From Nitrosopumilus sp. (GTDB taxonomy: Archaea > Thermoproteota > Nitrososphaeria > Nitrososphaerales > Nitrosopumilaceae), in contig OZ242220.1 of assembly GCA_965206745.1 (NCBI GenBank), positions 1,504,001-1,568,000 on the forward strand: a DNA stretch of 64,000 nt, read 5' to 3'. Below, one piece after another: positions 1-64,000 of this stretch. The notes under the pieces are model-generated. The model ran no database searches. It saw only the letters and a list, made by a program, of their open reading frames with translations, and was not told where the DNA came from. A program made the position numbers and the translations under genes. Every line of letters begins with the position of its first letter. The stretch's first letter is position 1.

Positions 1-3000
1 AATGTCCACTCAAACTCGTAGGTTGCAGGATCTTGTATGGCAGATACCGTATCACGTGGAATGGTACTTGTAAATGCGCCGGTGGTAGGATTCAGGCGAT
101 CTCTGAGGGATTCGGGCAGGGTGCTGCCCTCTAGGATGACATAGTTGGATATGGCGTCTGGTGTTGGCAGCTCCGCAGGGTTGTCAACTACATTGTTTAG
201 TGAAGGAATCTCATCACCCTCTGTCACTCTTGCTGCGTAGGAGGTAAATGTTGGCGGGGTGTTGCTGTGGGATACAGTTATTGTGCCGTCCTGCACATCC
301 GGATCTCCTGGAGAGCCGTCATCAAATGTCCATTGGAATGTATAGCGGGCAGGAGGGTCTCCGGCAGCTACCGTATCAAATGGAACAGGGTCTGTAAAGT
401 TACCATTGGTTTCATCCAGGGAAAGTCTGATGTCGTCAGGCAGGTTGCCAATGTCTGGTACGATGGCATATACGGATCTTTGGTCTAAAGCCTCATCAGG
501 GTCTGTAACCACAGTGGACAGGGAATCAAGGATATCACCTTCTGATACTGTCTGCGTGTATTCGGTGAATGTAGGTGGTTCGTTTTCTTCTGTTAGAGCT
601 TGTACATCGAATGGGACGTCTAGAGTGGTCCTATTAACTGTATCATCCAGACTTAATGTGAATGTAACTCTGGTGCCGCCATGAATCTCAGCTGGAGTCC
701 ACGTGAATATGCCATCTTGATCAATCGTTGCATTTGCATTGGCAGTAATGTCAACAGATGATACGTCCCATGTTGGCAGAGGATCGTTTGTGTCAAGATC
801 CCTACCCTCAAAGTCAATTGATATTGTTTCCGATTCAAAAGGTGCTAGATTGGCAGTATCTGGAATGGGATCAATTTCAGGTGCTCGGTTGACGTTGTTT
901 ACTGTAATTGTGCCTTGTCGGTCATATTCATCAAAGCTATCTGTATATATCCATGTAAAGCGGACTGTTCGAGGGTCTGTTGAAATATCCACACGGTTAA
1001 AGTCAAACTTGCCGTCCGGACCAAACTCACCGGTGTTTTCATTCAGAGATCTTCCGATGGATCCAGAGAGGCCACTTGTGATCTCGTATGTACCGTCTGG
1101 ATCTGGTGTCCCATCAGGGTCGATAACAAAGTCAGAGAGGCTTGGGAATCCCTCATTCTCATCTACTGTAGCGACATAGTCAGTAACTGTTGATTCTGAG
1201 TTTGTCTCTACCACATTAAATGCGATGGTATAAGTTGCTACCTTCTCTCCGGGATCAGTCAGGGTGATTATAAATTGGACTGTGCTGCTGCCGTGGGATT
1301 CACCGGGAGTCCATGTGAATGCGCCAGTTGTCCTATCAATGACTGCATTGGTGGTTGCATTTGCCTGTACGGTCCACTCTGGAGGATCATCGCCTGCAAC
1401 AGTGGCAGTACGGGTATCAGGATCAGAGCCATCCATGGTAAAGGATACTGCTTGGTGCTCATCAGGTGTATCATCAACGGCACCCAAAGGACCGTCTATC
1501 ACAGGTGCTCTGTTATAGTTGGTTACAGTGATTGTGCCAGCCCGGACAGGTTCTGGTGTATTGACGCCGTCACTATACCTCCATTGGATGGTGTAGATTC
1601 TGGTCGGGTCTGCATAGGTTGCAGTGTCAAATGGGAATGACTCGTCAAATGCGCCAGTTGTCTCATCAAAGGATTCCATGACGTTATCAGGCAGTGGAGG
1701 GACGCTTGATTCTAACGTGTATACGATGGTGCCAGATGACGATTCCACAGGGTCACTTACTGCACTTGAGAGTGGCGGAATCCTGCCGCCTTCAGATACT
1801 CCGGCATTATATTCAGATAGGTCTGGTATCTCGTCTATTGTTGGTGTGAGTTCCGTCTCAGATACGACAAAGTCAATCCTTACAGAGTCTTTTTCACCTA
1901 CAAAGTCAGTGAGGGTGACGTTAAATGAGACCATATCTCCCTCATCATACTGGCCACCTGGAATCCACAGGAATTGGCCGGTGGCAGGATTAATAATTGC
2001 AGGATTAATGATTGCAGCGTCATCGTTTGGAGATACGCTCCATGTTGGTGAATCATCACCTGGAACAGTAGCAGTACGAGTATCAGGATCCGTACCCTCA
2101 AAGTCAAATGATACCAGTTCGAATTCTGCGGGGTTGGTGTTGGTGACGGTTCGAGTTGTAATTACAGGCGCCCGGTTGTCGTTGCTTACTGTAATTGTGC
2201 CGAACTGATCAAGTGATGTACCAGTGTCGTCTGTATACGTCCATGTAAAGGCAAATGTCTCAGGACCATTAGTGGCATTGAGGTGATCAAATGGGAATGA
2301 CCCGGTAAATGCGCCGGTTGCCTCATCAAAGGTGATGTCATCAGGCAGGACAAGGTTGTCATCTAGGGCATATCTGATGGCAGTATCTATATCATCCTCG
2401 GCAGGGTCGCTGACTGCGATGGAAAGCGGTGGGATAGCCTGTCCTTCAAGGATTGACTGTGAGTATGAGGCAAAGTCTGGAGGATCGTCTCCCGGCGTGG
2501 GTTCAGTGGCAGTTATGACAAATGGGACAGTCTCTGTGACCTGCTCACCTGCAGCATCAATCAGGGTAAATGTAAAGTCTACTGTGCTGCCGCCGTGGGA
2601 TGCACCTGGAATCCACAGGAATGTGCCATTCTCCGGATGAATCGTTGCACTTGCATCAGCGGCAGGGTCAGTAGAGGATACGCTCCACCTTGGCAGAGGA
2701 TCGTTTGTGTCCTCATCAGAGCCGCTTGCGACAAATGACACTATTTCAAACTCAGAGTATGTCCCGGGGCCCGGAATCAGGTCAATTGTAGGTGCTCGGT
2801 TGTCGTTCTCTACAGTCAGGATGCCATGCTGTATAGGAGAGCGTACAGAGTCGTATTCAAGTATCCACTCAAACTCGTAGGTTGCAGGATCCTCCAGGGC
2901 AGATACCGTATCACGTGTAATGAAACCTGCAAATGCGCCGGTGTCATGATTCAGGAGATCTACGAGGGATTCGGGCAGGTTGCCTCCTGTGATGTTGTAG

Positions 3001-6000
3001 AATTGTGTGGCGTCTTGTGAAAGTTCATCAGGGTTGCCAACTACATTGTTTAGTGAAGGAATCTCATCACCCTCTGTCACTCTTTCTGTGTATGAGGTAA
3101 ATGTCGGTTCGACACTTTGAGGAGCTATGATGGTTATGTCAATATTGACACCATCAATGAGAGTTCCTTGATTATCCCGATATTCAAATGACAGATCATC
3201 AGTTGTAGCACCAGATGACGTGCGGTATGTTATAGTAACTATACCAACTGTATCTGTAACGAAAGTGTATGTACCGAAATCAGGTTCCTTACCTATAGAT
3301 ACAGTTATTGGATCTCTCTCGGGATCTGTGACAATTGCCAGAATGTGGTCTGTACCATCGCTTTGCACCACATGGTTCCCAAGAGTGTGGGATGGTGGCT
3401 CGTTTCTCTCCTGCACGTCAACTGTGATGATTCGGTCATCCTTGTCCCCTGCAGGATCAGTGAGGGTGAGCTTGAATGAGGCCGTGGTACTGGCATGAGT
3501 GTCATCAGGGGTCCACGTGAATAGACCGCTTGTCCTGCCAATCTCTGCACCGTCATCATTTGGAGATATGCTCCATGTTGGGGCAGCCTCGCCTGTAGCA
3601 GAATCAGTATCGGGATCATCGCCTGTCATGGTAAATTGCAGGGTATCTCCAGGACTAGGTGAGACAAACGAGGGTGTTGCACCTATCACGGGCTCTCGGT
3701 TGTCGTTGTTTACTCGCAACGAGCCGAATTGTTCCTCTGGTACTGCACCACTGCCGTCTGTATACATCCATGTTATCTCATATCGTATAAAGCCAGGATC
3801 AGAGTCTGTGGTGTTAAATGGGAATGATCCGTCAAAGTCACCGGTGTTCTCATCAAAGTCGACGTCATCAGGCAGGGACGGGCTGATGTCTAACAATTCA
3901 TAACGGATGTCACCGTCTGGCGGAATCTCTACGGGATCTCGGACCAGTTCTGAGAGACTGGGAATTGGACTGCCTTCCAATACTCCCCTCACGTAACGGA
4001 ATATGGCAGGTTCCTCATTTACGTCTGGCGTGTCATCAACATTAGTTATGGTAAAGTCAAGCGGTACATCGTCTTTGTCACCTACAGGATCAGTGAGGGT
4101 GACGTTAAATGAGACTGTGTCTCCCTCGTCATACTGGTCACCCACAATCCACGTGAATGCCCCACTGGTGGAATTGATGTATGCACCGTCATCATTTGGA
4201 GATATGCTCCATGTTGGGGGATCATCACCTGTATCAGTATCTTCATCCATACCCTCAAAGTCAAATGATACTGTTTGGAGTTCTGTAGGGTTTTCGTTGA
4301 AGCCGGTTCGAGTTGTAATTACAGGTGCCCGGTTGTCGTTGTTTACTGTCAGTATGGCAAACTGTTCATCTGATGTACCAGTGCCGTCTGTATACGTCCA
4401 TGTAATGTTATAGGTTACAAAGCCCGGATCAGAGTTTACAGTGTCAAATGGGAACGTGGCTGAAAAGTCACCGGTTGCCCCAATGGCGACAGGCAGTGGA
4501 GGGTCACTTGATACAAATGTATAACTGATGGCACCGACTGTCCCATCCTCGGCAGGGTCGCTGACTGCGATGGAGAGTGACGGGACATCCTGTCCTTCAA
4601 GTACAGTCTGTGAGTATGAGACAATTCGGGGCGGATCGTCACCTGACGTGTTTGGAGTGTCAATTATGTTAAATATGACAGTCTCTGTGTCCAGCTCACC
4701 TGCAGCATCAGTCAAGTTAAATGTAAACAGGATTGTGCTGCCGCCGCGAGACTCATCTGGAATCCACAGGAATGCCCCATTCTCCAGATGAATCTCTGCA
4801 TCAGTGGAGACGGTGGCATTGTCCGATACACTCCACCTTGGCAGAGGATCGTTTGTGTCCTCATCAAAGCCTCGCACGGTAAATGATATTATTTCAAACT
4901 CAGAGTATGTCCTGGGGCCCGGAATCGGATCAACTGTTGGCAGTCTGTTGTTGTTCTCTACAGTTATGGTACTGTACTGCATCGGCGATGTTCCGGTGCC
5001 GTCCTCAAATGTCCACTCAATCTCGTAGGTTACAGAACCCTCCAGGGCAGATACCGTATCAAATGGGAACGTGGCTGAAAAGTCACCGGTTGCCGTATCA
5101 AAGGATCCTCTGATGTCATCAGGCAGGTTGTGTGATGTGATATTATATGTGGATACAAGGTCTGCCTCTGCTTCCTCAGGGTTGGTGACTGCATCAGATA
5201 GTGAAGGGATTGGCGCATCCTCCTGTATCCTTTCTGTATAGGAGGCAAATGTCGGCACATTGTTTGGATCTACTGTAAACGTGTGGATTGCAGTGGCAGG
5301 GATACCTTCCTCATCAGTTATGCTGAATGTGAATTCGACTCCAGTACCGCCATGCACATCACGTGGAGTCCACGAGAATACACCACTCTGAGAAATTGTT
5401 GCATCTGTATTGGCATCAGAGTCATTAGAGGATACGCTCCATGTTGGCGGGTCGTCATTGGTGTCATCATCCCCGCCTAGCAGGGCAACTGGTACATTTT
5501 GACCGACAAAAATCAGTTCAGGTGTACCATCTGGAACCTGGATGGTTGGGAGCTGGTTGAGGTTCGTTACGTTTAGTGTACCAGGCTGATTCGGTGATGT
5601 TGTTCCAGAGCCGTCAGTGAAGGTCCACGCAAACGTAAAGAATTGGAATTCTTGCTCAAATGATACGGTATCAAATGGAATGACAGGACTAAACGCGCCA
5701 GTGTTTTCATTCAGAGTAACTGCAACCATACTCAGATTGCCAATTCCATCTACGATGGCATATCTGGGAGGGGTCTCTGAGGATTCATCAAGGTTGTTGA
5801 CGAAATCAGAGAGGGGAGGAACGGCATCACCTTCTGGCACTGTCTCGGCATACATATCAAATGGGGATGTCACAGCATTGACTGTCAGGGTGTAGGTACC
5901 TGAAGCAGTATCTACAGTGTTTGTTGCATCGTATTCTATTGTAAATTGCCGCGATAATTCTCCGTCAGGTACGACATTATCACTTATAGTACCAGTTATG

Positions 6001-9000
6001 GCACAGTTCATCTCATCAAATATGAGATCGTCAGGCAGGTTCCTGGGGTCGGTGATGGTACAGGTTACGCCGCCTGGACCCGTAGCTCCAAGTGGGATGT
6101 CTACTGTCTCACCTTCTGTGCGAGTTGAGGTACCGTTCGGTGCAGTAATTGTTGAAACGTCATCTACCAGTATGGTGCCAGGCTGGGATCCAGATGTAGA
6201 TTCACCAACACTGTATGTCCATTCAAATGGGAATGGTCGTGGTGAGTTTCCGGCAGTTGTGGCATCATGGGGTACGGTTCCTGCAAATGTTCCATCATCA
6301 CGGTTTAGCGTTATGCCAGATGGCAGTGCTTCAGTAAGTACGATGTCATATGTTATGCCAGGTACCGACTCTACACCAACTATTACACTTGCAAGCGAGG
6401 TGGGTATTTGCTGTCCCTCATCGACATCAACAGTGTATGGGCCAGATGTGTCAGGCAGTTCACTTGCTGCTGCAGACACAATAATTGTGTGCGGTTCAGT
6501 GCTAGATCCACCACGACCATCACTTAGCGTAAATGTAAATTCGTTAGGACCTATATGCGCTTCTGCAGGAGTCCATGTGAATTCTATGCTTGATCCGGTG
6601 GTTGCATTAAGTACTGCACCGGTGGCAGTTGAAGAATCATCTGATAGGGACCATGTCAAAGTATTGCCATCAGGATCCTCACCGGTCACTACAAATGTGA
6701 CTGGGTCGCCTACAACAGCTGTGGTATCGGCATCCGGTGGGATGGTTATGATTGGGTCTCTGACAGGTATAGTAAATTCTATTATCCTAGTGGCTGGAGT
6801 AGTAATTATACCATCAGTCACTTGGACTGTCCTATCTGCAAATCCACCTTCATGGAAATGAGGAGGCGTATATGTAAAGAATCCGGTTCTCGCATCAATT
6901 TCTGCACCCTGATCATTGCCGCGTTCTAGACTCCATACCAGTTCCTCATCACCATCAAGATGCGTAGCGGTGAACTGTATTTCTACGAGGTCACCTACAT
7001 TGGGTGTAGGATCGAAAGTGTCTGGGGTATTTATTGTCGGTGCCAGGTTGACGTTGATTACCTCTATGGAACTAGTCTGAGTTATGTTAGCATTTGGACC
7101 GTTGCCGTCGTCATTGTATGTCCACCTGAACTCGAACCGTTCTGGTGAGAGTGCGTTAGTTGTCGCATTATGGGATACGGTTCCTTCAAATGTTCCATCA
7201 TCAGGGTTTAGCCTTATTCCAAGTGGCAGTTCGCCAGATTCGTGGGTATATCTTATTATGGGGAATAGCGTATCGTCGGGATCATTAATTGCACCTGAGA
7301 GGGAACGTAGTACTGAGTCTCCCTCGCGGACTTGCTCACTGTACGGTGTGTCAGATAGGGACGGTGGTGCGTTTGTCTCTGCCACATCAAATGCGATGGT
7401 ATAGGTGGCTACCTTCTCTCCGGGATCAGTCAGGGTGATTATAAAGTGGACTGTGCTGCTGCCGTGGGATTCACCTGGTGTCCACGTGAATATGCCATCT
7501 TGATCAATCACTGCATTGTTGGTTGCATTTGCCTGTACAGTCCACTCCGGCTCATCATCACCTGTATCAGTGTCAGGATCCATGCCCTCAAAGTCAACTG
7601 ATACCAATTCTCCCTCATCAGGTGTATCATCAACAGCACCTGAAGGACCGTCTATCACAGGTGCTCTGTTATAGTTGGTTACAGTGATTGTGCCAGCCCG
7701 GACAGGTTCTGGTGTATTGACGCCGTCATCATATGTCCATTGGATGGTGTAGACTCTGGTAGGGTCTGCATAGGTTGCAGTGTCAAATGGGAATGATGCA
7801 TCAAATGCGCCAGTTGTCTCATCAAAGGAGCCGCTGACGACAGCAGGTAGTGGAGGGTCGCTTGATTCTAACGTGTATACGGGGGTGCCAGTTGTCGAAT
7901 CCTCTACAGGGTCACTTACCGCACTTGAGAGTGGCGGAATTCTGCCGCCTTCAGATACTCCGGCATTATATTCAGATAGGTCTGGTATCTCGTCTATTGT
8001 TGGTGTGAGTTCCGTCTCAGATACGGTAAATTCAATCTCTTCAGTGGCTCTTGCGCCTATAGGATCAGTGAGGGTGATGTTAAATGAGACAGTGTCTCCA
8101 TCGCCATACTGACCGCCTGGAATCCACAAAAAGTCACCGGTGGCAGGATTGATAATTGCGCCGTCATTGTTTGGAGATATGCCCCATATTGGTGCAGCCT
8201 CGCCTGTAGTGTCATCAGTATCAGGATCCATACCCTCAAAGTCATATGATACTGCTTGGAATTGGGCAGGTGTATTGTTGATACCGTTCGGAGGTGTGAT
8301 TACAGGCTCTCGGTTGTCGTTGTTTACTGTCAGTATGGCAAACATTTGAGGCGGTGATGGGTTGGTGTCATCTGTATACGTCCATGTAATGTTATAGTTT
8401 ACAAAGCCTGGATCAGAGTCTGCAGTGTCAAATGGGAACGTGTCTGAAAAGTCACCGGTTGCACTATCAATGGTGATACCAGGCAGTGGAGGGTCACTTG
8501 ATACAAATGTATAACTGATGGTACCGTCTGGAGAATCTTCGGCAGGGTCGCTGACTACGATGGAGAGTGACGGTACATCCTGTCCTTCAAGGATTGACTG
8601 TGAGTATTGGACAATTCGGGGCGGATCACTTTCTGGCGTGTTTGGAGTGTCAGTTATGACAAATGGGACAGTCCTTGTGACCTGCTCATCTGCAGCATCA
8701 GTTAAGGTGAATATAACATCTACTGTGCCGGCGTGGGACTCGCCTGGAATCCACAGGAATGTGCCGTTTTCTGGATGAATCGTTGCATCGACAGTAGCAT
8801 CAGCAGAGGATACGCTCCACCTTGGCAGAGGATCGTTTGTGTCCTCATCAGAGCCGCTGGCAATAAATGATATTGTTTCAAACTCAGAGTATGTCCTGGG
8901 GCCCGGAATCAGGTCAATTGTAGGTGCTCGGTTCTCGTTCTCTACAGTCAGGATGCCGTGCTGTACAGGAGAGGTTACAAAGTCGTATGTAAGGGTCCAC

Positions 9001-12000
9001 TCAAACTCGTAGGTTGCAGGATCCTCTAGGGCAGATACCGTATCGTATGGAATGACATTTCTAAATGCGCCGGTGTTAGTATTCAGGAGATCTTTGAGGG
9101 ATTCAGGCAGGGTGCCTTCTCCGATGTCGTAGACTAGTGTGGCGCCTGGTGGAATTGTATCGGGGTCAACTGCATCAGACAGTGAAGGAATCACGCTATT
9201 CTCTGCTACTCTTTCTGTGTAGGAGGTAAATGTCGGTACTACACTTTCAGGCACAGTTGGAACGTCAGTTACATGTATGGTACTAGTCTGTATTAGAGAT
9301 TCAGTTGGACCGTCACTGTATCTCCACATGAACGTGAAAGGTTCTGGCGAGTCTTCGGCAGTTGTCGCATCATGGGATACGGTTCCTACAAATGATCCAT
9401 CAGGGTTTAGATCTATTCCAAGTGGCAGTTCGCCAGATTCGTGGGTATATGTTATGGGAGATGTCGGATCGCCTGGATCATCAACTGCATCTGAGAGCGG
9501 AAAGTCAATTGTTTGTCCCTCGTTGACGCTAGCAGCGTATCCATTGGTAACTGTACCGGGTAATCCGATTATCTCTGCCACATCAAATGTGATGATACGA
9601 GTGACTACTTTCTTTCCGGGATCAGTCAGGACGAATGTGAATTCGACTGTGCTACCACCGTGAGTATGATCAGTAGGCCACGTGAATGCGCCATTTATCC
9701 TATCAATGACTGCATTGTTGGTTGCATTTGCCTGTACGGTCCACTCTGGAGGATCATCGCCTGCAACAGTGGCAGTACGGGTATCAGGATCAGAGCCAAA
9801 CAGGGTAAAGAATACTGTTTGACCCTCCGAAGGGTTTCTGTCAATACCAGAAGTGCCGTCTATCACAGGTGCTCTGTTATAGTTGGTTACAGTGATTGTG
9901 CCAGCCCGGACAGGTTCTGGTGTATTGACGCCGTCATCATATGTCCATTGGATGGTGTAGGTTCTGGTCGGGTCTGCATAGGTTGCAGTGTCAAATGGGA
10001 ATGATGCATCAAATGCGCCAGTTGTCTCATCAAAGGAGCCGCTGACGACAGCAGGTAGTGGAGGGTCGCTTGATTCTAACGTGTATACGATGGTGCCAGA
10101 TGACGATTCCACAGGGTCACTTACCGCACTTGAGAGTGGCGGAATTCTGCCGCCTTCAGATACTCCGGCATTATATTCAGATAGGTCTGGTATCTCGTCT
10201 ATTGTTGGTGTGAGTTCCGTCTCAGATACGGTAAATTCAATCTCTTCAGTGGCTCTTGCGCCTATAGGATCAGTGAGGGTGATGTTAAATGAGACAGTGT
10301 CTCCATCGCCATACTGACCGCCTGGAATCCACAAAAAGTCACCGGTGGCAGGATTGATAATTGCGCCGTCATTGTTTGGAGATATGCCCCATATTGGTGC
10401 AGCCTCGCCTGTAGTGTCATCAGTATCAGGATCCATACCCTCAAAGTCATATGATACTGCTTGGAATTGGGCAGGTGTATTGTTGATACCGTTCGGAGGT
10501 GTGATTACAGGCTCTCGGTTGTCGTTGTTTACTGTCAGTATGGCAAACATTTGAGGCGGTGATGGGTTGGTGTCATCTGTATACGTCCATGTAATGTTAT
10601 AGTTTACAAAGCCTGGATCAGAGTCTGCAGTGTCAAATGGGAACGTGTCTGAAAAGTCACCGGTTGCACTATCAATGGTGATACCAGGCAGTGGAGGGTC
10701 ACTTGATACAAATGTATAACTGATGGTACCGTCTGGAGAATCTTCGGCAGGGTCGCTGACTACGATGGAGAGTGACGGTACATCCTGTCCTTCAAGGATT
10801 GACTGTGAGTATTGGACAATTCGGGGCGGATCACTTTCTGGCGTGTTTGGAGTGTCAGTTATGACAAATGGGACAGTCCTTGTGACCTGCTCATCTGCAG
10901 CATCAGTTAAGGTGAATATAACATCTACTGTGCCGGCGTGGGACTCGCCTGGAATCCACAGGAATGTGCCGTTTTCTGGATGAATCGTTGCATCGACAGT
11001 AGCATCAGCAGAGGATACGCTCCACCTTGGCAGAGGATCGTTTGTGTCCTCATCAGAGCCGCTGGCAATAAATGATATTATTTCAAACTCAGAGTATGTC
11101 CTGGGGCCCGGAATCAGGTCAATTGTAGGTGCTCGGTTCTCGTTCTCTACAGTCAGGATGCCGTGCTGTACAGGAGAGGTTACAGAGTTGTATGTAAGGG
11201 TCCACTCAAACTCGTAGGTTGCAGGATCCTCCAAGGCAGATACCGTATCGTATGGAATGACATTTCTAAATGCGCCGGTGTTAGTATTCAGGAGATCTTT
11301 GAGGGATTCAGGCAGGGTGCCTTCTCCGATGTCGTAGACTAGTGTGGCGCCTGGTGGAATTGTATCGGGGTCAACTGCATCAGACAGTGAAGGAATCACG
11401 CTATTCTCTGCTACTCTTTCTGTGTAGGAGGTAAATGTCGGTTCGACACTTTGAGGCGGCTCGGTTCTCTCCTGCACGTCAACTGTGATGATTCGGTCAT
11501 CCTTGTCCCCTGCAGGATCAGTGAGGGTGAGCTTGAATGAGGCCGTGGTACTGGCATGAGTGTCATCAGGGGTCCACGTGAATAGACCGCTTGTCCTGCC
11601 AATCTCTGCACCGTCATCATTTGGAGATATGCTCCATGTTGGGGCAGCCTCGCCTGTAGCAGAATCAGTATCGGGATCATCGCCTGTCATGGTAAATTGC
11701 AGGGTATCTCCAGGACTAGGTGAGACAAACGAGGGTGTTGCACCTATCACGGGCTCTCGGTTGTCGTTGTTTACTCGCAACGAGCCGAATTGTTCCTCTG
11801 GTACTGCACCACTGCCGTCTGTATACATCCATGTTATCTCATATCGTATAAAGCCAGGATCAGAGTCTGTGGTGTTAAATGGGAATGATCCGTCAAAGTC
11901 ACCGGTGTTCTCATCAAAGTCGACGTCATCAGGCAGGTCCGGGCTGATGTCTAACAATTCATAACGGATGGCACCGTCTGGCGGAACCTCTACGGGATCT

Positions 12001-15000
12001 CGGACCAGTTCTGAGAGACTGGGAATTGGACTGCCTTCCAATACTCCCCTCACGTAACGGAATATGGCAGGTTCCTCATTTACGTCTGGCGTGTCATCAA
12101 CATTAGTTATGGTAAAGTCAAGCGGTACATCGTCTTTGTCACCTACAGGATCAGTGAGGGTGACGTTAAATGAGACTGTGTCTCCCTCGTCATACTGGTC
12201 ACCCACAATCCACGTGAATGCCCCACTGGTGGAATTGATGTATGCACCGTCATCATTTGGAGATATGCTCCATGTTGGGGGATCATCACCTGTATCAGTA
12301 TCTTCATCCATACCCTCAAAGTCAAATGATACTGTTTGGAGTTCTGTAGGGTTTTCGTTGAAGCCGGTTCGAGTTGTAATTACAGGTGCCCGGTTGTCGT
12401 TGTTTACTGTCAGTATGGCAAACTGTTCATCTGATGTACCAGTGCCGTCTGTATACGTCCATGTAATGTTATAGGTTACAAAGCCCGGATCAGAGTTTAC
12501 AGTGTCAAATGGGAACGTGGCTGAAAAGTCACCGGTTGCCCCAATGGCGACAGGCAGTGGAGGGTCACTTGATACAAATGTATAACTGATGGCACCGACT
12601 GTCCCATCCTCGGCAGGGTCGCTGACTGCGATGGAGAGTGACGGGACATCCTGTCCTTCAAGTACAGTCTGTGAGTATGAGACAATTCGGGGCGGATCGT
12701 CACCTGACGTGTTTGGAGTGTCAATTATGTTAAATATGACAGTCTCTGTGTCCAGCTCACCTGCAGCATCAGTCAAGTTAAATGTAAACAGGATTGTGCT
12801 GCCGCCGCGAGACTCATCTGGAATCCACAGGAATGCCCCATTCTCCAGATGAATCTCTGCATCAGTGGAGACGGTGGCATTGTCCGATACACTCCACCTT
12901 GGCAGAGGATCGTTTGTGTCCTCATCAAAGCCTCGCACGGTAAATGATATTATTTCAAACTCAGAGTATGTCCTGGGGCCCGGAATCGGATCAACTGTTG
13001 GCAGTCTGTTGTTGTTCTCTACAGTTATGGTACTGTACTGCATCGGCGATGTTCCGGTGCCGTCCTCAAATGTCCACTCAATCTCGTAGGTTACAGAACC
13101 CTCCAGGGCAGATACCGTATCAAATGGGAACGTGGCTGAAAAGTCACCGGTTGCCGTATCAAAGGATCCTCTGATGTCATCAGGCAGGTTGTGTGATGTG
13201 ATATTATATGTGGATACAAGGTCTGCCTCTGCTTCCTCAGGGTTGGTGACTGCATCAGATAGTGAAGGGATTGGCGCATCCTCCTGTATCCTTTCTGTAT
13301 AGGAGGCAAATGTCGGCACATTGTTTGGATCTACTGTAAACGTGTGGATTGCAGTGGCAGGGATACCTTCCTCATCAGTTATGCTGAATGTGAATTCGAC
13401 TCCAGTACCGCCATGCACATCACGTGGAGTCCACGAGAATACACCACTCTGAGAAATTGTTGCATCTGTATTGGCATCAGAGTCATTAGAGGATACGCTC
13501 CATGTTGGCGGGTCGTCATTGGTGTCATCATCCCCGCCTAGCAGGGCAACTGGTACATTTTGACCGACAAAAATCAGTTCAGGTGTACCATCTGGAACCT
13601 GGATGGTTGGGAGCTGGTTGAGGTTCGTTACGTTTAGTGTACCAGGCTGATTCGGTGATGTTGTTCCAGAGCCGTCAGTGAAGGTCCACGCAAACGTAAA
13701 GAATTGGAATTCTTGCTCAAATGATACGGTATCAAATGGAATGACAGGACTAAACGCGCCAGTGTTTTCATTCAGAGTAACTGCAACCATACTCAGATTG
13801 CCAATTCCATCTACGATGGCATATCTGGGAGGGGTCTCTGAGGATTCATCAAGGTTGTTGACGAAATCAGAGAGGGGAGGAACGGCATCACCTTCTGGCA
13901 CTGTCTCGGCATACATATCAAATGGGGATGTCACAGCATTGACTGTCAGGGTGTAGGTACCTGAAGCAGTATCTACAGTGTTTGTTGCATCGTATTCTAT
14001 TGTAAATTGCCGCGATAATTCTCCGTCAGGTACGACATTATCACTTATAGTACCAGTTATGGCACAGTTCATCTCATCAAATATGAGATCGTCAGGCAGG
14101 TTCCTGGGGTCGGTGATGGTACAGGTTACGCCGCCTGGACCCGTAGCTCCAAGTGGGATGTCTACTGTCTCACCTTCTGTGCGAGTTGAGGTACCGTTCG
14201 GTGCAGTAATTGTTGAAACGTCATCTACCAGTATGGTGCCAGGCTGGGATCCAGATGTAGATTCACCAACACTGTATGTCCATTCAAATGGGAATGGTCG
14301 TGGTGAGTTTCCGGCAGTTGTGGCATCATGGGGTACGGTTCCTGCAAATGTTCCATCATCACGGTTTAGCGTTATGCCAGATGGCAGTGCTTCAGTAAGT
14401 ACGATGTCATATGTTATGCCAGGTACCGACTCTACACCAACTATTACACTTGCAAGCGAGGTGGGTATTTGCTGTCCCTCATCGACATCAACAGTGTATG
14501 GGCCAGATGTGTCAGGCAGTTCACTTGCTGCTGCAGACACAATAATTGTGTGCGGTTCAGTGCTAGATCCACCACGACCATCACTTAGCGTAAATGTAAA
14601 TTCGTTAGGACCTATATGCGCTTCTGCAGGAGTCCATGTGAATTCTATGCTTGATCCGGTGGTTGCATTAAGTACTGCACCGGTGGCAGTTGAAGAATCA
14701 TCTGATAGGGACCATGTCAAAGTATTGCCATCAGGATCCTCACCGGTCACTACAAATGTGACTGGGTCGCCTACAACAGCTGTGGTATCGGCATCCGGTG
14801 GGATGGTTATGATTGGGTCTCTGACAGGTATAGTAAATTCTATTATCCTAGTGGCTGGAGTAGTAATTATACCATCAGTCACTTGGACTGTCCTATCTGC
14901 AAATCCACCTTCATGGAAATGAGGAGGCGTATATGTAAAGAATCCGGTTCTCGCATCAATTTCTGCACCCTGATCATTGCCGCGTTCTAGACTCCATACC

Positions 15001-18000
15001 AGTTCCTCATCACCATCAAGATGCGTAGCGGTGAACTGTATTTCTACGAGGTCACCTACATTGGGTGTAGGATCGAAAGTGTCTGGGGTATTTATTGTCG
15101 GTGCCAGGTTGACGTTGATTACCTCTATGGAACTAGTCTGAGTTATGTTAGCATTTGGACCGTTGCCGTCGTCATTGTATGTCCACCTGAACTCGAACCG
15201 TTCTGGTGAGAGTGCGTTAGTTGTCGCATTATGGGATACGGTTCCTTCAAATGTTCCATCATCAGGGTTTAGCCTTATTCCAAGTGGCAGTTCGCCAGAT
15301 TCGTGGGTATATCTTATTATGGGGAATAGCGTATCGTCGGGATCATTAATTGCACCTGAGAGGGAACGTAGTACTGAGTCTCCCTCGCGGACTTGCTCAC
15401 TGTACGGTGTGTCAGATAGGGACGGTGGTGCGTTTGTCTCTGCCACATCAAATGCGATGGTATAGGTGGCTACCTTCTCTCCGGGATCAGTCAGGGTGAT
15501 TATAAAGTGGACTGTGCTGCTGCCGTGGGATTCACCTGGTGTCCACGTGAATATGCCATCTTGATCAATCACTGCATTGTTGGTTGCATTTGCCTGTACA
15601 GTCCACTCCGGCTCATCATCACCTGTATCAGTGTCAGGATCCATGCCCTCAAAGTCAACTGATACCAATTCTCCCTCATCAGGTGTATCATCAACAGCAC
15701 CTGAAGGACCGTCTATCACAGGTGCTCTGTTATAGTTGGTTACAGTGATTGTGCCAGCCCGGACAGGTTCTGGTGTATTGACGCCGTCATCATATGTCCA
15801 TTGGATGGTGTAGGTTCTGGTCGGGTCTGCATAGGTTGCAGTGTCAAATGGGAATGATGCATCAAATGCGCCAGTTGTCTCATCAAAGGAGCCGCTGACG
15901 ACAGCAGGTAGTGGAGGGTCGCTTGATTCTAACGTGTATACGATGGTGCCAGATGACGATTCCACAGGGTCACTTACCGCACTTGAGAGTGGCGGAATTC
16001 TGCCGCCTTCAGATACTCCGGCATTATATTCAGATAGGTCTGGTATCTCGTCTATTGTTGGTGTGAGTTCCGTCTCAGATACGGTAAATTCAATCTCTTC
16101 AGTGGCTCTTGCGCCTATAGGATCAGTGAGGGTGATGTTAAATGAGACAGTGTCTCCATCGCCATACTGACCGCCTGGAATCCACAAAAAGTCACCGGTG
16201 GCAGGATTGATAATTGCGCCGTCATTGTTTGGAGATATGCCCCATATTGGTGCAGCCTCGCCTGTAGTGTCATCAGTATCAGGATCCATACCCTCAAAGT
16301 CATATGATACTGCTTGGAATTGGGCAGGTGTATTGTTGATACCGTTCGGAGGTGTGATTACAGGCTCTCGGTTGTCGTTGTTTACTGTCAGTATGGCAAA
16401 CATTTGAGGCGGTGATGGGTTGGTGTCATCTGTATACGTCCATGTAATGTTATAGTTTACAAAGCCTGGATCAGAGTCTGCAGTGTCAAATGGGAACGTG
16501 TCTGAAAAGTCACCGGTTGCACTATCAATGGTGATACCAGGCAGTGGAGGGTCACTTGATACAAATGTATAACTGATGGTACCGTCTGGAGAATCTTCGG
16601 CAGGGTCGCTGACTACGATGGAGAGTGACGGTACATCCTGTCCTTCAAGGATTGACTGTGAGTATTGGACAATTCGGGGCGGATCACTTTCTGGCGTGTT
16701 TGGAGTGTCAGTTATGACAAATGGGACAGTCCTTGTGACCTGCTCATCTGCAGCATCAGTTAAGGTGAATATAACATCTACTGTGCCGGCGTGGGACTCG
16801 CCTGGAATCCACAGGAATGTGCCGTTTTCTGGATGAATCGTTGCATCGACAGTAGCATCAGCAGAGGATACGCTCCACCTTGGCAGAGGATCGTTTGTGT
16901 CCTCATCAGAGCCGCTGGCAATAAATGATATTGTTTCAAACTCAGAGTATGTCCTGGGGCCCGGAATCAGGTCAATTGTAGGTGCTCGGTTCTCGTTCTC
17001 TACAGTCAGGATGCCGTGCTGTACAGGAGAGGTTACAAAGTCGTATGTAAGGGTCCACTCAAACTCGTAGGTTGCAGGATCCTCCAAGGCAGATACCGTA
17101 TCGTATGGAATGACATTTCTAAATGCGCCGGTGTTAGTATTCAGGAGATCTTTGAGGGATTCAGGCAGGGTGCCTTCTCCGATGTCGTAGACTAGTGTGG
17201 CGCCTGGTGGAATTGTATCGGGGTCAACTGCATCAGACAGTGAAGGAATCACGCTATTCTCTGCTACTCTTTCTGTGTAGGAGGTAAATGTCGGTTCGAC
17301 ACTTTGAGGCGGCTCGGTTCTCTCCTGCACGTCAACTGTGATGATTCGGTCATCCTTGTCCCCTGCAGGATCAGTGAGGGTGAGCTTGAATGAGGCCGTG
17401 GTACTGGCATGAGTGTCATCAGGGGTCCACGTGAATAGACCGCTTGTCCTGCCAATCTCTGCACCGTCATCATTTGGAGATATGCTCCATGTTGGGGCAG
17501 CCTCGCCTGTAGCAGAATCAGTATCGGGATCATCGCCTGTCATGGTAAATTGCAGGGTATCTCCAGGACTAGGTGAGACAAACGAGGGTGTTGCACCTAT
17601 CACGGGCTCTCGGTTGTCGTTGTTTACTCGCAACGAGCCGAATTGTTCCTCTGGTACTGCACCACTGCCGTCTGTATACATCCATGTTATCTCATATCGT
17701 ATAAAGCCAGGATCAGAGTCTGTGGTGTTAAATGGGAATGATCCGTCAAAGTCACCGGTGTTCTCATCAAAGTCGACGTCATCAGGCAGGTCCGGGCTGA
17801 TGTCTAACAATTCATAACGGATGGCACCGTCTGGCGGAACCTCTACGGGATCTCGGACCAGTTCTGAGAGACTGGGAATTGGACTGCCTTCCAATACTCC
17901 CCTCACGTAACGGAATATGGCAGGTTCCTCATTTACGTCTGGCGTGTCATCAACATTAGTTATGGTAAAGTCAAGCGGTACATCGTCTTTGTCACCTACA

Positions 18001-21000
18001 GGATCAGTGAGGGTGACGTTAAATGAGACTGTGTCTCCCTCGTCATACTGGTCACCCACAATCCACGTGAATGCCCCACTGGTGGAATTGATGTATGCAC
18101 CGTCATCATTTGGAGATATGCTCCATGTTGGGGGATCATCACCTGTATCAGTATCTTCATCCATACCCTCAAAGTCAAATGATACTGTTTGGAGTTCTGT
18201 AGGGTTTTCGTTGAAGCCGGTTCGAGTTGTAATTACAGGTGCCCGGTTGTCGTTGTTTACTGTCAGTATGGCAAACTGTTCATCTGATGTACCAGTGCCG
18301 TCTGTATACGTCCATGTAATGTTATAGGTTACAAAGCCCGGATCAGAGTTTACAGTGTCAAATGGGAACGTGGCTGAAAAGTCACCGGTTGCCCCAATGG
18401 CGACAGGCAGTGGAGGGTCACTTGATACAAATGTATAACTGATGGCACCGACTGTCCCATCCTCGGCAGGGTCGCTGACTGCGATGGAGAGTGACGGGAC
18501 ATCCTGTCCTTCAAGTACAGTCTGTGAGTATGAGACAATTCGGGGCGGATCGTCACCTGACGTGTTTGGAGTGTCAATTATGTTAAATATGACAGTCTCT
18601 GTGTCCAGCTCACCTGCAGCATCAGTCAAGTTAAATGTAAACAGGATTGTGCTGCCGCCGCGAGACTCATCTGGAATCCACAGGAATGCCCCATTCTCCA
18701 GATGAATCTCTGCATCAGTGGAGACGGTGGCATTGTCCGATACACTCCACCTTGGCAGAGGATCGTTTGTGTCCTCATCAAAGCCTCGCACGGTAAATGA
18801 TATTATTTCAAACTCAGAGTATGTCCTGGGGCCCGGAATCGGATCAACTGTTGGCAGTCTGTTGTTGTTCTCTACAGTTATGGTACTGTACTGCATCGGC
18901 GATGTTCCGGTGCCGTCCTCAAATGTCCACTCAATCTCGTAGGTTACAGAACCCTCCAGGGCAGATACCGTATCAAATGGGAACGTGGCTGAAAAGTCAC
19001 CGGTTGCCGTATCAAAGGATCCTCTGATGTCATCAGGCAGGTTGTGTGATGTGATATTATATGTGGATACAAGGTCTGCCTCTGCTTCCTCAGGGTTGGT
19101 GACTGCATCAGATAGTGAAGGGATTGGCGCATCCTCCTGTATCCTTTCTGTATAGGAGGCAAATGTCGGCACATTGTTTGGATCTACTGTAAACGTGTGG
19201 ATTGCAGTGGCAGGGATACCTTCCTCATCAGTTATGCTGAATGTGAATTCGACTCCAGTACCGCCATGCACATCACGTGGAGTCCACGAGAATACACCAC
19301 TCTGAGAAATTGTTGCATCTGTATTGGCATCAGAGTCATTAGAGGATACGCTCCATGTTGGCGGGTCGTCATTGGTGTCATCATCCCCGCCTAGCAGGGC
19401 AACTGGTACATTTTGACCGACAAAAATCAGTTCAGGTGTACCATCTGGAACCTGGATGGTTGGGAGCTGGTTGAGGTTCGTTACGTTTAGTGTACCAGGC
19501 TGATTCGGTGATGTTGTTCCAGAGCCGTCAGTGAAGGTCCACGCAAACGTAAAGAATTGGAATTCTTGCTCAAATGATACGGTATCAAATGGAATGACAG
19601 GACTAAACGCGCCAGTGTTTTCATTCAGAGTAACTGCAACCATACTCAGATTGCCAATTCCATCTACGATGGCATATCTGGGAGGGGTCTCTGAGGATTC
19701 ATCAAGGTTGTTGACGAAATCAGAGAGGGGAGGAACGGCATCACCTTCTGGCACTGTCTCGGCATACATATCAAATGGGGATGTCACAGCATTGACTGTC
19801 AGGGTGTAGGTACCTGAAGCAGTATCTACAGTGTTTGTTGCATCGTATTCTATTGTAAATTGCCGCGATAATTCTCCGTCAGGTACGACATTATCACTTA
19901 TAGTACCAGTTATGGTACATGCCTCATCATTAAATCTGAGATCGTCAGGCAGGTTCCTGGGGTCGGTGATGGTACAGGTTACGCCACCTGGACCCGTAGC
20001 TCCAAGTGGGATGTCTACTGTCTCACCTTCTGTGCGAGTTGAGGTACCGTTCGGTGCAGTAATTGTTGAAACGTCATCTACCAGTATGGTGCCAGGCTGG
20101 GATCCAGATGTAGATTCACCAACACTGTATGTCCATTCAAATGGGAATGGTCGTGGTGAGTTTCCGGCAGTTGTAGCATCATGGGGTACGGTTCCTGCAA
20201 ATGTTCCATCATCACGGTTTAGCGTTATGCCAGATGGCAGTGCTTCAGTAAGTACGATGTCATATGTTATGCCAGGTACCGACTCTACACCAACTATTAC
20301 ACTTGCAAGCGAGGTGGGTATTTGCTGTCCCTCATCGACATCAACAGTGTATGGGCCAGATGTGTCAGGCAGTTCACTTGCTGCTGCAGACACAATAATT
20401 GTGTGCGGTTCAGTGCTAGATCCACCACGACCATCACTTAGCGTAAATGTAAATTCGTTAGGACCTATATGCGCTTCTGCAGGAGTCCATGTGAATTCTA
20501 TGCTTGATCCGGTGGTTGCATTAAGTACTGCACCGGTGGCAGTTGAAGAATCATCTGATAGGGACCATGTCAAAGTATTGCCATCAGGATCCTCACCGGT
20601 CACTACAAATGTGACTGGGTCGCCTACAACAGCTGTGGTATCGGCATCCGGTGGGATGGTTATGATTGGGTCTCTGACAGGTATAGTAAATTCTATTATC
20701 CTAGTGGCTGGAGTAGTAATTATACCATCAGTCACTTGGACTGTCCTATCTGCAAATCCACCTTCATGGAAATGAGGAGGCGTATATGTAAAGAATCCGG
20801 TTCTCGCATCAATTTCTGCACCCTGATCATTGCCGCGTTCTAGACTCCATACCAGTTCCTCATCACCATCAAGATGCGTAGCGGTGAACTGTATTTCTAC
20901 GAGGTCACCTACATTGGGTGTAGGATCGAAAGTGTCTGGGGTATTTATTGTCGGTGCCAGGTTGACGTTGATTACCTCTATGGAACTAGTCTGAGTTATG

Positions 21001-24000
21001 TTAGCATTTGGACCGTTGCCGTCGTCATTGTATGTCCACCTGAACTCGAACCGTTCTGGTGAGAGTGCGTTAGTTGTCGCATTATGGGATACGGTTCCTT
21101 CAAATGTTCCATCATCAGGGTTTAGCCTTATTCCAAGTGGCAGTTCGCCAGATTCGTGGGTATATCTTATTATGGGGAATAGCGTATCGTCGGGATCATT
21201 AATTGCACCTGAGAGGGAACGTAGTACTGAGTCTCCCTCGCGGACTTGCTCACTGTACGGTGTGTCAGATAGGGACGGTGGTGCGTTTGTCTCTGCCACA
21301 TCAAATGCGATGGTATAGGTGGCTACCTTCTCTCCGGGATCAGTCAGGGTGATTATAAAGTGGACTGTGCTGCTGCCGTGGGATTCACCTGGTGTCCACG
21401 TGAATATGCCATCTTGATCAATCACTGCATTGTTGGTTGCATTTGCCTGTACAGTCCACTCCGGCTCATCATCACCTGTATCAGTGTCAGGATCCATGCC
21501 CTCAAAGTCAACTGATACCAATTCTCCCTCATCAGGTGTATCATCAACAGCACCTGAAGGACCGTCTATCACAGGTGCTCTGTTATAGTTGGTTACAGTG
21601 ATTGTGCCAGCCCGGACAGGTTCTGGTGTATTGACGCCGTCATCATATGTCCATTGGATGGTGTAGACTCTGGTAGGGTCTGCATAGGTTGCAGTGTCAA
21701 ATGGGAATGATGCATCAAATGCGCCAGTTGTCTCATCAAAGGAGCCGCTGACGACAGCAGGTAGTGGAGGGTCGCTTGATTCTAACGTGTATACGGGGGT
21801 GCCAGTTGTCGAATCCTCTACAGGGTCACTTACCGCACTTGAGAGTGGCGGAATTCTGCCGCCTTCAGATACTCCGGCATTATATTCAGATAGTACAGGT
21901 GGCTCATTGTCTGTGGTGGGTGCCGTCTCAGATACGGTAAATTCAATCTCTTCAGTGGCTCTTGCGCCTATAGGATCAGTGAGGGTGATGTTAAATGAGA
22001 CAGTGTCTCCATCGCCATACTGACCGCCTGGAATCCACAAAAAGTCACCGGTGGCAGGATTGATAATTGCGCCGTCATTGTTTGGAGATATGCCCCATAT
22101 TGGTGCAGCCTCGCCTGTAGTGTCATCAGTATCAGGATCCATACCCTCAAAGTCATATGATACTGCTTGGAATTGGGCAGGTGTATTGTTGATACCGTTC
22201 GGAGGTGTGATTACAGGCTCTCGGTTGTCGTTGTTTACTGTCAGTATGGCAAACATTTGAGGCGGTGATGGGTTGGTGTCATCTGTATACGTCCATGTAA
22301 TGTTATAGTTTACAAAGCCTGGATCAGAGTCTGCAGTGTCAAATGGGAACGTGTCTGAAAAGTCACCGGTTGCACTATCAATGGTGATACCAGGCAGTGG
22401 AGGGTCACTTGATACAAATGTATAACTGATGGTACCGTCTGGAGAATCTTCGGCAGGGTCGCTGACTACGATGGAGAGTGACGGTACATCCTGTCCTTCA
22501 AGGATTGACTGTGAGTATTGGACAATTCGGGGCGGATCACTTTCTGGCGTGTTTGGAGTGTCAGTTATGACAAATGGGACAGTCCTTGTGACCTGCTCAT
22601 CTGCAGCATCAGTTAAGGTGAATATAACATCTACTGTGCCGGCGTGGGACTCGCCTGGAATCCACAGGAATGTGCCGTTTTCTGGATGAATCGTTGCATC
22701 GACAGTAGCATCAGCAGAGGATACGCTCCACCTTGGCAGAGGATCGTTTGTGTCCTCATCAGAGCCGCTGGCAATAAATGATATTATTTCAAACTCAGAG
22801 TATGTCCTGGGGCCCGGAATCAGGTCAATTGTAGGTGCTCGGTTCTCGTTCTCTACAGTCAGGATGCCGTGCTGTACAGGAGAGGTTACAAAGTCGTATG
22901 TAAGGGTCCACTCAAACTCGTAGGTTGCAGGATCCTCCAGGGCAGATACCGTATCGTATGGAATGGTATCTGTAAATGCGCCGGTGTTAGTATTCAGGAG
23001 ATCTTTGAGGGATTCAGGCAGGGTGCCTTCTCCGATGTCGTAGACTAGTGTGGCGCCTGGTGGAATTGTATCGGGGTCAACTGCATCAGACAGTGAAGGA
23101 ATCACGCTATTCTCTGCTACTCTTTCTGTGTAGGAGGTAAATGTCGGTTCAGCACTTTGAGGCGGCTCGGTTCTCTCCTGCACGTCAACTGTGATGATTC
23201 GGTCATCCTTGTCCCCTGCAGGATCAGTGAGGGTGAGCTTGAATGAGGCCGTGGTACTGGCATGAGTGTCATCAGGGGTCCACGTGAATAGACCGCTTGT
23301 CCTGCCAATCTCTGCACCGTCATCATTTGGAGATATGCTCCATGTTGGGGCAGCCTCGCCTGTAGCAGAATCAGTATCGGGATCATCGCCTGTCATGGTA
23401 AATTGCAGGGTATCTCCAGGACTAGGTGAGACAAACGAGGGTGTTGCACCTATCACGGGCTCTCGGTTGTCGTTGTTTACTCGCAACGAGCCGAATTGTT
23501 CCTCTGGTACTGCACCACTGCCGTCTGTATACATCCATGTTATCTCATATCGTATAAAGCCAGGATCAGAGTCTGTGGTGTTAAATGGGAATGATCCGTC
23601 AAAGTCACCGGTGTTCTCATCAAAGTCGACGTCATCAGGCAGGGACGGGCTGATGTCTAACAATTCATAACGGATGTCACCGTCTGGCGGAATCTCTACG
23701 GGATCTCGGACCAGTTCTGAGAGACTGGGAATTGGACTGCCTTCCAATACTCCCCTCACGTAACGGAATATGGCAGGTTCCTCATTTACGTCTGGCGTGT
23801 CATCAACATTAGTTATGGTAAAGTCAAGCGGTACATCGTCTTTGTCACCTACAGGATCAGTGAGGGTGACGTTAAATGAGACTGTGTCTCCCTCGTCATA
23901 CTGGTCACCCACAATCCACGTGAATGCCCCACTGGTGGAATTGATGTATGCACCGTCATCATTTGGAGATATGCTCCATGTTGGGGGATCATCACCTGTA

Positions 24001-27000
24001 TCAGTATCTTCATCCATACCCTCAAAGTCAAATGATACTGTTTGGAGTTCTGTAGGGTTTTCGTTGAAGCCGGTTCGAGTTGTAATTACAGGTGCCCGGT
24101 TGTCGTTGTTTACTGTCAGTATGGCAAACTGTTCATCTGATGTACCAGTGCCGTCTGTATACGTCCATGTAATGTTATAGGTTACAAAGCCCGGATCAGA
24201 GTTTACAGTGTCAAATGGGAACGTGGCTGAAAAGTCACCGGTTGCCCCAATGGCGACAGGCAGTGGAGGGTCACTTGATACAAATGTATAACTGATGGTA
24301 CCGACTGTCCCATCCTCGGCAGGGTCGCTGACTGCGATGGAGAGTGACGGGACATCCTGTCCTTCAAGTACAGTCTGTGAGTATGAGACAATTCGGGGCG
24401 GATCGTCACCTGACGTGTTTGGAGTGTCAATTATGTTAAATATGACAGTCTCTGTGTCCAGCTCACCTGCAGCATCAGTCAAGTTAAATGTAAACAGGAT
24501 TGTGCTGCCGCCGCGAGACTCATCTGGAATCCACAGGAATGCCCCATTCTCCAGATGAATCTCTGCATCAGTGGAGACGGTGGCATTGTCCGATACACTC
24601 CACCTTGGCAGAGGATCGTTTGTGTCCTCATCAAAGCCTCGCACGGTAAATGATATTATTTCAAACTCAGAGTATGTCCTGGGGCCCGGAATCGGATCAA
24701 CTGTTGGCAGTCTGTTGTTGTTCTCTACAGTTATGGTACTGTACTGCATCGGCGATGTTCCGGTGCCGTCCTCAAATGTCCACTCAATCTCGTAGGTTAC
24801 AGAACCCTCCAGGGCAGATACCGTATCAAATGGGAACGTGGCTGAAAAGTCACCGGTTGCCGTATCAAAGGATCCTCTGATGTCATCAGGCAGGTTGTGT
24901 GATGTGATATTATATGTGGATACAAGGTCTGCCTCTGCTTCCTCAGGGTTGGTGACTGCATCAGATAGTGAAGGGATTGGCGCATCCTCCTGTATCCTTT
25001 CTGTATAGGAGGTAAATGTCGGTGATGGGCTTGCCCCTACATCAAATGCGATATCCTTCATGGCTTTTCCTGCACGGCCATCAGTCAGCGTTACGGTAAA
25101 TATGACACGGGTATTGGCTTGGTCTTGGGTTGGAGTAAATGTGAATAATCCGTCCTGATCAATATCTGCACCATCAGGAGCGCCATCTAGATTAAGAGGC
25201 GATATGCCCCATCCTAGGTCATCATCGTCAGGATCCTCACCAGTCAGGGTGAATTGTACGATATCTCCAGGATTAGGTGTAGAGTCAAAAGGCGGATCGT
25301 TAGTTATCATAGGGGGTCGGTTGGTATTGGTTACATTTAATATACCAATCTGGTTATCGGGGTTCCCAGTGCCGTCCTCGAATGTCCAGACAAACACAAA
25401 GAGTTGAAAATCAAGTGAATTGGCTACTGCACTATGGGAGACATTACCACTAAAGGTACCATTGTTTCTATTCAGAGAAGAGACTATGACATCTGGGAGT
25501 CCAGATATGATTGTATAGATGGATGTGTCGTCTTCTGGAATTTCATCAGGATTATCAACTACACCAGACAGTGGAGGAATTCTATCCTCATTGCTACCTT
25601 CTGTGGCCTGTCCTGTATATTGCCCAATTCTTGGTCGCGTGTTTACATCCTCCACCTCAAATGTAATGATCTCATTGTCTACCTTCTGTCCGGGATCAGT
25701 GAGGGTGAATGTGAATCTGACTGTGGTGTCGCCGTGAGTGTCATCTGGAGTCCACGTGAAGAGGCCATTTTGATCAATGACTGCATCAGTAGTTGCATTT
25801 GCCAGTACAGTCCATTCCGGCGGGTCATCACCTGAAACAGTAGCAGTACGAGTATCAGGATCAGAGCCAGTCAGCGTAAATGATGTCATTTGCTGCTCTG
25901 GAGGCGTTCTGTCGATACCAGAGGGGTCTTCTATCATTGGGCGCCGGTTCTCATTGGTTACCGTGATTGTGCCAGTCTCAGGGTCTTGTGGCGGTGTATT
26001 GACGCCGTCACTATACCTCCATTGGATGGTATAGACTCGGGTCGGCTCTGCATAGGTTGTAGTGTTAAATGGGAATGGTTCGCCAAATTCGCCGGTTGTA
26101 TCATCAAAGGAGTCCATGACGGCATCAGGCAGGGCAGGGACGCTTGATTCTAACGTGTATGCGATGGTGCCAGATGCCGAATCCTCTACAGGGTCACTTA
26201 CCGCACTTGAGAGTGGCGGAATCCTGTCGCCTTCTGATACTCCGGCATTATAATCAAATAGTATGGGTTCCTCGTCTGGTATTGTGAGTGCCGTCTCAGT
26301 TACGGTAAATTCAATCTCTTCAGTGTCTGCTGCACCTGCAGGATCAGTGAGGGTGACGTTAAATGAGACTGTGTCTCCGCCGTGCTCATCGCCTGGAATC
26401 CACAGGAATACACCAGATTCAGGATTGATAATTGCGCCGTCATCATTTGGAGATATGCTCCATGTTGGGGCAGCCTCGCCTGTAGCAGGATCAGTATCAG
26501 GATCTATACCCTCAAAGTCAAATGATATGGATTCAAATTCTGCAAGCGTATCATCAATGGTTGGAGGTGTAATTACAGGCTCTCGGTTGAAGTTGTTTAC
26601 TGTAATTGTGCCGGATTCTTCAGATGGTGATGCACCACTGCCGTCTGTATATGTCCATGTAATGTCATATTGTACAAAGCCAGGATCAGAGCCTGTGGTG
26701 TTGAATGGGAACGTGGCTGAAAAGTCACCGGTGTTCTCATCAAAGGATTCTGCAATGTCTTCAGGCAGGGTGGTGCCGCTTGGTACCAATGCATAACTGA
26801 TGGCACCAGCTGTCGAATCTTCGGCAGGGTCGATGACTGCGATGGAAAGCGATGGGATATCCTGTCCCTCAAGGATTGACTGTGAGTATGGGGCAAAGTC
26901 TGGAGCATCGTCTCCTGGCGTGTTTGGAGTGTCAGTTATGGTAAATGTGACAGGCTCTGTGGCATCTTCACCTGCAGCATCAGTCAAGGTGAATATGAAA

Positions 27001-30000
27001 TCCACTGTGCCGGCATGAGATTCACCTGGAATCCACAGGAATGTGCCGTTTTCTGGATGAATCGTTGCATCTGCATTGGCAGCAGTATTAGTAGAGGATA
27101 CGCTCCATCTTGGCAGAGGATCGTTTGTGTCCTCATCAGAGCCGCTCACATTAAATGATATTATTTCAAACTCAGAGTATGTCGTAGGGACCATAATCGG
27201 ATCAATTGTTGGCAGTCGGTTGTCGTTCTCTACAGTTATGGTACCATACTGTATCTCTGATCGTCCGGTACCGTCTGTAAATCTCCAAAAGAACTCGTAC
27301 GTTATGGAATCCTCCAGGGCAGATACTGCATCATGTGTGAACATGTTTGTAAATTCGCCGGTTGTCGGAACAAAGGAGCTGAGAATCTCCTCAGGCAGGT
27401 TGCTTGATGCGATGGCATAGTTCAGTACGTTCTCTGCTAAAATTCCATCAGGGTTTGTAAATACGCTAGACAGGGAAGGAATGGGGACATTCTCTGGTAT
27501 CGTTTCTGCGTACGTGGGCGCCTGCGTGTTTGTCTCTGCCACCTCAAATGTGATGATCTCATTGTCTACTTTCTGTCCGGGATCAGTGAGGGTGAATGTA
27601 AATCGGACTGTGCTGCCACCGTGAGATTCACTGGGAGTCCACGTGAAATCACCAGTCTCTTCATCAATCATTGCATCCGTAGTTGCATTTGCCAATACAG
27701 TCCATTCCGGCGGATCATCACCTGTAGCAGTATCAAGATCCATACCCTCAAAGTCAAATGATAATAGTTCGTGCTCTGAAGGTGTTCTGTCGATACCAGA
27801 GGGTTCTTCTATCATTGGGCGTCGGTTGTCGTTAGTTACTGTGATTATGCCAGTCTGAGTTTGTGGCGTGTATCCTGGACTGCCATCATTATATATCCAT
27901 TTGACGGTATAGTTTAGGGCAGGATTCGCATAGTTTGTAGTGTCAAATGGGAATGATTCATCAAATGCTCCGGTTCTCTGATTCAGAGAGTTTATGATGG
28001 ATGTAGGCAAGGTCGTACCATCTGATTCGATTGTGTATAGGGTGGCATTATCTGGCGGACTTTCGGCAGGATTGTTGACTGCAATTGAGAGGGGCGGAAT
28101 ACTTTTGTCTTCTAGTACTTTGACAAAATACTCAGACAGTTCAGGTGGCTCATTTATGTCAGGTGTAATTTCTGTCCTAGATACACGAAATTCAATCTCT
28201 TCAGTGGCTGGTCTACCTGCAGGATCAGTGAGGACGATGGTAAATGGGACTGTGGTGTCACCATGTCCATCACGTGGGGTCCACGTGAATGTTCCATTAA
28301 CAGGATTGATATATCCACCATCATCGTTGGCTACCACGCTCCACAATGGGGCAGGCTCAGCTATACCATCAGTATCTTCATCCTCACCTATCAGTGTAAA
28401 TGAAAATGTTTGGTATTCTGCAGCATTAAAGTCGATACCCTCTGGAATTGTAATTACAGGGTCGCGGTTGACGTTCTTTACTATCAGTTGGGCATCTAGT
28501 TCGTGTTCATCAAATTGTTCGTGATACGACCAAATAAAGTTTAGTGTTACAGGATCTCGGAAAGTAGTCACATAGGGATATGGGAAATAGTCAATTTGAT
28601 CTAGTGATTCGTCTGGATCAAATATGCCAGTTTTAGTGTTCACAGCATTTTTAATGTTTGAAGGAATTTCAGAAGGTATAACGTATTGGATATCCCGATC
28701 TACTGGATCTACTACAGGATCCCTAACTACGCTGGAAAAGTTTGGAAGGGGTTGCCTCTCAAATACTGTATGAAAGTATGGGATAAATTCAGCTAGCTCA
28801 TTTACATCTGTAGGGTCAGTATCATCTATGGTAAATGGGACAGTCTCTATGACTGATTCACCTGCAGCATCAGTCAAGTTGAATCTAACATCTATTGTGT
28901 GGCCGCCATGCTCATTACCTGGAATCCACCTGAATGTTCCATTCTCCAGATGAATCGATACATCTGCATCAGCGGCAGGGTCAGTAGAGGATACGCTCCA
29001 GGTTGGCTGAGGATCGTTTCCATCAGGATCAGAACCGGTCAGAGTAAATGATATTATTTCAAACTCAGAGTATGTCCTAAGGCCTGGAATCAGATCGATT
29101 GTCGGTGGTTGGTTGTTGTTCGCTACAGTCAGGGTACCAAACTGTCTCTCTGATGTTTCAGAGCCGACTGTGATTCTCCAAAAGAACTCGTAGGTTGTAG
29201 AATTCTCCAGGGCAGATACTGCATCAAATGGGAACTTGTTTGCAAAGTTACCAGTTGTCGTATCAAAGGAGCCCAGGATCTCCTCAGGCAGGTTGCCGTC
29301 TTCGATGTTATAGCTCAATGCGACATCTGGGGGAATTTCATCAAGGTTGCTAACTACATTGGAGAGTGAAGGAATTGTTGCATTCTCAAATACCGTTTCT
29401 GCGTAGGAAGTAAATGGTGGTAGGAGTGTAGATCCCACCTCAAATCTGAGAACCCTCTCGTCTGTTCCTCCACGGGCATCAGTTAGGACAATGTGAGCCG
29501 CGACGTTGGTATTGGCTTGGTCCCGAGTGGGGGCAAATCTGAAGTCTCCAGTGTCCCGATCAATTCTTGCACCCTGAGGAATGTCAGGTGATATGCTCCA
29601 TGCTAGAACATCTAGATCATCATCAGTACCAGTCAGAGGAACGTCCACTATATCTCCAGGAATAGGGGTTGGGTCAAAAGGAGGATTGTCATCTATCATA
29701 GGGGGCCGGTTGGTGTTGGTTACATTTAATGTACCAGTCTGGTTCACTGATTCCCCAGTGCCGTCTGTAAATGTCCAGACAAACTCAAAGAGTTGAAAAT
29801 TAAGTGAATTGTCTACTGCATCATGTGAAACAGGAGCTCTAAAGCTACCATTGTTTGCATGCAGAGAAGAGACTATGACCTCTGGGAGGTTTCCAGATTT
29901 GATTGTGTATGTGGATATGTCATCTTCTGGAATTTCATCAGGATTATCAACTACGCCAGACAGTGGAGGAATTCTATCCTCATCACTGCCCTCTGTGGCC

Positions 30001-33000
30001 TGTCCTGTATATTGTTCAATTGTTGGTCGTGTGTTTACATCCTCCACCTCAAATGGGATGATCATATTGTCTACTTGCTGTCCGGGACCAGTGAGGGTGA
30101 ATGTGAATGTGACTGTGGTGTCGCCGTGAGTATCATCTGGAGTCCACGTGAATACGCCAGTTGTCCTATCAATCGTTGCATCCGTAGCTGTACTTCCCAG
30201 TACAGTCCATTCCGGCGGGTCATCACCTAGATTAGTATCAGGATCAGAGCCAGTCAGCCTAAATGATATCATTTGCTGCTCTGGAGGTGTTTTGTCAATA
30301 TTCACTGGATCTGTCCCTGTTATTATTGGGCGCCGGTTATCATTGGTTACTGTGATTGTGCCTTCCTGGGGACCCTGTGGTGTATTCCTGCCATCACTAT
30401 ATTCCCATACGATGGAATAGGTTCGGGTAGGCTCCAGATAGCTTGCAGTGTCAAATGGGAACATCATTCCAAAGTCACCAGTATTTCGATTCAGAGATAG
30501 TGCAATGTCATCAGGCAGATTGCCGCCTGTGATGGTATATGCGGATTCGTCTAGAGGAATTTCAGTAGGGTTGCTGACTGCATCTGAGAGGGACGGAATC
30601 CTGCCGCCTTCTATTACTCCGACACTATACTCAGACAGAATAGGTGGCTCATTTATGTCACGTGTAAATACTGCTTTAGATACCTCAAATTCAATCACGC
30701 GAGTGGTTTCTGCATCTGAAGGATCAGTGAGGATGACGGTAAACTCGACTGTGGTGTCGCCATGCCCCTCTTTTGGAATCCACAGGAATTCGCCGGTCTC
30801 AGAATCAATATTTGCACCGTCATTCTGGAGGGCCAATCTCCATGTTGGTGCAGCCTCATTCGCATCATCATCTGAAGCAATACTCGTATCAATACGAGTA
30901 TCAAGATCCGTACCGTTAAAGTCAACTGTTACTGCTTGGAATTCTACAGCGTTATAGTTCATCGCCTCTGGAAGAGAATCAATTACAGGGGGACGGTTGA
31001 CGTTCCTTATTTCCAGTTGGCCGTCGTCTAGATTAATTGCATCATTGTTATCGCTATACGTCCAGTCAAAGTTGAGTACTATGGGATCTCGGAAAGTAGT
31101 CACATAATCATAGTTGAAAATGCCTGTGAATCTACGTTCACCGTCTACACGGGGAAGAATCTCTTTTGGTGTAAATACACCAGTCTTGTTATCTAAAGCC
31201 TCCCCAACTGTTGAAGGAATGCTACTTCCTAGATCGTATAAGATGTCGCCATCTACAACATTCTCAACAGGGTCTGTAACTACACTGGAAAAATTTGGAA
31301 TGGTCTGGTTCTCAAATACTATATGTGTGTATGGCACAAACTGGGGTTCCTCATTTACTAGCGTGGGGTCAACATTAGTTATGGTAAATGTGACAGGCTC
31401 TGTGGCAGAGTCACCTGCCGCATCAGTTACAGTGAACATAACATCTATTGTGCGGCCGCCATGCTCATTACCTGGAATCCACCTGAATGTTCCATTCTCC
31501 AGATGAATCGATACATCTGCATCAGCGGCAGGGTCATCAGATGATACGCTCCAGGTTGGTCGACGATCGTTTGTATCATCATCAGAGCCGATCACAGTAA
31601 ATGATATTAGGCCAAACTCAGGGTATGTCGGAAGAATCGAAATCGGTTCAATTGTTGGTTCTCGGTTGTCATTCTCTACAGTTATGGTACCATACTGCAC
31701 CTCTGATGGTTCGGTACCGTCCTCAAATGTCCAAAAGAACTCGTACGTTATGGAATCCTCCAGAGCAGTTACTGCATCATATGTGAACGTCTCTGCAAAG
31801 TTGCCGGTGTTCACATCAAAGGATCCTCTGATGTCATCAGGCAGGTTGCTTGATTCGATGGTATAGCTCAGTACGTTCTCTGCTAAAATTCCATCAGGGT
31901 TTGTAAATACACTAGACAGGGAAGGAATGGCGACATTCTCTGATATCGTTTCTTCGTACGTGTTAAATTGAGATATCCCCCCTACATCAAATGGGATATC
32001 CGTCATGGCTTTTCCTCCACGGCTATCAGCTAGGACAATGTGAGCTATAACACGGGTATTGGCTTGGTCTTGGGTTGGAGTAAATGTGAATAATCCGGAG
32101 TCCCTATCAATATCTGCACCATCAGGAGCATCATCTGGATTGTCAGGCGATATGCTCCATCTTAGTTGTTCATCACCATCAGGATCAGTACCAGTCAGGT
32201 CAAGTCGTACGGTATCTCCAGGATTAGGTGGGATAAAACCAGGAATGTCACCTATTACAGGGTCTTGGTTGGTGTTGTTTACAGTTATCCTACTAGTCTG
32301 CCTCACTGATTCCCCAGAGCCGTCTGTAAATGTCCAGCCAAACTCAAAGGTTGCAGAATCGAGTGCATTGTCTACTGTATCATGGGAGACAACACCATCA
32401 AAGATACCAGTGGTCGTATCCAGAGAAGATGCTATGACCTCTGGGAGGTTTCCAGATTTGATTCTGTATGTGGATATGGGGTCTATTGGATCTTCTACAG
32501 GATTGTCAACTGCAGTAGACAGTGAAAGAAGCGAGCCACCCTCTGCTACTGTTTGTGCGTATTCATCAAATGACGGTGGTGTGTTGCTGTGAAATACAAG
32601 TATTGTACCAGGCATTACTTCTGGGACTTGGCCAGAATTATCTGTATATGCCCACATAAAGTCATAGCGTTCAGGCTCAACATTTCCAGTTGATGTCGTA
32701 TCAAATGGGAACGTGGCTGAAAAGTCACCGGTTTTACGATCAAGGGATTCTGCAATGAGAGTAGGCAGGGTGCCAAATGTTCGGAGTTCATAGTCAATTG
32801 CTGCATCTCCTCCAGTTTCCTCAGGGTCGCTAACGAAACTAGAAAGACTGGGAATTTCCTCTCTTTCTCGTACCCCAGCATTATAAGGTAACACGGTAGG
32901 CACTTCGTTAAGTGGTGGTGGTGTTATAACTATCGGAGCTACATCAAACGCAATAGGCACAGTCGCTGATGCCCTTGAAGGATCAGTCAGGACAATCGTA

Positions 33001-34847
33001 AATGAAATTGGGGTACCGCCATGCTCCTCGCCTGGAATCCACAAAAATTCACCGGTGGTTGGATGAATGGTTGCACCGTCATCGTTGGGCAATAGACTCC
33101 ATGTTGGAGCAGGTTCATCGTCTCCAGTGTCAGGATCCGTGCCGTTTAGAGTAAATGATATGTTGTCAAACTCTACAACACTCCTAGAGATACTAGATGA
33201 GATTGGATCTATTATTGGCAGTTGGTTGTTATTCGTTATAAGCAGTCGGCCCATCTGTATACCTGATTCCCCTGTCTCATCAGTATACCTCCATGTAAAG
33301 GAGACGGATGGGGGATCTGTAAAGGTAGCAGTATAGTCAAATGGGAACTTGACTGGCGGATCAAATTTACCAGTGATCTCATTCAGATTATCCATAATGT
33401 CGTCATAGTCAGAGTCTAGGATCTCAAATGTGACAGGCGTGTCCGGAGACAGACCGGGATTTATAACAGAATCGATGAGATTTGGAATATTTACGTCTTC
33501 ACGCACGGTGTGGTCATAATCAGTAAAGGATAAAATTCTCTGACTCCTTTGAGGAACCACCTCATCTGTATCACGTACATCAAATGTGAGGGTTTGAATA
33601 TCTGTATCTCCTTCAGAATCAGTAAAGGTAAATTCAAATTCAACTGCTGAATCACCGTGCCTGTCATCAGGCCTCCAGAAAAAGCGTCCAGTCTCTTCAT
33701 TAATCGTTGCATCCGTAGGAGTCTCAGATGAGAAAGCCCACGTTGTAACATGATCGTCACCATCAATACCAGGCAGCATAAATTCTATGATATCTCCCTT
33801 GTCAAGGTCGGTATCAATAGATGAAAGGTCACCTATTTTCGGTTCTCTATTAAGTACGGTAAATGTATGTGATAGAGATAATAATGGATCCCCAGTCACA
33901 ACCTCACCAAATACGCGAAATTCAAACGTGACAATTCTACCGATGTCCTCTAGTCCCGGAGTCCAGCTGAAGCTTCCGGTCTCTGAATCAAACGTTGCAG
34001 TCTCATTAGTTGGAGATATGGTGTATGTTATAATACCAAAAACATTCTCGGGTTTCAGCTGAAATTCTATGAATTGATTTGCGTGAAGTGTGTCAGGGAC
34101 GTCATCTCGAATGTTTACCGTAAAAGAAAGGCCGCCATCATTGACCAATAGTGTACCACTTGACCTTTCCAGTACTCCTCCGAGGCCGTCATCATAACTC
34201 CAAATAAAATTATACCTAGTCTGGTCCTGCACGATAAATGGGAACTTGTCTGAAAAGTCACCAGTTATAGGATCCAGAGATTCTGCGACGTGGTCAGGCA
34301 AATCACCACTCTCATACGTGTACATAGGTGTGGCACCAGATGGTATTCCATCAAGATATGTAATTGCATTAGAGAGACCAGGGAGGGCATCATTCTCGTC
34401 TATCTCTTCGGAATACTCAACAAAGTCTGGCAGTCGGTGTTTTACAAACAAATCAAATTCCCTCATTGCAGTAACTCCCGCCTGAGTCGCAGTCAGAGTA
34501 ACATGACATGTCTTGCCGGCATCTGCAGAAGGTGGTCTCCAGGTGAGAACTCCACGTCCAAGAAGACTTAAAATGTTATCATCACTTATTGCACAGTTAT
34601 CACTTGAGACCCCCCAGCTAACAAATTGGAAGCTAAAGGTTGATGTGGTAAATACAAATCTAAACCGGTCTTCCACAATCCCTGTCCTGTCAGAATCGTC
34701 AAACTCATTTGGAAGGTCTATGGATAAGACAATTATTGGTTCTGTTATCACCTGATGCTCTTCTATAGGTGGGTCTGATTGGGCAAATACGGGAATCGTT
34801 GCCAAAGATAAAACTAGACAAAATCCAACTACAAGTGCAATATTCAA
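1..34847 (-). CDS. Giant secreted repeat protein (>=11,615 aa, 3'-partial): alternating cadherin/He_PIG-like Ig modules and a second ~100-aa beta-rich module; putative adhesin or surface filament
   Basis: TTG at 34847 (in-frame TGA upstream at 34857-34859) gives MNIALVVGFCLVLSLATIPVFA|QSDPPIEEH, a Sec signal peptide. Manual translation in the same frame at ~34200-34847, ~11450, ~3120-3400 and 3-60 (...DTVSAIQDPATYEFEWT) gives the same repeat motifs. The ORF track lists no long minus ORF here, as expected if the frame has no stop in the window. Recurrent motifs: NxNRxPxI, GxDxD, PxWS, TGxFxWxP, FTLTDPxG, and FPFDT...YxFxWTYxD. The protein is D/E/T/P-rich. Confidence 0.93.
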   Translation of the reverse strand, partial: MNIALVVGFCLVLSLATIPVFAQSDPPIEEHQVITEPIIVLSIDLPNEFDDSDRTGIVEDRFRFVFTTSTFSFQFVSWGVSSDNCAISDDNILSLLGRGVLTWRPPSADAGKTCHVTLTATQAGVTAMREFDLFVKHRLPDFVEYSEEIDENDALPGLSNAITYLDGIPSGATPMYTYESGDLPDHVAESLDPITGDFSDKFPFIVQDQTRYNFIWSYDDGLGGVLERSSGTLLVNDGGLSFTVNIRDDVPDTLHANQFIEFQLKPENVFGIITYTISPTNETATFDSETGSFSWTPGLEDIGRIVTFEFRVFGEVVTGDPLLSLSHTFTVLNREPKIGDLSSIDTDLDKGDIIEFMLPGIDGDDHVTTWAFSSETPTDATINEETGRFFWRPDDRHGDSAVEFEFTFTDSEGDTDIQTLTFDVRDTDEVVPQRSQRILSFTDYDHTVREDVNIPNLIDSVINPGLSPDTPVTFEILDSDYDDIMDNLNEITGKFDPPVKFPFDYTATFTDPPSVSFTWRYTDETGESGIQMGRLLITNNNQLPIIDPISSSISRSVVEFDNISFTLNGTDPDTGDDEPAPTWSLLPNDDGATIHPTTGEFLWIPGEEHGGTPISFTIVLTDPSRASATVPIAFDVAPIVITPPPLNEVPTVLPYNAGVREREEIPSLSSFVSDPEETGGDAAIDYELRTFGTLPTLIAESLDRKTGDFSATFPFDTTSTGNVEPERYDFMWAYTDNSGQVPEVMPGTILVFHSNTPPSFDEYAQTVAEGGSLLSLSTAVDNPVEDPIDPISTYRIKSGNLPEVIASSLDTTTGIFDGVVSHDTVDNALDSATFEFGWTFTDGSGESVRQTSRITVNNTNQDPVIGDIPGFIPPNPGDTVRLDLTGTDPDGDEQLRWSISPDNPDDAPDGADIDRDSGLFTFTPTQDQANTRVIAHIVLADSRGGKAMTDIPFDVGGISQFNTYEETISENVAIPSLSSVFTNPDGILAENVLSYTIESSNLPDDIRGSFDVNTGNFAETFTYDAVTALEDSITYEFFWTFEDGTEPSEVQYGTITVENDNREPTIEPISILPTYPEFGLISFTVIGSDDDTNDRRPTWSVSSDDPAADADVSIHLENGTFRWIPGNEHGGRTIDVMFTVTDAAGDSATEPVTFTITNVDPTLVNEEPQFVPYTHIVFENQTIPNFSSVVTDPVENVVDGDILYDLGSSIPSTVGEALDNKTGVFTPKEILPRVDGERRFTGIFNYDYVTTFRDPIVLNFDWTYSDNNDAINLDDGQLEIRNVNRPPVIDSLPEAMNYNAVEFQAVTVDFNGTDLDTRIDTSIASDDDANEAAPTWRLALQNDGANIDSETGEFLWIPKEGHGDTTVEFTVILTDPSDAETTRVIEFEVSKAVFTRDINEPPILSEYSVGVIEGGRIPSLSDAVSNPTEIPLDESAYTITGGNLPDDIALSLNRNTGDFGMMFPFDTASYLEPTRTYSIVWEYSDGRNTPQGPQEGTITVTNDNRRPIITGTDPVNIDKTPPEQQMISFRLTGSDPDTNLGDDPPEWTVLGSTATDATIDRTTGVFTWTPDDTHGDTTVTFTFTLTGPGQQVDNMIIPFEVEDVNTRPTIEQYTGQATEGSDEDRIPPLSGVVDNPDEIPEDDISTYTIKSGNLPEVIVSSLHANNGSFRAPVSHDAVDNSLNFQLFEFVWTFTDGTGESVNQTGTLNVTNTNRPPMIDDNPPFDPTPIPGDIVDVPLTGTDDDLDVLAWSISPDIPQGARIDRDTGDFRFAPTRDQANTNVAAHIVLTDARGGTDERVLRFEVGSTLLPPFTSYAETVFENATIPSLSNVVSNLDEIPPDVALSYNIEDGNLPEEILGSFDTTTGNFANKFPFDAVSALENSTTYEFFWRITVGSETSERQFGTLTVANNNQPPTIDLIPGLRTYSEFEIISFTLTGSDPDGNDPQPTWSVSSTDPAADADVSIHLENGTFRWIPGNEHGGHTIDVRFNLTDAAGESVIETVPFTIDDTDPTDVNELAEFIPYFHTVFERQPLPNFSSVVRDPVVDPVDRDIQYVIPSEIPSNIKNAVNTKTGIFDPDESLDQIDYFPYPYVTTFRDPVTLNFIWSYHEQFDEHELDAQLIVKNVNRDPVITIPEGIDFNAAEYQTFSFTLIGEDEDTDGIAEPAPLWSVVANDDGGYINPVNGTFTWTPRDGHGDTTVPFTIVLTDPAGRPATEEIEFRVSRTEITPDINEPPELSEYFVKVLEDKSIPPLSIAVNNPAESPPDNATLYTIESDGTTLPTSIINSLNQRTGAFDESFPFDTTNYANPALNYTVKWIYNDGSPGYTPQTQTGIITVTNDNRRPMIEEPSGIDRTPSEHELLSFDFEGMDLDTATGDDPPEWTVLANATTDAMIDEETGDFTWTPSESHGGSTVRFTFTLTDPGQKVDNEIITFEVAETNTQAPTYAETIPENVPIPSLSSVFTNPDGILAENVLNYAIASSNLPEEILSSFVPTTGEFTNMFTHDAVSALEDSITYEFFWRFTDGTGRSEIQYGTITVENDNRLPTIDPIMVPTTYSEFEIISFNVSGSDEDTNDPLPRWSVSSTNTAANADATIHPENGTFLWIPGESHAGTVDFIFTLTDAAGEDATEPVTFTITDTPNTPGDDAPDFAPYSQSILEGQDIPSLSIAVIDPAEDSTAGAISYALVPSGTTLPEDIAESFDENTGDFSATFPFNTTGSDPGFVQYDITWTYTDGSGASPSEESGTITVNNFNREPVITPPTIDDTLAEFESISFDFEGIDPDTDPATGEAAPTWSISPNDDGAIINPESGVFLWIPGDEHGGDTVSFNVTLTDPAGAADTEEIEFTVTETALTIPDEEPILFDYNAGVSEGDRIPPLSSAVSDPVEDSASGTIAYTLESSVPALPDAVMDSFDDTTGEFGEPFPFNTTTYAEPTRVYTIQWRYSDGVNTPPQDPETGTITVTNENRRPMIEDPSGIDRTPPEQQMTSFTLTGSDPDTRTATVSGDDPPEWTVLANATTDAVIDQNGLFTWTPDDTHGDTTVRFTFTLTDPGQKVDNEIITFEVEDVNTRPRIGQYTGQATEGSNEDRIPPLSGVVDNPDEIPEDDTSIYTIISGLPDVIVSSLNRNNGTFSGNVSHSAVANSLDFQLFVFVWTFEDGTGNPDNQIGILNVTNTNRPPMITNDPPFDSTPNPGDIVQFTLTGEDPDDDDLGWGISPLNLDGAPDGADIDQDGLFTFTPTQDQANTRVIFTVTLTDGRAGKAMKDIAFDVGASPSPTFTSYTERIQEDAPIPSLSDAVTNPEEAEADLVSTYNITSHNLPDDIRGSFDTATGDFSATFPFDTVSALEGSVTYEIEWTFEDGTGTSPMQYSTITVENNNRLPTVDPIPGPRTYSEFEIISFTVRGFDEDTNDPLPRWSVSDNATVSTDAEIHLENGAFLWIPDESRGGSTILFTFNLTDAAGELDTETVIFNIIDTPNTSGDDPPRIVSYSQTVLEGQDVPSLSIAVSDPAEDGTVGTISYTFVSSDPPLPVAIGATGDFSATFPFDTVNSDPGFVTYNITWTYTDGTGTSDEQFAILTVNNDNRAPVITTRTGFNENPTELQTVSFDFEGMDEDTDTGDDPPTWSISPNDDGAYINSTSGAFTWIVGDQYDEGDTVSFNVTLTDPVGDKDDVPLDFTITNVDDTPDVNEEPAIFRYVRGVLEGSPIPSLSELVRDPVEIPPDGDIRYELLDISPSLPDDVDFDENTGDFDGSFPFNTTDSDPGFIRYEITWMYTDGSGAVPEEQFGSLRVNNDNREPVIGATPSFVSPSPGDTLQFTMTGDDPDTDSATGEAAPTWSISPNDDGAEIGRTSGLFTWTPDDTHASTTASFKLTLTDPAGDKDDRIITVDVQERTEPPQSAEPTFTSYTERVAENSVIPSLSDAVDPDTIPPGATLVYDIGEGTLPESLKDLLNTNTGAFTDTIPYDTVSALEDPATYEFEWTLTYDFVTSPVQHGILTVENENRAPTIDLIPGPRTYSEFEIISFIASGSDEDTNDPLPRWSVSSADATVDATIHPENGTFLWIPGESHAGTVDVIFTLTDAADEQVTRTVPFVITDTPNTPESDPPRIVQYSQSILEGQDVPSLSIVVSDPAEDSPDGTISYTFVSSDPPLPGITIDSATGDFSDTFPFDTADSDPGFVNYNITWTYTDDTNPSPPQMFAILTVNNDNREPVITPPNGINNTPAQFQAVSYDFEGMDPDTDDTTGEAAPIWGISPNNDGAIINPATGDFLWIPGGQYGDGDTVSFNITLTDPIGARATEEIEFTVSETAPTTDNEPPVLSEYNAGVSEGGRIPPLSSAVSDPVEDSTTGTPVYTLESSDPPLPAVVSGSFDETTGAFDASFPFDTATYADPTRVYTIQWTYDDGVNTPEPVRAGTITVTNYNRAPVIDGPSGAVDDTPDEGELVSVDFEGMDPDTDTGDDEPEWTVQANATNNAVIDQDGIFTWTPGESHGSSTVHFIITLTDPGEKVATYTIAFDVAETNAPPSLSDTPYSEQVREGDSVLRSLSGAINDPDDTLFPIIRYTHESGELPLGIRLNPDDGTFEGTVSHNATTNALSPERFEFRWTYNDDGNGPNANITQTSSIEVINVNLAPTINTPDTFDPTPNVGDLVEIQFTATHLDGDEELVWSLERGNDQGAEIDARTGFFTYTPPHFHEGGFADRTVQVTDGIITTPATRIIEFTIPVRDPIITIPPDADTTAVVGDPVTFVVTGEDPDGNTLTWSLSDDSSTATGAVLNATTGSSIEFTWTPAEAHIGPNEFTFTLSDGRGGSSTEPHTIIVSAAASELPDTSGPYTVDVDEGQQIPTSLASVIVGVESVPGITYDIVLTEALPSGITLNRDDGTFAGTVPHDATTAGNSPRPFPFEWTYSVGESTSGSQPGTILVDDVSTITAPNGTSTRTEGETVDIPLGATGPGGVTCTITDPRNLPDDLRFNDEACTITGTISDNVVPDGELSRQFTIEYDATNTVDTASGTYTLTVNAVTSPFDMYAETVPEGDAVPPLSDFVNNLDESSETPPRYAIVDGIGNLSMVAVTLNENTGAFSPVIPFDTVSFEQEFQFFTFAWTFTDGSGTTSPNQPGTLNVTNLNQLPTIQVPDGTPELIFVGQNVPVALLGGDDDTNDDPPTWSVSSNDSDANTDATISQSGVFSWTPRDVHGGTGVEFTFSITDEEGIPATAIHTFTVDPNNVPTFASYTERIQEDAPIPSLSDAVTNPEEAEADLVSTYNITSHNLPDDIRGSFDTATGDFSATFPFDTVSALEGSVTYEIEWTFEDGTGTSPMQYSTITVENNNRLPTVDPIPGPRTYSEFEIISFTVRGFDEDTNDPLPRWSVSDNATVSTDAEIHLENGAFLWIPDESRGGSTILFTFNLTDAAGELDTETVIFNIIDTPNTSGDDPPRIVSYSQTVLEGQDVPSLSIAVSDPAEDGTVGAISYTFVSSDPPLPVAIGATGDFSATFPFDTVNSDPGFVTYNITWTYTDGTGTSDEQFAILTVNNDNRAPVITTRTGFNENPTELQTVSFDFEGMDEDTDTGDDPPTWSISPNDDGAYINSTSGAFTWIVGDQYDEGDTVSFNVTLTDPVGDKDDVPLDFTITNVDDTPDVNEEPAIFRYVRGVLEGSPIPSLSELVRDPVEVPPDGAIRYELLDISPDLPDDVDFDENTGDFDGSFPFNTTDSDPGFIRYEITWMYTDGSGAVPEEQFGSLRVNNDNREPVIGATPSFVSPSPGDTLQFTMTGDDPDTDSATGEAAPTWSISPNDDGAEIGRTSGLFTWTPDDTHASTTASFKLTLTDPAGDKDDRIITVDVQERTEPPQSVEPTFTSYTERVAENSVIPSLSDAVDPDTIPPGATLVYDIGEGTLPESLKDLLNTNTGAFRNVIPYDTVSALEDPATYEFEWTLTYDFVTSPVQHGILTVENENRAPTIDLIPGPRTYSEFETISFIASGSDEDTNDPLPRWSVSSADATVDATIHPENGTFLWIPGESHAGTVDVIFTLTDAADEQVTRTVPFVITDTPNTPESDPPRIVQYSQSILEGQDVPSLSIVVSDPAEDSPDGTISYTFVSSDPPLPGITIDSATGDFSDTFPFDTADSDPGFVNYNITWTYTDDTNPSPPQMFAILTVNNDNREPVITPPNGINNTPAQFQAVSYDFEGMDPDTDDTTGEAAPIWGISPNNDGAIINPATGDFLWIPGGQYGDGDTVSFNITLTDPIGARATEEIEFTVSETELTPTIDEIPDLSEYNAGVSEGGRIPPLSSAVSDPVESSSGTIVYTLESSDPPLPAVVSGSFDETTGAFDASFPFDTATYADPTRTYTIQWTYDDGVNTPEPVRAGTITVTNYNRAPVIDGPSGAVDDTPDEGELVSVDFEGMDPDTDTGDDEPEWTVQANATNNAVIDQDGIFTWTPGESHGSSTVHFIITLTDPGEKVATYTIAFDVAETNAPPSLSDTPYSEQVREGDSVLRSLSGAINDPDDTLFPIIRYTHESGELPLGIRLNPDDGTFEGTVSHNATTNALSPERFEFRWTYNDDGNGPNANITQTSSIEVINVNLAPTINTPDTFDPTPNVGDLVEIQFTATHLDGDEELVWSLERGNDQGAEIDARTGFFTYTPPHFHEGGFADRTVQVTDGIITTPATRIIEFTIPVRDPIITIPPDADTTAVVGDPVTFVVTGEDPDGNTLTWSLSDDSSTATGAVLNATTGSSIEFTWTPAEAHIGPNEFTFTLSDGRGGSSTEPHTIIVSAAASELPDTSGPYTVDVDEGQQIPTSLASVIVGVESVPGITYDIVLTEALPSGITLNRDDGTFAGTVPHDATTAGNSPRPFPFEWTYSVGESTSGSQPGTILVDDVSTITAPNGTSTRTEGETVDIPLGATGPGGVTCTITDPRNLPDDLIFDEMNCAITGTISDNVVPDGELSRQFTIEYDATNTVDTASGTYTLTVNAVTSPFDMYAETVPEGDAVPPLSDFVNNLDESSETPPRYAIVDGIGNLSMVAVTLNENTGAFSPVIPFDTVSFEQEFQFFTFAWTFTDGSGTTSPNQPGTLNVTNLNQLPTIQVPDGTPELIFVGQNVPVALLGGDDDTNDDPPTWSVSSNDSDANTDATISQSGVFSWTPRDVHGGTGVEFTFSITDEEGIPATAIHTFTVDPNNVPTFASYTERIQEDAPIPSLSDAVTNPEEAEADLVSTYNITSHNLPDDIRGSFDTATGDFSATFPFDTVSALEGSVTYEIEWTFEDGTGTSPMQYSTITVENNNRLPTVDPIPGPRTYSEFEIISFTVRGFDEDTNDPLPRWSVSDNATVSTDAEIHLENGAFLWIPDESRGGSTILFTFNLTDAAGELDTETVIFNIIDTPNTSGDDPPRIVSYSQTVLEGQDVPSLSIAVSDPAEDGTVGAISYTFVSSDPPLPVAIGATGDFSATFPFDTVNSDPGFVTYNITWTYTDGTGTSDEQFAILTVNNDNRAPVITTRTGFNENPTELQTVSFDFEGMDEDTDTGDDPPTWSISPNDDGAYINSTSGAFTWIVGDQYDEGDTVSFNVTLTDPVGDKDDVPLDFTITNVDDTPDVNEEPAIFRYVRGVLEGSPIPSLSELVRDPVEVPPDGAIRYELLDISPDLPDDVDFDENTGDFDGSFPFNTTDSDPGFIRYEITWMYTDGSGAVPEEQFGSLRVNNDNREPVIGATPSFVSPSPGDTLQFTMTGDDPDTDSATGEAAPTWSISPNDDGAEIGRTSGLFTWTPDDTHASTTASFKLTLTDPAGDKDDRIITVDVQERTEPPQSVEPTFTSYTERVAENSVIPSLSDAVDPDTIPPGATLVYDIGEGTLPESLKDLLNTNTGAFRNVIPYDTVSALEDPATYEFEWTLTYNSVTSPVQHGILTVENENRAPTIDLIPGPRTYSEFEIISFIASGSDEDTNDPLPRWSVSSADATVDATIHPENGTFLWIPGESHAGTVDVIFTLTDAADEQVTRTVPFVITDTPNTPESDPPRIVQYSQSILEGQDVPSLSIVVSDPAEDSPDGTISYTFVSSDPPLPGITIDSATGDFSDTFPFDTADSDPGFVNYNITWTYTDDTNPSPPQMFAILTVNNDNREPVITPPNGINNTPAQFQAVSYDFEGMDPDTDDTTGEAAPIWGISPNNDGAIINPATGDFLWIPGGQYGDGDTVSFNITLTDPIGARATEEIEFTVSETELTPTIDEIPDLSEYNAGVSEGGRIPPLSSAVSDPVESSSGTIVYTLESSDPPLPAVVSGSFDETTGAFDASFPFDTATYADPTRTYTIQWTYDDGVNTPEPVRAGTITVTNYNRAPVIDGTSGIDRNPSEGQTVFFTLFGSDPDTRTATVAGDDPPEWTVQANATNNAVIDRINGAFTWPTDHTHGGSTVEFTFVLTDPGKKVVTRIITFDVAEIIGLPGTVTNGYAASVNEGQTIDFPLSDAVDDPGDPTSPITYTHESGELPLGIDLNPDGSFVGTVSHDATTAEDSPEPFTFMWRYSDGPTESLIQTSTIHVTDVPTVPESVVPTFTSYTERVAENSVIPSLSDAVDPDTIPPGATLVYDIGEGTLPESLKDLLNTNTGAFRNVIPYDTVSALEDPATYEFEWTLTYDFVTSPVQHGILTVENENRAPTIDLIPGPRTYSEFETISFIASGSDEDTNDPLPRWSVSSADATVDATIHPENGTFLWIPGESHAGTVDVIFTLTDAADEQVTRTVPFVITDTPNTPESDPPRIVQYSQSILEGQDVPSLSIVVSDPAEDSPDGTISYTFVSSDPPLPGITIDSATGDFSDTFPFDTADSDPGFVNYNITWTYTDDTNPSPPQMFAILTVNNDNREPVITPPNGINNTPAQFQAVSYDFEGMDPDTDDTTGEAAPIWGISPNNDGAIINPATGDFLWIPGGQYGDGDTVSFNITLTDPIGARATEEIEFTVSETELTPTIDEIPDLSEYNAGVSEGGRIPPLSSAVSDPVEDSTTGTPVYTLESSDPPLPAVVSGSFDETTGAFDASFPFDTATYADPTRVYTIQWTYDDGVNTPEPVRAGTITVTNYNRAPVIDGPSGAVDDTPDEGELVSVDFEGMDPDTDTGDDEPEWTVQANATNNAVIDQDGIFTWTPGESHGSSTVHFIITLTDPGEKVATYTIAFDVAETNAPPSLSDTPYSEQVREGDSVLRSLSGAINDPDDTLFPIIRYTHESGELPLGIRLNPDDGTFEGTVSHNATTNALSPERFEFRWTYNDDGNGPNANITQTSSIEVINVNLAPTINTPDTFDPTPNVGDLVEIQFTATHLDGDEELVWSLERGNDQGAEIDARTGFFTYTPPHFHEGGFADRTVQVTDGIITTPATRIIEFTIPVRDPIITIPPDADTTAVVGDPVTFVVTGEDPDGNTLTWSLSDDSSTATGAVLNATTGSSIEFTWTPAEAHIGPNEFTFTLSDGRGGSSTEPHTIIVSAAASELPDTSGPYTVDVDEGQQIPTSLASVIVGVESVPGITYDIVLTEALPSGITLNRDDGTFAGTVPHDATTAGNSPRPFPFEWTYSVGESTSGSQPGTILVDDVSTITAPNGTSTRTEGETVDIPLGATGPGGVTCTITDPRNLPDDLIFDEMNCAITGTISDNVVPDGELSRQFTIEYDATNTVDTASGTYTLTVNAVTSPFDMYAETVPEGDAVPPLSDFVNNLDESSETPPRYAIVDGIGNLSMVAVTLNENTGAFSPVIPFDTVSFEQEFQFFTFAWTFTDGSGTTSPNQPGTLNVTNLNQLPTIQVPDGTPELIFVGQNVPVALLGGDDDTNDDPPTWSVSSNDSDANTDATISQSGVFSWTPRDVHGGTGVEFTFSITDEEGIPATAIHTFTVDPNNVPTFASYTERIQEDAPIPSLSDAVTNPEEAEADLVSTYNITSHNLPDDIRGSFDTATGDFSATFPFDTVSALEGSVTYEIEWTFEDGTGTSPMQYSTITVENNNRLPTVDPIPGPRTYSEFEIISFTVRGFDEDTNDPLPRWSVSDNATVSTDAEIHLENGAFLWIPDESRGGSTILFTFNLTDAAGELDTETVIFNIIDTPNTSGDDPPRIVSYSQTVLEGQDVPSLSIAVSDPAEDGTVGAISYTFVSSDPPLPVAIGATGDFSATFPFDTVNSDPGFVTYNITWTYTDGTGTSDEQFAILTVNNDNRAPVITTRTGFNENPTELQTVSFDFEGMDEDTDTGDDPPTWSISPNDDGAYINSTSGAFTWIVGDQYDEGDTVSFNVTLTDPVGDKDDVPLDFTITNVDDTPDVNEEPAIFRYVRGVLEGSPIPSLSELVRDPVEIPPDGDIRYELLDISPSLPDDVDFDENTGDFDGSFPFNTTDSDPGFIRYEITWMYTDGSGAVPEEQFGSLRVNNDNREPVIGATPSFVSPSPGDTLQFTMTGDDPDTDSATGEAAPTWSISPNDDGAEIGRTSGLFTWTPDDTHASTTASFKLTLTDPAGDKDDRIITVDVQERNEPPSHTLGNHVVQSDGTDHILAIVTDPERDPITVSIGKEPDFGTYTFVTDTVGIVTITYRTSSGATTDDLSFEYRDNQGTLIDGVNIDITIIAPQSVEPTFTSYTERVTEGDEIPSLNNVVGNPDELSQDATQFYNITGGNLPESLVDLLNHDTGAFAGFITRDTVSALEDPATYEFEWILEYDSVRSPIQHGILTVENDNRAPTIDLIPGPGTYSEFEIVSFVASGSDEDTNDPLPRWSVSSTDPAADASATIHPENGTFLWIPGASHGGSTVDFTFTLIDAAGEQVTETVPFVITATEPTPGDDPPDFASYSQSILEGQAIPPLSIAVSDPAEDDIDTAIRYALDDNLVLPDDITFDEATGAFTGSFPFDHLNATNGPETFAFTWTYTDDTGTSLDQFGTITVSNDNRAPVITTRTVTNTNPAEFELVSFDFEGTDPDTRTATVPGDDSPTWSVSPNDDAAIINPAIINPATGQFLWIPGGQYDEGDMVSFNVTLTDFVGEKDSVRIDFVVSETELTPTIDEIPDLSEYNAGVSEGGRIPPLSSAVSDPVESSSGTIVYTLESSVPPLPDNVMESFDETTGAFDESFPFDTATYADPTRIYTIQWRYSDGVNTPEPVRAGTITVTNYNRAPVIDGPLGAVDDTPDEHQAVSFTMDGSDPDTRTATVAGDDPPEWTVQANATTNAVIDRTTGAFTWTPGESHGSSTVQFIITLTDPGEKVATYTIAFNVVETNSESTVTDYVATVDENEGFPSLSDFVIDPDGTPDPDGTYEITSGLSGSIGRSLNENTGEFGPDGKFDFNRVDISTDPRTVRFTWIYTDSFDEYDRQGTITVNNVNRAPEIDPIPDTANLAPFESETISIDFEGRDLDTNDPLPTWDVSSVDITANANATIDQDGIFTWTPAEIHGGTRVTFTLSLDDTVNRTTLDVPFDVQALTEENEPPTFTEYTQTVSEGDILDSLSTVVTDPDEALDQRSVYAIVPDIGNLPDDIRLSLDETNGNFTDPVPFDTVAAGDPPARYTFQWTFDDGSPGDPDVQDGTITVSHSNTPPTFTSYAARVTEGDEIPSLNNVVDNPAELPTPDAISNYVILEGSTLPESLRDRLNPTTGAFTSTIPRDTVSAIQDPATYEFEWT
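3405..25022. repeat. Near-identical intragenic tandem blocks: 5,853-bp period (1,951 codons) over ~9856-25022, plus a further copy at ~3405-9237 (offset 8,061 bp) and a ~1.6-kb sub-duplication (~7650-9237 vs ~9856-11442)
   Basis: Identical or near-identical shadow ORFs recur at 3499/11560/17413/23266, 5917/13978/19831 and 7780/9988/15841/21694. The offsets 5853, 8061 and 2208/2205 are all multiples of 3. Boundaries were checked by eye. Confidence 0.95.
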
Positions 34848-34863
34848 TGAGGATATTCAAATC

Positions 34864-34880
34864 TAATTATATATAACCTA
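34864..34880 (-). promoter_or_regulatory. Archaeal TATA box for the giant ORF (leaderless)
   Basis: Minus strand reads GGTTATATATAATT about 20-30 nt upstream of the TTG at 34847. Confidence 0.65.
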
Positions 34881-35187
34881 TTAGAAATTGTTTTGCATAT
34901 TCCCAGTTCATATTTTAAATATTCAATCCCATACGCAGTTTCTGACAGTCTCATTGAACAAATCAAGGCAGGCTGTATGATCATTTCAGAAATGTAACCA
35001 CAAAGGCCTGCGGCATGACAGATTCACCATATGACTTGGGCTCCAAGGAGGATACCAGATACACGTTGCAACATCTCAGGCTGTCTGAGATGTCACATAG
35101 CTGCAGATACCAAGGGTGCCAACAGTTTCGTGCTTGCCGGCAACAACCATGCAAGGACAGATTCACATCTGACACATTTCGGGCAGG

Positions 35188-35207
35188 AAAAAATTTAAAA
35201 TAAAAAA
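35188..35207 (-). terminator. Oligo-T terminator after tRNA-Asp
   Basis: Minus strand reads TTTTTTATTTTAAATTTTTT immediately 3' of the tRNA. Confidence 0.55.
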
Positions 35208-35208
35208 G

Positions 35209-35283
35209 CGCCCTCGGCGGGATTTGAACACGCGTCTCAGCCGTGACAGGGCCGAATTCTAGACCGGGCTATACTACAAGGGC
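35209..35283 (-). tRNA. tRNA-Asp (GTC)
   Basis: GCCCTTG/CGAGGGC acceptor stem, anticodon arm CGGCC-CTGTCAC-GGCTG, T loop TTCAAAT, discriminator G, no encoded CCA. Confidence 0.95.
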
Positions 35284-35379
35284 ACAGATTCTTTGAATCA
35301 AAATGCCAGATTAAAAGTTTCTGCAACAACAAAATATTTTGTAAAAGGCTAAATTATACGCCAAAGGCATTTTTTACGA

Positions 35380-35453
35380 GGGTCTATGGCGCAGCCAGGT
35401 AGCGCACCGGACTTTTAATCCGGTTGTCGAGGGTCCGAATCCCTCTAGACCCG
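35380..35453 (+). tRNA. tRNA-Lys (TTT)
   Basis: GGGTCTA/TAGACCC acceptor stem, anticodon arm CCGGA-CTTTTAA-TCCGG, T arm GAGGG-TCCGAAT-CCCTC, discriminator G. Confidence 0.95.
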
Positions 35454-36026
35454 CCTTCCATACCTTCAAAGAGCATTCCCCTCATTCAGGCAACATCACA
35501 CAAAGTCCCAATATGCAGAAGACACTCCAAAGATTGCAAATAATCTCAAGACGGTACAACCACCAGTGGCAGTCCATAAAACATGCGATAAATTGCAATG
35601 AAATTTCCAATCCAGGGGATATCAAACTGCACAAGATTAGATTCCTGATAACCATTGGCATCAGATGGACTGATTTTGAATCATCTGGTCTGAGTGGACA
35701 AGTTCCAGATACTTTTAATCGTATTTAATGTTGTTCTAAGAGACGTGTGGGGAATCCACATCTCCAAGTGATCAAAGGCAATGACGTATGCATCTTTTGG
35801 CAACCATCAATGTTTACCATGCAACATTGCAGACAGGTACATTCTAAGACGTGCAAGGATCTGGCATGACTCAGGCTGCTTGATTCCTTGCCGGCACGAG
35901 TCTGTCCTGCCATTCCAAACATTGCGGTGCAATACAGTGTGTTTTGTGTGCAGTACTGCCAAAGGAGAGAGGTGTCGTGTCAGATAGACACCAGTGTTTT
36001 TTATATTTCAAAGAGAATCAAGCCAT

Positions 36027-36110
36027 ATGAGCCCAGAAGATGAAAGGATAACTGACGAACTCATTGAAAAGTACTCTGATCTTTTAGATGATCTTGCTCA
36101 TGATGGCTAG
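36027..36110 (+). CDS. Small acidic peptide, 27 aa (MSPEDERITDELIEKYSDLLDDLAHDG)
   Basis: ATG preceded by TTTTTTATAT (~35997-36006) at archaeal promoter spacing. The peptide has an amphipathic helical pattern and is below the ORF-track length cutoff. Confidence 0.45.
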   Translation: MSPEDERITDELIEKYSDLLDDLAHDG

Positions 36111-36635
36111 ATTCTAAAACATGCAAGGCTGCATTTGCGGCACGTTTTGTAAAGCCCAACTGCATGGCAGATCACCAATAGATGGAGCCCAACTAAGATC
36201 CGACCCTTGCACATCTTTTTACACGGTGAATCAGACTGCAGTCATGACATTCATCAAATCCATGCAGATACTCTACTTAACAAGTACTTGGCACATGCAA
36301 GTTGCCAAAGATATAACATCAGACCATACATCAGGGTGCCAGGATCCCAGTACCTCCAATGGGATGATGTCTGGTTTGAAAAAGACATCACAGCAGAGAT
36401 CCAAGTATTCAGTTGCCACTCTCCAGTATCAGCGTGCCACTTTGAGGGATATCTCAAGACCATCCCCATACAACCATGCAAAGCCAAAGATCAGAGTCCT
36501 GCAGAGGGATATATTGCCAAGTCCACAGGTTCCCACATTCAAAATCTACAATCATGGCAGACTGCCGCATTCTGTATGGGAAACATCACACCAGGAACAT
36601 GCCCTCGCTTAATATGAAAAGGCCCTCACACAGTC

Positions 36636-37349
36636 ATGATCTATCTACTACTGATGGTATTGCTGCTTGCATTTGGAATACCAGACTATGCAGGTGCAGA
36701 TTCCTGGAGGATGGGACAGGGACTAGGTCAGGGGGATGCATTTGACTATCACATCTGCGATGAGCGATTCCATGACAGGTATACAGGGGATCGCAGCAGG
36801 TGTTACAACATTTCACTATACATTGCCAACGTCATTGACATCAGAGGCGGCACACTCCATCTTGTAACTGCAGCTACAAGTGATTATACAGGTACGGCAG
36901 AGAGGCTGTTTCTCATTAATCCTCAAAGGTGCGATGTGAAACACATATTCCCAGAGGATGCAGACTATGCCGACTCGCTGCAAGGTACCATACTCTGGAG
37001 GAATACCTGTGGAATACCAGTGGATACCGCACACGGATCCCAGTCTGTTCTGCTTGAGCGAGGCAACATGCAGTCGGCACTCACACTCTCAGATGTAATA
37101 GTTGCCAAAAACGGGGCTTTACAGTATACGGCAATACACGACTCTTTTGAGTCAAGCCACTTTACGATAAACGAGGCGCTGCCGCTGCCCGTATCATCGG
37201 AGATATTCACCTACGGCCCCACCGTACAGACTGCAAGGCACCTGTTCTCATTTGAGATGAGAGACTATTCCTCACCTCTCGAGGAGAACCAGGACAGCTC
37301 TGGCCTTCCGCAGATTCGCAACGGCCACTTTGAGGTGAACCGGGAATAA
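36636..37349 (+). CDS. Secreted protein, 237 aa, thaumarchaeal-type hypothetical
   Basis: Hydrophobic signal peptide ending YAGA|DSW, followed by a WxxGxGLxxGDxFxYxIC motif that I recall from thaumarchaeal secreted hypotheticals. TATA-like CTTAATA at ~36608. The gene ends 2 nt before the next one. Confidence 0.85.
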   Translation: MIYLLLMVLLLAFGIPDYAGADSWRMGQGLGQGDAFDYHICDERFHDRYTGDRSRCYNISLYIANVIDIRGGTLHLVTAATSDYTGTAERLFLINPQRCDVKHIFPEDADYADSLQGTILWRNTCGIPVDTAHGSQSVLLERGNMQSALTLSDVIVAKNGALQYTAIHDSFESSHFTINEALPLPVSSEIFTYGPTVQTARHLFSFEMRDYSSPLEENQDSSGLPQIRNGHFEVNRE

Positions 37350-37351
37350 AT

Positions 37352-39862
37352 GTGGCACTTCCGCTGATCGTCTCAGCTGTTTTGCTGTCGATACTTGGCA
37401 TGTACGGTGCCGTCACGGATTCAGAGTATGCCATGACACAGAGATCACTTGGTGCAATAGAGCAGCTAGCAGAGAGGAGAGGCGAGGTTCTTGATGGTGC
37501 CGTCTCAGACGGACAGATAACACTTGAGAGTCACTCTGCAGCAGAGAGCAGGATATTTCTCATTGACTTTATTTTACATGACGGCAAAAGAAAGCGCGTC
37601 ATATACTCGGATCAGGATACATTTGATGATGCAACGCCGGCTTTGGAGATTCGCAAGAGTCCAAGAGATGCCCCGCAGATAAGCCCCGGAACAAGGGAGA
37701 CTGTCAGCCTGCACGGCATGGGAATTGATCCCGGCGAGGTCTCATCTGCATCCGTACTGACATACAACGGAAACAGGTTCCCCATAGACTGGGATGTGCA
37801 GGGGGGCAACGGCACATCAACTAACAGTGGGAGTGGCCAGTCCACAATTGACGGGATGGGGATAAACGCAAGGATAATCCAGGTTGACTTTGAGGAGTCA
37901 AGGGTCATGCACGGCTCGAATCTTGCAGGTACGTACCAATCAATCAAGCCGTACGTTACAGTGAGTCAGGATACAGACTTTATAGCACTGGTAAAAGAGT
38001 CAGAAGGGAGAATTGTCCTCCCCATTCCAGAGTTCTCAAAGTCATACGTGTATCACGCCGATTCCCTAGATGAGAGGATCACCGAGAGGTCAACTGTACT
38101 AAGACCGGAGAGGACATCGGCGTTAAATCAAGGCATCACATACGGGTATGACGGCAGTGCAGTTACACTCTCCGGCACCGGAAACATCTTTGTAAAGCCG
38201 CATGCCCTCACCGACGAGAACCTCGTCATGGAGGCAACACTGGAGAATGCACAGCTCAGGATTATCTCAAGTCCGCTTGATCTGACGTCACTAATCAAGG
38301 ATGAAAGAGGGTACGTCATATACCAGGATACAGCGCCGAGAAGGGAGACAGTATCAGACAGCCTTTGGAGTATAGTGTCGTATCCAGACCTGCTCGTGCC
38401 AGACGGTACTGAACTGTACGGCTCTTACAACATGTCACTTGAGTGCCTTGGCAGCGCAAGGTATTCAGAGTGCCACCAGTATCCCAAATTTCCGCCACTC
38501 CAGCCGCACCCCAAATGTATCGGGGGCCACTGCAGGACAGAGCACATCCACCTGTTCTCTGACTCTGGAGAGTCAGTGATTACTACATCTGATGCAGGCA
38601 GACAGATGTCAGTCTCCAAGATGACGACAGATGGAAACAAGAAATTCTCCTATGACAGAATACGCGGCAGCTACAACCATACGCTGTATGCCCCCACACC
38701 ATGGCATGAAGAGTACCACTTTGCAGAGTCCTTTGAGCGACAGATATCGCTGCCTACAGACTCGTACATTATGGTATCCCTCAACTCCGGCACTGCAGTA
38801 ATTGAGGGCAAGTCAGTATCCCATGATACAGAAACACACTTTCTCAGAGTCGAGGGACTGATACCACACGTGCCGTATCAGATTGCAAAGAATGGTTCTG
38901 TCATTGCAGGCGGAATGACTGATGAGTCAGGCAGGATCATAATTGATGACACGCTGCACGTCACAGACGGCCTGCTGTATCTGTATCCGGACTCGCTTGT
39001 TTACCGCGGCAGCTGGGACGGTCTGGCCATGGATATTCTAAATCGGGGCATCCTCAGGATGCCTGCCCTGCAGGATACGATATACATCACACATGCGTAT
39101 GCTGCCATTCCGGTAACTGGCGACATAACGGTGACACATGTGAGCCTTGATGGAACAATGCAGATAAAATACCTTGAGGGGTCGTACTCGGATGGTGACA
39201 CGATACATGTTCCGGTGGTTCCAGGGTACCACACCATACGCCTTGGGATCAACGGGGTGAATGCATCACTTGCATACGGCAACATACTTGGAGGAACAGG
39301 AATCACCATTGCAGAGCCAGAGTCATCGACCATACGCAAAAGTGCATCAGGGCCAATACACCATGCAGAGGCAGTCGCAGGTACAGTGGCATATGCCATT
39401 GCAGCCTCAGATGGAACCCTCAAGGCAGCAGTATCAGAAACCATATCTGGCACCGTACACATACAAAACACGTACCAGTTAGAAAAGAATCCGCCTCCAC
39501 CCCCGCCACCGCGCAGGGCAGACCCGCTGTCTGGATGGGTCGATATACATCTCAACGGCAAGCTCGTAGAACAGAGGCAGCTCGGAGTCAACCCGTATCC
39601 CGACTTTGATCAGGAGAGTTTCAGGGATGGCTCAAAGATAGTGCAGAGTGTGACGTATTCATATCCGGACTATACCCTCTCTGCTGCAATCTCAGTACCT
39701 GTAAAGGCAGGAGACTTGGTAGAGTTTTTCGTGTATGCCAGAATCTACGGGAAGATAGACAGGTACGACCCGCCCCAGGGATACCACGTAAGCTCAAGTG
39801 CAGGCCAGTCTGCTGCAACTGCAACAATCGGCTCGGCATACATCACTACAGACGGCAACTAG
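37352..39862 (+). CDS. Large pilin-like or adhesin protein, 836 aa, with N-terminal membrane helix
   Basis: Long ORF. An N-terminal hydrophobic helix continues into an amphipathic helix (…EQLAERRGEVL…GQITLES…RIFLIDFI), resembling archaeal pilin/FlaF-FlaG-like N-domains. It has a beta-rich body, a Cys cluster and a poly-Pro stretch, and lies next to the TadC-like gene. Confidence 0.8.
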   Translation: MALPLIVSAVLLSILGMYGAVTDSEYAMTQRSLGAIEQLAERRGEVLDGAVSDGQITLESHSAAESRIFLIDFILHDGKRKRVIYSDQDTFDDATPALEIRKSPRDAPQISPGTRETVSLHGMGIDPGEVSSASVLTYNGNRFPIDWDVQGGNGTSTNSGSGQSTIDGMGINARIIQVDFEESRVMHGSNLAGTYQSIKPYVTVSQDTDFIALVKESEGRIVLPIPEFSKSYVYHADSLDERITERSTVLRPERTSALNQGITYGYDGSAVTLSGTGNIFVKPHALTDENLVMEATLENAQLRIISSPLDLTSLIKDERGYVIYQDTAPRRETVSDSLWSIVSYPDLLVPDGTELYGSYNMSLECLGSARYSECHQYPKFPPLQPHPKCIGGHCRTEHIHLFSDSGESVITTSDAGRQMSVSKMTTDGNKKFSYDRIRGSYNHTLYAPTPWHEEYHFAESFERQISLPTDSYIMVSLNSGTAVIEGKSVSHDTETHFLRVEGLIPHVPYQIAKNGSVIAGGMTDESGRIIIDDTLHVTDGLLYLYPDSLVYRGSWDGLAMDILNRGILRMPALQDTIYITHAYAAIPVTGDITVTHVSLDGTMQIKYLEGSYSDGDTIHVPVVPGYHTIRLGINGVNASLAYGNILGGTGITIAEPESSTIRKSASGPIHHAEAVAGTVAYAIAASDGTLKAAVSETISGTVHIQNTYQLEKNPPPPPPPRRADPLSGWVDIHLNGKLVEQRQLGVNPYPDFDQESFRDGSKIVQSVTYSYPDYTLSAAISVPVKAGDLVEFFVYARIYGKIDRYDPPQGYHVSSSAGQSAATATIGSAYITTDGN

Positions 39863-39875
39863 CGCGGAAACCTGA

Positions 39876-39883
39876 TTTTTAAG
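39876..39883 (+). promoter_or_regulatory. TATA box (TTTTTAAG) with purine-rich BRE for the TadC-like gene
   Basis: About 25 nt upstream of the GTG at 39904, preceded by GGAAA. Confidence 0.5.
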
Positions 39884-39903
39884 CCAATCATCCCACTTTA
39901 CAT

Positions 39904-41757
39904 GTGGGTGCGACACTTCTGCTCTTGGCATTTCTCATGATGCTTGCAGTTACTACACTATATCACGGCCATCTTGAGGCATTTGCCGCATTAGCAATTC
40001 TCTTTGGCATGTCTGTTACATTAAGGATATTCTCAAAGACTCCCCGCAAAAAACCCGAGTCTACAGACAAGTTTGTAGTTGATGTTACACAGAGAAGGAC
40101 AGGTACACTTTACAGGATGGGATTATACCTTGTCAGGCTTTATCCCATCTCTGCCCTCTTTGGATATGAGATGCAAAGAGTCGAAAAAAAGACGCCGTAT
40201 ACTGGCAGGACAGTCAACGCAAAGCGCTTTACGGTGCAGACAGGCATCGTGACTGTTCTCTGTATCATATCCCTCGGTATAGTCATCCCAATAGCTGCTA
40301 CACAACTTGAGATGCCATCACTGTATCTTCTGATGCCTGCCCCCCTTTTGATCCCGCTTGCAGCACCGCTGCTCTTGGATGTAATCATCAGCGAGAGGAG
40401 GACCAAATCCGCATCAGAGTTTCTTGCATTTGTCACGTATGCCGGAATCATGCATACGGTACAAAAGACAATGTTCTGGACCATGCAGTCAGTGTGCAGC
40501 TCTGCAATGTTCTGCCAGCTAAGCGATGACTCGCAGATCGTGCTGAGGTACGCCAAGGGTGGTGGGGAGGAGGAGGGATACTCTATAGTGCTGATGGCAA
40601 GGTACCATCCAAACCGCATGCTGCGTGAGTTTCTTGAAAAGTACGTCTCCTACATCCCTACAAACGCCACCCGGCTTGCAAACTATGTAGAGGCAGTCAG
40701 GGAGGAGTCGCTGCAAGGTACCATACAAAAGATAGCATCCTATGCAGACTCTGCAAACATGATATTCTTCATGGGAACCATGACAGTGTCAATACTGCCA
40801 ATCATGCTTACTGTGATGGCGTTTCTGCCGTCCTCCGGGTTTGACGGGGCGTCATTTATCGGAGTAATGTTTGTGCTTCCCCTGGCATTTGTGATATTTC
40901 CCGTGTTTCTCTCCGCAGGCAGCGTATTTTTGCAGTCTGCCAAAAGACTCTCAAGGGTGTCAGCAGTTGCCGGAGCAGCATCGTTTGTACTGTTACATAT
41001 CATGCTGCCAGAGCACCTGCTGGTATCTGCAAGTATCTCAGTTGCAGTATTTTCTGGCATCAACTGGGGGGCAAACGCAAGGGCAGACTGGGATGCCCTG
41101 CATGCAGACAGGGAACTGCCAGACATGCTTGACTATATCGCAGAGCAGAAAAAGTCAAACAGCGACATGATGCAGATATTCTCAGAGTATGCCGCACTGC
41201 CAAACACAGCCGGTGCCATAAGGGAGATACTATACAGCATCTCATCGGAGATTCTGCAGAGACAGTCAGGCGAGGCGTTTCTTGGGAGAAAGTTCCCAAG
41301 CAGGACAGTCCAGTTTGTCTTTTTTATGCTTCATGCAATATACGAGCACGGCGGGGGAACCTACGAGACTGTCGTATCCATGGCGCACTCGATGAGAAGG
41401 ATTGCAGAATTAAAGGAGGCCTTTGCCGCATCATCTCGACTCTCAGTGGGCATCGCAGTCCTCTCGCCTGCAGTCTTTATGTTCTGTGTAATGATGACAT
41501 CCTTTATGACGTTTGGCGTATCAGGGGATGACACGCTGCCAACTGCCATGACGGTAAGGTCCGATGACGTGGCAGGTATCGTGGAATCACTCAAGCCAGT
41601 CTCGCTGATCATCGCAGTTGCAGGCGGACTTGGAGTCTCGCGCGCAGTCTGCTACTCGTTTCTGCAGACACAGTATTTGTTCCTTGCAACCATAACGTCC
41701 ACTGCATGCCTTCTGCTCTGGGATACACTCTTTGATGCTTTGCAGGGACTGGTGTAG
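39904..41757 (+). CDS. tadC: TadC/FlaJ-like (type II secretion F-domain) pilus assembly membrane platform, 617 aa
   Basis: Multiple TM segments with two cytoplasmic GspF-like domains (SEFLAFVTYAGIM...; RELPDMLDYIAEQKKS...AIYEHGGG). Adjacent to the secretion ATPase. Family-level call. Confidence 0.8.
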   Translation: MGATLLLLAFLMMLAVTTLYHGHLEAFAALAILFGMSVTLRIFSKTPRKKPESTDKFVVDVTQRRTGTLYRMGLYLVRLYPISALFGYEMQRVEKKTPYTGRTVNAKRFTVQTGIVTVLCIISLGIVIPIAATQLEMPSLYLLMPAPLLIPLAAPLLLDVIISERRTKSASEFLAFVTYAGIMHTVQKTMFWTMQSVCSSAMFCQLSDDSQIVLRYAKGGGEEEGYSIVLMARYHPNRMLREFLEKYVSYIPTNATRLANYVEAVREESLQGTIQKIASYADSANMIFFMGTMTVSILPIMLTVMAFLPSSGFDGASFIGVMFVLPLAFVIFPVFLSAGSVFLQSAKRLSRVSAVAGAASFVLLHIMLPEHLLVSASISVAVFSGINWGANARADWDALHADRELPDMLDYIAEQKKSNSDMMQIFSEYAALPNTAGAIREILYSISSEILQRQSGEAFLGRKFPSRTVQFVFFMLHAIYEHGGGTYETVVSMAHSMRRIAELKEAFAASSRLSVGIAVLSPAVFMFCVMMTSFMTFGVSGDDTLPTAMTVRSDDVAGIVESLKPVSLIIAVAGGLGVSRAVCYSFLQTQYLFLATITSTACLLLWDTLFDALQGLV

Positions 41758-41837
41758 ATATCATCATACATTTCAAAGGCAGCGGTTTTAGTGTCACCTG
41801 ATACTTTGCAGGTCCGACAAGTTTGGCTGCACGAGTA

Positions 41838-43349
41838 TCATTTGGCAGATAACTCCCCGTATGACCTGTGCAGCTGCTCCATTATACCGCGGTGGGTAGT
41901 CCCCTCAATATTCCGCATACACTGCACCTTTCTCTGCATGTCACCTTTGATGTCGGTGATTCCGTTTAGCGATGCGGCATGGTGTAACCTCTGACTCTTT
42001 TTTATCATCCCGTCTATTGCAGTACCTACAAACTTTCTGCCGGCAGGATCATAGGATATCAGCTCGACTTGTTGCAGCAGTCCTGACTCGTCAAGGTACG
42101 TCTCAGTCAGCGAGAGCATCCTCCTCTGAAATATTCCGTCTGCAAGCACGCGGCCCACATGCAGCAGAAACCACAGGTCGTCCTTCTGCGCTGCCATTAT
42201 CCTGATTGGTTCAGCCTCAAGCCGGGTCAGTGCCTTTGCAGGTGATGATGCATGAAACGTCGAGAGGGAGGCATGTCCTGTCTCATACACCTGGAATAGA
42301 ATCGGGACATCACAGAGCCTCACCTCGCCGACTGCCACAAACTGCGGCCGCTGCCGCAGCGAGTATGCAAGCAGATCGCCTATCCCAATGGAATAATCCT
42401 TGTTAAAGGAGTCAGTCGAGGCGCGGGTCTTTAGACGCAGCGCGTGCCTCTGCGGTACACGCACCTCTTCTGTATCCTCGATGAGTATCACCTTCCACCT
42501 CGGATTTACCAGGCAGAGCAGCGCATTGAGTATGGTAGTCTTTCCAGAGCCGGTATTTCCCACTATCATGCCAGTACCATTGCCTGCAAGAATACTCCAG
42601 ATGTATGCGGCAGCCTCTGCTGGAATGACAGAGTCATTAATCAGATCAAGCAGGGTTACTGGCTTTTGTGGGAACCTGCGTATCGTAAATGCCGGCCCGT
42701 CGGGGGTTATGCTGCTTGCGGCAAATGCTGACAGCCTGTCACGTCTTGCAGTGGAGCCCTCGACATACGGCGATACGGAGGTGGCATAGTTTCCCGTCAG
42801 CTGCATCAGTGTCTTGCAAAAGGTCTCCATGGAGTTTCTTGCATCACCGGATGCAAAGGAGATGTTTGTATCCATCACAAAGAATTCCGGATATTTTCTG
42901 TGGATAACCCCTACTGGGACACCGGGGTTCTCGCATGTTATATCCTCAATGTAGTCATCATTTATCAGCACGTCAATTATGCGAAACCCGACAGTGTCCC
43001 TCCTCAGATAGTACATCATTGCAGAATAGTTCTCCCCGAGCACTCTTGATAGTTCGAGGATCTCAGCTGACTCTTCAAAGGAGGAGATGACCTGCGACTC
43101 TGTCGCATCCTGATAGTTTATCGCACTTGCGTTCTTTGACATGTGCTGTAAAATGATCCCGTACGAGTCTGCCGCATCTGCATCCATGTACGGCTCGTTT
43201 ATCATGTATCTGCCGTCGACAGTTATGGCAACCCTCACACCGGAGACATCATATGACTCTAATGTGTGGTACTGCTTCACCTCTGAGACCAGCCTCCATA
43301 TGCGCGAGGGCTGCGACTGCACGTCAGGCCTTTTTCCAAACATTCTCAA
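41838..43349 (-). CDS. tadA: Type II/IV secretion ATPase (TadA/FlaI/VirB11 family), 503 aa
   Basis: Walker A GNTGSGKTT, Asp box IEDTEEV, LRQRPQFVAVGEVR (Walker B), His box TGHASLSTFHA, and N-terminal IEDITC and FTIRRF motifs. TATA-like TTTAAG at ~43371-43376. Family-level call. Confidence 0.93.
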   Translation of the reverse strand: MRMFGKRPDVQSQPSRIWRLVSEVKQYHTLESYDVSGVRVAITVDGRYMINEPYMDADAADSYGIILQHMSKNASAINYQDATESQVISSFEESAEILELSRVLGENYSAMMYYLRRDTVGFRIIDVLINDDYIEDITCENPGVPVGVIHRKYPEFFVMDTNISFASGDARNSMETFCKTLMQLTGNYATSVSPYVEGSTARRDRLSAFAASSITPDGPAFTIRRFPQKPVTLLDLINDSVIPAEAAAYIWSILAGNGTGMIVGNTGSGKTTILNALLCLVNPRWKVILIEDTEEVRVPQRHALRLKTRASTDSFNKDYSIGIGDLLAYSLRQRPQFVAVGEVRLCDVPILFQVYETGHASLSTFHASSPAKALTRLEAEPIRIMAAQKDDLWFLLHVGRVLADGIFQRRMLSLTETYLDESGLLQQVELISYDPAGRKFVGTAIDGMIKKSQRLHHAASLNGITDIKGDMQRKVQCMRNIEGTTHRGIMEQLHRSYGELSAK

Positions 43350-43418
43350 ACATCACGGATATTTTTTGCCTTAAAGTACAGTATGTAGCAAATTAAAACC
43401 CAGTCAGAGTCTGCAGTC

Positions 43419-46400
43419 CTATCTGCGTGCAAACGTGACATACAGAAACACTACAGTAAACACCACAAGTACCATAATAACTGCAGGTCCCACTGCATCC
43501 ACGTATGCCATCACCACCTCATACTGCTCCCCCGTGCCGTTCCATTTTTGCTCCCGTATCTCAAGTGAGGCAGTGCCGCCCCAAATGTTCCTTGCATGTA
43601 TGGTACTGTTACCTTCCACCTGCAAAAAGCACTGCCTGGTGCATGCATCCCCGTATTTTATGCCGTCAACTGATATCTCCTCCATCGAGCCAAACCCCTC
43701 AGGCGACCTGACGTAGACTGTAGAGAGATATCTGATGTATTCAAGTGAGTTTCCGTCATCTGTATTGATCGTATAGTTGATCGGCGATGAAAACCCGTAA
43801 GGATAGTAGGGGATTGTGTTGCTTGCATTATCAGCAGTTATGTGCAGCTTGTATGATACGGGACTCGAATATGCAAACTCCTCACCGAGGCTTGCAACGG
43901 TATCATGACTTACTCCAAGCAGCCCCCACAGGTCAGAGTCAACATGTACTGCAGGAAGATTTATCGGAAACACGACAGAGCCTATCCCACTTGCGGCATT
44001 TGAGACATCATGCATGTCTCCGAGGTACATGTGTGCAAACTGCACCGGCAGCTGCCTGCCATGTACGTATGATGTAAAATATTCAGACAGATGTACGGTC
44101 CTGTTTGTATGTGCAATATCTGCCTCTAGTATGACACTTATCTTTACTGACTCGTCTGTAGTACCGTTAGAATTGATCGCAGTCACATTAAGCACCGAGG
44201 AGAGATGCGAGCCGGGATACCGGTAAGGATAAGAGTACAGGTATTTCACATCGTACCCTCCAAACTGCAGGGAGCCAATTGTATTATACGTGGTAATGTT
44301 TGCAATGCCAAACCTCTGAATCTCTGATATATCATCAAAGGAGAATGCCATGCGCCCAAACCCCTCCCTCTGAAATACTGCCGTGTCATTTATTGATAAA
44401 AGCGACTCGGCATATCCCGTATACTCTGCAATGCCGGATGTCTCTAGTACTGACGGATATGCAGAGTTTGCAATCTCTGCAATGTCACTGCCGCCCCTCA
44501 TCAGCAGGGTGGAGTTTAGCATGTACTGTGTGTGAAGCGTGCTTGCCACTGTAACATGGTGCGAGTCGTTTATCTTGGCCCGCCTGTCAGGATGTACCAT
44601 GCCGTCATCACCTGGTCCCGTACCGTTGCCCCCCAGGTAGTGCAGCGCCACGCCGTGCTGCTTTTCAAATGTTATCTCCCCCGGACTCTTCAATATTACA
44701 TACGGAAGATGCTCCCCTGAGAATACGGGGGCATAGTCTGCAATAAAGAGACTGGTCTGCTGCGATGTCACACCTATGCTTCTGCCTATGTTGTATGTAG
44801 TGGTGAGATATGGGAACAGGTGCAGGCCCCGCTCACCTAGCGACTCTGCCCTGAATGCCTCAAGCCTGTCCCCGTTGGTTGCAGCAACTGCAGTGTCTGT
44901 TACATATCTACCACTCACAGTTATGGTGCATACTCCATCAGTGCAGGATTTTGCAAACACCTCAGGTATCGGCGTTGCAGTCCTCTGCACCTCAAAGGAT
45001 ATGGTGCCGTTTCTCACTTCACGGAACGGCAGCTCAGGCTTGACGTGTATTGCGGGAACATCCCAGGTGTAGTAGGTAGAGTCCAGATTCTTCGAGTCAT
45101 ACCCGTCAAGATCCCTTATCGGGGGATTCTCAAAGGTTACAACAGGTACCGGCGTGCGCACAACAACTGCCATGCTGCCTGTCCTCTGTCTCTTTACGGT
45201 ACTGCACGAACGGTCCTCACCGTGGCTGCACACCAGCGCATGGCCGGTAACTATAACAGATACAAAGTGATCTGTCTGTCTGCAAAAGTCCCCGACATCC
45301 TTGTAATACTCCAACCCCAGGGTGTCAAGGCCCTGGTTATAGTATATCATTCTCACCCTGTCAGGATCAAGGTCATATGCCTCTCCCAGTTTATCCAGCA
45401 TCACCCCATTGTATGATATTCCGTGCCGGTCTACTCTTGCCTTGAGGCAGACCATATCTTGAAAGTCCACATCAACCTCCACATGTCCGAATATGCATCC
45501 AGAGTTTGGCTTCTGACTGCCGCACTTGCTGTCAAGGATTCCAGGCATGCCGCACGTTGCAGGTTTATCCAAACCGTCACAGCGCCTGTCAAATGTACCA
45601 TCAAAGGATGCCCGGGATGACTCATCCTCTAACGGATGCCTGTCTGCATCATGTGAGTGGGCAGTGCCGGCAAGGGTGATTCCCCACGCATATGCTGGCC
45701 TGTTTGTGACGTTGTCGCGCAGCGAGGAGCATGTCATACTGGACCTCTGCCCCGTGCACACAAAGACTGTCCTCTTCTGCGAGGGTGTCATCTCCGAGTC
45801 TTCCCTGATTGAGAGAAACGGCTCTTCACTTACCGACTTGTCTTGGCAGATTCTCCCGCTGCTGACTTTTTGGCATTTCTCATACTGTACTTTGTGATAG
45901 TTGTCAGTTTTCAGATACTTTGCTGCAAGCTTGGCAGAGCCGTGGTTCTGGTATATCTCCGAGTCTGCACTGTTACCTGCAATGATATCATGGGATACCA
46001 CCCCAAGTGATCCCCCGGATTTCAATCCCTTCGGACCGACATCAAGGCACGTCTCACTAGCCGAAAAATAAAAAATATAATGAAACCCGTCACCAGGATA
46101 TACCGTACTGTCAGGGTTGCTCCTCTTCTGCGAGTCGTATGTGACGGGGAACAAGAGCGGCCGCACGCTTATGCTGCACGGCCTGTCATGGTCTGCATAG
46201 ACACTATCAGATGCAAAGGATATGCATGATATGAACACTGCAAGCAGCAGGATATGCATCGTCCTGCTCCCTGCCTTACTTTGTGTATTCTTCTGCGAGT
46301 CCCTGCCATCATGGTTCTTGCTGCCACTCCCCAGTCGAACAATTACGGCAAGCCTCAGGACGGCATTCCAAATAAAATCCACACCCTGCAGCACCCTGAG

Positions 46401-49178
46401 ACGGTACGGCTGGTCTGTGCGAAAAGAGACTGCAGTTAACAGTACTGCCATCACGCCAAACACGGCTGCAGCTCCGGCATAGTCAGTCCTGTATATGGGA
46501 GTCAGGGTGAGATCTTTTGTTGCCACAAACCTTACAGTATCAGAGGTAGCATCAATTCCCTGCCAGGACTCCACCACCTCCCGAACAAGGAATGCAAGGA
46601 CGTACCTCTCAGGGGCAGAGACTGTCACGGTATCACCTGCACTGTACAGGCCGCCACCACTACCACCAATCACGTCAACTAGTATGACCCTCTCATAGTG
46701 TGCAAGTACAGAGTACCCGTGGTCGGGTGCAAAGGTGACGGCATCCGTCTCATATACCACCGCATCTGTGCCGTCATCAACTGATATCCCGACAAGCCTA
46801 TACCCAGAATCCCCGTGCCTTGCAGACTGGGGATACTGTACTGTCACACTCGACCTTGGAACCTCAACTGTATAGTCAGTCATCTCAGAGTGATTGATAG
46901 CCCCCAACAGTGTGACATCAACTCCCAGTGCCATCCCATTCTGGTCCTGCGCAGCTACTGCCACATTCACAGAGTCATCGACTGTAACGTATACTGACTC
47001 TGTGTGACTCTTCATTCCAGGCCGTGATACTATTACTGTCACCTCAAATTTGCCTGCCATTGCAGGACTTAGCACTATGGTATTACCATCAACCTCACTT
47101 GGAATCGCAGTGTCTGCAGATATCTGCGAGCCCTCAGGTGCTGCTACGCTTACAATGTATCTCTTCCCTACAGACATTTCACCATCAAAGGAATACTCTA
47201 TGGTAACTGCAAGATCTGTACTGTACGGGGATATCAGCACCTGCTGCGAGCCGGTCTCTGAAAAGACAGACAGCGTTCCCTGGCGCGTACAGTGGAATAT
47301 CGCCCCACCCTCGCTCCGGCATCCACCAGATGCCTCAATCATACCAGTAAGGTCAGATATTACCTGCATGTGATCAATGAGATGCGCAGATGCGGCAAAC
47401 GGCTCGTGTGAGTGAACCAGTCTCGGAACCTCAATTATTACATCACCTATTATACCTGCAGTATCTGCCCCCACCCGGTGTGCAGTCCTTCCAAGTGAGT
47501 CGGCATGTGTAACTATCTCCTGCGGTCCCCCGTCAACGTATGCGCCGCCAATTATCCCAACTGGGTCGTTTAAATCCACAAAGCTGCTGCTAAGGGATAC
47601 AGAGTCTGATGCAAGGTGGATTGTAACCCCTCTGCCAAATGCCTCCTTTGGATCAACTACCATCCCGCCTGAATCTGCAATGTATACCATTGCTAAATCC
47701 TGTATGTGGCCGGGGATGGATGGAAGTGCTACTGTCCTTATACCGTACATCTGCGAGTCCCCAGTTATGAGAAATTCCTCTGATGAGGATGAGCGGACCT
47801 GCGGGGATGAGACATCGATGTTATACCTGCCGGGAGTCCCTGCAACCTCGTAGAGATTGGCATGAGTCGGGATCTCAAAAGTATCAAGGATTGCCGAATC
47901 CTCATGGTCTGCCCCGTCTGATGTTATGTAGACTGCCCTCCTGTCTGCAAGAATCGGATATACTGCAGCAGTCTCCTTGAAAATTGCAATGCCGTCTTCT
48001 CCTATATCCACTGACTCTCTGCCGACTGTATGGTATAGTCCTGCAACTATGTATCCGCCATATACTGTCCTTGGAGGAATGACATCAAAGAGGATCTCGT
48101 TTGCCTCGACAAAGCCATCACGCTCCAGGGGACTCGGGGCATCAACTATGCGGACTAAATCAGTCATATTTCCAACTGATGCAGTCGCATTGGCAATCTC
48201 CGATATCCCGATGGCAGCAGGCCCCACCACAAACTCTGATGTGACACTGCCGTATCCCGGTACTGATGCCGTAACTGATGCAGGTCCGGGAGTACCTGTA
48301 AATATCCTGCCATATGTGACCCCATCTGAGAATGTGTTTGTTGTCTGCGATGTCGCATCGGCAGTTATTTTGACATGCATCCTTGCAACATCACTCTCTG
48401 AGGAGTGTATGGCAGCAGTGGTTATTTGACCCGGGATGCGTGGGTTTCCATCCTCATCCTCAAACCATAAAATGTAGTATCCAAAAGAGTTCTCATGCAT
48501 TATCTCCGGATAGACATCCATTGCAAGGTGTAATCTCTGTGATTCCACTGTAACATTTGCAGTGTCATACATTGCACCGCTTGATGCAGATATGGAGCCA
48601 GACGATCCTGCACGCACCTCAAAGGTCGCACCCGTGCTTGCCTCAGATATTACAACTGACTCTGGAACGGTGATGCCTGGACTGCCGCGGAGCGATACTG
48701 TAACATTCTTCTCTGCCACCACGGGACTGCCTGCAGAGTCCACCAGGTATACGGCACCGAGAATCCGCTCTGTCCCCGTATACTCGGGGACCAGAAGTAA
48801 TAGCGAGTCAGTATCCATACCATCAGATATCGTGACACTCCTCTCAAGTGTGATGCCCTCAACCCTTACAGATACATTGAATACTCCCGCATGGGTCGGG
48901 GTGATCCCAAAGATGGCATGATCCGCATATGGTGGAATGCTTGTGCTGTTTTGTACCAGGAGCGCATCACTGTTTGTTATGATTGTGCCGACGAGTGTTC
49001 CATTGCCGTGGTTCTGATATGTGACCATTGCCAGATATTCTGATCCGACAATCATGTATTCCGGTACATAGAGATCCACCACCGGCATGCCAGTCTGTAT
49101 ATCGTCCTGCATCTCTGCATCACTTGGGTATATGATGAGTGATATGAAAATTAGAAAAACTGCCAGTGCAATTTTCAT
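43419..49178 (-). CDS. Large membrane-anchored surface protein, 1,919 aa; apparently two fused modules (aa 1-973 and 974-1919)
   Basis: N-terminal signal peptide, Ig-like beta-rich repeats, a TM helix near aa 900-920, an internal signal-like segment MHILLLAVFISCISFASDSVYA (ATG at 46259, in frame), and a C-terminal TM helix ending FARR. Confidence 0.88.
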   Translation of the reverse strand: MKIALAVFLIFISLIIYPSDAEMQDDIQTGMPVVDLYVPEYMIVGSEYLAMVTYQNHGNGTLVGTIITNSDALLVQNSTSIPPYADHAIFGITPTHAGVFNVSVRVEGITLERSVTISDGMDTDSLLLLVPEYTGTERILGAVYLVDSAGSPVVAEKNVTVSLRGSPGITVPESVVISEASTGATFEVRAGSSGSISASSGAMYDTANVTVESQRLHLAMDVYPEIMHENSFGYYILWFEDEDGNPRIPGQITTAAIHSSESDVARMHVKITADATSQTTNTFSDGVTYGRIFTGTPGPASVTASVPGYGSVTSEFVVGPAAIGISEIANATASVGNMTDLVRIVDAPSPLERDGFVEANEILFDVIPPRTVYGGYIVAGLYHTVGRESVDIGEDGIAIFKETAAVYPILADRRAVYITSDGADHEDSAILDTFEIPTHANLYEVAGTPGRYNIDVSSPQVRSSSSEEFLITGDSQMYGIRTVALPSIPGHIQDLAMVYIADSGGMVVDPKEAFGRGVTIHLASDSVSLSSSFVDLNDPVGIIGGAYVDGGPQEIVTHADSLGRTAHRVGADTAGIIGDVIIEVPRLVHSHEPFAASAHLIDHMQVISDLTGMIEASGGCRSEGGAIFHCTRQGTLSVFSETGSQQVLISPYSTDLAVTIEYSFDGEMSVGKRYIVSVAAPEGSQISADTAIPSEVDGNTIVLSPAMAGKFEVTVIVSRPGMKSHTESVYVTVDDSVNVAVAAQDQNGMALGVDVTLLGAINHSEMTDYTVEVPRSSVTVQYPQSARHGDSGYRLVGISVDDGTDAVVYETDAVTFAPDHGYSVLAHYERVILVDVIGGSGGGLYSAGDTVTVSAPERYVLAFLVREVVESWQGIDATSDTVRFVATKDLTLTPIYRTDYAGAAAVFGVMAVLLTAVSFRTDQPYRLRVLQGVDFIWNAVLRLAVIVRLGSGSKNHDGRDSQKNTQSKAGSRTMHILLLAVFISCISFASDSVYADHDRPCSISVRPLLFPVTYDSQKRSNPDSTVYPGDGFHYIFYFSASETCLDVGPKGLKSGGSLGVVSHDIIAGNSADSEIYQNHGSAKLAAKYLKTDNYHKVQYEKCQKVSSGRICQDKSVSEEPFLSIREDSEMTPSQKRTVFVCTGQRSSMTCSSLRDNVTNRPAYAWGITLAGTAHSHDADRHPLEDESSRASFDGTFDRRCDGLDKPATCGMPGILDSKCGSQKPNSGCIFGHVEVDVDFQDMVCLKARVDRHGISYNGVMLDKLGEAYDLDPDRVRMIYYNQGLDTLGLEYYKDVGDFCRQTDHFVSVIVTGHALVCSHGEDRSCSTVKRQRTGSMAVVVRTPVPVVTFENPPIRDLDGYDSKNLDSTYYTWDVPAIHVKPELPFREVRNGTISFEVQRTATPIPEVFAKSCTDGVCTITVSGRYVTDTAVAATNGDRLEAFRAESLGERGLHLFPYLTTTYNIGRSIGVTSQQTSLFIADYAPVFSGEHLPYVILKSPGEITFEKQHGVALHYLGGNGTGPGDDGMVHPDRRAKINDSHHVTVASTLHTQYMLNSTLLMRGGSDIAEIANSAYPSVLETSGIAEYTGYAESLLSINDTAVFQREGFGRMAFSFDDISEIQRFGIANITTYNTIGSLQFGGYDVKYLYSYPYRYPGSHLSSVLNVTAINSNGTTDESVKISVILEADIAHTNRTVHLSEYFTSYVHGRQLPVQFAHMYLGDMHDVSNAASGIGSVVFPINLPAVHVDSDLWGLLGVSHDTVASLGEEFAYSSPVSYKLHITADNASNTIPYYPYGFSSPINYTINTDDGNSLEYIRYLSTVYVRSPEGFGSMEEISVDGIKYGDACTRQCFLQVEGNSTIHARNIWGGTASLEIREQKWNGTGEQYEVVMAYVDAVGPAVIMVLVVFTVVFLYVTFARR

Positions 49179-49199
49179 GTAGAGTCATGGGGAAATTGC

Positions 49200-49226
49200 C
49201 TTTAAGTTGGCACCGTGCTTTTATTG
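49200..49226. promoter_or_regulatory. Divergent TATA boxes between the 1,919-aa gene and the 105-aa gene
   Basis: TTTAAG at ~49201-49206 (minus CTTAAA, ~25 nt before 49178) and TTTTATT at ~49219-49225 (~25 nt before 49246). Confidence 0.5.
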
Positions 49227-49245
49227 AAATGTATCCGGTACCATC

Positions 49246-49563
49246 ATGAAGCTTGTGCCAGTGGGCCTGAACTCAGACGGGATCAAAATCTGCAAGACAT
49301 CGCTTACTGATATCTCAATGTATGAAAAATATGAAAAGGAGTCGCGTGGTCATGCCGCGGCAGTTGCAAGGAGCATATACAGGTGGTACCAAGAGAAGAT
49401 GATATCTGCAAAGCACGAGTATGACGTGATGGTATCCAGCGGAATCTGCAATCCGGCAGTAAGGCATGCCCTCAAGAAGACTGGTCTGCGCTTTAGGGTG
49501 CCTGATGATCCGCTGTACTCAAACGCGCTTGGCCACTATATGAGGGCGCAGAAGAATTGCTAA
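49246..49563 (+). CDS. Hypothetical protein, 105 aa, resembling the C-terminal part of ParM/StbA-type actin-like ATPases (probable truncated remnant)
   Basis: The C-terminus VMVSSG...RHALKKTGLRFRVPDDPLYSNALGHY matches the actin-fold adenosine/connect-2 pattern (hhhxGG...DPxxxNAxG[FY]). No phosphate-1 (DxG) motif is present. Confidence 0.55.
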   Translation: MKLVPVGLNSDGIKICKTSLTDISMYEKYEKESRGHAAAVARSIYRWYQEKMISAKHEYDVMVSSGICNPAVRHALKKTGLRFRVPDDPLYSNALGHYMRAQKNC

Positions 49564-49865
49564 GTGTCAAGGAGAGGAGGTTTGTCAGATCACCTCTTAC
49601 GTTTTCAGGCAGCTATCGCAGGGCGCTAAAGATGAGGGTCAGAAGAAAGATAGAAAAAACAACATCGGACATGCTGCTGTGTGCAGAGAACATTGAGAGG
49701 TTTGACCAAAAGACAGTGTCAGTCATCTCAGAGATGGCAGACGAGATTCTGCAAAGGGTAGGGGGTCAGGCAGGGCCTGGTGTTACAGGTGACAAAGTGC
49801 AGGAGGCTGCCTCTGATGCAGAACCCAGGCCGGGGTATGCCGATGACGGCGAGCCAGAGTTTTAA
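49557..49865 (+). CDS. Small protein, 102 aa, with basic N-terminus and acidic tail; putative DNA-binding protein
   Basis: Overlaps the previous stop (translational coupling). Basic helix LSVKERRFVRS...SYRRALKMRVRRKIEK, then an acidic disordered C-terminus. Confidence 0.6.
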   Translation: MLSVKERRFVRSPLTFSGSYRRALKMRVRRKIEKTTSDMLLCAENIERFDQKTVSVISEMADEILQRVGGQAGPGVTGDKVQEAASDAEPRPGYADDGEPEF

Positions 49866-50628
49866 TTGCTCTAGTTTGCCATATGGGGTCCTTTGTATAT
49901 TGGTAAAATCAAGAGGAATGACTTTTAGTTTTGTTTGGGGACATGCCGTGCAGGCCAAAGAATGCTTGGCATGTGATCGGACTATATACAAGGATGACGC
50001 ATATCAAGTCACAGCTGCCGTCTCTTCTGTATCTATTTGGGTTGGTACGAGCTTGGCTAAAAGGCAGGAATGGCATCATGTGAATTGATTTGCCAATACT
50101 TATGAGTGTGAGAGACAATTATCAGTCATGTGCAAAAAGAAAGCAAGGTCAGCTAGTGACACAGCTCCCAGAGATACAGAAAAAAATACCAGTATCCCCA
50201 GACAGCAGAGGGGAAGTCAGGAGGCCCCATCAATGCTGGGACGGCCAAACATAACTCAGTCAAAAGGTCGTTCAACATCCTAGTCAGCTCAGATCCAAAT
50301 TCTATCTTTATGCATTTGATGTTTTGCTGCTTGAGTTGCATTGGTAAAATCAAAAGAGATGACTTTACAGTTTTTTTGTTTGGGACACCTCATGCAACTA
50401 GAGCAGACCAATTACGTTGATTCAGAATACGAGTCAGTTGCAAAAAGACTCTAGCAATGCATCATTATCAGACAATAAAATACAATCATTATACATGACT
50501 TGGCGTGGTCCATCATTGATGGATTCCATGATTCTGTGAGAATAATTTTGCGGTTTGTTTATTACAAATTACAGGGGATTTACGACTGTAAAATTGCATG
50601 GCAGTATACGAGTTTCACCGGGCAGGGA

Positions 50629-50862
50629 TTAGCCTAAAGATTGTTTGGCAAAACTAAACGGTACTGCCTTTAGTTTGTCCTTTAGGAATTCGTCTACCAG
50701 GATGTCGTTTCTGACTTTATCATAGTCCTCCCCGAGTTTGATCATGTCCTCAACTGTAAAGAGTCTGTCTGTCTTGAGATTTAGCGCCAAGCCGCTAGAC
50801 CTGCCCCTCTCACAGGCTGCTGTATCTTTTGGCCTCCAACTAGTAGTCTCTGTATTGTCCAT
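50629..50862 (-). CDS. Hypothetical protein, 77 aa
   Basis: ATG with TTTAAA about 25 nt upstream (~50886-50891) and a protein-like charged composition. Confidence 0.55.
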   Translation of the reverse strand: MDNTETTSWRPKDTAACERGRSSGLALNLKTDRLFTVEDMIKLGEDYDKVRNDILVDEFLKDKLKAVPFSFAKQSLG

Positions 50863-51266
50863 GGCATTGTTTGGGACAAGTATGATTTAAAGATCAGCTT
50901 GCCACCCCGGTCACAAATTCCGACCCATACTATCACAGATGGAGTATTGCAGTGGATTTGATACAGTATTTTATCAAGTCACCTATTTGACAAATGCGGC
51001 ACAAATAAGGGCCTGCAGATTTGCTGATAAATTCAGACCCACTACATGGCATCTTGTCTGTGAAATCTTTTGTACTCTTGCAATTCTTGACGTGTGTTCT
51101 GAGGGTATTATTTCAGTATTTTTTTTATAACACAGGATGCATTCGCATACCTGGGAGAAATCATTTGGATTGGCATGTCACACAGATACATTGGCAGGAT
51201 ACGAATAGAAACTACACATTGATGCCAGGATCTTGATTCGGGTGTGACTTTTTTGCCGCCATTACA

Positions 51267-51773
51267 ATGTTAAAATACAGTTTGGGCCAACTATCCAAAG
51301 TCTTGACTGCAAATGCACTCTATAAATCAGATACGAGGAGCCTTACAACAGCTAGCCTGCATCCCAACGAGGACTATTATCAAGAGCTGCTGCAGGCAAC
51401 TGATGTGAACTATCAAAATATAACATACTGGAAGCACGGAAAGTTTGAGAGCGTCTCTGCCCTTGCATTTGTTACAATAGACCTGCAAAGGGCGCAAGCT
51501 GAGACCAAAAAGCTGCTTTGGATGCACAGGGAACTGATAGGATTCAGCAACGGGAGAAGCAAGGACGCAGTCAACATTCAGAGAACAGGGGAGGAAAAGT
51601 GGCGTGTTACAGTGCCGATATTTACACGGGACCAATGGGATGGCTACTTTTGGAGGGCAGACTCTGACACAGTTATTCTACTTGACATGATCAGGCTCTT
51701 CTTTGATGAGTTGGAATGGTTTGGCATGCTTGACTTTGTGATGGACAGGGATGAGCGGTACGCCCAGCAGTGA
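51267..51773 (+). CDS. Hypothetical protein (up to 168 aa; true start may be downstream)
   Basis: Longest ORF locally. The C-terminal two-thirds looks globular (aromatic and charged). Confidence 0.55.
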   Translation: MLKYSLGQLSKVLTANALYKSDTRSLTTASLHPNEDYYQELLQATDVNYQNITYWKHGKFESVSALAFVTIDLQRAQAETKKLLWMHRELIGFSNGRSKDAVNIQRTGEEKWRVTVPIFTRDQWDGYFWRADSDTVILLDMIRLFFDELEWFGMLDFVMDRDERYAQQ

Positions 51774-52172
51774 AGAGTCCTTGGAGGTGCCAGGGGAATC
51801 TGAGATTCGTTGGACTGATATCTGACCAATGTGACTGATTGCAGGTATTTGAAATATCCATTGTTGTTGATTGTTTGGCACCAAAAGGTATCTTTGAGAA
51901 TCTCCGCAGAGGTGCAGGTTTGATTCTGCAAGAATCAGACATGTCAGATGCGTGGATTGTGAAATACAAAAAACTGGCAAAGCATGGCAGAGTTGTATGA
52001 GGATATGGGATTCACCTGAGGAATTAAAAGCGATTACATGAAAAAACAGGCGTGTTTTGTTTTGACTATACATAGATGTCAGATAAATACAGGAATATTC
52101 CAAATGATCACATTATAAAATCAGTAAAAAGATCAGGCAAAGTAGACCCGAATCCTGACTTGGGCGTATCTA

Positions 52173-52345
52173 TCAGCAGGTAGACATGTTGTATGCGCGT
52201 ATCAGGTATAGCGTATCAGCATACACATCTGAGGACTCGTCAAGTGACTCAATGAATCCGCATATCTGTGTCTGGTTGTATTGTGAGATTTGCAGGAACA
52301 GTTCTTGGAGAGATCAGCTATATGTCGGTATCATCGCCGATATTT
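52173..52345 (-). pseudogene. Decayed C-terminal tail of the 1,623-aa HYR/FN3 protein
   Basis: Still aligns to the intact tail of the paralog (QELFLQISQYNQTQICGFIESLDESSDVYADTLYLIRAYNMSTC* vs QELSLQISQYDQTQACKLIESLDESSDMYIDTQELIHAYNMTTIC*). It is cut off by a +1 frameshift in a C6 run, a nonsense codon and a 2-nt deletion. Confidence 0.8.
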
Positions 52346-55300
52346 CTAGGTGGGGGGAGGATCCACACCGAGATAAAAGTTGTCAAAGAACGCTCTTTGG
52401 TTCCAGTCATCAATCCAAGTATCAATAAGGTAAAGTTGTACCCTTATATCATCTTGTTCTGATACGTGCTGTGAAATATCGGTACTAAATGTGCGCCATC
52501 CAGAATCAAATGTGGCGCCTTCAAACAGGATTATTCTATGCAGGGAGTTACCTGCAGTATCTTGTACTTCTATCACGGCATTAGTTATGTTTGAATAACG
52601 ATTGTCTGAGAGTGCCCTGTAATCGATGCCCAAGTACAGCGGATCAAGGGGATTATAGTTCTCAAGGGAAAGATCTCTTTGAATTCCGACATTGATTCCA
52701 ATCCCTTGGCCTCTGATCAGGACAGCTGATCCGAAGCTATCTGAACCTACAGGGAATATAACTCTGTCATTGGTGGAGGACAAGGATGCTTCCGACTTGG
52801 GGGTTGCTGATTTGAAAGACTCCCATGAATTAAGATTGTTAAAGCCATCAGTTATCGTTTCAAATCCAGAGGGGAGATAAACCGTTATTGAGAAGGAGTC
52901 CTGTACAAAGTTGTTGCTTGTATCAGTTGCAGTACATGTGACTAGCGTGGTGCCAATAAAAAATAAATCGCCTGAATTGTGATTACACTGTATCGTTGCT
53001 GGGTGGAGGTCTGTCGCAGTAGGACTTGCAAACTCTACAAAAGTGTCATTTGTAGATCTCACAGCGATATCATCGGGAAAGCTGGTAAAGACGGGATTTG
53101 TCGTATCCCGGAGGGTAGTAGTGTCAAGTATTGCGTTACCGGCACTGGAACCACTATCTGTTCTTGCCTGAACTCTAAAAGAATAATCCGTATCTGGGGT
53201 CAGGTCTGTCACATCAAAGAACGGTTCAGCAGTCAAGCCTACAAACGTCTGAGGGTCACCGTGGGGTGTAGTCATGACAAGCCGATAGGTCTGGAATGTG
53301 CCGCCGTTTAGGTCCGGCTGTATCCATTCCAATCTTAGGGAATTTGAAGCGATGTTAGTTGCAGACAGATCAAGAACCGGATCAGGGGGTGGCACCGGTA
53401 GAGTTCTTGTGTCAAGTATTGCGTTACCGGCACTGTAACCACTATTGGTTCTTGCCTGAACTCTAAAAGAATAATCCGTATCGGGAGTCAAGCCAGCTAC
53501 CTCAAAGAACGGCTCAGTAGTCAAGCCTACAAATGTCTGAGGGTCACCGTGGGGTGTAGTCATGACAAGCCGATAGGTCTGGAATGTGCCACCGTTTAGG
53601 TCCGGCTGTGTCCACTCCAATATGAGGGAAATTGAAGTGATGTTAGTTGCAGACAGATCAAGAACCGGATCAGGTAGTGGTAATGTTCTTGTGTCAAGTA
53701 CTGCGTTGCCACCACTGAAACCATTATCTGTTCTTGCCTGAACCCTAAAAGAGTAGTCAGTGTCAGGGGTCAGGCCTGTCACCTCATAGAACGGTTCAGC
53801 AGTCAAGCCTACAAACGTCTGAGGGTCTCCGTGGGGTGTAGTCATAACAAGCCGATAGGTCTGGAATGTGCCACCGTTTAGGTCCGGCTGTGTCCAAAAG
53901 AGAGTTAGTGAATCAGAGGTTATGTTAGTTGCAGACAGATCAAGAACCGGATCAGGTAGTGGTAATGTTCTTGTGTCAAGTACTGCGTTGCCACCACTGA
54001 AACCATTATCTGTTCTTGCCTGAACTCTAAAAGAATAATCCGTGTCGGGAGTTAGGTCTGTCACATCAAAGAACGGTTCAGCAGTCAAGCCTACAAACGT
54101 CTGAGGGTCTCCGTGGGGTGTAGTCATGACAAGCCGATAGGTCTGGAATGTGCCACCGTTTAGGTCCGGCTGTGTCCAAAAGAGAGTTAGTGAATCAGAG
54201 GTTATGTTAGTTGCAGACAGATCAAGAATCGGATCAGGGAGGGGTGCGATAACTGGAGGCATAACTATAACCGAAAAGGAATCCCGTGCAGAGTTGCTGT
54301 TTGCATCAGTTGCCATACATGTGACTAGAGTGCTGCCGGCAGGAAAGGAGTCTCCAGAATCATGACTGCACAATATGATTACCGGAAAGATGTCTGTCGC
54401 AGTCGGATTTTCAAACTCTACAGCATCACGATTCAGAAACGTCACGGTGATATCCTCTGGAAAACTGGTAAAGACAGGTTCTGTCGTATCCTGAATCCTC
54501 ACAGTCTGGGTATCACTAGCCGTATTGCCTGAATCATCAGTGGCAGTCCATGTAATTACAGTCGAGCCTACTGGGAAGGAATCAGGTGAATCATTTGTAA
54601 CTGTAACATCAGAATCTGCAATGTCACTGGCAGTAGCACTGCCAATATCCACAGGGGTCAGTTCATCTGTAGCTTCTGCAATTATACTGTCAGGGACTGT
54701 AATGGTTGGCTGTGTCGTGTCCCGAATTATGACTGTCTGTATTCCAGTTACCTCATTTTCAGTACTATCCTTGGCAGTCCACGTAACTCTAGTCTCACCT
54801 ACTGGAAAAGAGTCAGGTGCGTCATTTATCACAGTTATGGTATCAATATTGTCTGTGACTGTAGCAGTTCCTATATCTACGGGAGTCAGCACGCCTGTGG
54901 CCTCGGCTATAATGTCTGATGGTAGAATCAGCACAGGTCCTGCCGTACCCTGTACCGTCACTTTCTGGGTATCAGTTGCAGAATTAAAAGAGTTGTCAGT
55001 TGCAGTGTATGTTATAATGGTGATGCCGATTGGGAATGAGGTCGGGGCATCACTGGTGATAAGAGGTGCCCGATCAATCAGATCAGTTGCAGTTGCCACA
55101 CCGAGTTCAATCATGGTAAGCAAGCCGGTAGCCTCGATGGTAATATCATCAGGGGCTGTAATGGTTGGACTGGTCCTATCATTAACGATTACAAGCTGTG
55201 TATACAGAGCCGTATTTCCCGAGCTGTCCTTTGCAGTCCAAATGACAAAGGTTGAGCCGAGTCGGAAAGAGTCAGGTGAATTATTTGTAACTACAACATC

Positions 55301-57217
55301 TGGATCTGCAATGTCACGTGCAGTTACAGTATCAATCTCAACTGGGGTCAATAGTCCTGTGGCTTCTGCAAAGATGAGATTGGACTCTGGAGTATCAAAG
55401 TACGGATTTGTCGTATCCTGAATGGTGACTTTTTGTACTGCAGACACCTCATTCTCAGAGCTGTCCTTTGCAGTCCATGTCACCCTGGTCTCACCTAATG
55501 GAAAAGAGTCAGGTGCGTCATTTATCGCAGTTATGGTATCAATATTGTCTGTGACTGTGGCAGTTCCTATATCTACTGTAGTCAGCACGCCTGTGGCCTC
55601 AGCTGTAACATCAGATGGTAGAATCAGCTTGGGTCCCGTATCCCGTATCGTTATTTTCTGTGTGGCAGTTGCAGAGTTGCCAGAATCATCAGTTGCAGTG
55701 TATGTTATAATGGTGATGCCGATTGGAAACGAGGTCGGGGCATCGCTGGTAATAGTTGGCATTGGATCCACGGTATCAGTTGCAGTTGCCACGCCAAGTT
55801 GAATCATGGATATTAGACTGGTAGCCTCATGTATGATATCATCTGGTGGTATAATTACAGGATCAGTCGTATCCTGTATGGTGATAATTTGCGTATCATT
55901 TGCCATATCACCTTTGTCGTCCTGGGCAGTCCATGTTATGACAGTACTGCCAAGTGTAAACAAGTCCGGTGCATCATTTGTGATTGCAGCATCCCGATTA
56001 ATAGAGGCAGTACCCAGATCAACTAGGGTCAGCTCTCCTGTGGCCTCCAGAGTCAGGTCATCAGGGGCGGTAATCTCCAAGGGTATGAATCGGTTTAGCG
56101 TTACATCAAATGAGGCACTTGCCGTGTTGCCGACTGAATCTCGGGATATGCAAGTTACAGTGGTGGTACCAAATGGATAAACCACCCTTCCCGGCGGATC
56201 ACATATTACTGCAACTATACCGTCCACATTATCAACTGCAGTAGGCAGGGTAAAGGTGACAAGTGATGGGCGGGAGACATCCAGAATTATATCGTTAGGC
56301 ACATTTGAGATTACAGGCTTTACATCATCCCTTAGCTTTGCAATTAGTTGTATCGCATCAATCTGGATGATACTATTGTCATTCTCAAGTATTGGCATGA
56401 ATCTAAAGAAAAAGTCATCTCCTGCAAACTCGTCAAAGTTTATTGTAACTGGAAACCATTGCTCATATGCTGACTCACTCACAGTTACCATGTGATGGTC
56501 CTCCCAGTTATCAGCAGTTCGGGCCTGAACCATCATGACTTCTGTATTCAACGAATCCGTATCTAAAATCTGATCTCCAAACCAGACCCAAAAGACAAGG
56601 TCTGCACCATCATATGTGGACAGTTTGATTTCATCTGCTGCTTGTAACGGACAGGAACCGTCACACTCTCCGATGCTGATAACACGGTTGTTGGTATCGG
56701 CAAGCAGTGTGTCCATTGGACTCTCAATGCCCCACTGACTGTCTAGCGTCCATCCGTCGGTACTATCCCACTGTTGCTCAAAGAGTACAGTCTCTACAAA
56801 TCCAGAGGGTGATTCTGGCGGGGGCAGGACTATTGGGGGCTTGACTCTCAATGTCACTGGAACATCAATGGTTTCTGTGGCACTATCCTGCCCATCAGTG
56901 ACGTGAACTGAGAATGACATAGTGACAGTCTGCTCCATCACTGCAAAAGGTATTCTAAAAGAGGCTATTGCCTTTTCTGCATTTTGCAGTCTTACTGCAG
57001 GAGCTTCATTATCTATCTGAGACCATGAAAAGCCTAGAGAGTTATCATCAGTGTTTGCACTGGCAGTCAATGTTACTCTACCATCACTTTGGGTGACAGG
57101 TGCAATTGAGACAACAAGGTCTGCACCTGAACCATCAGGTGTTGCCACCTGTGCCTCAGAGAGGCCGACTGGAACTAGCATGAGGGTAAATAATAAGAGA
57201 AAAAGGGTTTTATTCAT
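52346..57217 (-). CDS. Secreted HYR-repeat / fibronectin type III surface protein, 1,623 aa (paralog 1)
   Basis: Signal peptide, PKD-like domain, jelly-roll-like domain, about 10 HYR-like repeats (DTTxPxIxxPxDI...FPxGxTxITWTAxDxSGN), 4 FN3 repeats (LxWTQP...LTPDTDYSFRVQART) and a C-terminal beta-sandwich. Confidence 0.92.
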   Translation of the reverse strand: MNKTLFLLLFTLMLVPVGLSEAQVATPDGSGADLVVSIAPVTQSDGRVTLTASANTDDNSLGFSWSQIDNEAPAVRLQNAEKAIASFRIPFAVMEQTVTMSFSVHVTDGQDSATETIDVPVTLRVKPPIVLPPPESPSGFVETVLFEQQWDSTDGWTLDSQWGIESPMDTLLADTNNRVISIGECDGSCPLQAADEIKLSTYDGADLVFWVWFGDQILDTDSLNTEVMMVQARTADNWEDHHMVTVSESAYEQWFPVTINFDEFAGDDFFFRFMPILENDNSIIQIDAIQLIAKLRDDVKPVISNVPNDIILDVSRPSLVTFTLPTAVDNVDGIVAVICDPPGRVVYPFGTTTVTCISRDSVGNTASASFDVTLNRFIPLEITAPDDLTLEATGELTLVDLGTASINRDAAITNDAPDLFTLGSTVITWTAQDDKGDMANDTQIITIQDTTDPVIIPPDDIIHEATSLISMIQLGVATATDTVDPMPTITSDAPTSFPIGITIITYTATDDSGNSATATQKITIRDTGPKLILPSDVTAEATGVLTTVDIGTATVTDNIDTITAINDAPDSFPLGETRVTWTAKDSSENEVSAVQKVTIQDTTNPYFDTPESNLIFAEATGLLTPVEIDTVTARDIADPDVVVTNNSPDSFRLGSTFVIWTAKDSSGNTALYTQLVIVNDRTSPTITAPDDITIEATGLLTMIELGVATATDLIDRAPLITSDAPTSFPIGITIITYTATDNSFNSATDTQKVTVQGTAGPVLILPSDIIAEATGVLTPVDIGTATVTDNIDTITVINDAPDSFPVGETRVTWTAKDSTENEVTGIQTVIIRDTTQPTITVPDSIIAEATDELTPVDIGSATASDIADSDVTVTNDSPDSFPVGSTVITWTATDDSGNTASDTQTVRIQDTTEPVFTSFPEDITVTFLNRDAVEFENPTATDIFPVIILCSHDSGDSFPAGSTLVTCMATDANSNSARDSFSVIVMPPVIAPLPDPILDLSATNITSDSLTLFWTQPDLNGGTFQTYRLVMTTPHGDPQTFVGLTAEPFFDVTDLTPDTDYSFRVQARTDNGFSGGNAVLDTRTLPLPDPVLDLSATNITSDSLTLFWTQPDLNGGTFQTYRLVMTTPHGDPQTFVGLTAEPFYEVTGLTPDTDYSFRVQARTDNGFSGGNAVLDTRTLPLPDPVLDLSATNITSISLILEWTQPDLNGGTFQTYRLVMTTPHGDPQTFVGLTTEPFFEVAGLTPDTDYSFRVQARTNSGYSAGNAILDTRTLPVPPPDPVLDLSATNIASNSLRLEWIQPDLNGGTFQTYRLVMTTPHGDPQTFVGLTAEPFFDVTDLTPDTDYSFRVQARTDSGSSAGNAILDTTTLRDTTNPVFTSFPDDIAVRSTNDTFVEFASPTATDLHPATIQCNHNSGDLFFIGTTLVTCTATDTSNNFVQDSFSITVYLPSGFETITDGFNNLNSWESFKSATPKSEASLSSTNDRVIFPVGSDSFGSAVLIRGQGIGINVGIQRDLSLENYNPLDPLYLGIDYRALSDNRYSNITNAVIEVQDTAGNSLHRIILFEGATFDSGWRTFSTDISQHVSEQDDIRVQLYLIDTWIDDWNQRAFFDNFYLGVDPPPT
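53110..54240 (-). repeat. Four near-identical FN3 repeats (282-288 bp period)
   Basis: PDPxLDLSATNI unit starts recur at ~54235, ~53953, ~53671 and ~53383. Confidence 0.9.
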
Positions 57218-57231
57218 TGATCAACTTGGAT

Positions 57232-57410
57232 GGTGTGGTATATACATAGTTCTAATCAGCTGCGATCTGCAAACTATGGAGATAAAATGTGAAATACTTA
57301 CCAAATATAGTGCAATTTCTTGAATTTTTCAATCCGTATCAGTTACTCTGATGATGCAAAAATGGATTTTTGACAGTTATCGAGTATTGTACAAATCAAT
57401 TTGTAACTAG
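57232..57410 (-). promoter_or_regulatory. Upstream region of paralog 1 (TATA at ~57239-57248), duplicated at ~61880-62058
   Basis: Both copies share GTGGTATATAxATAGTTCTAATCAGCTGCGATCTGCAAACTAT...GTTACTCTGATGATGCAAAA...TTTTTGACAGTTATC. Confidence 0.7.
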
Positions 57411-57679
57411 ATAAGATCATGATATGATCGTATGAATTTCAGATATACTTGGAACACAATCAATACAGTAAGAGACCTATGAGAGTATTACATTGATCTG
57501 AGGGATCAAAAGCAGTGACACAAAACAGGCATGACTTGTTTTGACTGTGCATAAAAAATGTCATGAGGCATGTCAGATAAATACAGGAACAATCCAGATG
57601 ATCACATTATAAAATTAGTGAAAAAGATCAGACAAAGTACAAATCCAAAGATTAAATCATGACTTGATGAATGTGTTGA

Positions 57680-60600
57680 TCAGCAGATCGTAGTCATGTT
57701 GTATGCGTGTATCAGTTCCTGTGTATCGATATACATATCAGAGGACTCGTCAAGTGATTCAATCAATTTGCATGCCTGTGTCTGATCGTATTGTGAGATT
57801 TGCAGAGACAGTTCTTGGAGTGATGTCAGTTGTATATCTGCCTCACCACTGATATTTCCAGATGGAGGAGGATCCGTACCGAGATATAAGTTGTCAATGG
57901 ACAACCTATGATACCAGTTTCCCCCTGAGCCATCCCAGAAATATAATCGTACCGCGACATCAGCTCGTTTTGCTATGTACTGTGAAATATCGGTACTAAA
58001 TGTGCGCCATCCTGAATCCGATGTACCACCGTGAATCAGTCTTGTCTGGTACAGGTGGTGGCCATGTGTATCTGTTAGTTGAAGCTTAACATTGGTTGCT
58101 CCGTAACGAGTCATCGATGATTGTGCCCTATAATCAACGCTGAGGTATAATGGATCATCTGGATTATGATTCTCAAGGGAGATGTATCTAGTAATTCCAG
58201 TAAAGGTGCCATGCCCATCACCTCTCATTAGGGCAGATGGTGCGGGGTTGCCGTCAGTTGCAGTGAGTTCAAGTATGTAATTGTTAAAGAAAACGGTGCT
58301 CACACCTGTTGATTTGCCAAGATTCCAAGAATCAAGATTTGCAAAGTCATCTGTTATGGTTTCAAATACAGGGACAGTAACCGTTACTGAAAAGGAGTCC
58401 TGTACAAAGTTGTCGTTTGCATCAGTTGCAATGCATATGACTAGCGTGCTGCCGACATGGAACGAATCGCCTGAATTATTACTACACAGTACGGTTACCG
58501 GAAAGATGTCAGTTGCAGTAGGAGTTTCAAACTCTACAGAAATACTATTTTTAGATTTCACAGTGATATCATCGGGGAAACTGGTAAAGACGGGCTTTGT
58601 CGTATCCTGGAGGGTTGTAGTGTCAAGTATTACATTACCGCCACTGTAACCGACGTCTGTTCTTGCCTGAACTCGGAAAGAATAATCTGTATTGTGGGTC
58701 AAACCAATTACCTCAAAGAACGGTTCGGCAGTCAAACCCACAAGTGTCTGTGGATCTCCGTGAGGCGATGTCATGACAAGCCGATAAGTCTGGAGTGTGC
58801 CACCGTTTAGGTCTGGTTCTGTCCATTCCAATCTTAGTGAACTAGACGTTATGTCAGTTGCAGACAGATCAAGAACAGGATCAGGTGGAGTTATCAGCGT
58901 AATAACTTGAGGCATAACTATAACCGAAAAGGAATCCAATACAGAGTTATCGTTTGCATCAGTTGCAGTACATGTAACTAGCGTGCTGCCGGCAGGGAAG
59001 GAATCACCTGAATCATAATCACACAGTACAGTTACTGTAAAGATGTCTGCCGCAGTAGGAGTTTCAAACTCTACAGTATCACGATTCAGATATGTCACAG
59101 TGATATCCTCTGGAAAACTGGTAAAGATAGGCCTTGTCGTATCCTGAATCCTCACAGTCTGGGTATCACTAGCCGTGTTCCCTGAATCATCAGTTGCAGT
59201 CCATGTAATCACAGTCGAGCCTACTGGGAAGGAGTCAGGTGAATCATTTGTAACTGTAACATCGAGGTCTGCAATGTCACTGGCAGTAGCACTGCCGATA
59301 TCCACAGAGGTTAATTCATCTGTAGCCTCTGCAATTATACTGTCAGGGACTGTAATGGTTGGCTGTGTAGTATCCCGAATTATAACTGTCTGTATGCCAG
59401 TTACCACATTTTCTGCATTATCCTTGGCAGTCCACGTAACTCTAGTCTCACCTACCGGGAAGGAGTCAGGTGCGTCATTAATTGCAGTTAGGGAGTCAAC
59501 ATTGTCTGTAACTGTGGCAGTTCCTATATCCAACGGAGTCAGCACGCCTGTGGCTTCAGATGTAACATCAGATGGCAGAATCAGCATAGGTCCTGTCGTA
59601 TCCTGTACCGTCACTCTCTGGGTATCAGTTGCAGAATTGTAAGAGATATCAGTTGCAGTATAAGTTATTATAGTGACACCGATTGGGAACGAAGTCGGAG
59701 CATCACTAGTAATGAGGGGTGCCCGATCAACCAGATCAGTTGCAGTTGCCACACCAAGTTGAATCATGGTAAGCAGGCTGTCAGCCTCGATGATAATATC
59801 ATCAGGAGCTGTAATGATTGGACTGGTCCTATCATTAATGATTACAACTTGGTCATATCGAGCCGTATTTCCCGAGCTGTCCTTGGCCATCCAAATGACA
59901 GGGGTTGAGCCGAGTCGGAAAGAGTCAGGTGCGTCATTGGTAACTACAACATCTGGGTCTGCAATATCATTTGCAGGTATGGGATCAAGTTCAAGTGGGG
60001 TCAATATTCCTGTGGCTTCAGCATAAAAGTTGTAGGATTCCGGAGTATCAAAGTACGGATTTGTAGTATCATGAATGGTGACTTTTTGTACTGCAGACAC
60101 CTCATTCTCAGAGCTGTCCTTTGCAGTCCATGTCACCATGGTCTCACCTACTGGGAAAGAGTCAGGTGCGTCATTAATTGCAGTTAGGGAGTCAATATTG
60201 TCTGTAACTGTGGCAGTTCCTATATCTACTGTAGTCAGCACACCTGTGGCCTCTGCTGTAACATCAGATGGCAGAACCAGCATAGGTCCTGTATCCCGTA
60301 TCGTTATGTTCTGTATGGCAGTTGCAGAGTTACCAGAGTCATCAGTTGCAGTATATGTTATAATGGTGACACCGATTGGGAACGAGGTTGGAGCATCGCT
60401 GGTGATGGTGGGCATTGCATCGACAGTATCTGTTGCAGTTGCAGTACCCAGTTGAATCATGGATATTAGACTGGTAGCCTCATGTATGATATCATTTGGT
60501 GGTATAATTACAGGATCAGTCGTATCCTGTATGGTGATAATTTGCGTATCATTTGCCACATCACCTTTGTCGTCCTGGGCAGTCCATGTTATGACAGTGC

Positions 60601-61864
60601 TGCCAAGTGGAAACAAGTCAGGTGCATCATTTGTGATTGTGGCATCCCGATTAATAGAAGCAGTACCCATATCAACTAGGGTCAGTTCCCCTGTGGCCTC
60701 TAGAATCAGGTCATCAGGGGCGGTAATCTCCAAGGGGACAAATTTGTTTAGCGTAATGTCAAATGAGGCACTTGCCGTGTTGCCGACTGAATCTTGGGAT
60801 ATGCAAGTTACAGTAGTGGTACCAAATGGATAGATCACCCTTCTTGGCGGATCACATATTACTGGAACTGTGCCGTCCACATCATCAACTGCAGTAGGCA
60901 GGGTAAAGGTGACAATTGATGGGCGGAAGACATCCAGAATTATATCGTTAGGAACATTTGAGATTACAGGCTTTACATCATCCCTTATCTTTGCAATTAG
61001 TTGTATCGCGTCAATCTGGATTATGCTATTGTCATTCTCAAGTATTGGCATGAATCTAAAGAAAAATTCATCTCCTGCAAATTCGTCAAAGTTTATTGAA
61101 ACTGGAAACCATTGCTCATATACTGACTCACCGACAGTTATCATGTACTTGTCCACCCAGTTATCAGCAGTTCGTGCCTGAACCATTACGACCTCGGTAT
61201 TCAACGAGTCCGTATCTAAAATCTGATCTCCAAACCAGACCCAGAAGACAAGGTCTGCACCATCATATGCGGACAGTTTGATTTCATCTGCTGCTTGTAA
61301 CGAACAGGAGCCGTCACACTCTCCGATGCTGATAACACGGTTGTTGGTATCGGCAAACAGTGTATCCATTGGACTCTCAATGCTCCACTGGCCATCAGGT
61401 GTCCATCCATCGGTATTATCCCACTGTTGCTCAAAGAGTACAGTCTCTACAAATCCAGAGGGTGATTCTGGTGGGGGTATGGCCATTGAGGGCTTGACTG
61501 GCAATGTTACTGGGACATCAATTGTTTCTGTGGCACTATCTTGTCCATCAGTGACGCTGACTGAAAACGACATAGTGACAGTCTGCTCCATCACTGCAAA
61601 AGGTATTCTAAAAGAGGCTATTGCCTTTTCTGCATTTTGCAGTCTTACTGCAGGAGCTTCATTATCTATCTGAGACCATGAAAAACCTAGAGAATTATCA
61701 TCAGCGTTTGTACTAGCAGTCAATGTTACTCTACCATTACTTTGGGTGACAGGTGCAATGGAGACACTCAGATCTGAACTATCAGGTGTTGCCACCTGTG
61801 CCTCAGAGAGGCCGACTGGAACTAGCATGAAGATAAACAATAGTAGAAATGGAATTTTGTTCAT
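57680..61864 (-). CDS. Secreted HYR-repeat / FN3 surface protein, 1,394 aa (paralog 2)
   Basis: Same architecture as 52346-57217 and highly similar over the first ~1,000 aa. It has one FN3, a divergent C-terminal domain and an intact ~60-aa tail with two Cys. Confidence 0.92.
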   Translation of the reverse strand: MNKIPFLLLFIFMLVPVGLSEAQVATPDSSDLSVSIAPVTQSNGRVTLTASTNADDNSLGFSWSQIDNEAPAVRLQNAEKAIASFRIPFAVMEQTVTMSFSVSVTDGQDSATETIDVPVTLPVKPSMAIPPPESPSGFVETVLFEQQWDNTDGWTPDGQWSIESPMDTLFADTNNRVISIGECDGSCSLQAADEIKLSAYDGADLVFWVWFGDQILDTDSLNTEVVMVQARTADNWVDKYMITVGESVYEQWFPVSINFDEFAGDEFFFRFMPILENDNSIIQIDAIQLIAKIRDDVKPVISNVPNDIILDVFRPSIVTFTLPTAVDDVDGTVPVICDPPRRVIYPFGTTTVTCISQDSVGNTASASFDITLNKFVPLEITAPDDLILEATGELTLVDMGTASINRDATITNDAPDLFPLGSTVITWTAQDDKGDVANDTQIITIQDTTDPVIIPPNDIIHEATSLISMIQLGTATATDTVDAMPTITSDAPTSFPIGVTIITYTATDDSGNSATAIQNITIRDTGPMLVLPSDVTAEATGVLTTVDIGTATVTDNIDSLTAINDAPDSFPVGETMVTWTAKDSSENEVSAVQKVTIHDTTNPYFDTPESYNFYAEATGILTPLELDPIPANDIADPDVVVTNDAPDSFRLGSTPVIWMAKDSSGNTARYDQVVIINDRTSPIITAPDDIIIEADSLLTMIQLGVATATDLVDRAPLITSDAPTSFPIGVTIITYTATDISYNSATDTQRVTVQDTTGPMLILPSDVTSEATGVLTPLDIGTATVTDNVDSLTAINDAPDSFPVGETRVTWTAKDNAENVVTGIQTVIIRDTTQPTITVPDSIIAEATDELTSVDIGSATASDIADLDVTVTNDSPDSFPVGSTVITWTATDDSGNTASDTQTVRIQDTTRPIFTSFPEDITVTYLNRDTVEFETPTAADIFTVTVLCDYDSGDSFPAGSTLVTCTATDANDNSVLDSFSVIVMPQVITLITPPDPVLDLSATDITSSSLRLEWTEPDLNGGTLQTYRLVMTSPHGDPQTLVGLTAEPFFEVIGLTHNTDYSFRVQARTDVGYSGGNVILDTTTLQDTTKPVFTSFPDDITVKSKNSISVEFETPTATDIFPVTVLCSNNSGDSFHVGSTLVICIATDANDNFVQDSFSVTVTVPVFETITDDFANLDSWNLGKSTGVSTVFFNNYILELTATDGNPAPSALMRGDGHGTFTGITRYISLENHNPDDPLYLSVDYRAQSSMTRYGATNVKLQLTDTHGHHLYQTRLIHGGTSDSGWRTFSTDISQYIAKRADVAVRLYFWDGSGGNWYHRLSIDNLYLGTDPPPSGNISGEADIQLTSLQELSLQISQYDQTQACKLIESLDESSDMYIDTQELIHAYNMTTIC

Positions 61865-62303
61865 ACATAAGCTTGAATTCCGTGGTATATAGATAGTTCT
61901 AATCAGCTGCGATCTGCAAACTATTTGGATAAAACATGAAATAATTACAAAATAAAGTGTAATTTTTTGAATTTTTCAACCCACGTCGGTTACTCTGATG
62001 ATGCAAAACTGGGTTTTTGACAGTTATCAGTAACTGTACAGACGGATCTGCAACTAGCTAATTTCATAACGGGATAAAACTGGCAGAGATACAAGGCAGC
62101 ATCTGACCCAACTGTTTGGAATCGGCCATCCTACACAGAATCATACCACAATGTCTGAAGAGACAGACTTCAGTGTCCAACTTTGTGACTTGCATTAGGA
62201 CATGGAAGATATCACAGGCAAGGTTGTGACAGGTAACATCAGACTTTTGAAATTAAATATCTGTCTTGGGGTACTCACCATTCATCATGGAACCTGCAAG
62301 GAA

Positions 62304-64000
62304 CTATTTCAGCAGTTCCATTATCTTTTGTGCCTTGCCCTGCTCGATGTGGAGTTCTTCTGCAAGCTTTACCATCTTTGAGATCTCGTCCTTTTCACCC
62401 AAATAGTCATAGCTGAATGTCTGGCCTGGTACAGATACCAGCTTGCTTGCGTTAAATATTGCAGTGGCCTTTTGCTCCTCATGGTCCATGAGTTTTCCAA
62501 AGTTTGAGTGCATCCTAGTCATCACGTTGACTGCACCGTCTGTGAATCGCTCCATGTCCGGTGCGGTAATTGAGAACCAGCTGCCGTGATCATTTTGGGT
62601 CCAGAGGTATCCCGAATCATCCTCCCAGATGTTGTAGCGCCTGTCCTGCTGGGTGAGTGTGACTATCTCTGCTGGTCCCTGGTTTGTCTTTTTCTGCACG
62701 ATAGAGTATGTGCTTGGTGCAAGTAGGGAGTCGCCTGTAAACTCTACGCCCTCGTTGACGTACGTTACGGTGCTGCGTCGCTTGGAATCGACTGCCGATA
62801 TTGCCATCACGTCGGACTTTAGCGGCGCATTAACCTTGAAATCTATGCCAAATGAGTGGCAATCGAGTTTGGAGCCCGGACTGCATTCCACCTTGCTGAC
62901 GGTAGCAGTCGTCTTGCTCTCATCAACTAGCGATTCCTTTTGCTCGTGAATAATCTCAGTAATGTCATAGTCATTCGGATTGTCATAGTTTCGATTCAGC
63001 ATCAGTATGATGTCAGTCTCGGCATCTGATGCCGCACCAATCTCCGGCACTCCAAGGGATAGCGTCACATACCTGAATCCGTCAGCTGCATATGCCTTCA
63101 TGGCGACACTGTTTGTCTCACCAATTATTGATGATGTCCTTGTAAAGTCAGTGTGCCAGTTGTCAGTGATGTCAAGTGTGTAGCCATTGAATGTAAATCC
63201 GTCAGTGACTAGCTGCGATGATGATATCTCCCATGACTGGCCAAAGGTTGGCTTTTTCTTCCACTCATTTGAGCTGCCACCAGATCCATAAGCTACCAAA
63301 ACCCTGCCAATTTCGAAATCAATGTTCAAGCCATTGTCTACAACATCGCAGGCGATATAGTTGTAACCAAGTGGCAGGAAATCACCGTTACTTATTACCG
63401 TACCATCAATGTCCATAACCATGCCTGAACTGCGTTCACGCTGTAGGGCATCTATATAGGTAGTGGCATTAAGTCGAATACAGTCCATTTTGATAGGAGG
63501 GTTTGGATTGGCATCGACTACACTAACAAATGGACTATCGGTTCCTACAGGATTATCATCAGATTGGAGTTCATCAGGGAACATTAAGGTATTGGGTTGC
63601 AGTCGTGAAGCAAACTTGAGTTTTGGCTCTAGATTATCAACAACAGTGACAAATAGAATCGCATCTAGGACTTCGCCAGATGCATCATCTGTTACACGGA
63701 TTTGTATCTCAAATGATTCACCAGACAGTGAATGTGGAGGGGTTGGCCAAGACAGGACACCAAAGACCTCATCGGCAAACCCTAATCCAATAGGAAGTTC
63801 AAGGTCTGAGAGCGACGCTGCAGATGGTGAGATCGTTATTCCAGGACTTGGAATGGATACTCCAAGACGTGGAACAGTTGTATCAGGATTCAGAGGTGGC
63901 GTACCAAAATTATCAATTATCATGCCATCGTGTACGACACTGATAATCTCAAAGCTCACATCGTCTGCATTGAGGGATACGTCAGTATCAGTATTCATGA
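62304..64000 (-). CDS. C-terminal part (>=564 aa, probably 5'-partial) of a large surface protein with a thaumarchaeal-type C-terminal domain
   Basis: The frame is open to the window edge and there is no signal peptide at the listed Met. Ig- and HYR-like modules precede a GSGGSS linker and KPTFG...DGFTFNG...WHT...IGETN...KAY...LGVPEIG, a C-terminal motif I recall from large Nitrosopumilaceae proteins. Confidence 0.85.
   Translation of the reverse strand, partial: MNTDTDVSLNADDVSFEIISVVHDGMIIDNFGTPPLNPDTTVPRLGVSIPSPGITISPSAASLSDLELPIGLGFADEVFGVLSWPTPPHSLSGESFEIQIRVTDDASGEVLDAILFVTVVDNLEPKLKFASRLQPNTLMFPDELQSDDNPVGTDSPFVSVVDANPNPPIKMDCIRLNATTYIDALQRERSSGMVMDIDGTVISNGDFLPLGYNYIACDVVDNGLNIDFEIGRVLVAYGSGGSSNEWKKKPTFGQSWEISSSQLVTDGFTFNGYTLDITDNWHTDFTRTSSIIGETNSVAMKAYAADGFRYVTLSLGVPEIGAASDAETDIILMLNRNYDNPNDYDITEIIHEQKESLVDESKTTATVSKVECSPGSKLDCHSFGIDFKVNAPLKSDVMAISAVDSKRRSTVTYVNEGVEFTGDSLLAPSTYSIVQKKTNQGPAEIVTLTQQDRRYNIWEDDSGYLWTQNDHGSWFSITAPDMERFTDGAVNVMTRMHSNFGKLMDHEEQKATAIFNASKLVSVPGQTFSYDYLGEKDEISKMVKLAEELHIEQGKAQKIMELLK

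Follow-up and report, generated by a model that had tools for sequence, protein, structure and literature searches.

The locus analysed here raises the question of whether a minus-strand reading frame that is still open at the edge of the DNA at hand is one real gene and, if so, how long its product is and what role it may have at the cell surface. The window, i.e. the whole stretch of 64,000 nucleotides that was analysed, corresponds to C1:1504001-1568000 of the genome assembly. An earlier note, made from the sequence of the window, had claimed a single giant gene in the minus strand, and one ORF of 11,615 aa with a TTG start is present at 3..34847 (minus strand) exactly as claimed. The note was also right in that the frame is open at the window edge, but its 11,615 aa fall short of the full length; following the frame past the window led to a stop codon, giving a full ORF at C1:1482661-1538847 (minus strand) of 18,728 codons and 56,187 bp with no N.

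3..34847, minus strand: window part of the ORF, codons 1-11,615 of 18,728; the remainder lies outside the window
C1:1482661-1482663, minus strand: stop codon, outside the window

An in-frame stop within the window, which the note had named as evidence against its reading, is absent from the assembled 3..34847. Over its full length the frame contains its terminal stop only, compared with 303 to 1,942 stops in the five alternative frames, which argues that the open frame did not arise by chance. The host genome (1.86 Mb, two contigs, completeness 99.6%), of which the giant gene occupies about 3.0% of the DNA, encodes amoA and is thus that of an ammonia-oxidizing archaeon, as had been supposed; the relatives that bear names are labelled 'MAG: Nitrosopumilus sp.'. 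We consider it likely that the frame is one real gene for a Sec-exported, adhesin-like cell-surface fibre of about 2.0 MDa.

Promoter, start codon and export signal

The features at the 5' end of the gene are as follows.

34867..34876, minus strand: TATA-like promoter box TTATATATAA, 19 nt upstream of the TTG, read directly
34845..34847, minus strand: TTG start codon, the first start codon past the upstream stop
34782..34847, minus strand: residues 1-22, signal peptide (cleavage predicted after VFA)

Both the TATA box and the TTG start of the earlier note were located, and paralogs show a similar arrangement. A TATA-like box lies ~17-22 nt ahead of the ATG in six other genes for surface proteins of this genome, a comparison for which nine further starts (in eight genes) were inspected, with the spacing counted as 17-19 nt in three. 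The TATA-to-start spacing implies that the transcript of the giant gene would have little or no leader, and TTG is an uncommon start codon for a transcript of that kind; this TTG aligns with the ATG of a 1,681-aa paralog ((M)NIA... versus MNIF...).

The N-terminus of the giant protein, (M)NIALVVGFCLVLSLATIPVFA|QSD, is the sole region where a Kyte-Doolittle window exceeds 1.6, a weak in-module peak near residue 18,100 excepted. The N-termini of paralogs, which have ATG starts, align with it (MNIFLITIVCLVLSVSLTPVFAGD, ...AVIPAFAQS and ...GVIPAFAQT), the ...IP(V/A)FA-Q(S/T) motif being kept in three paralogs. We infer signal-peptide cleavage after VFA, before QS; the N-region of the signal is without Lys or Arg. 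The hydrophobic N-terminus and the matching of the VFA|QS motif in paralogs bear out the N-terminal export signal that had been proposed for this protein.

Module array and predicted fold

The body of the giant protein is composed of ~176 tandem β-sandwich modules of roughly 100 aa each, i.e. 85 B, 84 A, six two-cysteine He_PIG and one other module, with B and A mostly alternating. The 169 A/B modules account for 87.7% of the protein in a census employing purpose-built module HMMs, which also covered the sequence outside the three pieces (6,201 of 18,728 aa) that were scanned with Pfam. In the Pfam scan He_PIG (61.8, 78.8 and 132.5 bits; cut-off 24), Big_9 (102.1 and 99.6 bits; cut-off 23.6) and Cadherin_5 (50.7 and 47.8 bits; cut-off 26.5) each scored above the cut-off, consistent with the families named in the earlier note. 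The two-cysteine modules constitute a third type, with six occurrences, and the example listed below has a He_PIG score of 32 bits against the cut-off of 24.

25022..34724, minus strand: N-terminal array of diverged modules (residues ~42-3,275), B/A alternating (HMM census; He_PIG 61.8 bits)
31362..31976, minus strand: the B-A unit (residues 958-1,162) whose structure was modelled
19785..20084, minus strand: one of the two-cysteine modules (third type, about 100 aa), left uncovered by the A/B census

The sequence motifs of the modules and linkers follow the alternation of B and A. The motif xNxNxxP is present at 72 of 74 B-to-A junctions (30 of the 32 distinct ones), whereas the 72 A-to-B junctions have 10-16-residue Pro/Thr/Asp-rich linkers without it. 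Of the A modules, 75 of 84 contain GxDxD, and 73 of the 85 B modules contain an LDxxTGxF-like motif. The acidic DxD and NxNxxP motifs that the earlier note assigned to the linkers in general are therefore real, but the cadherin-type linker occurs at B-to-A junctions only. Given that it occurs at every second junction only, the product is more likely to be built as a chain, with about 85 two-domain units that are each stiff, than as a single rigid rod. Judging by the motifs, Ca2+ may be bound at the B-to-A linkers, half of the junctions being without the motif. The cadherin linker motif is DxNDNxP, to which the xNxNxxP of the giant protein is similar; the invariant Glu near the module start and LDxxTGxF also resemble cadherin motifs.

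An AlphaFold2 model of the B-A unit, made with an alignment of 26 internal copies, has a pLDDT of 91.1 and a pTM of 0.76, and in agreement with the Ig/cadherin-like modules proposed beforehand, this high-confidence prediction gives the pair a fold like that of a cadherin tandem. Foldseek comparison of the model with the PDB gave 498 matches at E<=1e-3, the best and closest being the CDHL modules of the staphylococcal adhesin SraP (4m00_A, E 3.3e-9, TMq 0.62), followed by protocadherin and cadherin tandems. The two-domain fold is as in the protocadherin-15 and cadherin-23 tandems, with a sequence identity of 11-20%, and the module sequence profile matches protocadherin-15 across the linker, weakly (E 7.7e-4). 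Unlike cadherins, the giant protein is without a transmembrane or cytoplasmic part and has the linker motif at alternate junctions only. It may thus, at best, work like a cadherin array, while lying outside the animal cadherin family.

Internal repeats and assembled length

The internal DNA repeats of the N-terminal array (25022..34724) are just 72-78% identical. The remainder of the window part of the gene belongs to a super-repeat region at gene nt 9,826-51,521 (42 kb).

1..25021, minus strand: near-identical super-repeat region, window part (self-blastn), extending outside the window to about C1:1487327

Self-blastn aligned stretches of 10.7 kb with 99.89%, of 9.9 kb with 97.7% and of 5.86 kb with 99.3-99.6% identity. 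The repeat unit measures 5,853 bp, or 1,951 aa, and the subunit 2,205 bp. The plus-strand 314-aa ORFs at 5917, 13978 and 19831 are antisense echoes of the internal repeats.

Because repeats of 5.9-10.7 kb at 96-99.9% identity are involved, the repeat copy number hangs on the assembly; one short-read depth check, perhaps of the same sample, agrees with it. Short-read contigs of run X1 are identical to the assembly over the unique parts, at a depth of about 490-530, with eight contig pieces matching the N-terminal array with 0 differences. The repeat unitig has a depth of 2,690, i.e. 5.0-5.5 times single copy, and its 23-mer has six assembled copies. That the gene is real and its length partly a product of assembly is an appreciable though minor possibility: near-identical repeats of 5.9-16.7 kb may have been mis-resolved, with fewer or more super-repeats or cell-to-cell variation, such that 18,728 aa would not be the true size. 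The 10.7-kb and 5.86-kb repeats are indeed beyond short-read resolution, the short-read contigs of four runs are fragmented inside the gene with none spanning the stretch, the depth ratio is slightly below the assembled copy number, and the 18.7k protein is absent at 100% identity from the representative protein library. Two contigs at 99.6% completeness are, however, hard to obtain without long reads, and the 12 to 205 differing sites per pair of repeat copies suffice for accurate long reads to place the copies. The depth ratio, moreover, backs at least five copies of the tested unit in the reads, and the frame is preserved at every assembled junction.

The same repeats bear on whether the frame encodes anything. 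The dN/dS between repeat copies is 0.91-1.05 (1.6 on 12 differences for the most recent pair), and values of ~0.9-1.05 in the recent copies imply little constraint on the repeat residues. An ortholog of the N-terminal 440 aa was absent from the 120 other genomes of the genus that were searched; matches to this region occur in 55 of 121 genus genomes including its own, but outside its own they span about one module each (best E 6.5e-9), and conservation thus cannot vouch for function. These observations are those that would be expected of a silent or decaying relic, whose frame would owe its survival to recent duplication and not to selection and from which no protein would be made, a reading that we regard as highly improbable. 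There are no stops within the 18,728 codons, including in repeat pairs with 113-205 differences, for each of which 2.6-5.7 would be expected under neutrality, i.e. with random substitutions. The older repeat copies have a dN/dS of 0.62-0.84, and the gene retains an intact promoter, start, signal and tail domain, each like its counterparts in paralogs. In addition, a diverged copy of the unique N-terminal part is present in runs X3 and X8, which come from other studies; contig 15 of run X3 has many indels compared with the giant gene in the diverged stretch (22 gaps). The contigs of run X9, which may be an RNA run, are almost identical to those of the DNA run X8. With the frame taken as a real gene, its present length may have come about through recent duplication of 5.9-kb units within the gene, with recombination homogenising them.

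The C-terminal domain, related proteins and proposed role

The earlier note had pointed to an anchor or adhesive tip past the window, and a conserved C-terminal domain that belongs to no named family was found there.

C1:1482664-1483626, minus strand: 321-aa C-terminal (tail) domain, the last 321 aa of the giant protein, outside the window

The tail domain is predicted to consist of two Ig-like sandwiches plus helices, with no transmembrane segment. It is present in six open frames of this genome, which together occupy about 5.4% of it, the copies of the five paralogs being 74-79% identical to that of the giant protein, and it has 605 representatives in the protein library. The domain lies at the C terminus in 174 of 188 relatives, with passengers that vary (fn3, DUF5011, LVIVD, Big_9 and He_PIG); this position and distribution suggest that it is probably a surface anchor. 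A later TM-like stretch occurs in only 2 of the 188 relatives, and 103 of the 171 relatives that start with Met have a hydrophobic N-terminus. The alignment reveals conserved D161/N172/G174/G179 and a nearly invariant Cys pair, the latter fitting an extracellular location.

Searches with the tail domain linked it to no described family. None of the 7 members scanned with Pfam has a family on the domain, the matches of one member lying N-terminal to it, and NCBIfam gave no family at E<=0.1 for the last 321 aa. As regards a PGF-CTERM or archaeosortase-type sorting signal, the C terminus has neither a hydrophobic stretch nor an NCBIfam match. Foldseek against the PDB gave nothing at E<=0.001 (top row 1.0e-03, generic antibody/Ig), and a wider fold search gave a flat list in the commonplace range, with a best Z of 8.6 for the V-type Ig of VCBP3. 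The profile found nothing at E<=1 among PDB sequences, and the best ESM Atlas score (0.82, 'hypothetical protein') is below the useful range. A two-copy complex prediction scored 0.00 against a mark of 0.42, which gives no answer either way. The SLP orthologs of this genome are a separate pair of 1,725-aa genes (1,971 bits to 8c8k). That the tail domain is part or kin of the S-layer protein was considered and rejected, as its profile finds nothing in the SLP ortholog of the genome or in PDB sequences.

Among the 151 genus genomes searched the giant protein is the largest of its family. The earlier note held that proteins of roughly 10,000 aa are known in Cenarchaeum and Nitrosopumilus; no paper to that effect was traced, but another genome of the genus has an open frame of 11,434 aa that carries this tail domain as well. 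The literature collection searched contained no work on giant proteins from Nitrosopumilus or from other ammonia oxidizers among the archaea; the passages found in PMC12153357 contain nothing on such proteins, and Table S11 of PMC7848895 has cadherin and Ig domains in Thaumarchaeota as its topic. According to 10.1101/2023.11.21.568195, Archaea have far fewer proteins of >10,000 aa than Bacteria, mostly in Asgard archaea. A word-indexed search among proteins of 5,500-17,500 aa, which may miss relatives, returned five related ones, at 25-26% identity. The nearest very long proteins (5,516-6,890 aa, about 25% identity) have the same domains, and one is named 'tandem-95 repeat protein' (NCBI).

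The bacterial tandem-95-type giants thus have Pfam families (He_PIG, Big_9, cadherin-like) in common with the giant protein, as well as an N-terminal signal and tandem β-sandwiches; the giant differs in being archaeal, three times longer and in possessing the tail domain, which is absent from them. It has no LPXTG, T9SS-type or PGF-CTERM end. Long arrays of Ca2+-stiffened Ig-like domains projecting from the cell are also a feature of the RTX giant adhesins (LapA, SiiE and MpIBP), which are exported by type I secretion; adhesins of this type have C-terminal RTX repeats and are not known to carry an N-terminal Sec signal, whereas the N-terminus of the giant protein is of the Sec type. No RTX families were found in its last 1,500 aa, and the neighbouring genes scanned include no ABC/T1SS genes, being type IV pilus-like and housekeeping genes only. 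A type I-secreted RTX adhesin was accordingly rejected, there being no RTX repeats in the last 1,500 aa, a Sec-type N-terminus and no ABC/MFP neighbours among those scanned.

Three further systems can be likened to the giant protein by description or general traits. Giant1-5 of Apilactobacillus kunkeei, which unlike the giant protein are bacterial, are described as extracellular proteins of 3,000-8,000 aa that take up 6% of a 1.5 Mb genome (PMC12863079), and in both cases giants take up several percent of a small genome. Halomucin of Haloquadratum walsbyi, described as a secreted, cell-surrounding protein of 9,159 aa with a signal sequence and as once the largest known archaeal protein (PMC4378361), is likewise comparable by description, not sequence; the giant is twice as long and has cadherin-like modules. 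NmSLP of Nitrosopumilus maritimus (8c8k) is reported to have Ig-like arrays, a strong negative charge and low Lys/Arg (PMC11153153), all of which it shares with the giant, although in a comparison confined to the tail domain no homology was detectable.

These likenesses also raise the question of whether the same molecule does another job. The protein has an MW of 2.01 MDa, a pI of 4.05 and 177 N-x-S/T sequons; Asp plus Glu exceed Lys plus Arg by about 2,535, with K at 0.46% and R at 2.9%. It could surround the S-layer as a glycosylated, polyanionic coat or brush, protective or enlarging a cation (ammonium)-capturing surface, which in our judgement is unlikely. The net acidity and the sequons are as would be expected of such a coat, the same charge bias in NmSLP is read as an ammonium trap (PMC11153153), the near-neutral evolution of the repeat residues fits a bulk physical role, and halomucin, for which a protective role has been proposed, provides a precedent for a secreted archaeal giant around cells. 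Tandem cadherin-like/He_PIG arrays are, however, typical of adhesins, the SraP entry being entitled as an adhesion protein, and a single-copy 2-MDa protein would be a costly way of providing charge compared with an S-layer for which there are two 1,725-aa genes here.

For the preferred reading as an adhesin-like fibre, the following mechanism may be envisaged. After export and signal cleavage, the tail domain, which also ends the five paralogs and hundreds of Nitrosopumilus-type proteins with differing passengers, would hold the protein on the envelope via non-covalent protein or glycan contact. Ca2+ at the cadherin-type B-to-A linkers would stiffen each two-domain unit, with the Pro/Thr-rich A-to-B linkers acting as short hinges, and the N-terminal end would then lie several hundred nm out from the cell. 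Cadherin domains span ~4.5 nm per module, and on that figure the reach of the giant would be about 0.8 µm. In this role the fibre would attach the cell, as an adhesin or tether, to particles, to surfaces or to other cells. A broader proposal, which we put forward as speculative and doubtful, is that the tail domain represents an undescribed surface-display system of Nitrosopumilus-type archaea, in which one end-piece docks many exported passengers. Here it would mount a near-micrometre polyanionic fibre, its length tuned by recombination of the 5.9-kb repeats, as a tether and cation-gathering antenna beyond the S-layer, the 18,728 aa placing it among the longest archaeal proteins predicted.

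In practical terms, short-read assemblies are liable to break or miss genes of this type, as are ORF listings confined to a window. A thaumarchaeal protein of 18,728 aa widens the size range reported for Archaea. The tail domain is the more general lead, in that its many representatives belong to no named family and carry many kinds of passenger; if it is an anchor, it would explain display on or through the S-layer without a membrane span, and would provide a handle for tagging or pulling down surface proteins of Nitrosopumilus-type archaea. Marine ammonia oxidizers are usually viewed as streamlined planktonic cells; the commitment of 3.0% of a 1.86-Mb genome to one surface protein, and of ~5.4% to six, suggests that attachment or surface engineering may be a major investment for this organism.

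Frame, start and export signal

The minus-strand frame at window positions 3 to 34847, described in the earlier note as a single open frame with a TTG start reaching the window edge, is matched by the ORF listing (11,615 aa, open at the edge). Followed beyond the window, as the note proposed, into the rest of the Nitrosopumilus sp. genome (G000, contig C1), it closes at C1:1482661, giving 18,728 codons (56,187 bp, 0 N), i.e. 3.0% of the 1,861,144-bp genome. The only stop in the frame is the terminal one, against 303 to 1,942 in the five alternative frames of this DNA. Assignment of the host to the Nitrosopumilaceae is reasonable, because archaeal amoA is present (386 bits, above cut-off) and the name-bearing relatives are recorded as 'MAG: Nitrosopumilus sp.'; the G+C content of the genome is 41.2%.

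A TATA-like box, TTATATATAA, precedes the TTG by 19 nt. When the sequence upstream of nine further starts, which belong to eight surface-protein genes of G000, was compared, such a box was found ~17-22 nt before the ATG in six of the eight genes (17, 18 and 19 nt as counted in three); in the upstream sequence inspected, no clear TATA box was seen for the 1,681-aa and 1,919-aa surface genes. The TATA-to-start spacing suggests that the transcript leader of the giant would be very short or absent. The N terminus, (M)NIALVVGFCLVLSLATIPVFA followed by QSD, is the sole strong hydrophobic stretch in the protein and aligns with those of paralogs (MNIFLITIVCLVLSVSLTPVFAGD, ...AVIPAFAQS and ...GVIPAFAQT), which supports TTG as the true start. 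The TTG start and TATA box of the earlier note are thus upheld; of its cleavable signal peptide, the shared hydrophobic N terminus stands, with cleavage predicted after VFA.

Modules, linkers and repeat history

Identity autocorrelation reveals a basic period of ~205-212 aa, with higher periods of 624, 735, 1,951 and 2,687 aa. Starting from two seed modules, HMMs were iterated over the giant protein and gave 176 modules in the whole giant; the earlier note had anticipated roughly 100 or more Ig/cadherin-like modules of ~100 aa.

Modules of the giant protein
A modules, ~96 aa: 84, mostly alternating with B
B modules, ~98 aa: 85; with the A modules they account for 87.7% of protein length
Two-cysteine modules, ~100 aa: 6, the single one tested being He_PIG (32 bits, cut-off 24)
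Other: 1, with a sub-threshold Big_9 match only

Outside the window, ~25 eight-residue tandem repeats rich in Thr, Pro, Gly and Ile (residues 12,261-12,528, C1 about 1501264-1502067) interrupt one two-cysteine He_PIG module, their single occurrence in the giant.

The Pfam and structure-prediction checks suggested in the earlier note both point to cadherin-like modules. In three pieces totalling 6,201 aa, He_PIG, Big_9 and Cadherin_5 scored well over their cut-offs. The model of one B-A unit (residues 958-1,162; pLDDT 91.1, pTM 0.76), made with an alignment of 26 internal copies, is structurally closest, within the PDB, to the adhesin SraP in its cadherin-like modules (4m00_A, E 3.3e-9, TMq 0.62), followed by protocadherin and cadherin tandems; by sequence, the module profile reaches protocadherin-15 across the linker (E 7.7e-4).

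The calcium motifs of cadherins have the consensus DxNDNxP and DxD. Similar motifs recur in the giant: xNxNxxP is present in 72 of the 74 B-to-A junctions, or 30 of 32 when each distinct sequence is counted once, and 37 of the 74 have the closer form N[D/N]NxxP; GxDxD occurs in 75 of 84 A modules. From these motifs Ca2+ binding may be proposed. The A-to-B junctions (n=72) are different, being 10-16 residues long, rich in Pro, Thr and Asp, and devoid of xNxNxxP; in our reading the body is therefore a chain of ~85 stiff two-domain units with short hinges between them. The Ca2+-stiffened rod of the earlier note would accordingly hold within B-A units, but not as a uniformly rigid whole. A cadherin domain spans about 4.5 nm; at this length per module, 176 modules would extend to a fibre near 0.8 μm.

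Nucleotides 9,826-51,521 of the gene are made up of repeat units 5,853 bp long, with a subunit of 2,205 bp; internal identity is only 72-78% in the first 9.8 kb.

Most similar repeat pairs within the giant
10.7 kb: 99.89% identity
9.9 kb: 97.7% identity
5.86 kb (several pairs): 99.3-99.6% identity

For recent copies dN/dS is 0.91-1.05 (1.6 for the most recent pair, on just 12 differences) and for older copies 0.62-0.84, implying weak constraint on residues within the repeats. Four pairs with 113-205 differing sites contain no stops, versus 2.6-5.7 expected per pair under random substitution, although the pairs share history and the tests are non-independent. It is consistent with a translated gene whose repeats were recently duplicated and homogenised. 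Antisense to the giant, three plus-strand ORFs, each of exactly 314 aa, are mutual copies arising from its 5,853/8,061-bp internal repeats and are very unlikely to be genes:

Window 5917-6861, plus strand: 314-aa ORF
Window 13978-14922, plus strand: 314-aa ORF
Window 19831-20775, plus strand: 314-aa ORF

Contigs from short-read run X1, possibly the source sample of the assembly, agree with the unique N-terminal 10 kb at every position in 8 of 8 listed pieces (depth 491-560); those from X3 and X8, runs from other studies, match at 90-99% identity. A repeat-derived X1 unitig has a depth of 2,690.5, i.e. 5.0-5.5 times single copy, and its 23-mer occurs six times in the assembled giant, so the array is, by this single short-read check, truly multi-copy in the reads. 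That the true number of repeat units differs from the assembled number is rather unlikely. The giant is a real, intact gene of the cadherin-like/He_PIG repeat kind, and its product would be exported.

The C-terminal tail domain and gene size

Beyond the window, where the earlier note advised looking for an anchor or tip, the giant ends in a 321-aa tail domain, which matches no Pfam or NCBIfam family (sole match DUF2436, under its cut-off). Six open frames of G000, together ~5.4% of the genome, end in this domain with 74-79% identity (18,731 codons for the giant, then 5,232, 3,984, 2,978, 1,631 and 1,257). Searched exhaustively with HMMER, a set of 1.84 billion representatives yielded 605 proteins at E<=1e-3, of which 171 reach E<=1e-30. 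In 174 of 188 relatives examined, no more than 30 residues separate the end of the domain from the C terminus, and only 2 of the 188 have a later TM-like stretch; a hydrophobic N terminus is present in 103 of 171 Met-starting relatives. The N-terminal passengers are unrelated to each other and include fn3, DUF5011, LVIVD, Big_9 and He_PIG. This combination of a constant end-piece, varied exported passengers and no membrane span argues for a sorting or anchoring module, most likely one that anchors the giant.

In the AlphaFold2 model of the domain (pLDDT 84.3), two Ig-like sandwiches precede helices at 257-277 and 295-320; conservation is complete or almost complete at a Cys pair and at D161, N172, G174 and G179. 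Fold and sequence searches gave generic Ig matches only. Kinship with the S-layer protein was considered and rejected, the domain being unrelated to the S-layer orthologs of G000. One of two 1,725-codon ORFs, at C1:1010067-1015244 and C1:1031096-1036273 and identical in their last 25 residues, was tested and is the N. maritimus S-layer ortholog (8c8k, 1,971 bits); the S-layer gene thus appears to be duplicated.

The tail domain was found in 26 of 151 genus genomes (E<=1e-20) and in none of 16 genomes that represent 16 further families in the order (E<=1e-3). The giant is the largest tail-bearing frame among the 151, followed by frames of 11,434 (genome G124), 7,683 (G120) and 7,128 codons (G124). 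For the 11,434-codon frame, which ends in the tail domain, the locus is given as G124:C1:674765-675712 (L021 region), and G124 has several more frames of 6,300-7,100 codons. Giant tail-bearing genes recur in the genus, but are not orthologs of that in G000. In a 5.8-billion-protein index, only five proteins of 5,500-17,500 aa were found to be related to the first 3,200 residues of the G000 giant, at 25-26% identity. Archaea are described in a preprint on giant genes as having far fewer proteins >10,000 aa than Bacteria, mostly in Asgard archaea (10.1101/2023.11.21.568195); two other papers state that UniProt holds few archaeal proteins >5,000 aa (PMC11573180) and that halomucin (9,159 aa) was formerly the largest known (PMC4378361). 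The giant is likely to be among the longest archaeal proteins.

The surface island and the probable function of the giant

The giant is located within a cell-surface island; its surroundings in the window are:

35208-35283, minus strand: tRNA-Asp(GTC)
35380-35455, plus strand: tRNA-Lys(TTT)
36636-37349 and 37352-39862: two ORFs with hydrophobic N termini, which could be pilin-like
39904-41757, plus strand: polytopic membrane protein, UpsF-like (UpsF 98.7 bits, under cut-off)
41838-43349, minus strand: FlaI/UpsE/TadA-like ATPase (T2SSE 92.8 bits; FlaI model 212.6 bits, under cut-off)
43419-49178: 1,919-aa ORF
52346-57217 and 57680-61864: exported surface proteins of 1,623 and 1,394 aa
62304-63998, onward to C1:1582002: 5,232-codon paralog, of which the C-terminal part, with the tail domain (79% identity), lies in the window

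The tRNA pair is divergent and ~360 nt upstream of the giant, and the adjoining 13 kb has elevated G+C; tRNA genes are common integration sites. The archaeal type IV pilus-like set (36.6-43.3 kb) has a G+C of 48-51% versus 41% for the genome, and is followed by the surface-protein genes of 1,919, 1,623 and 1,394 aa and then the paralog. The 1,919-aa ORF, which adjoins the pilus-like ATPase and matches no Pfam or NCBIfam family, carries a signal at its N terminus and a transmembrane helix at its C terminus, and its central part has three hydrophobic segments. The 1,623-aa and 1,394-aa proteins have near-identical signal peptides and promoters; their endings (...FYLGVDPP.. and ...AYNMTT.C) are conserved, unlike that of the giant, and each recurs in other large ORFs, so that G000 has at least three C-terminal 'end-piece' families. 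Downstream of the giant's stop lie housekeeping genes, glutamyl-tRNA reductase and biotin carboxylase/carboxyltransferase; no dedicated secretion genes were detected among its neighbours.

In the giant protein (2.01 MDa, pI ~4.05), acidic residues outnumber basic ones by ~2,535 and Lys makes up 0.46%; it contains 17 Cys and 177 N-x-S/T sequons. The main alternative for its function, a polyanionic coat or a brush that gathers cations, is one we regard as distinctly unlikely. We infer, as for its expression and fibre length, that the giant is probably an adhesin or tether, which is the best reading: once exported and anchored via its putative anchoring tail domain, it would serve as an adhesive or tethering fibre, possibly with bound Ca2+.
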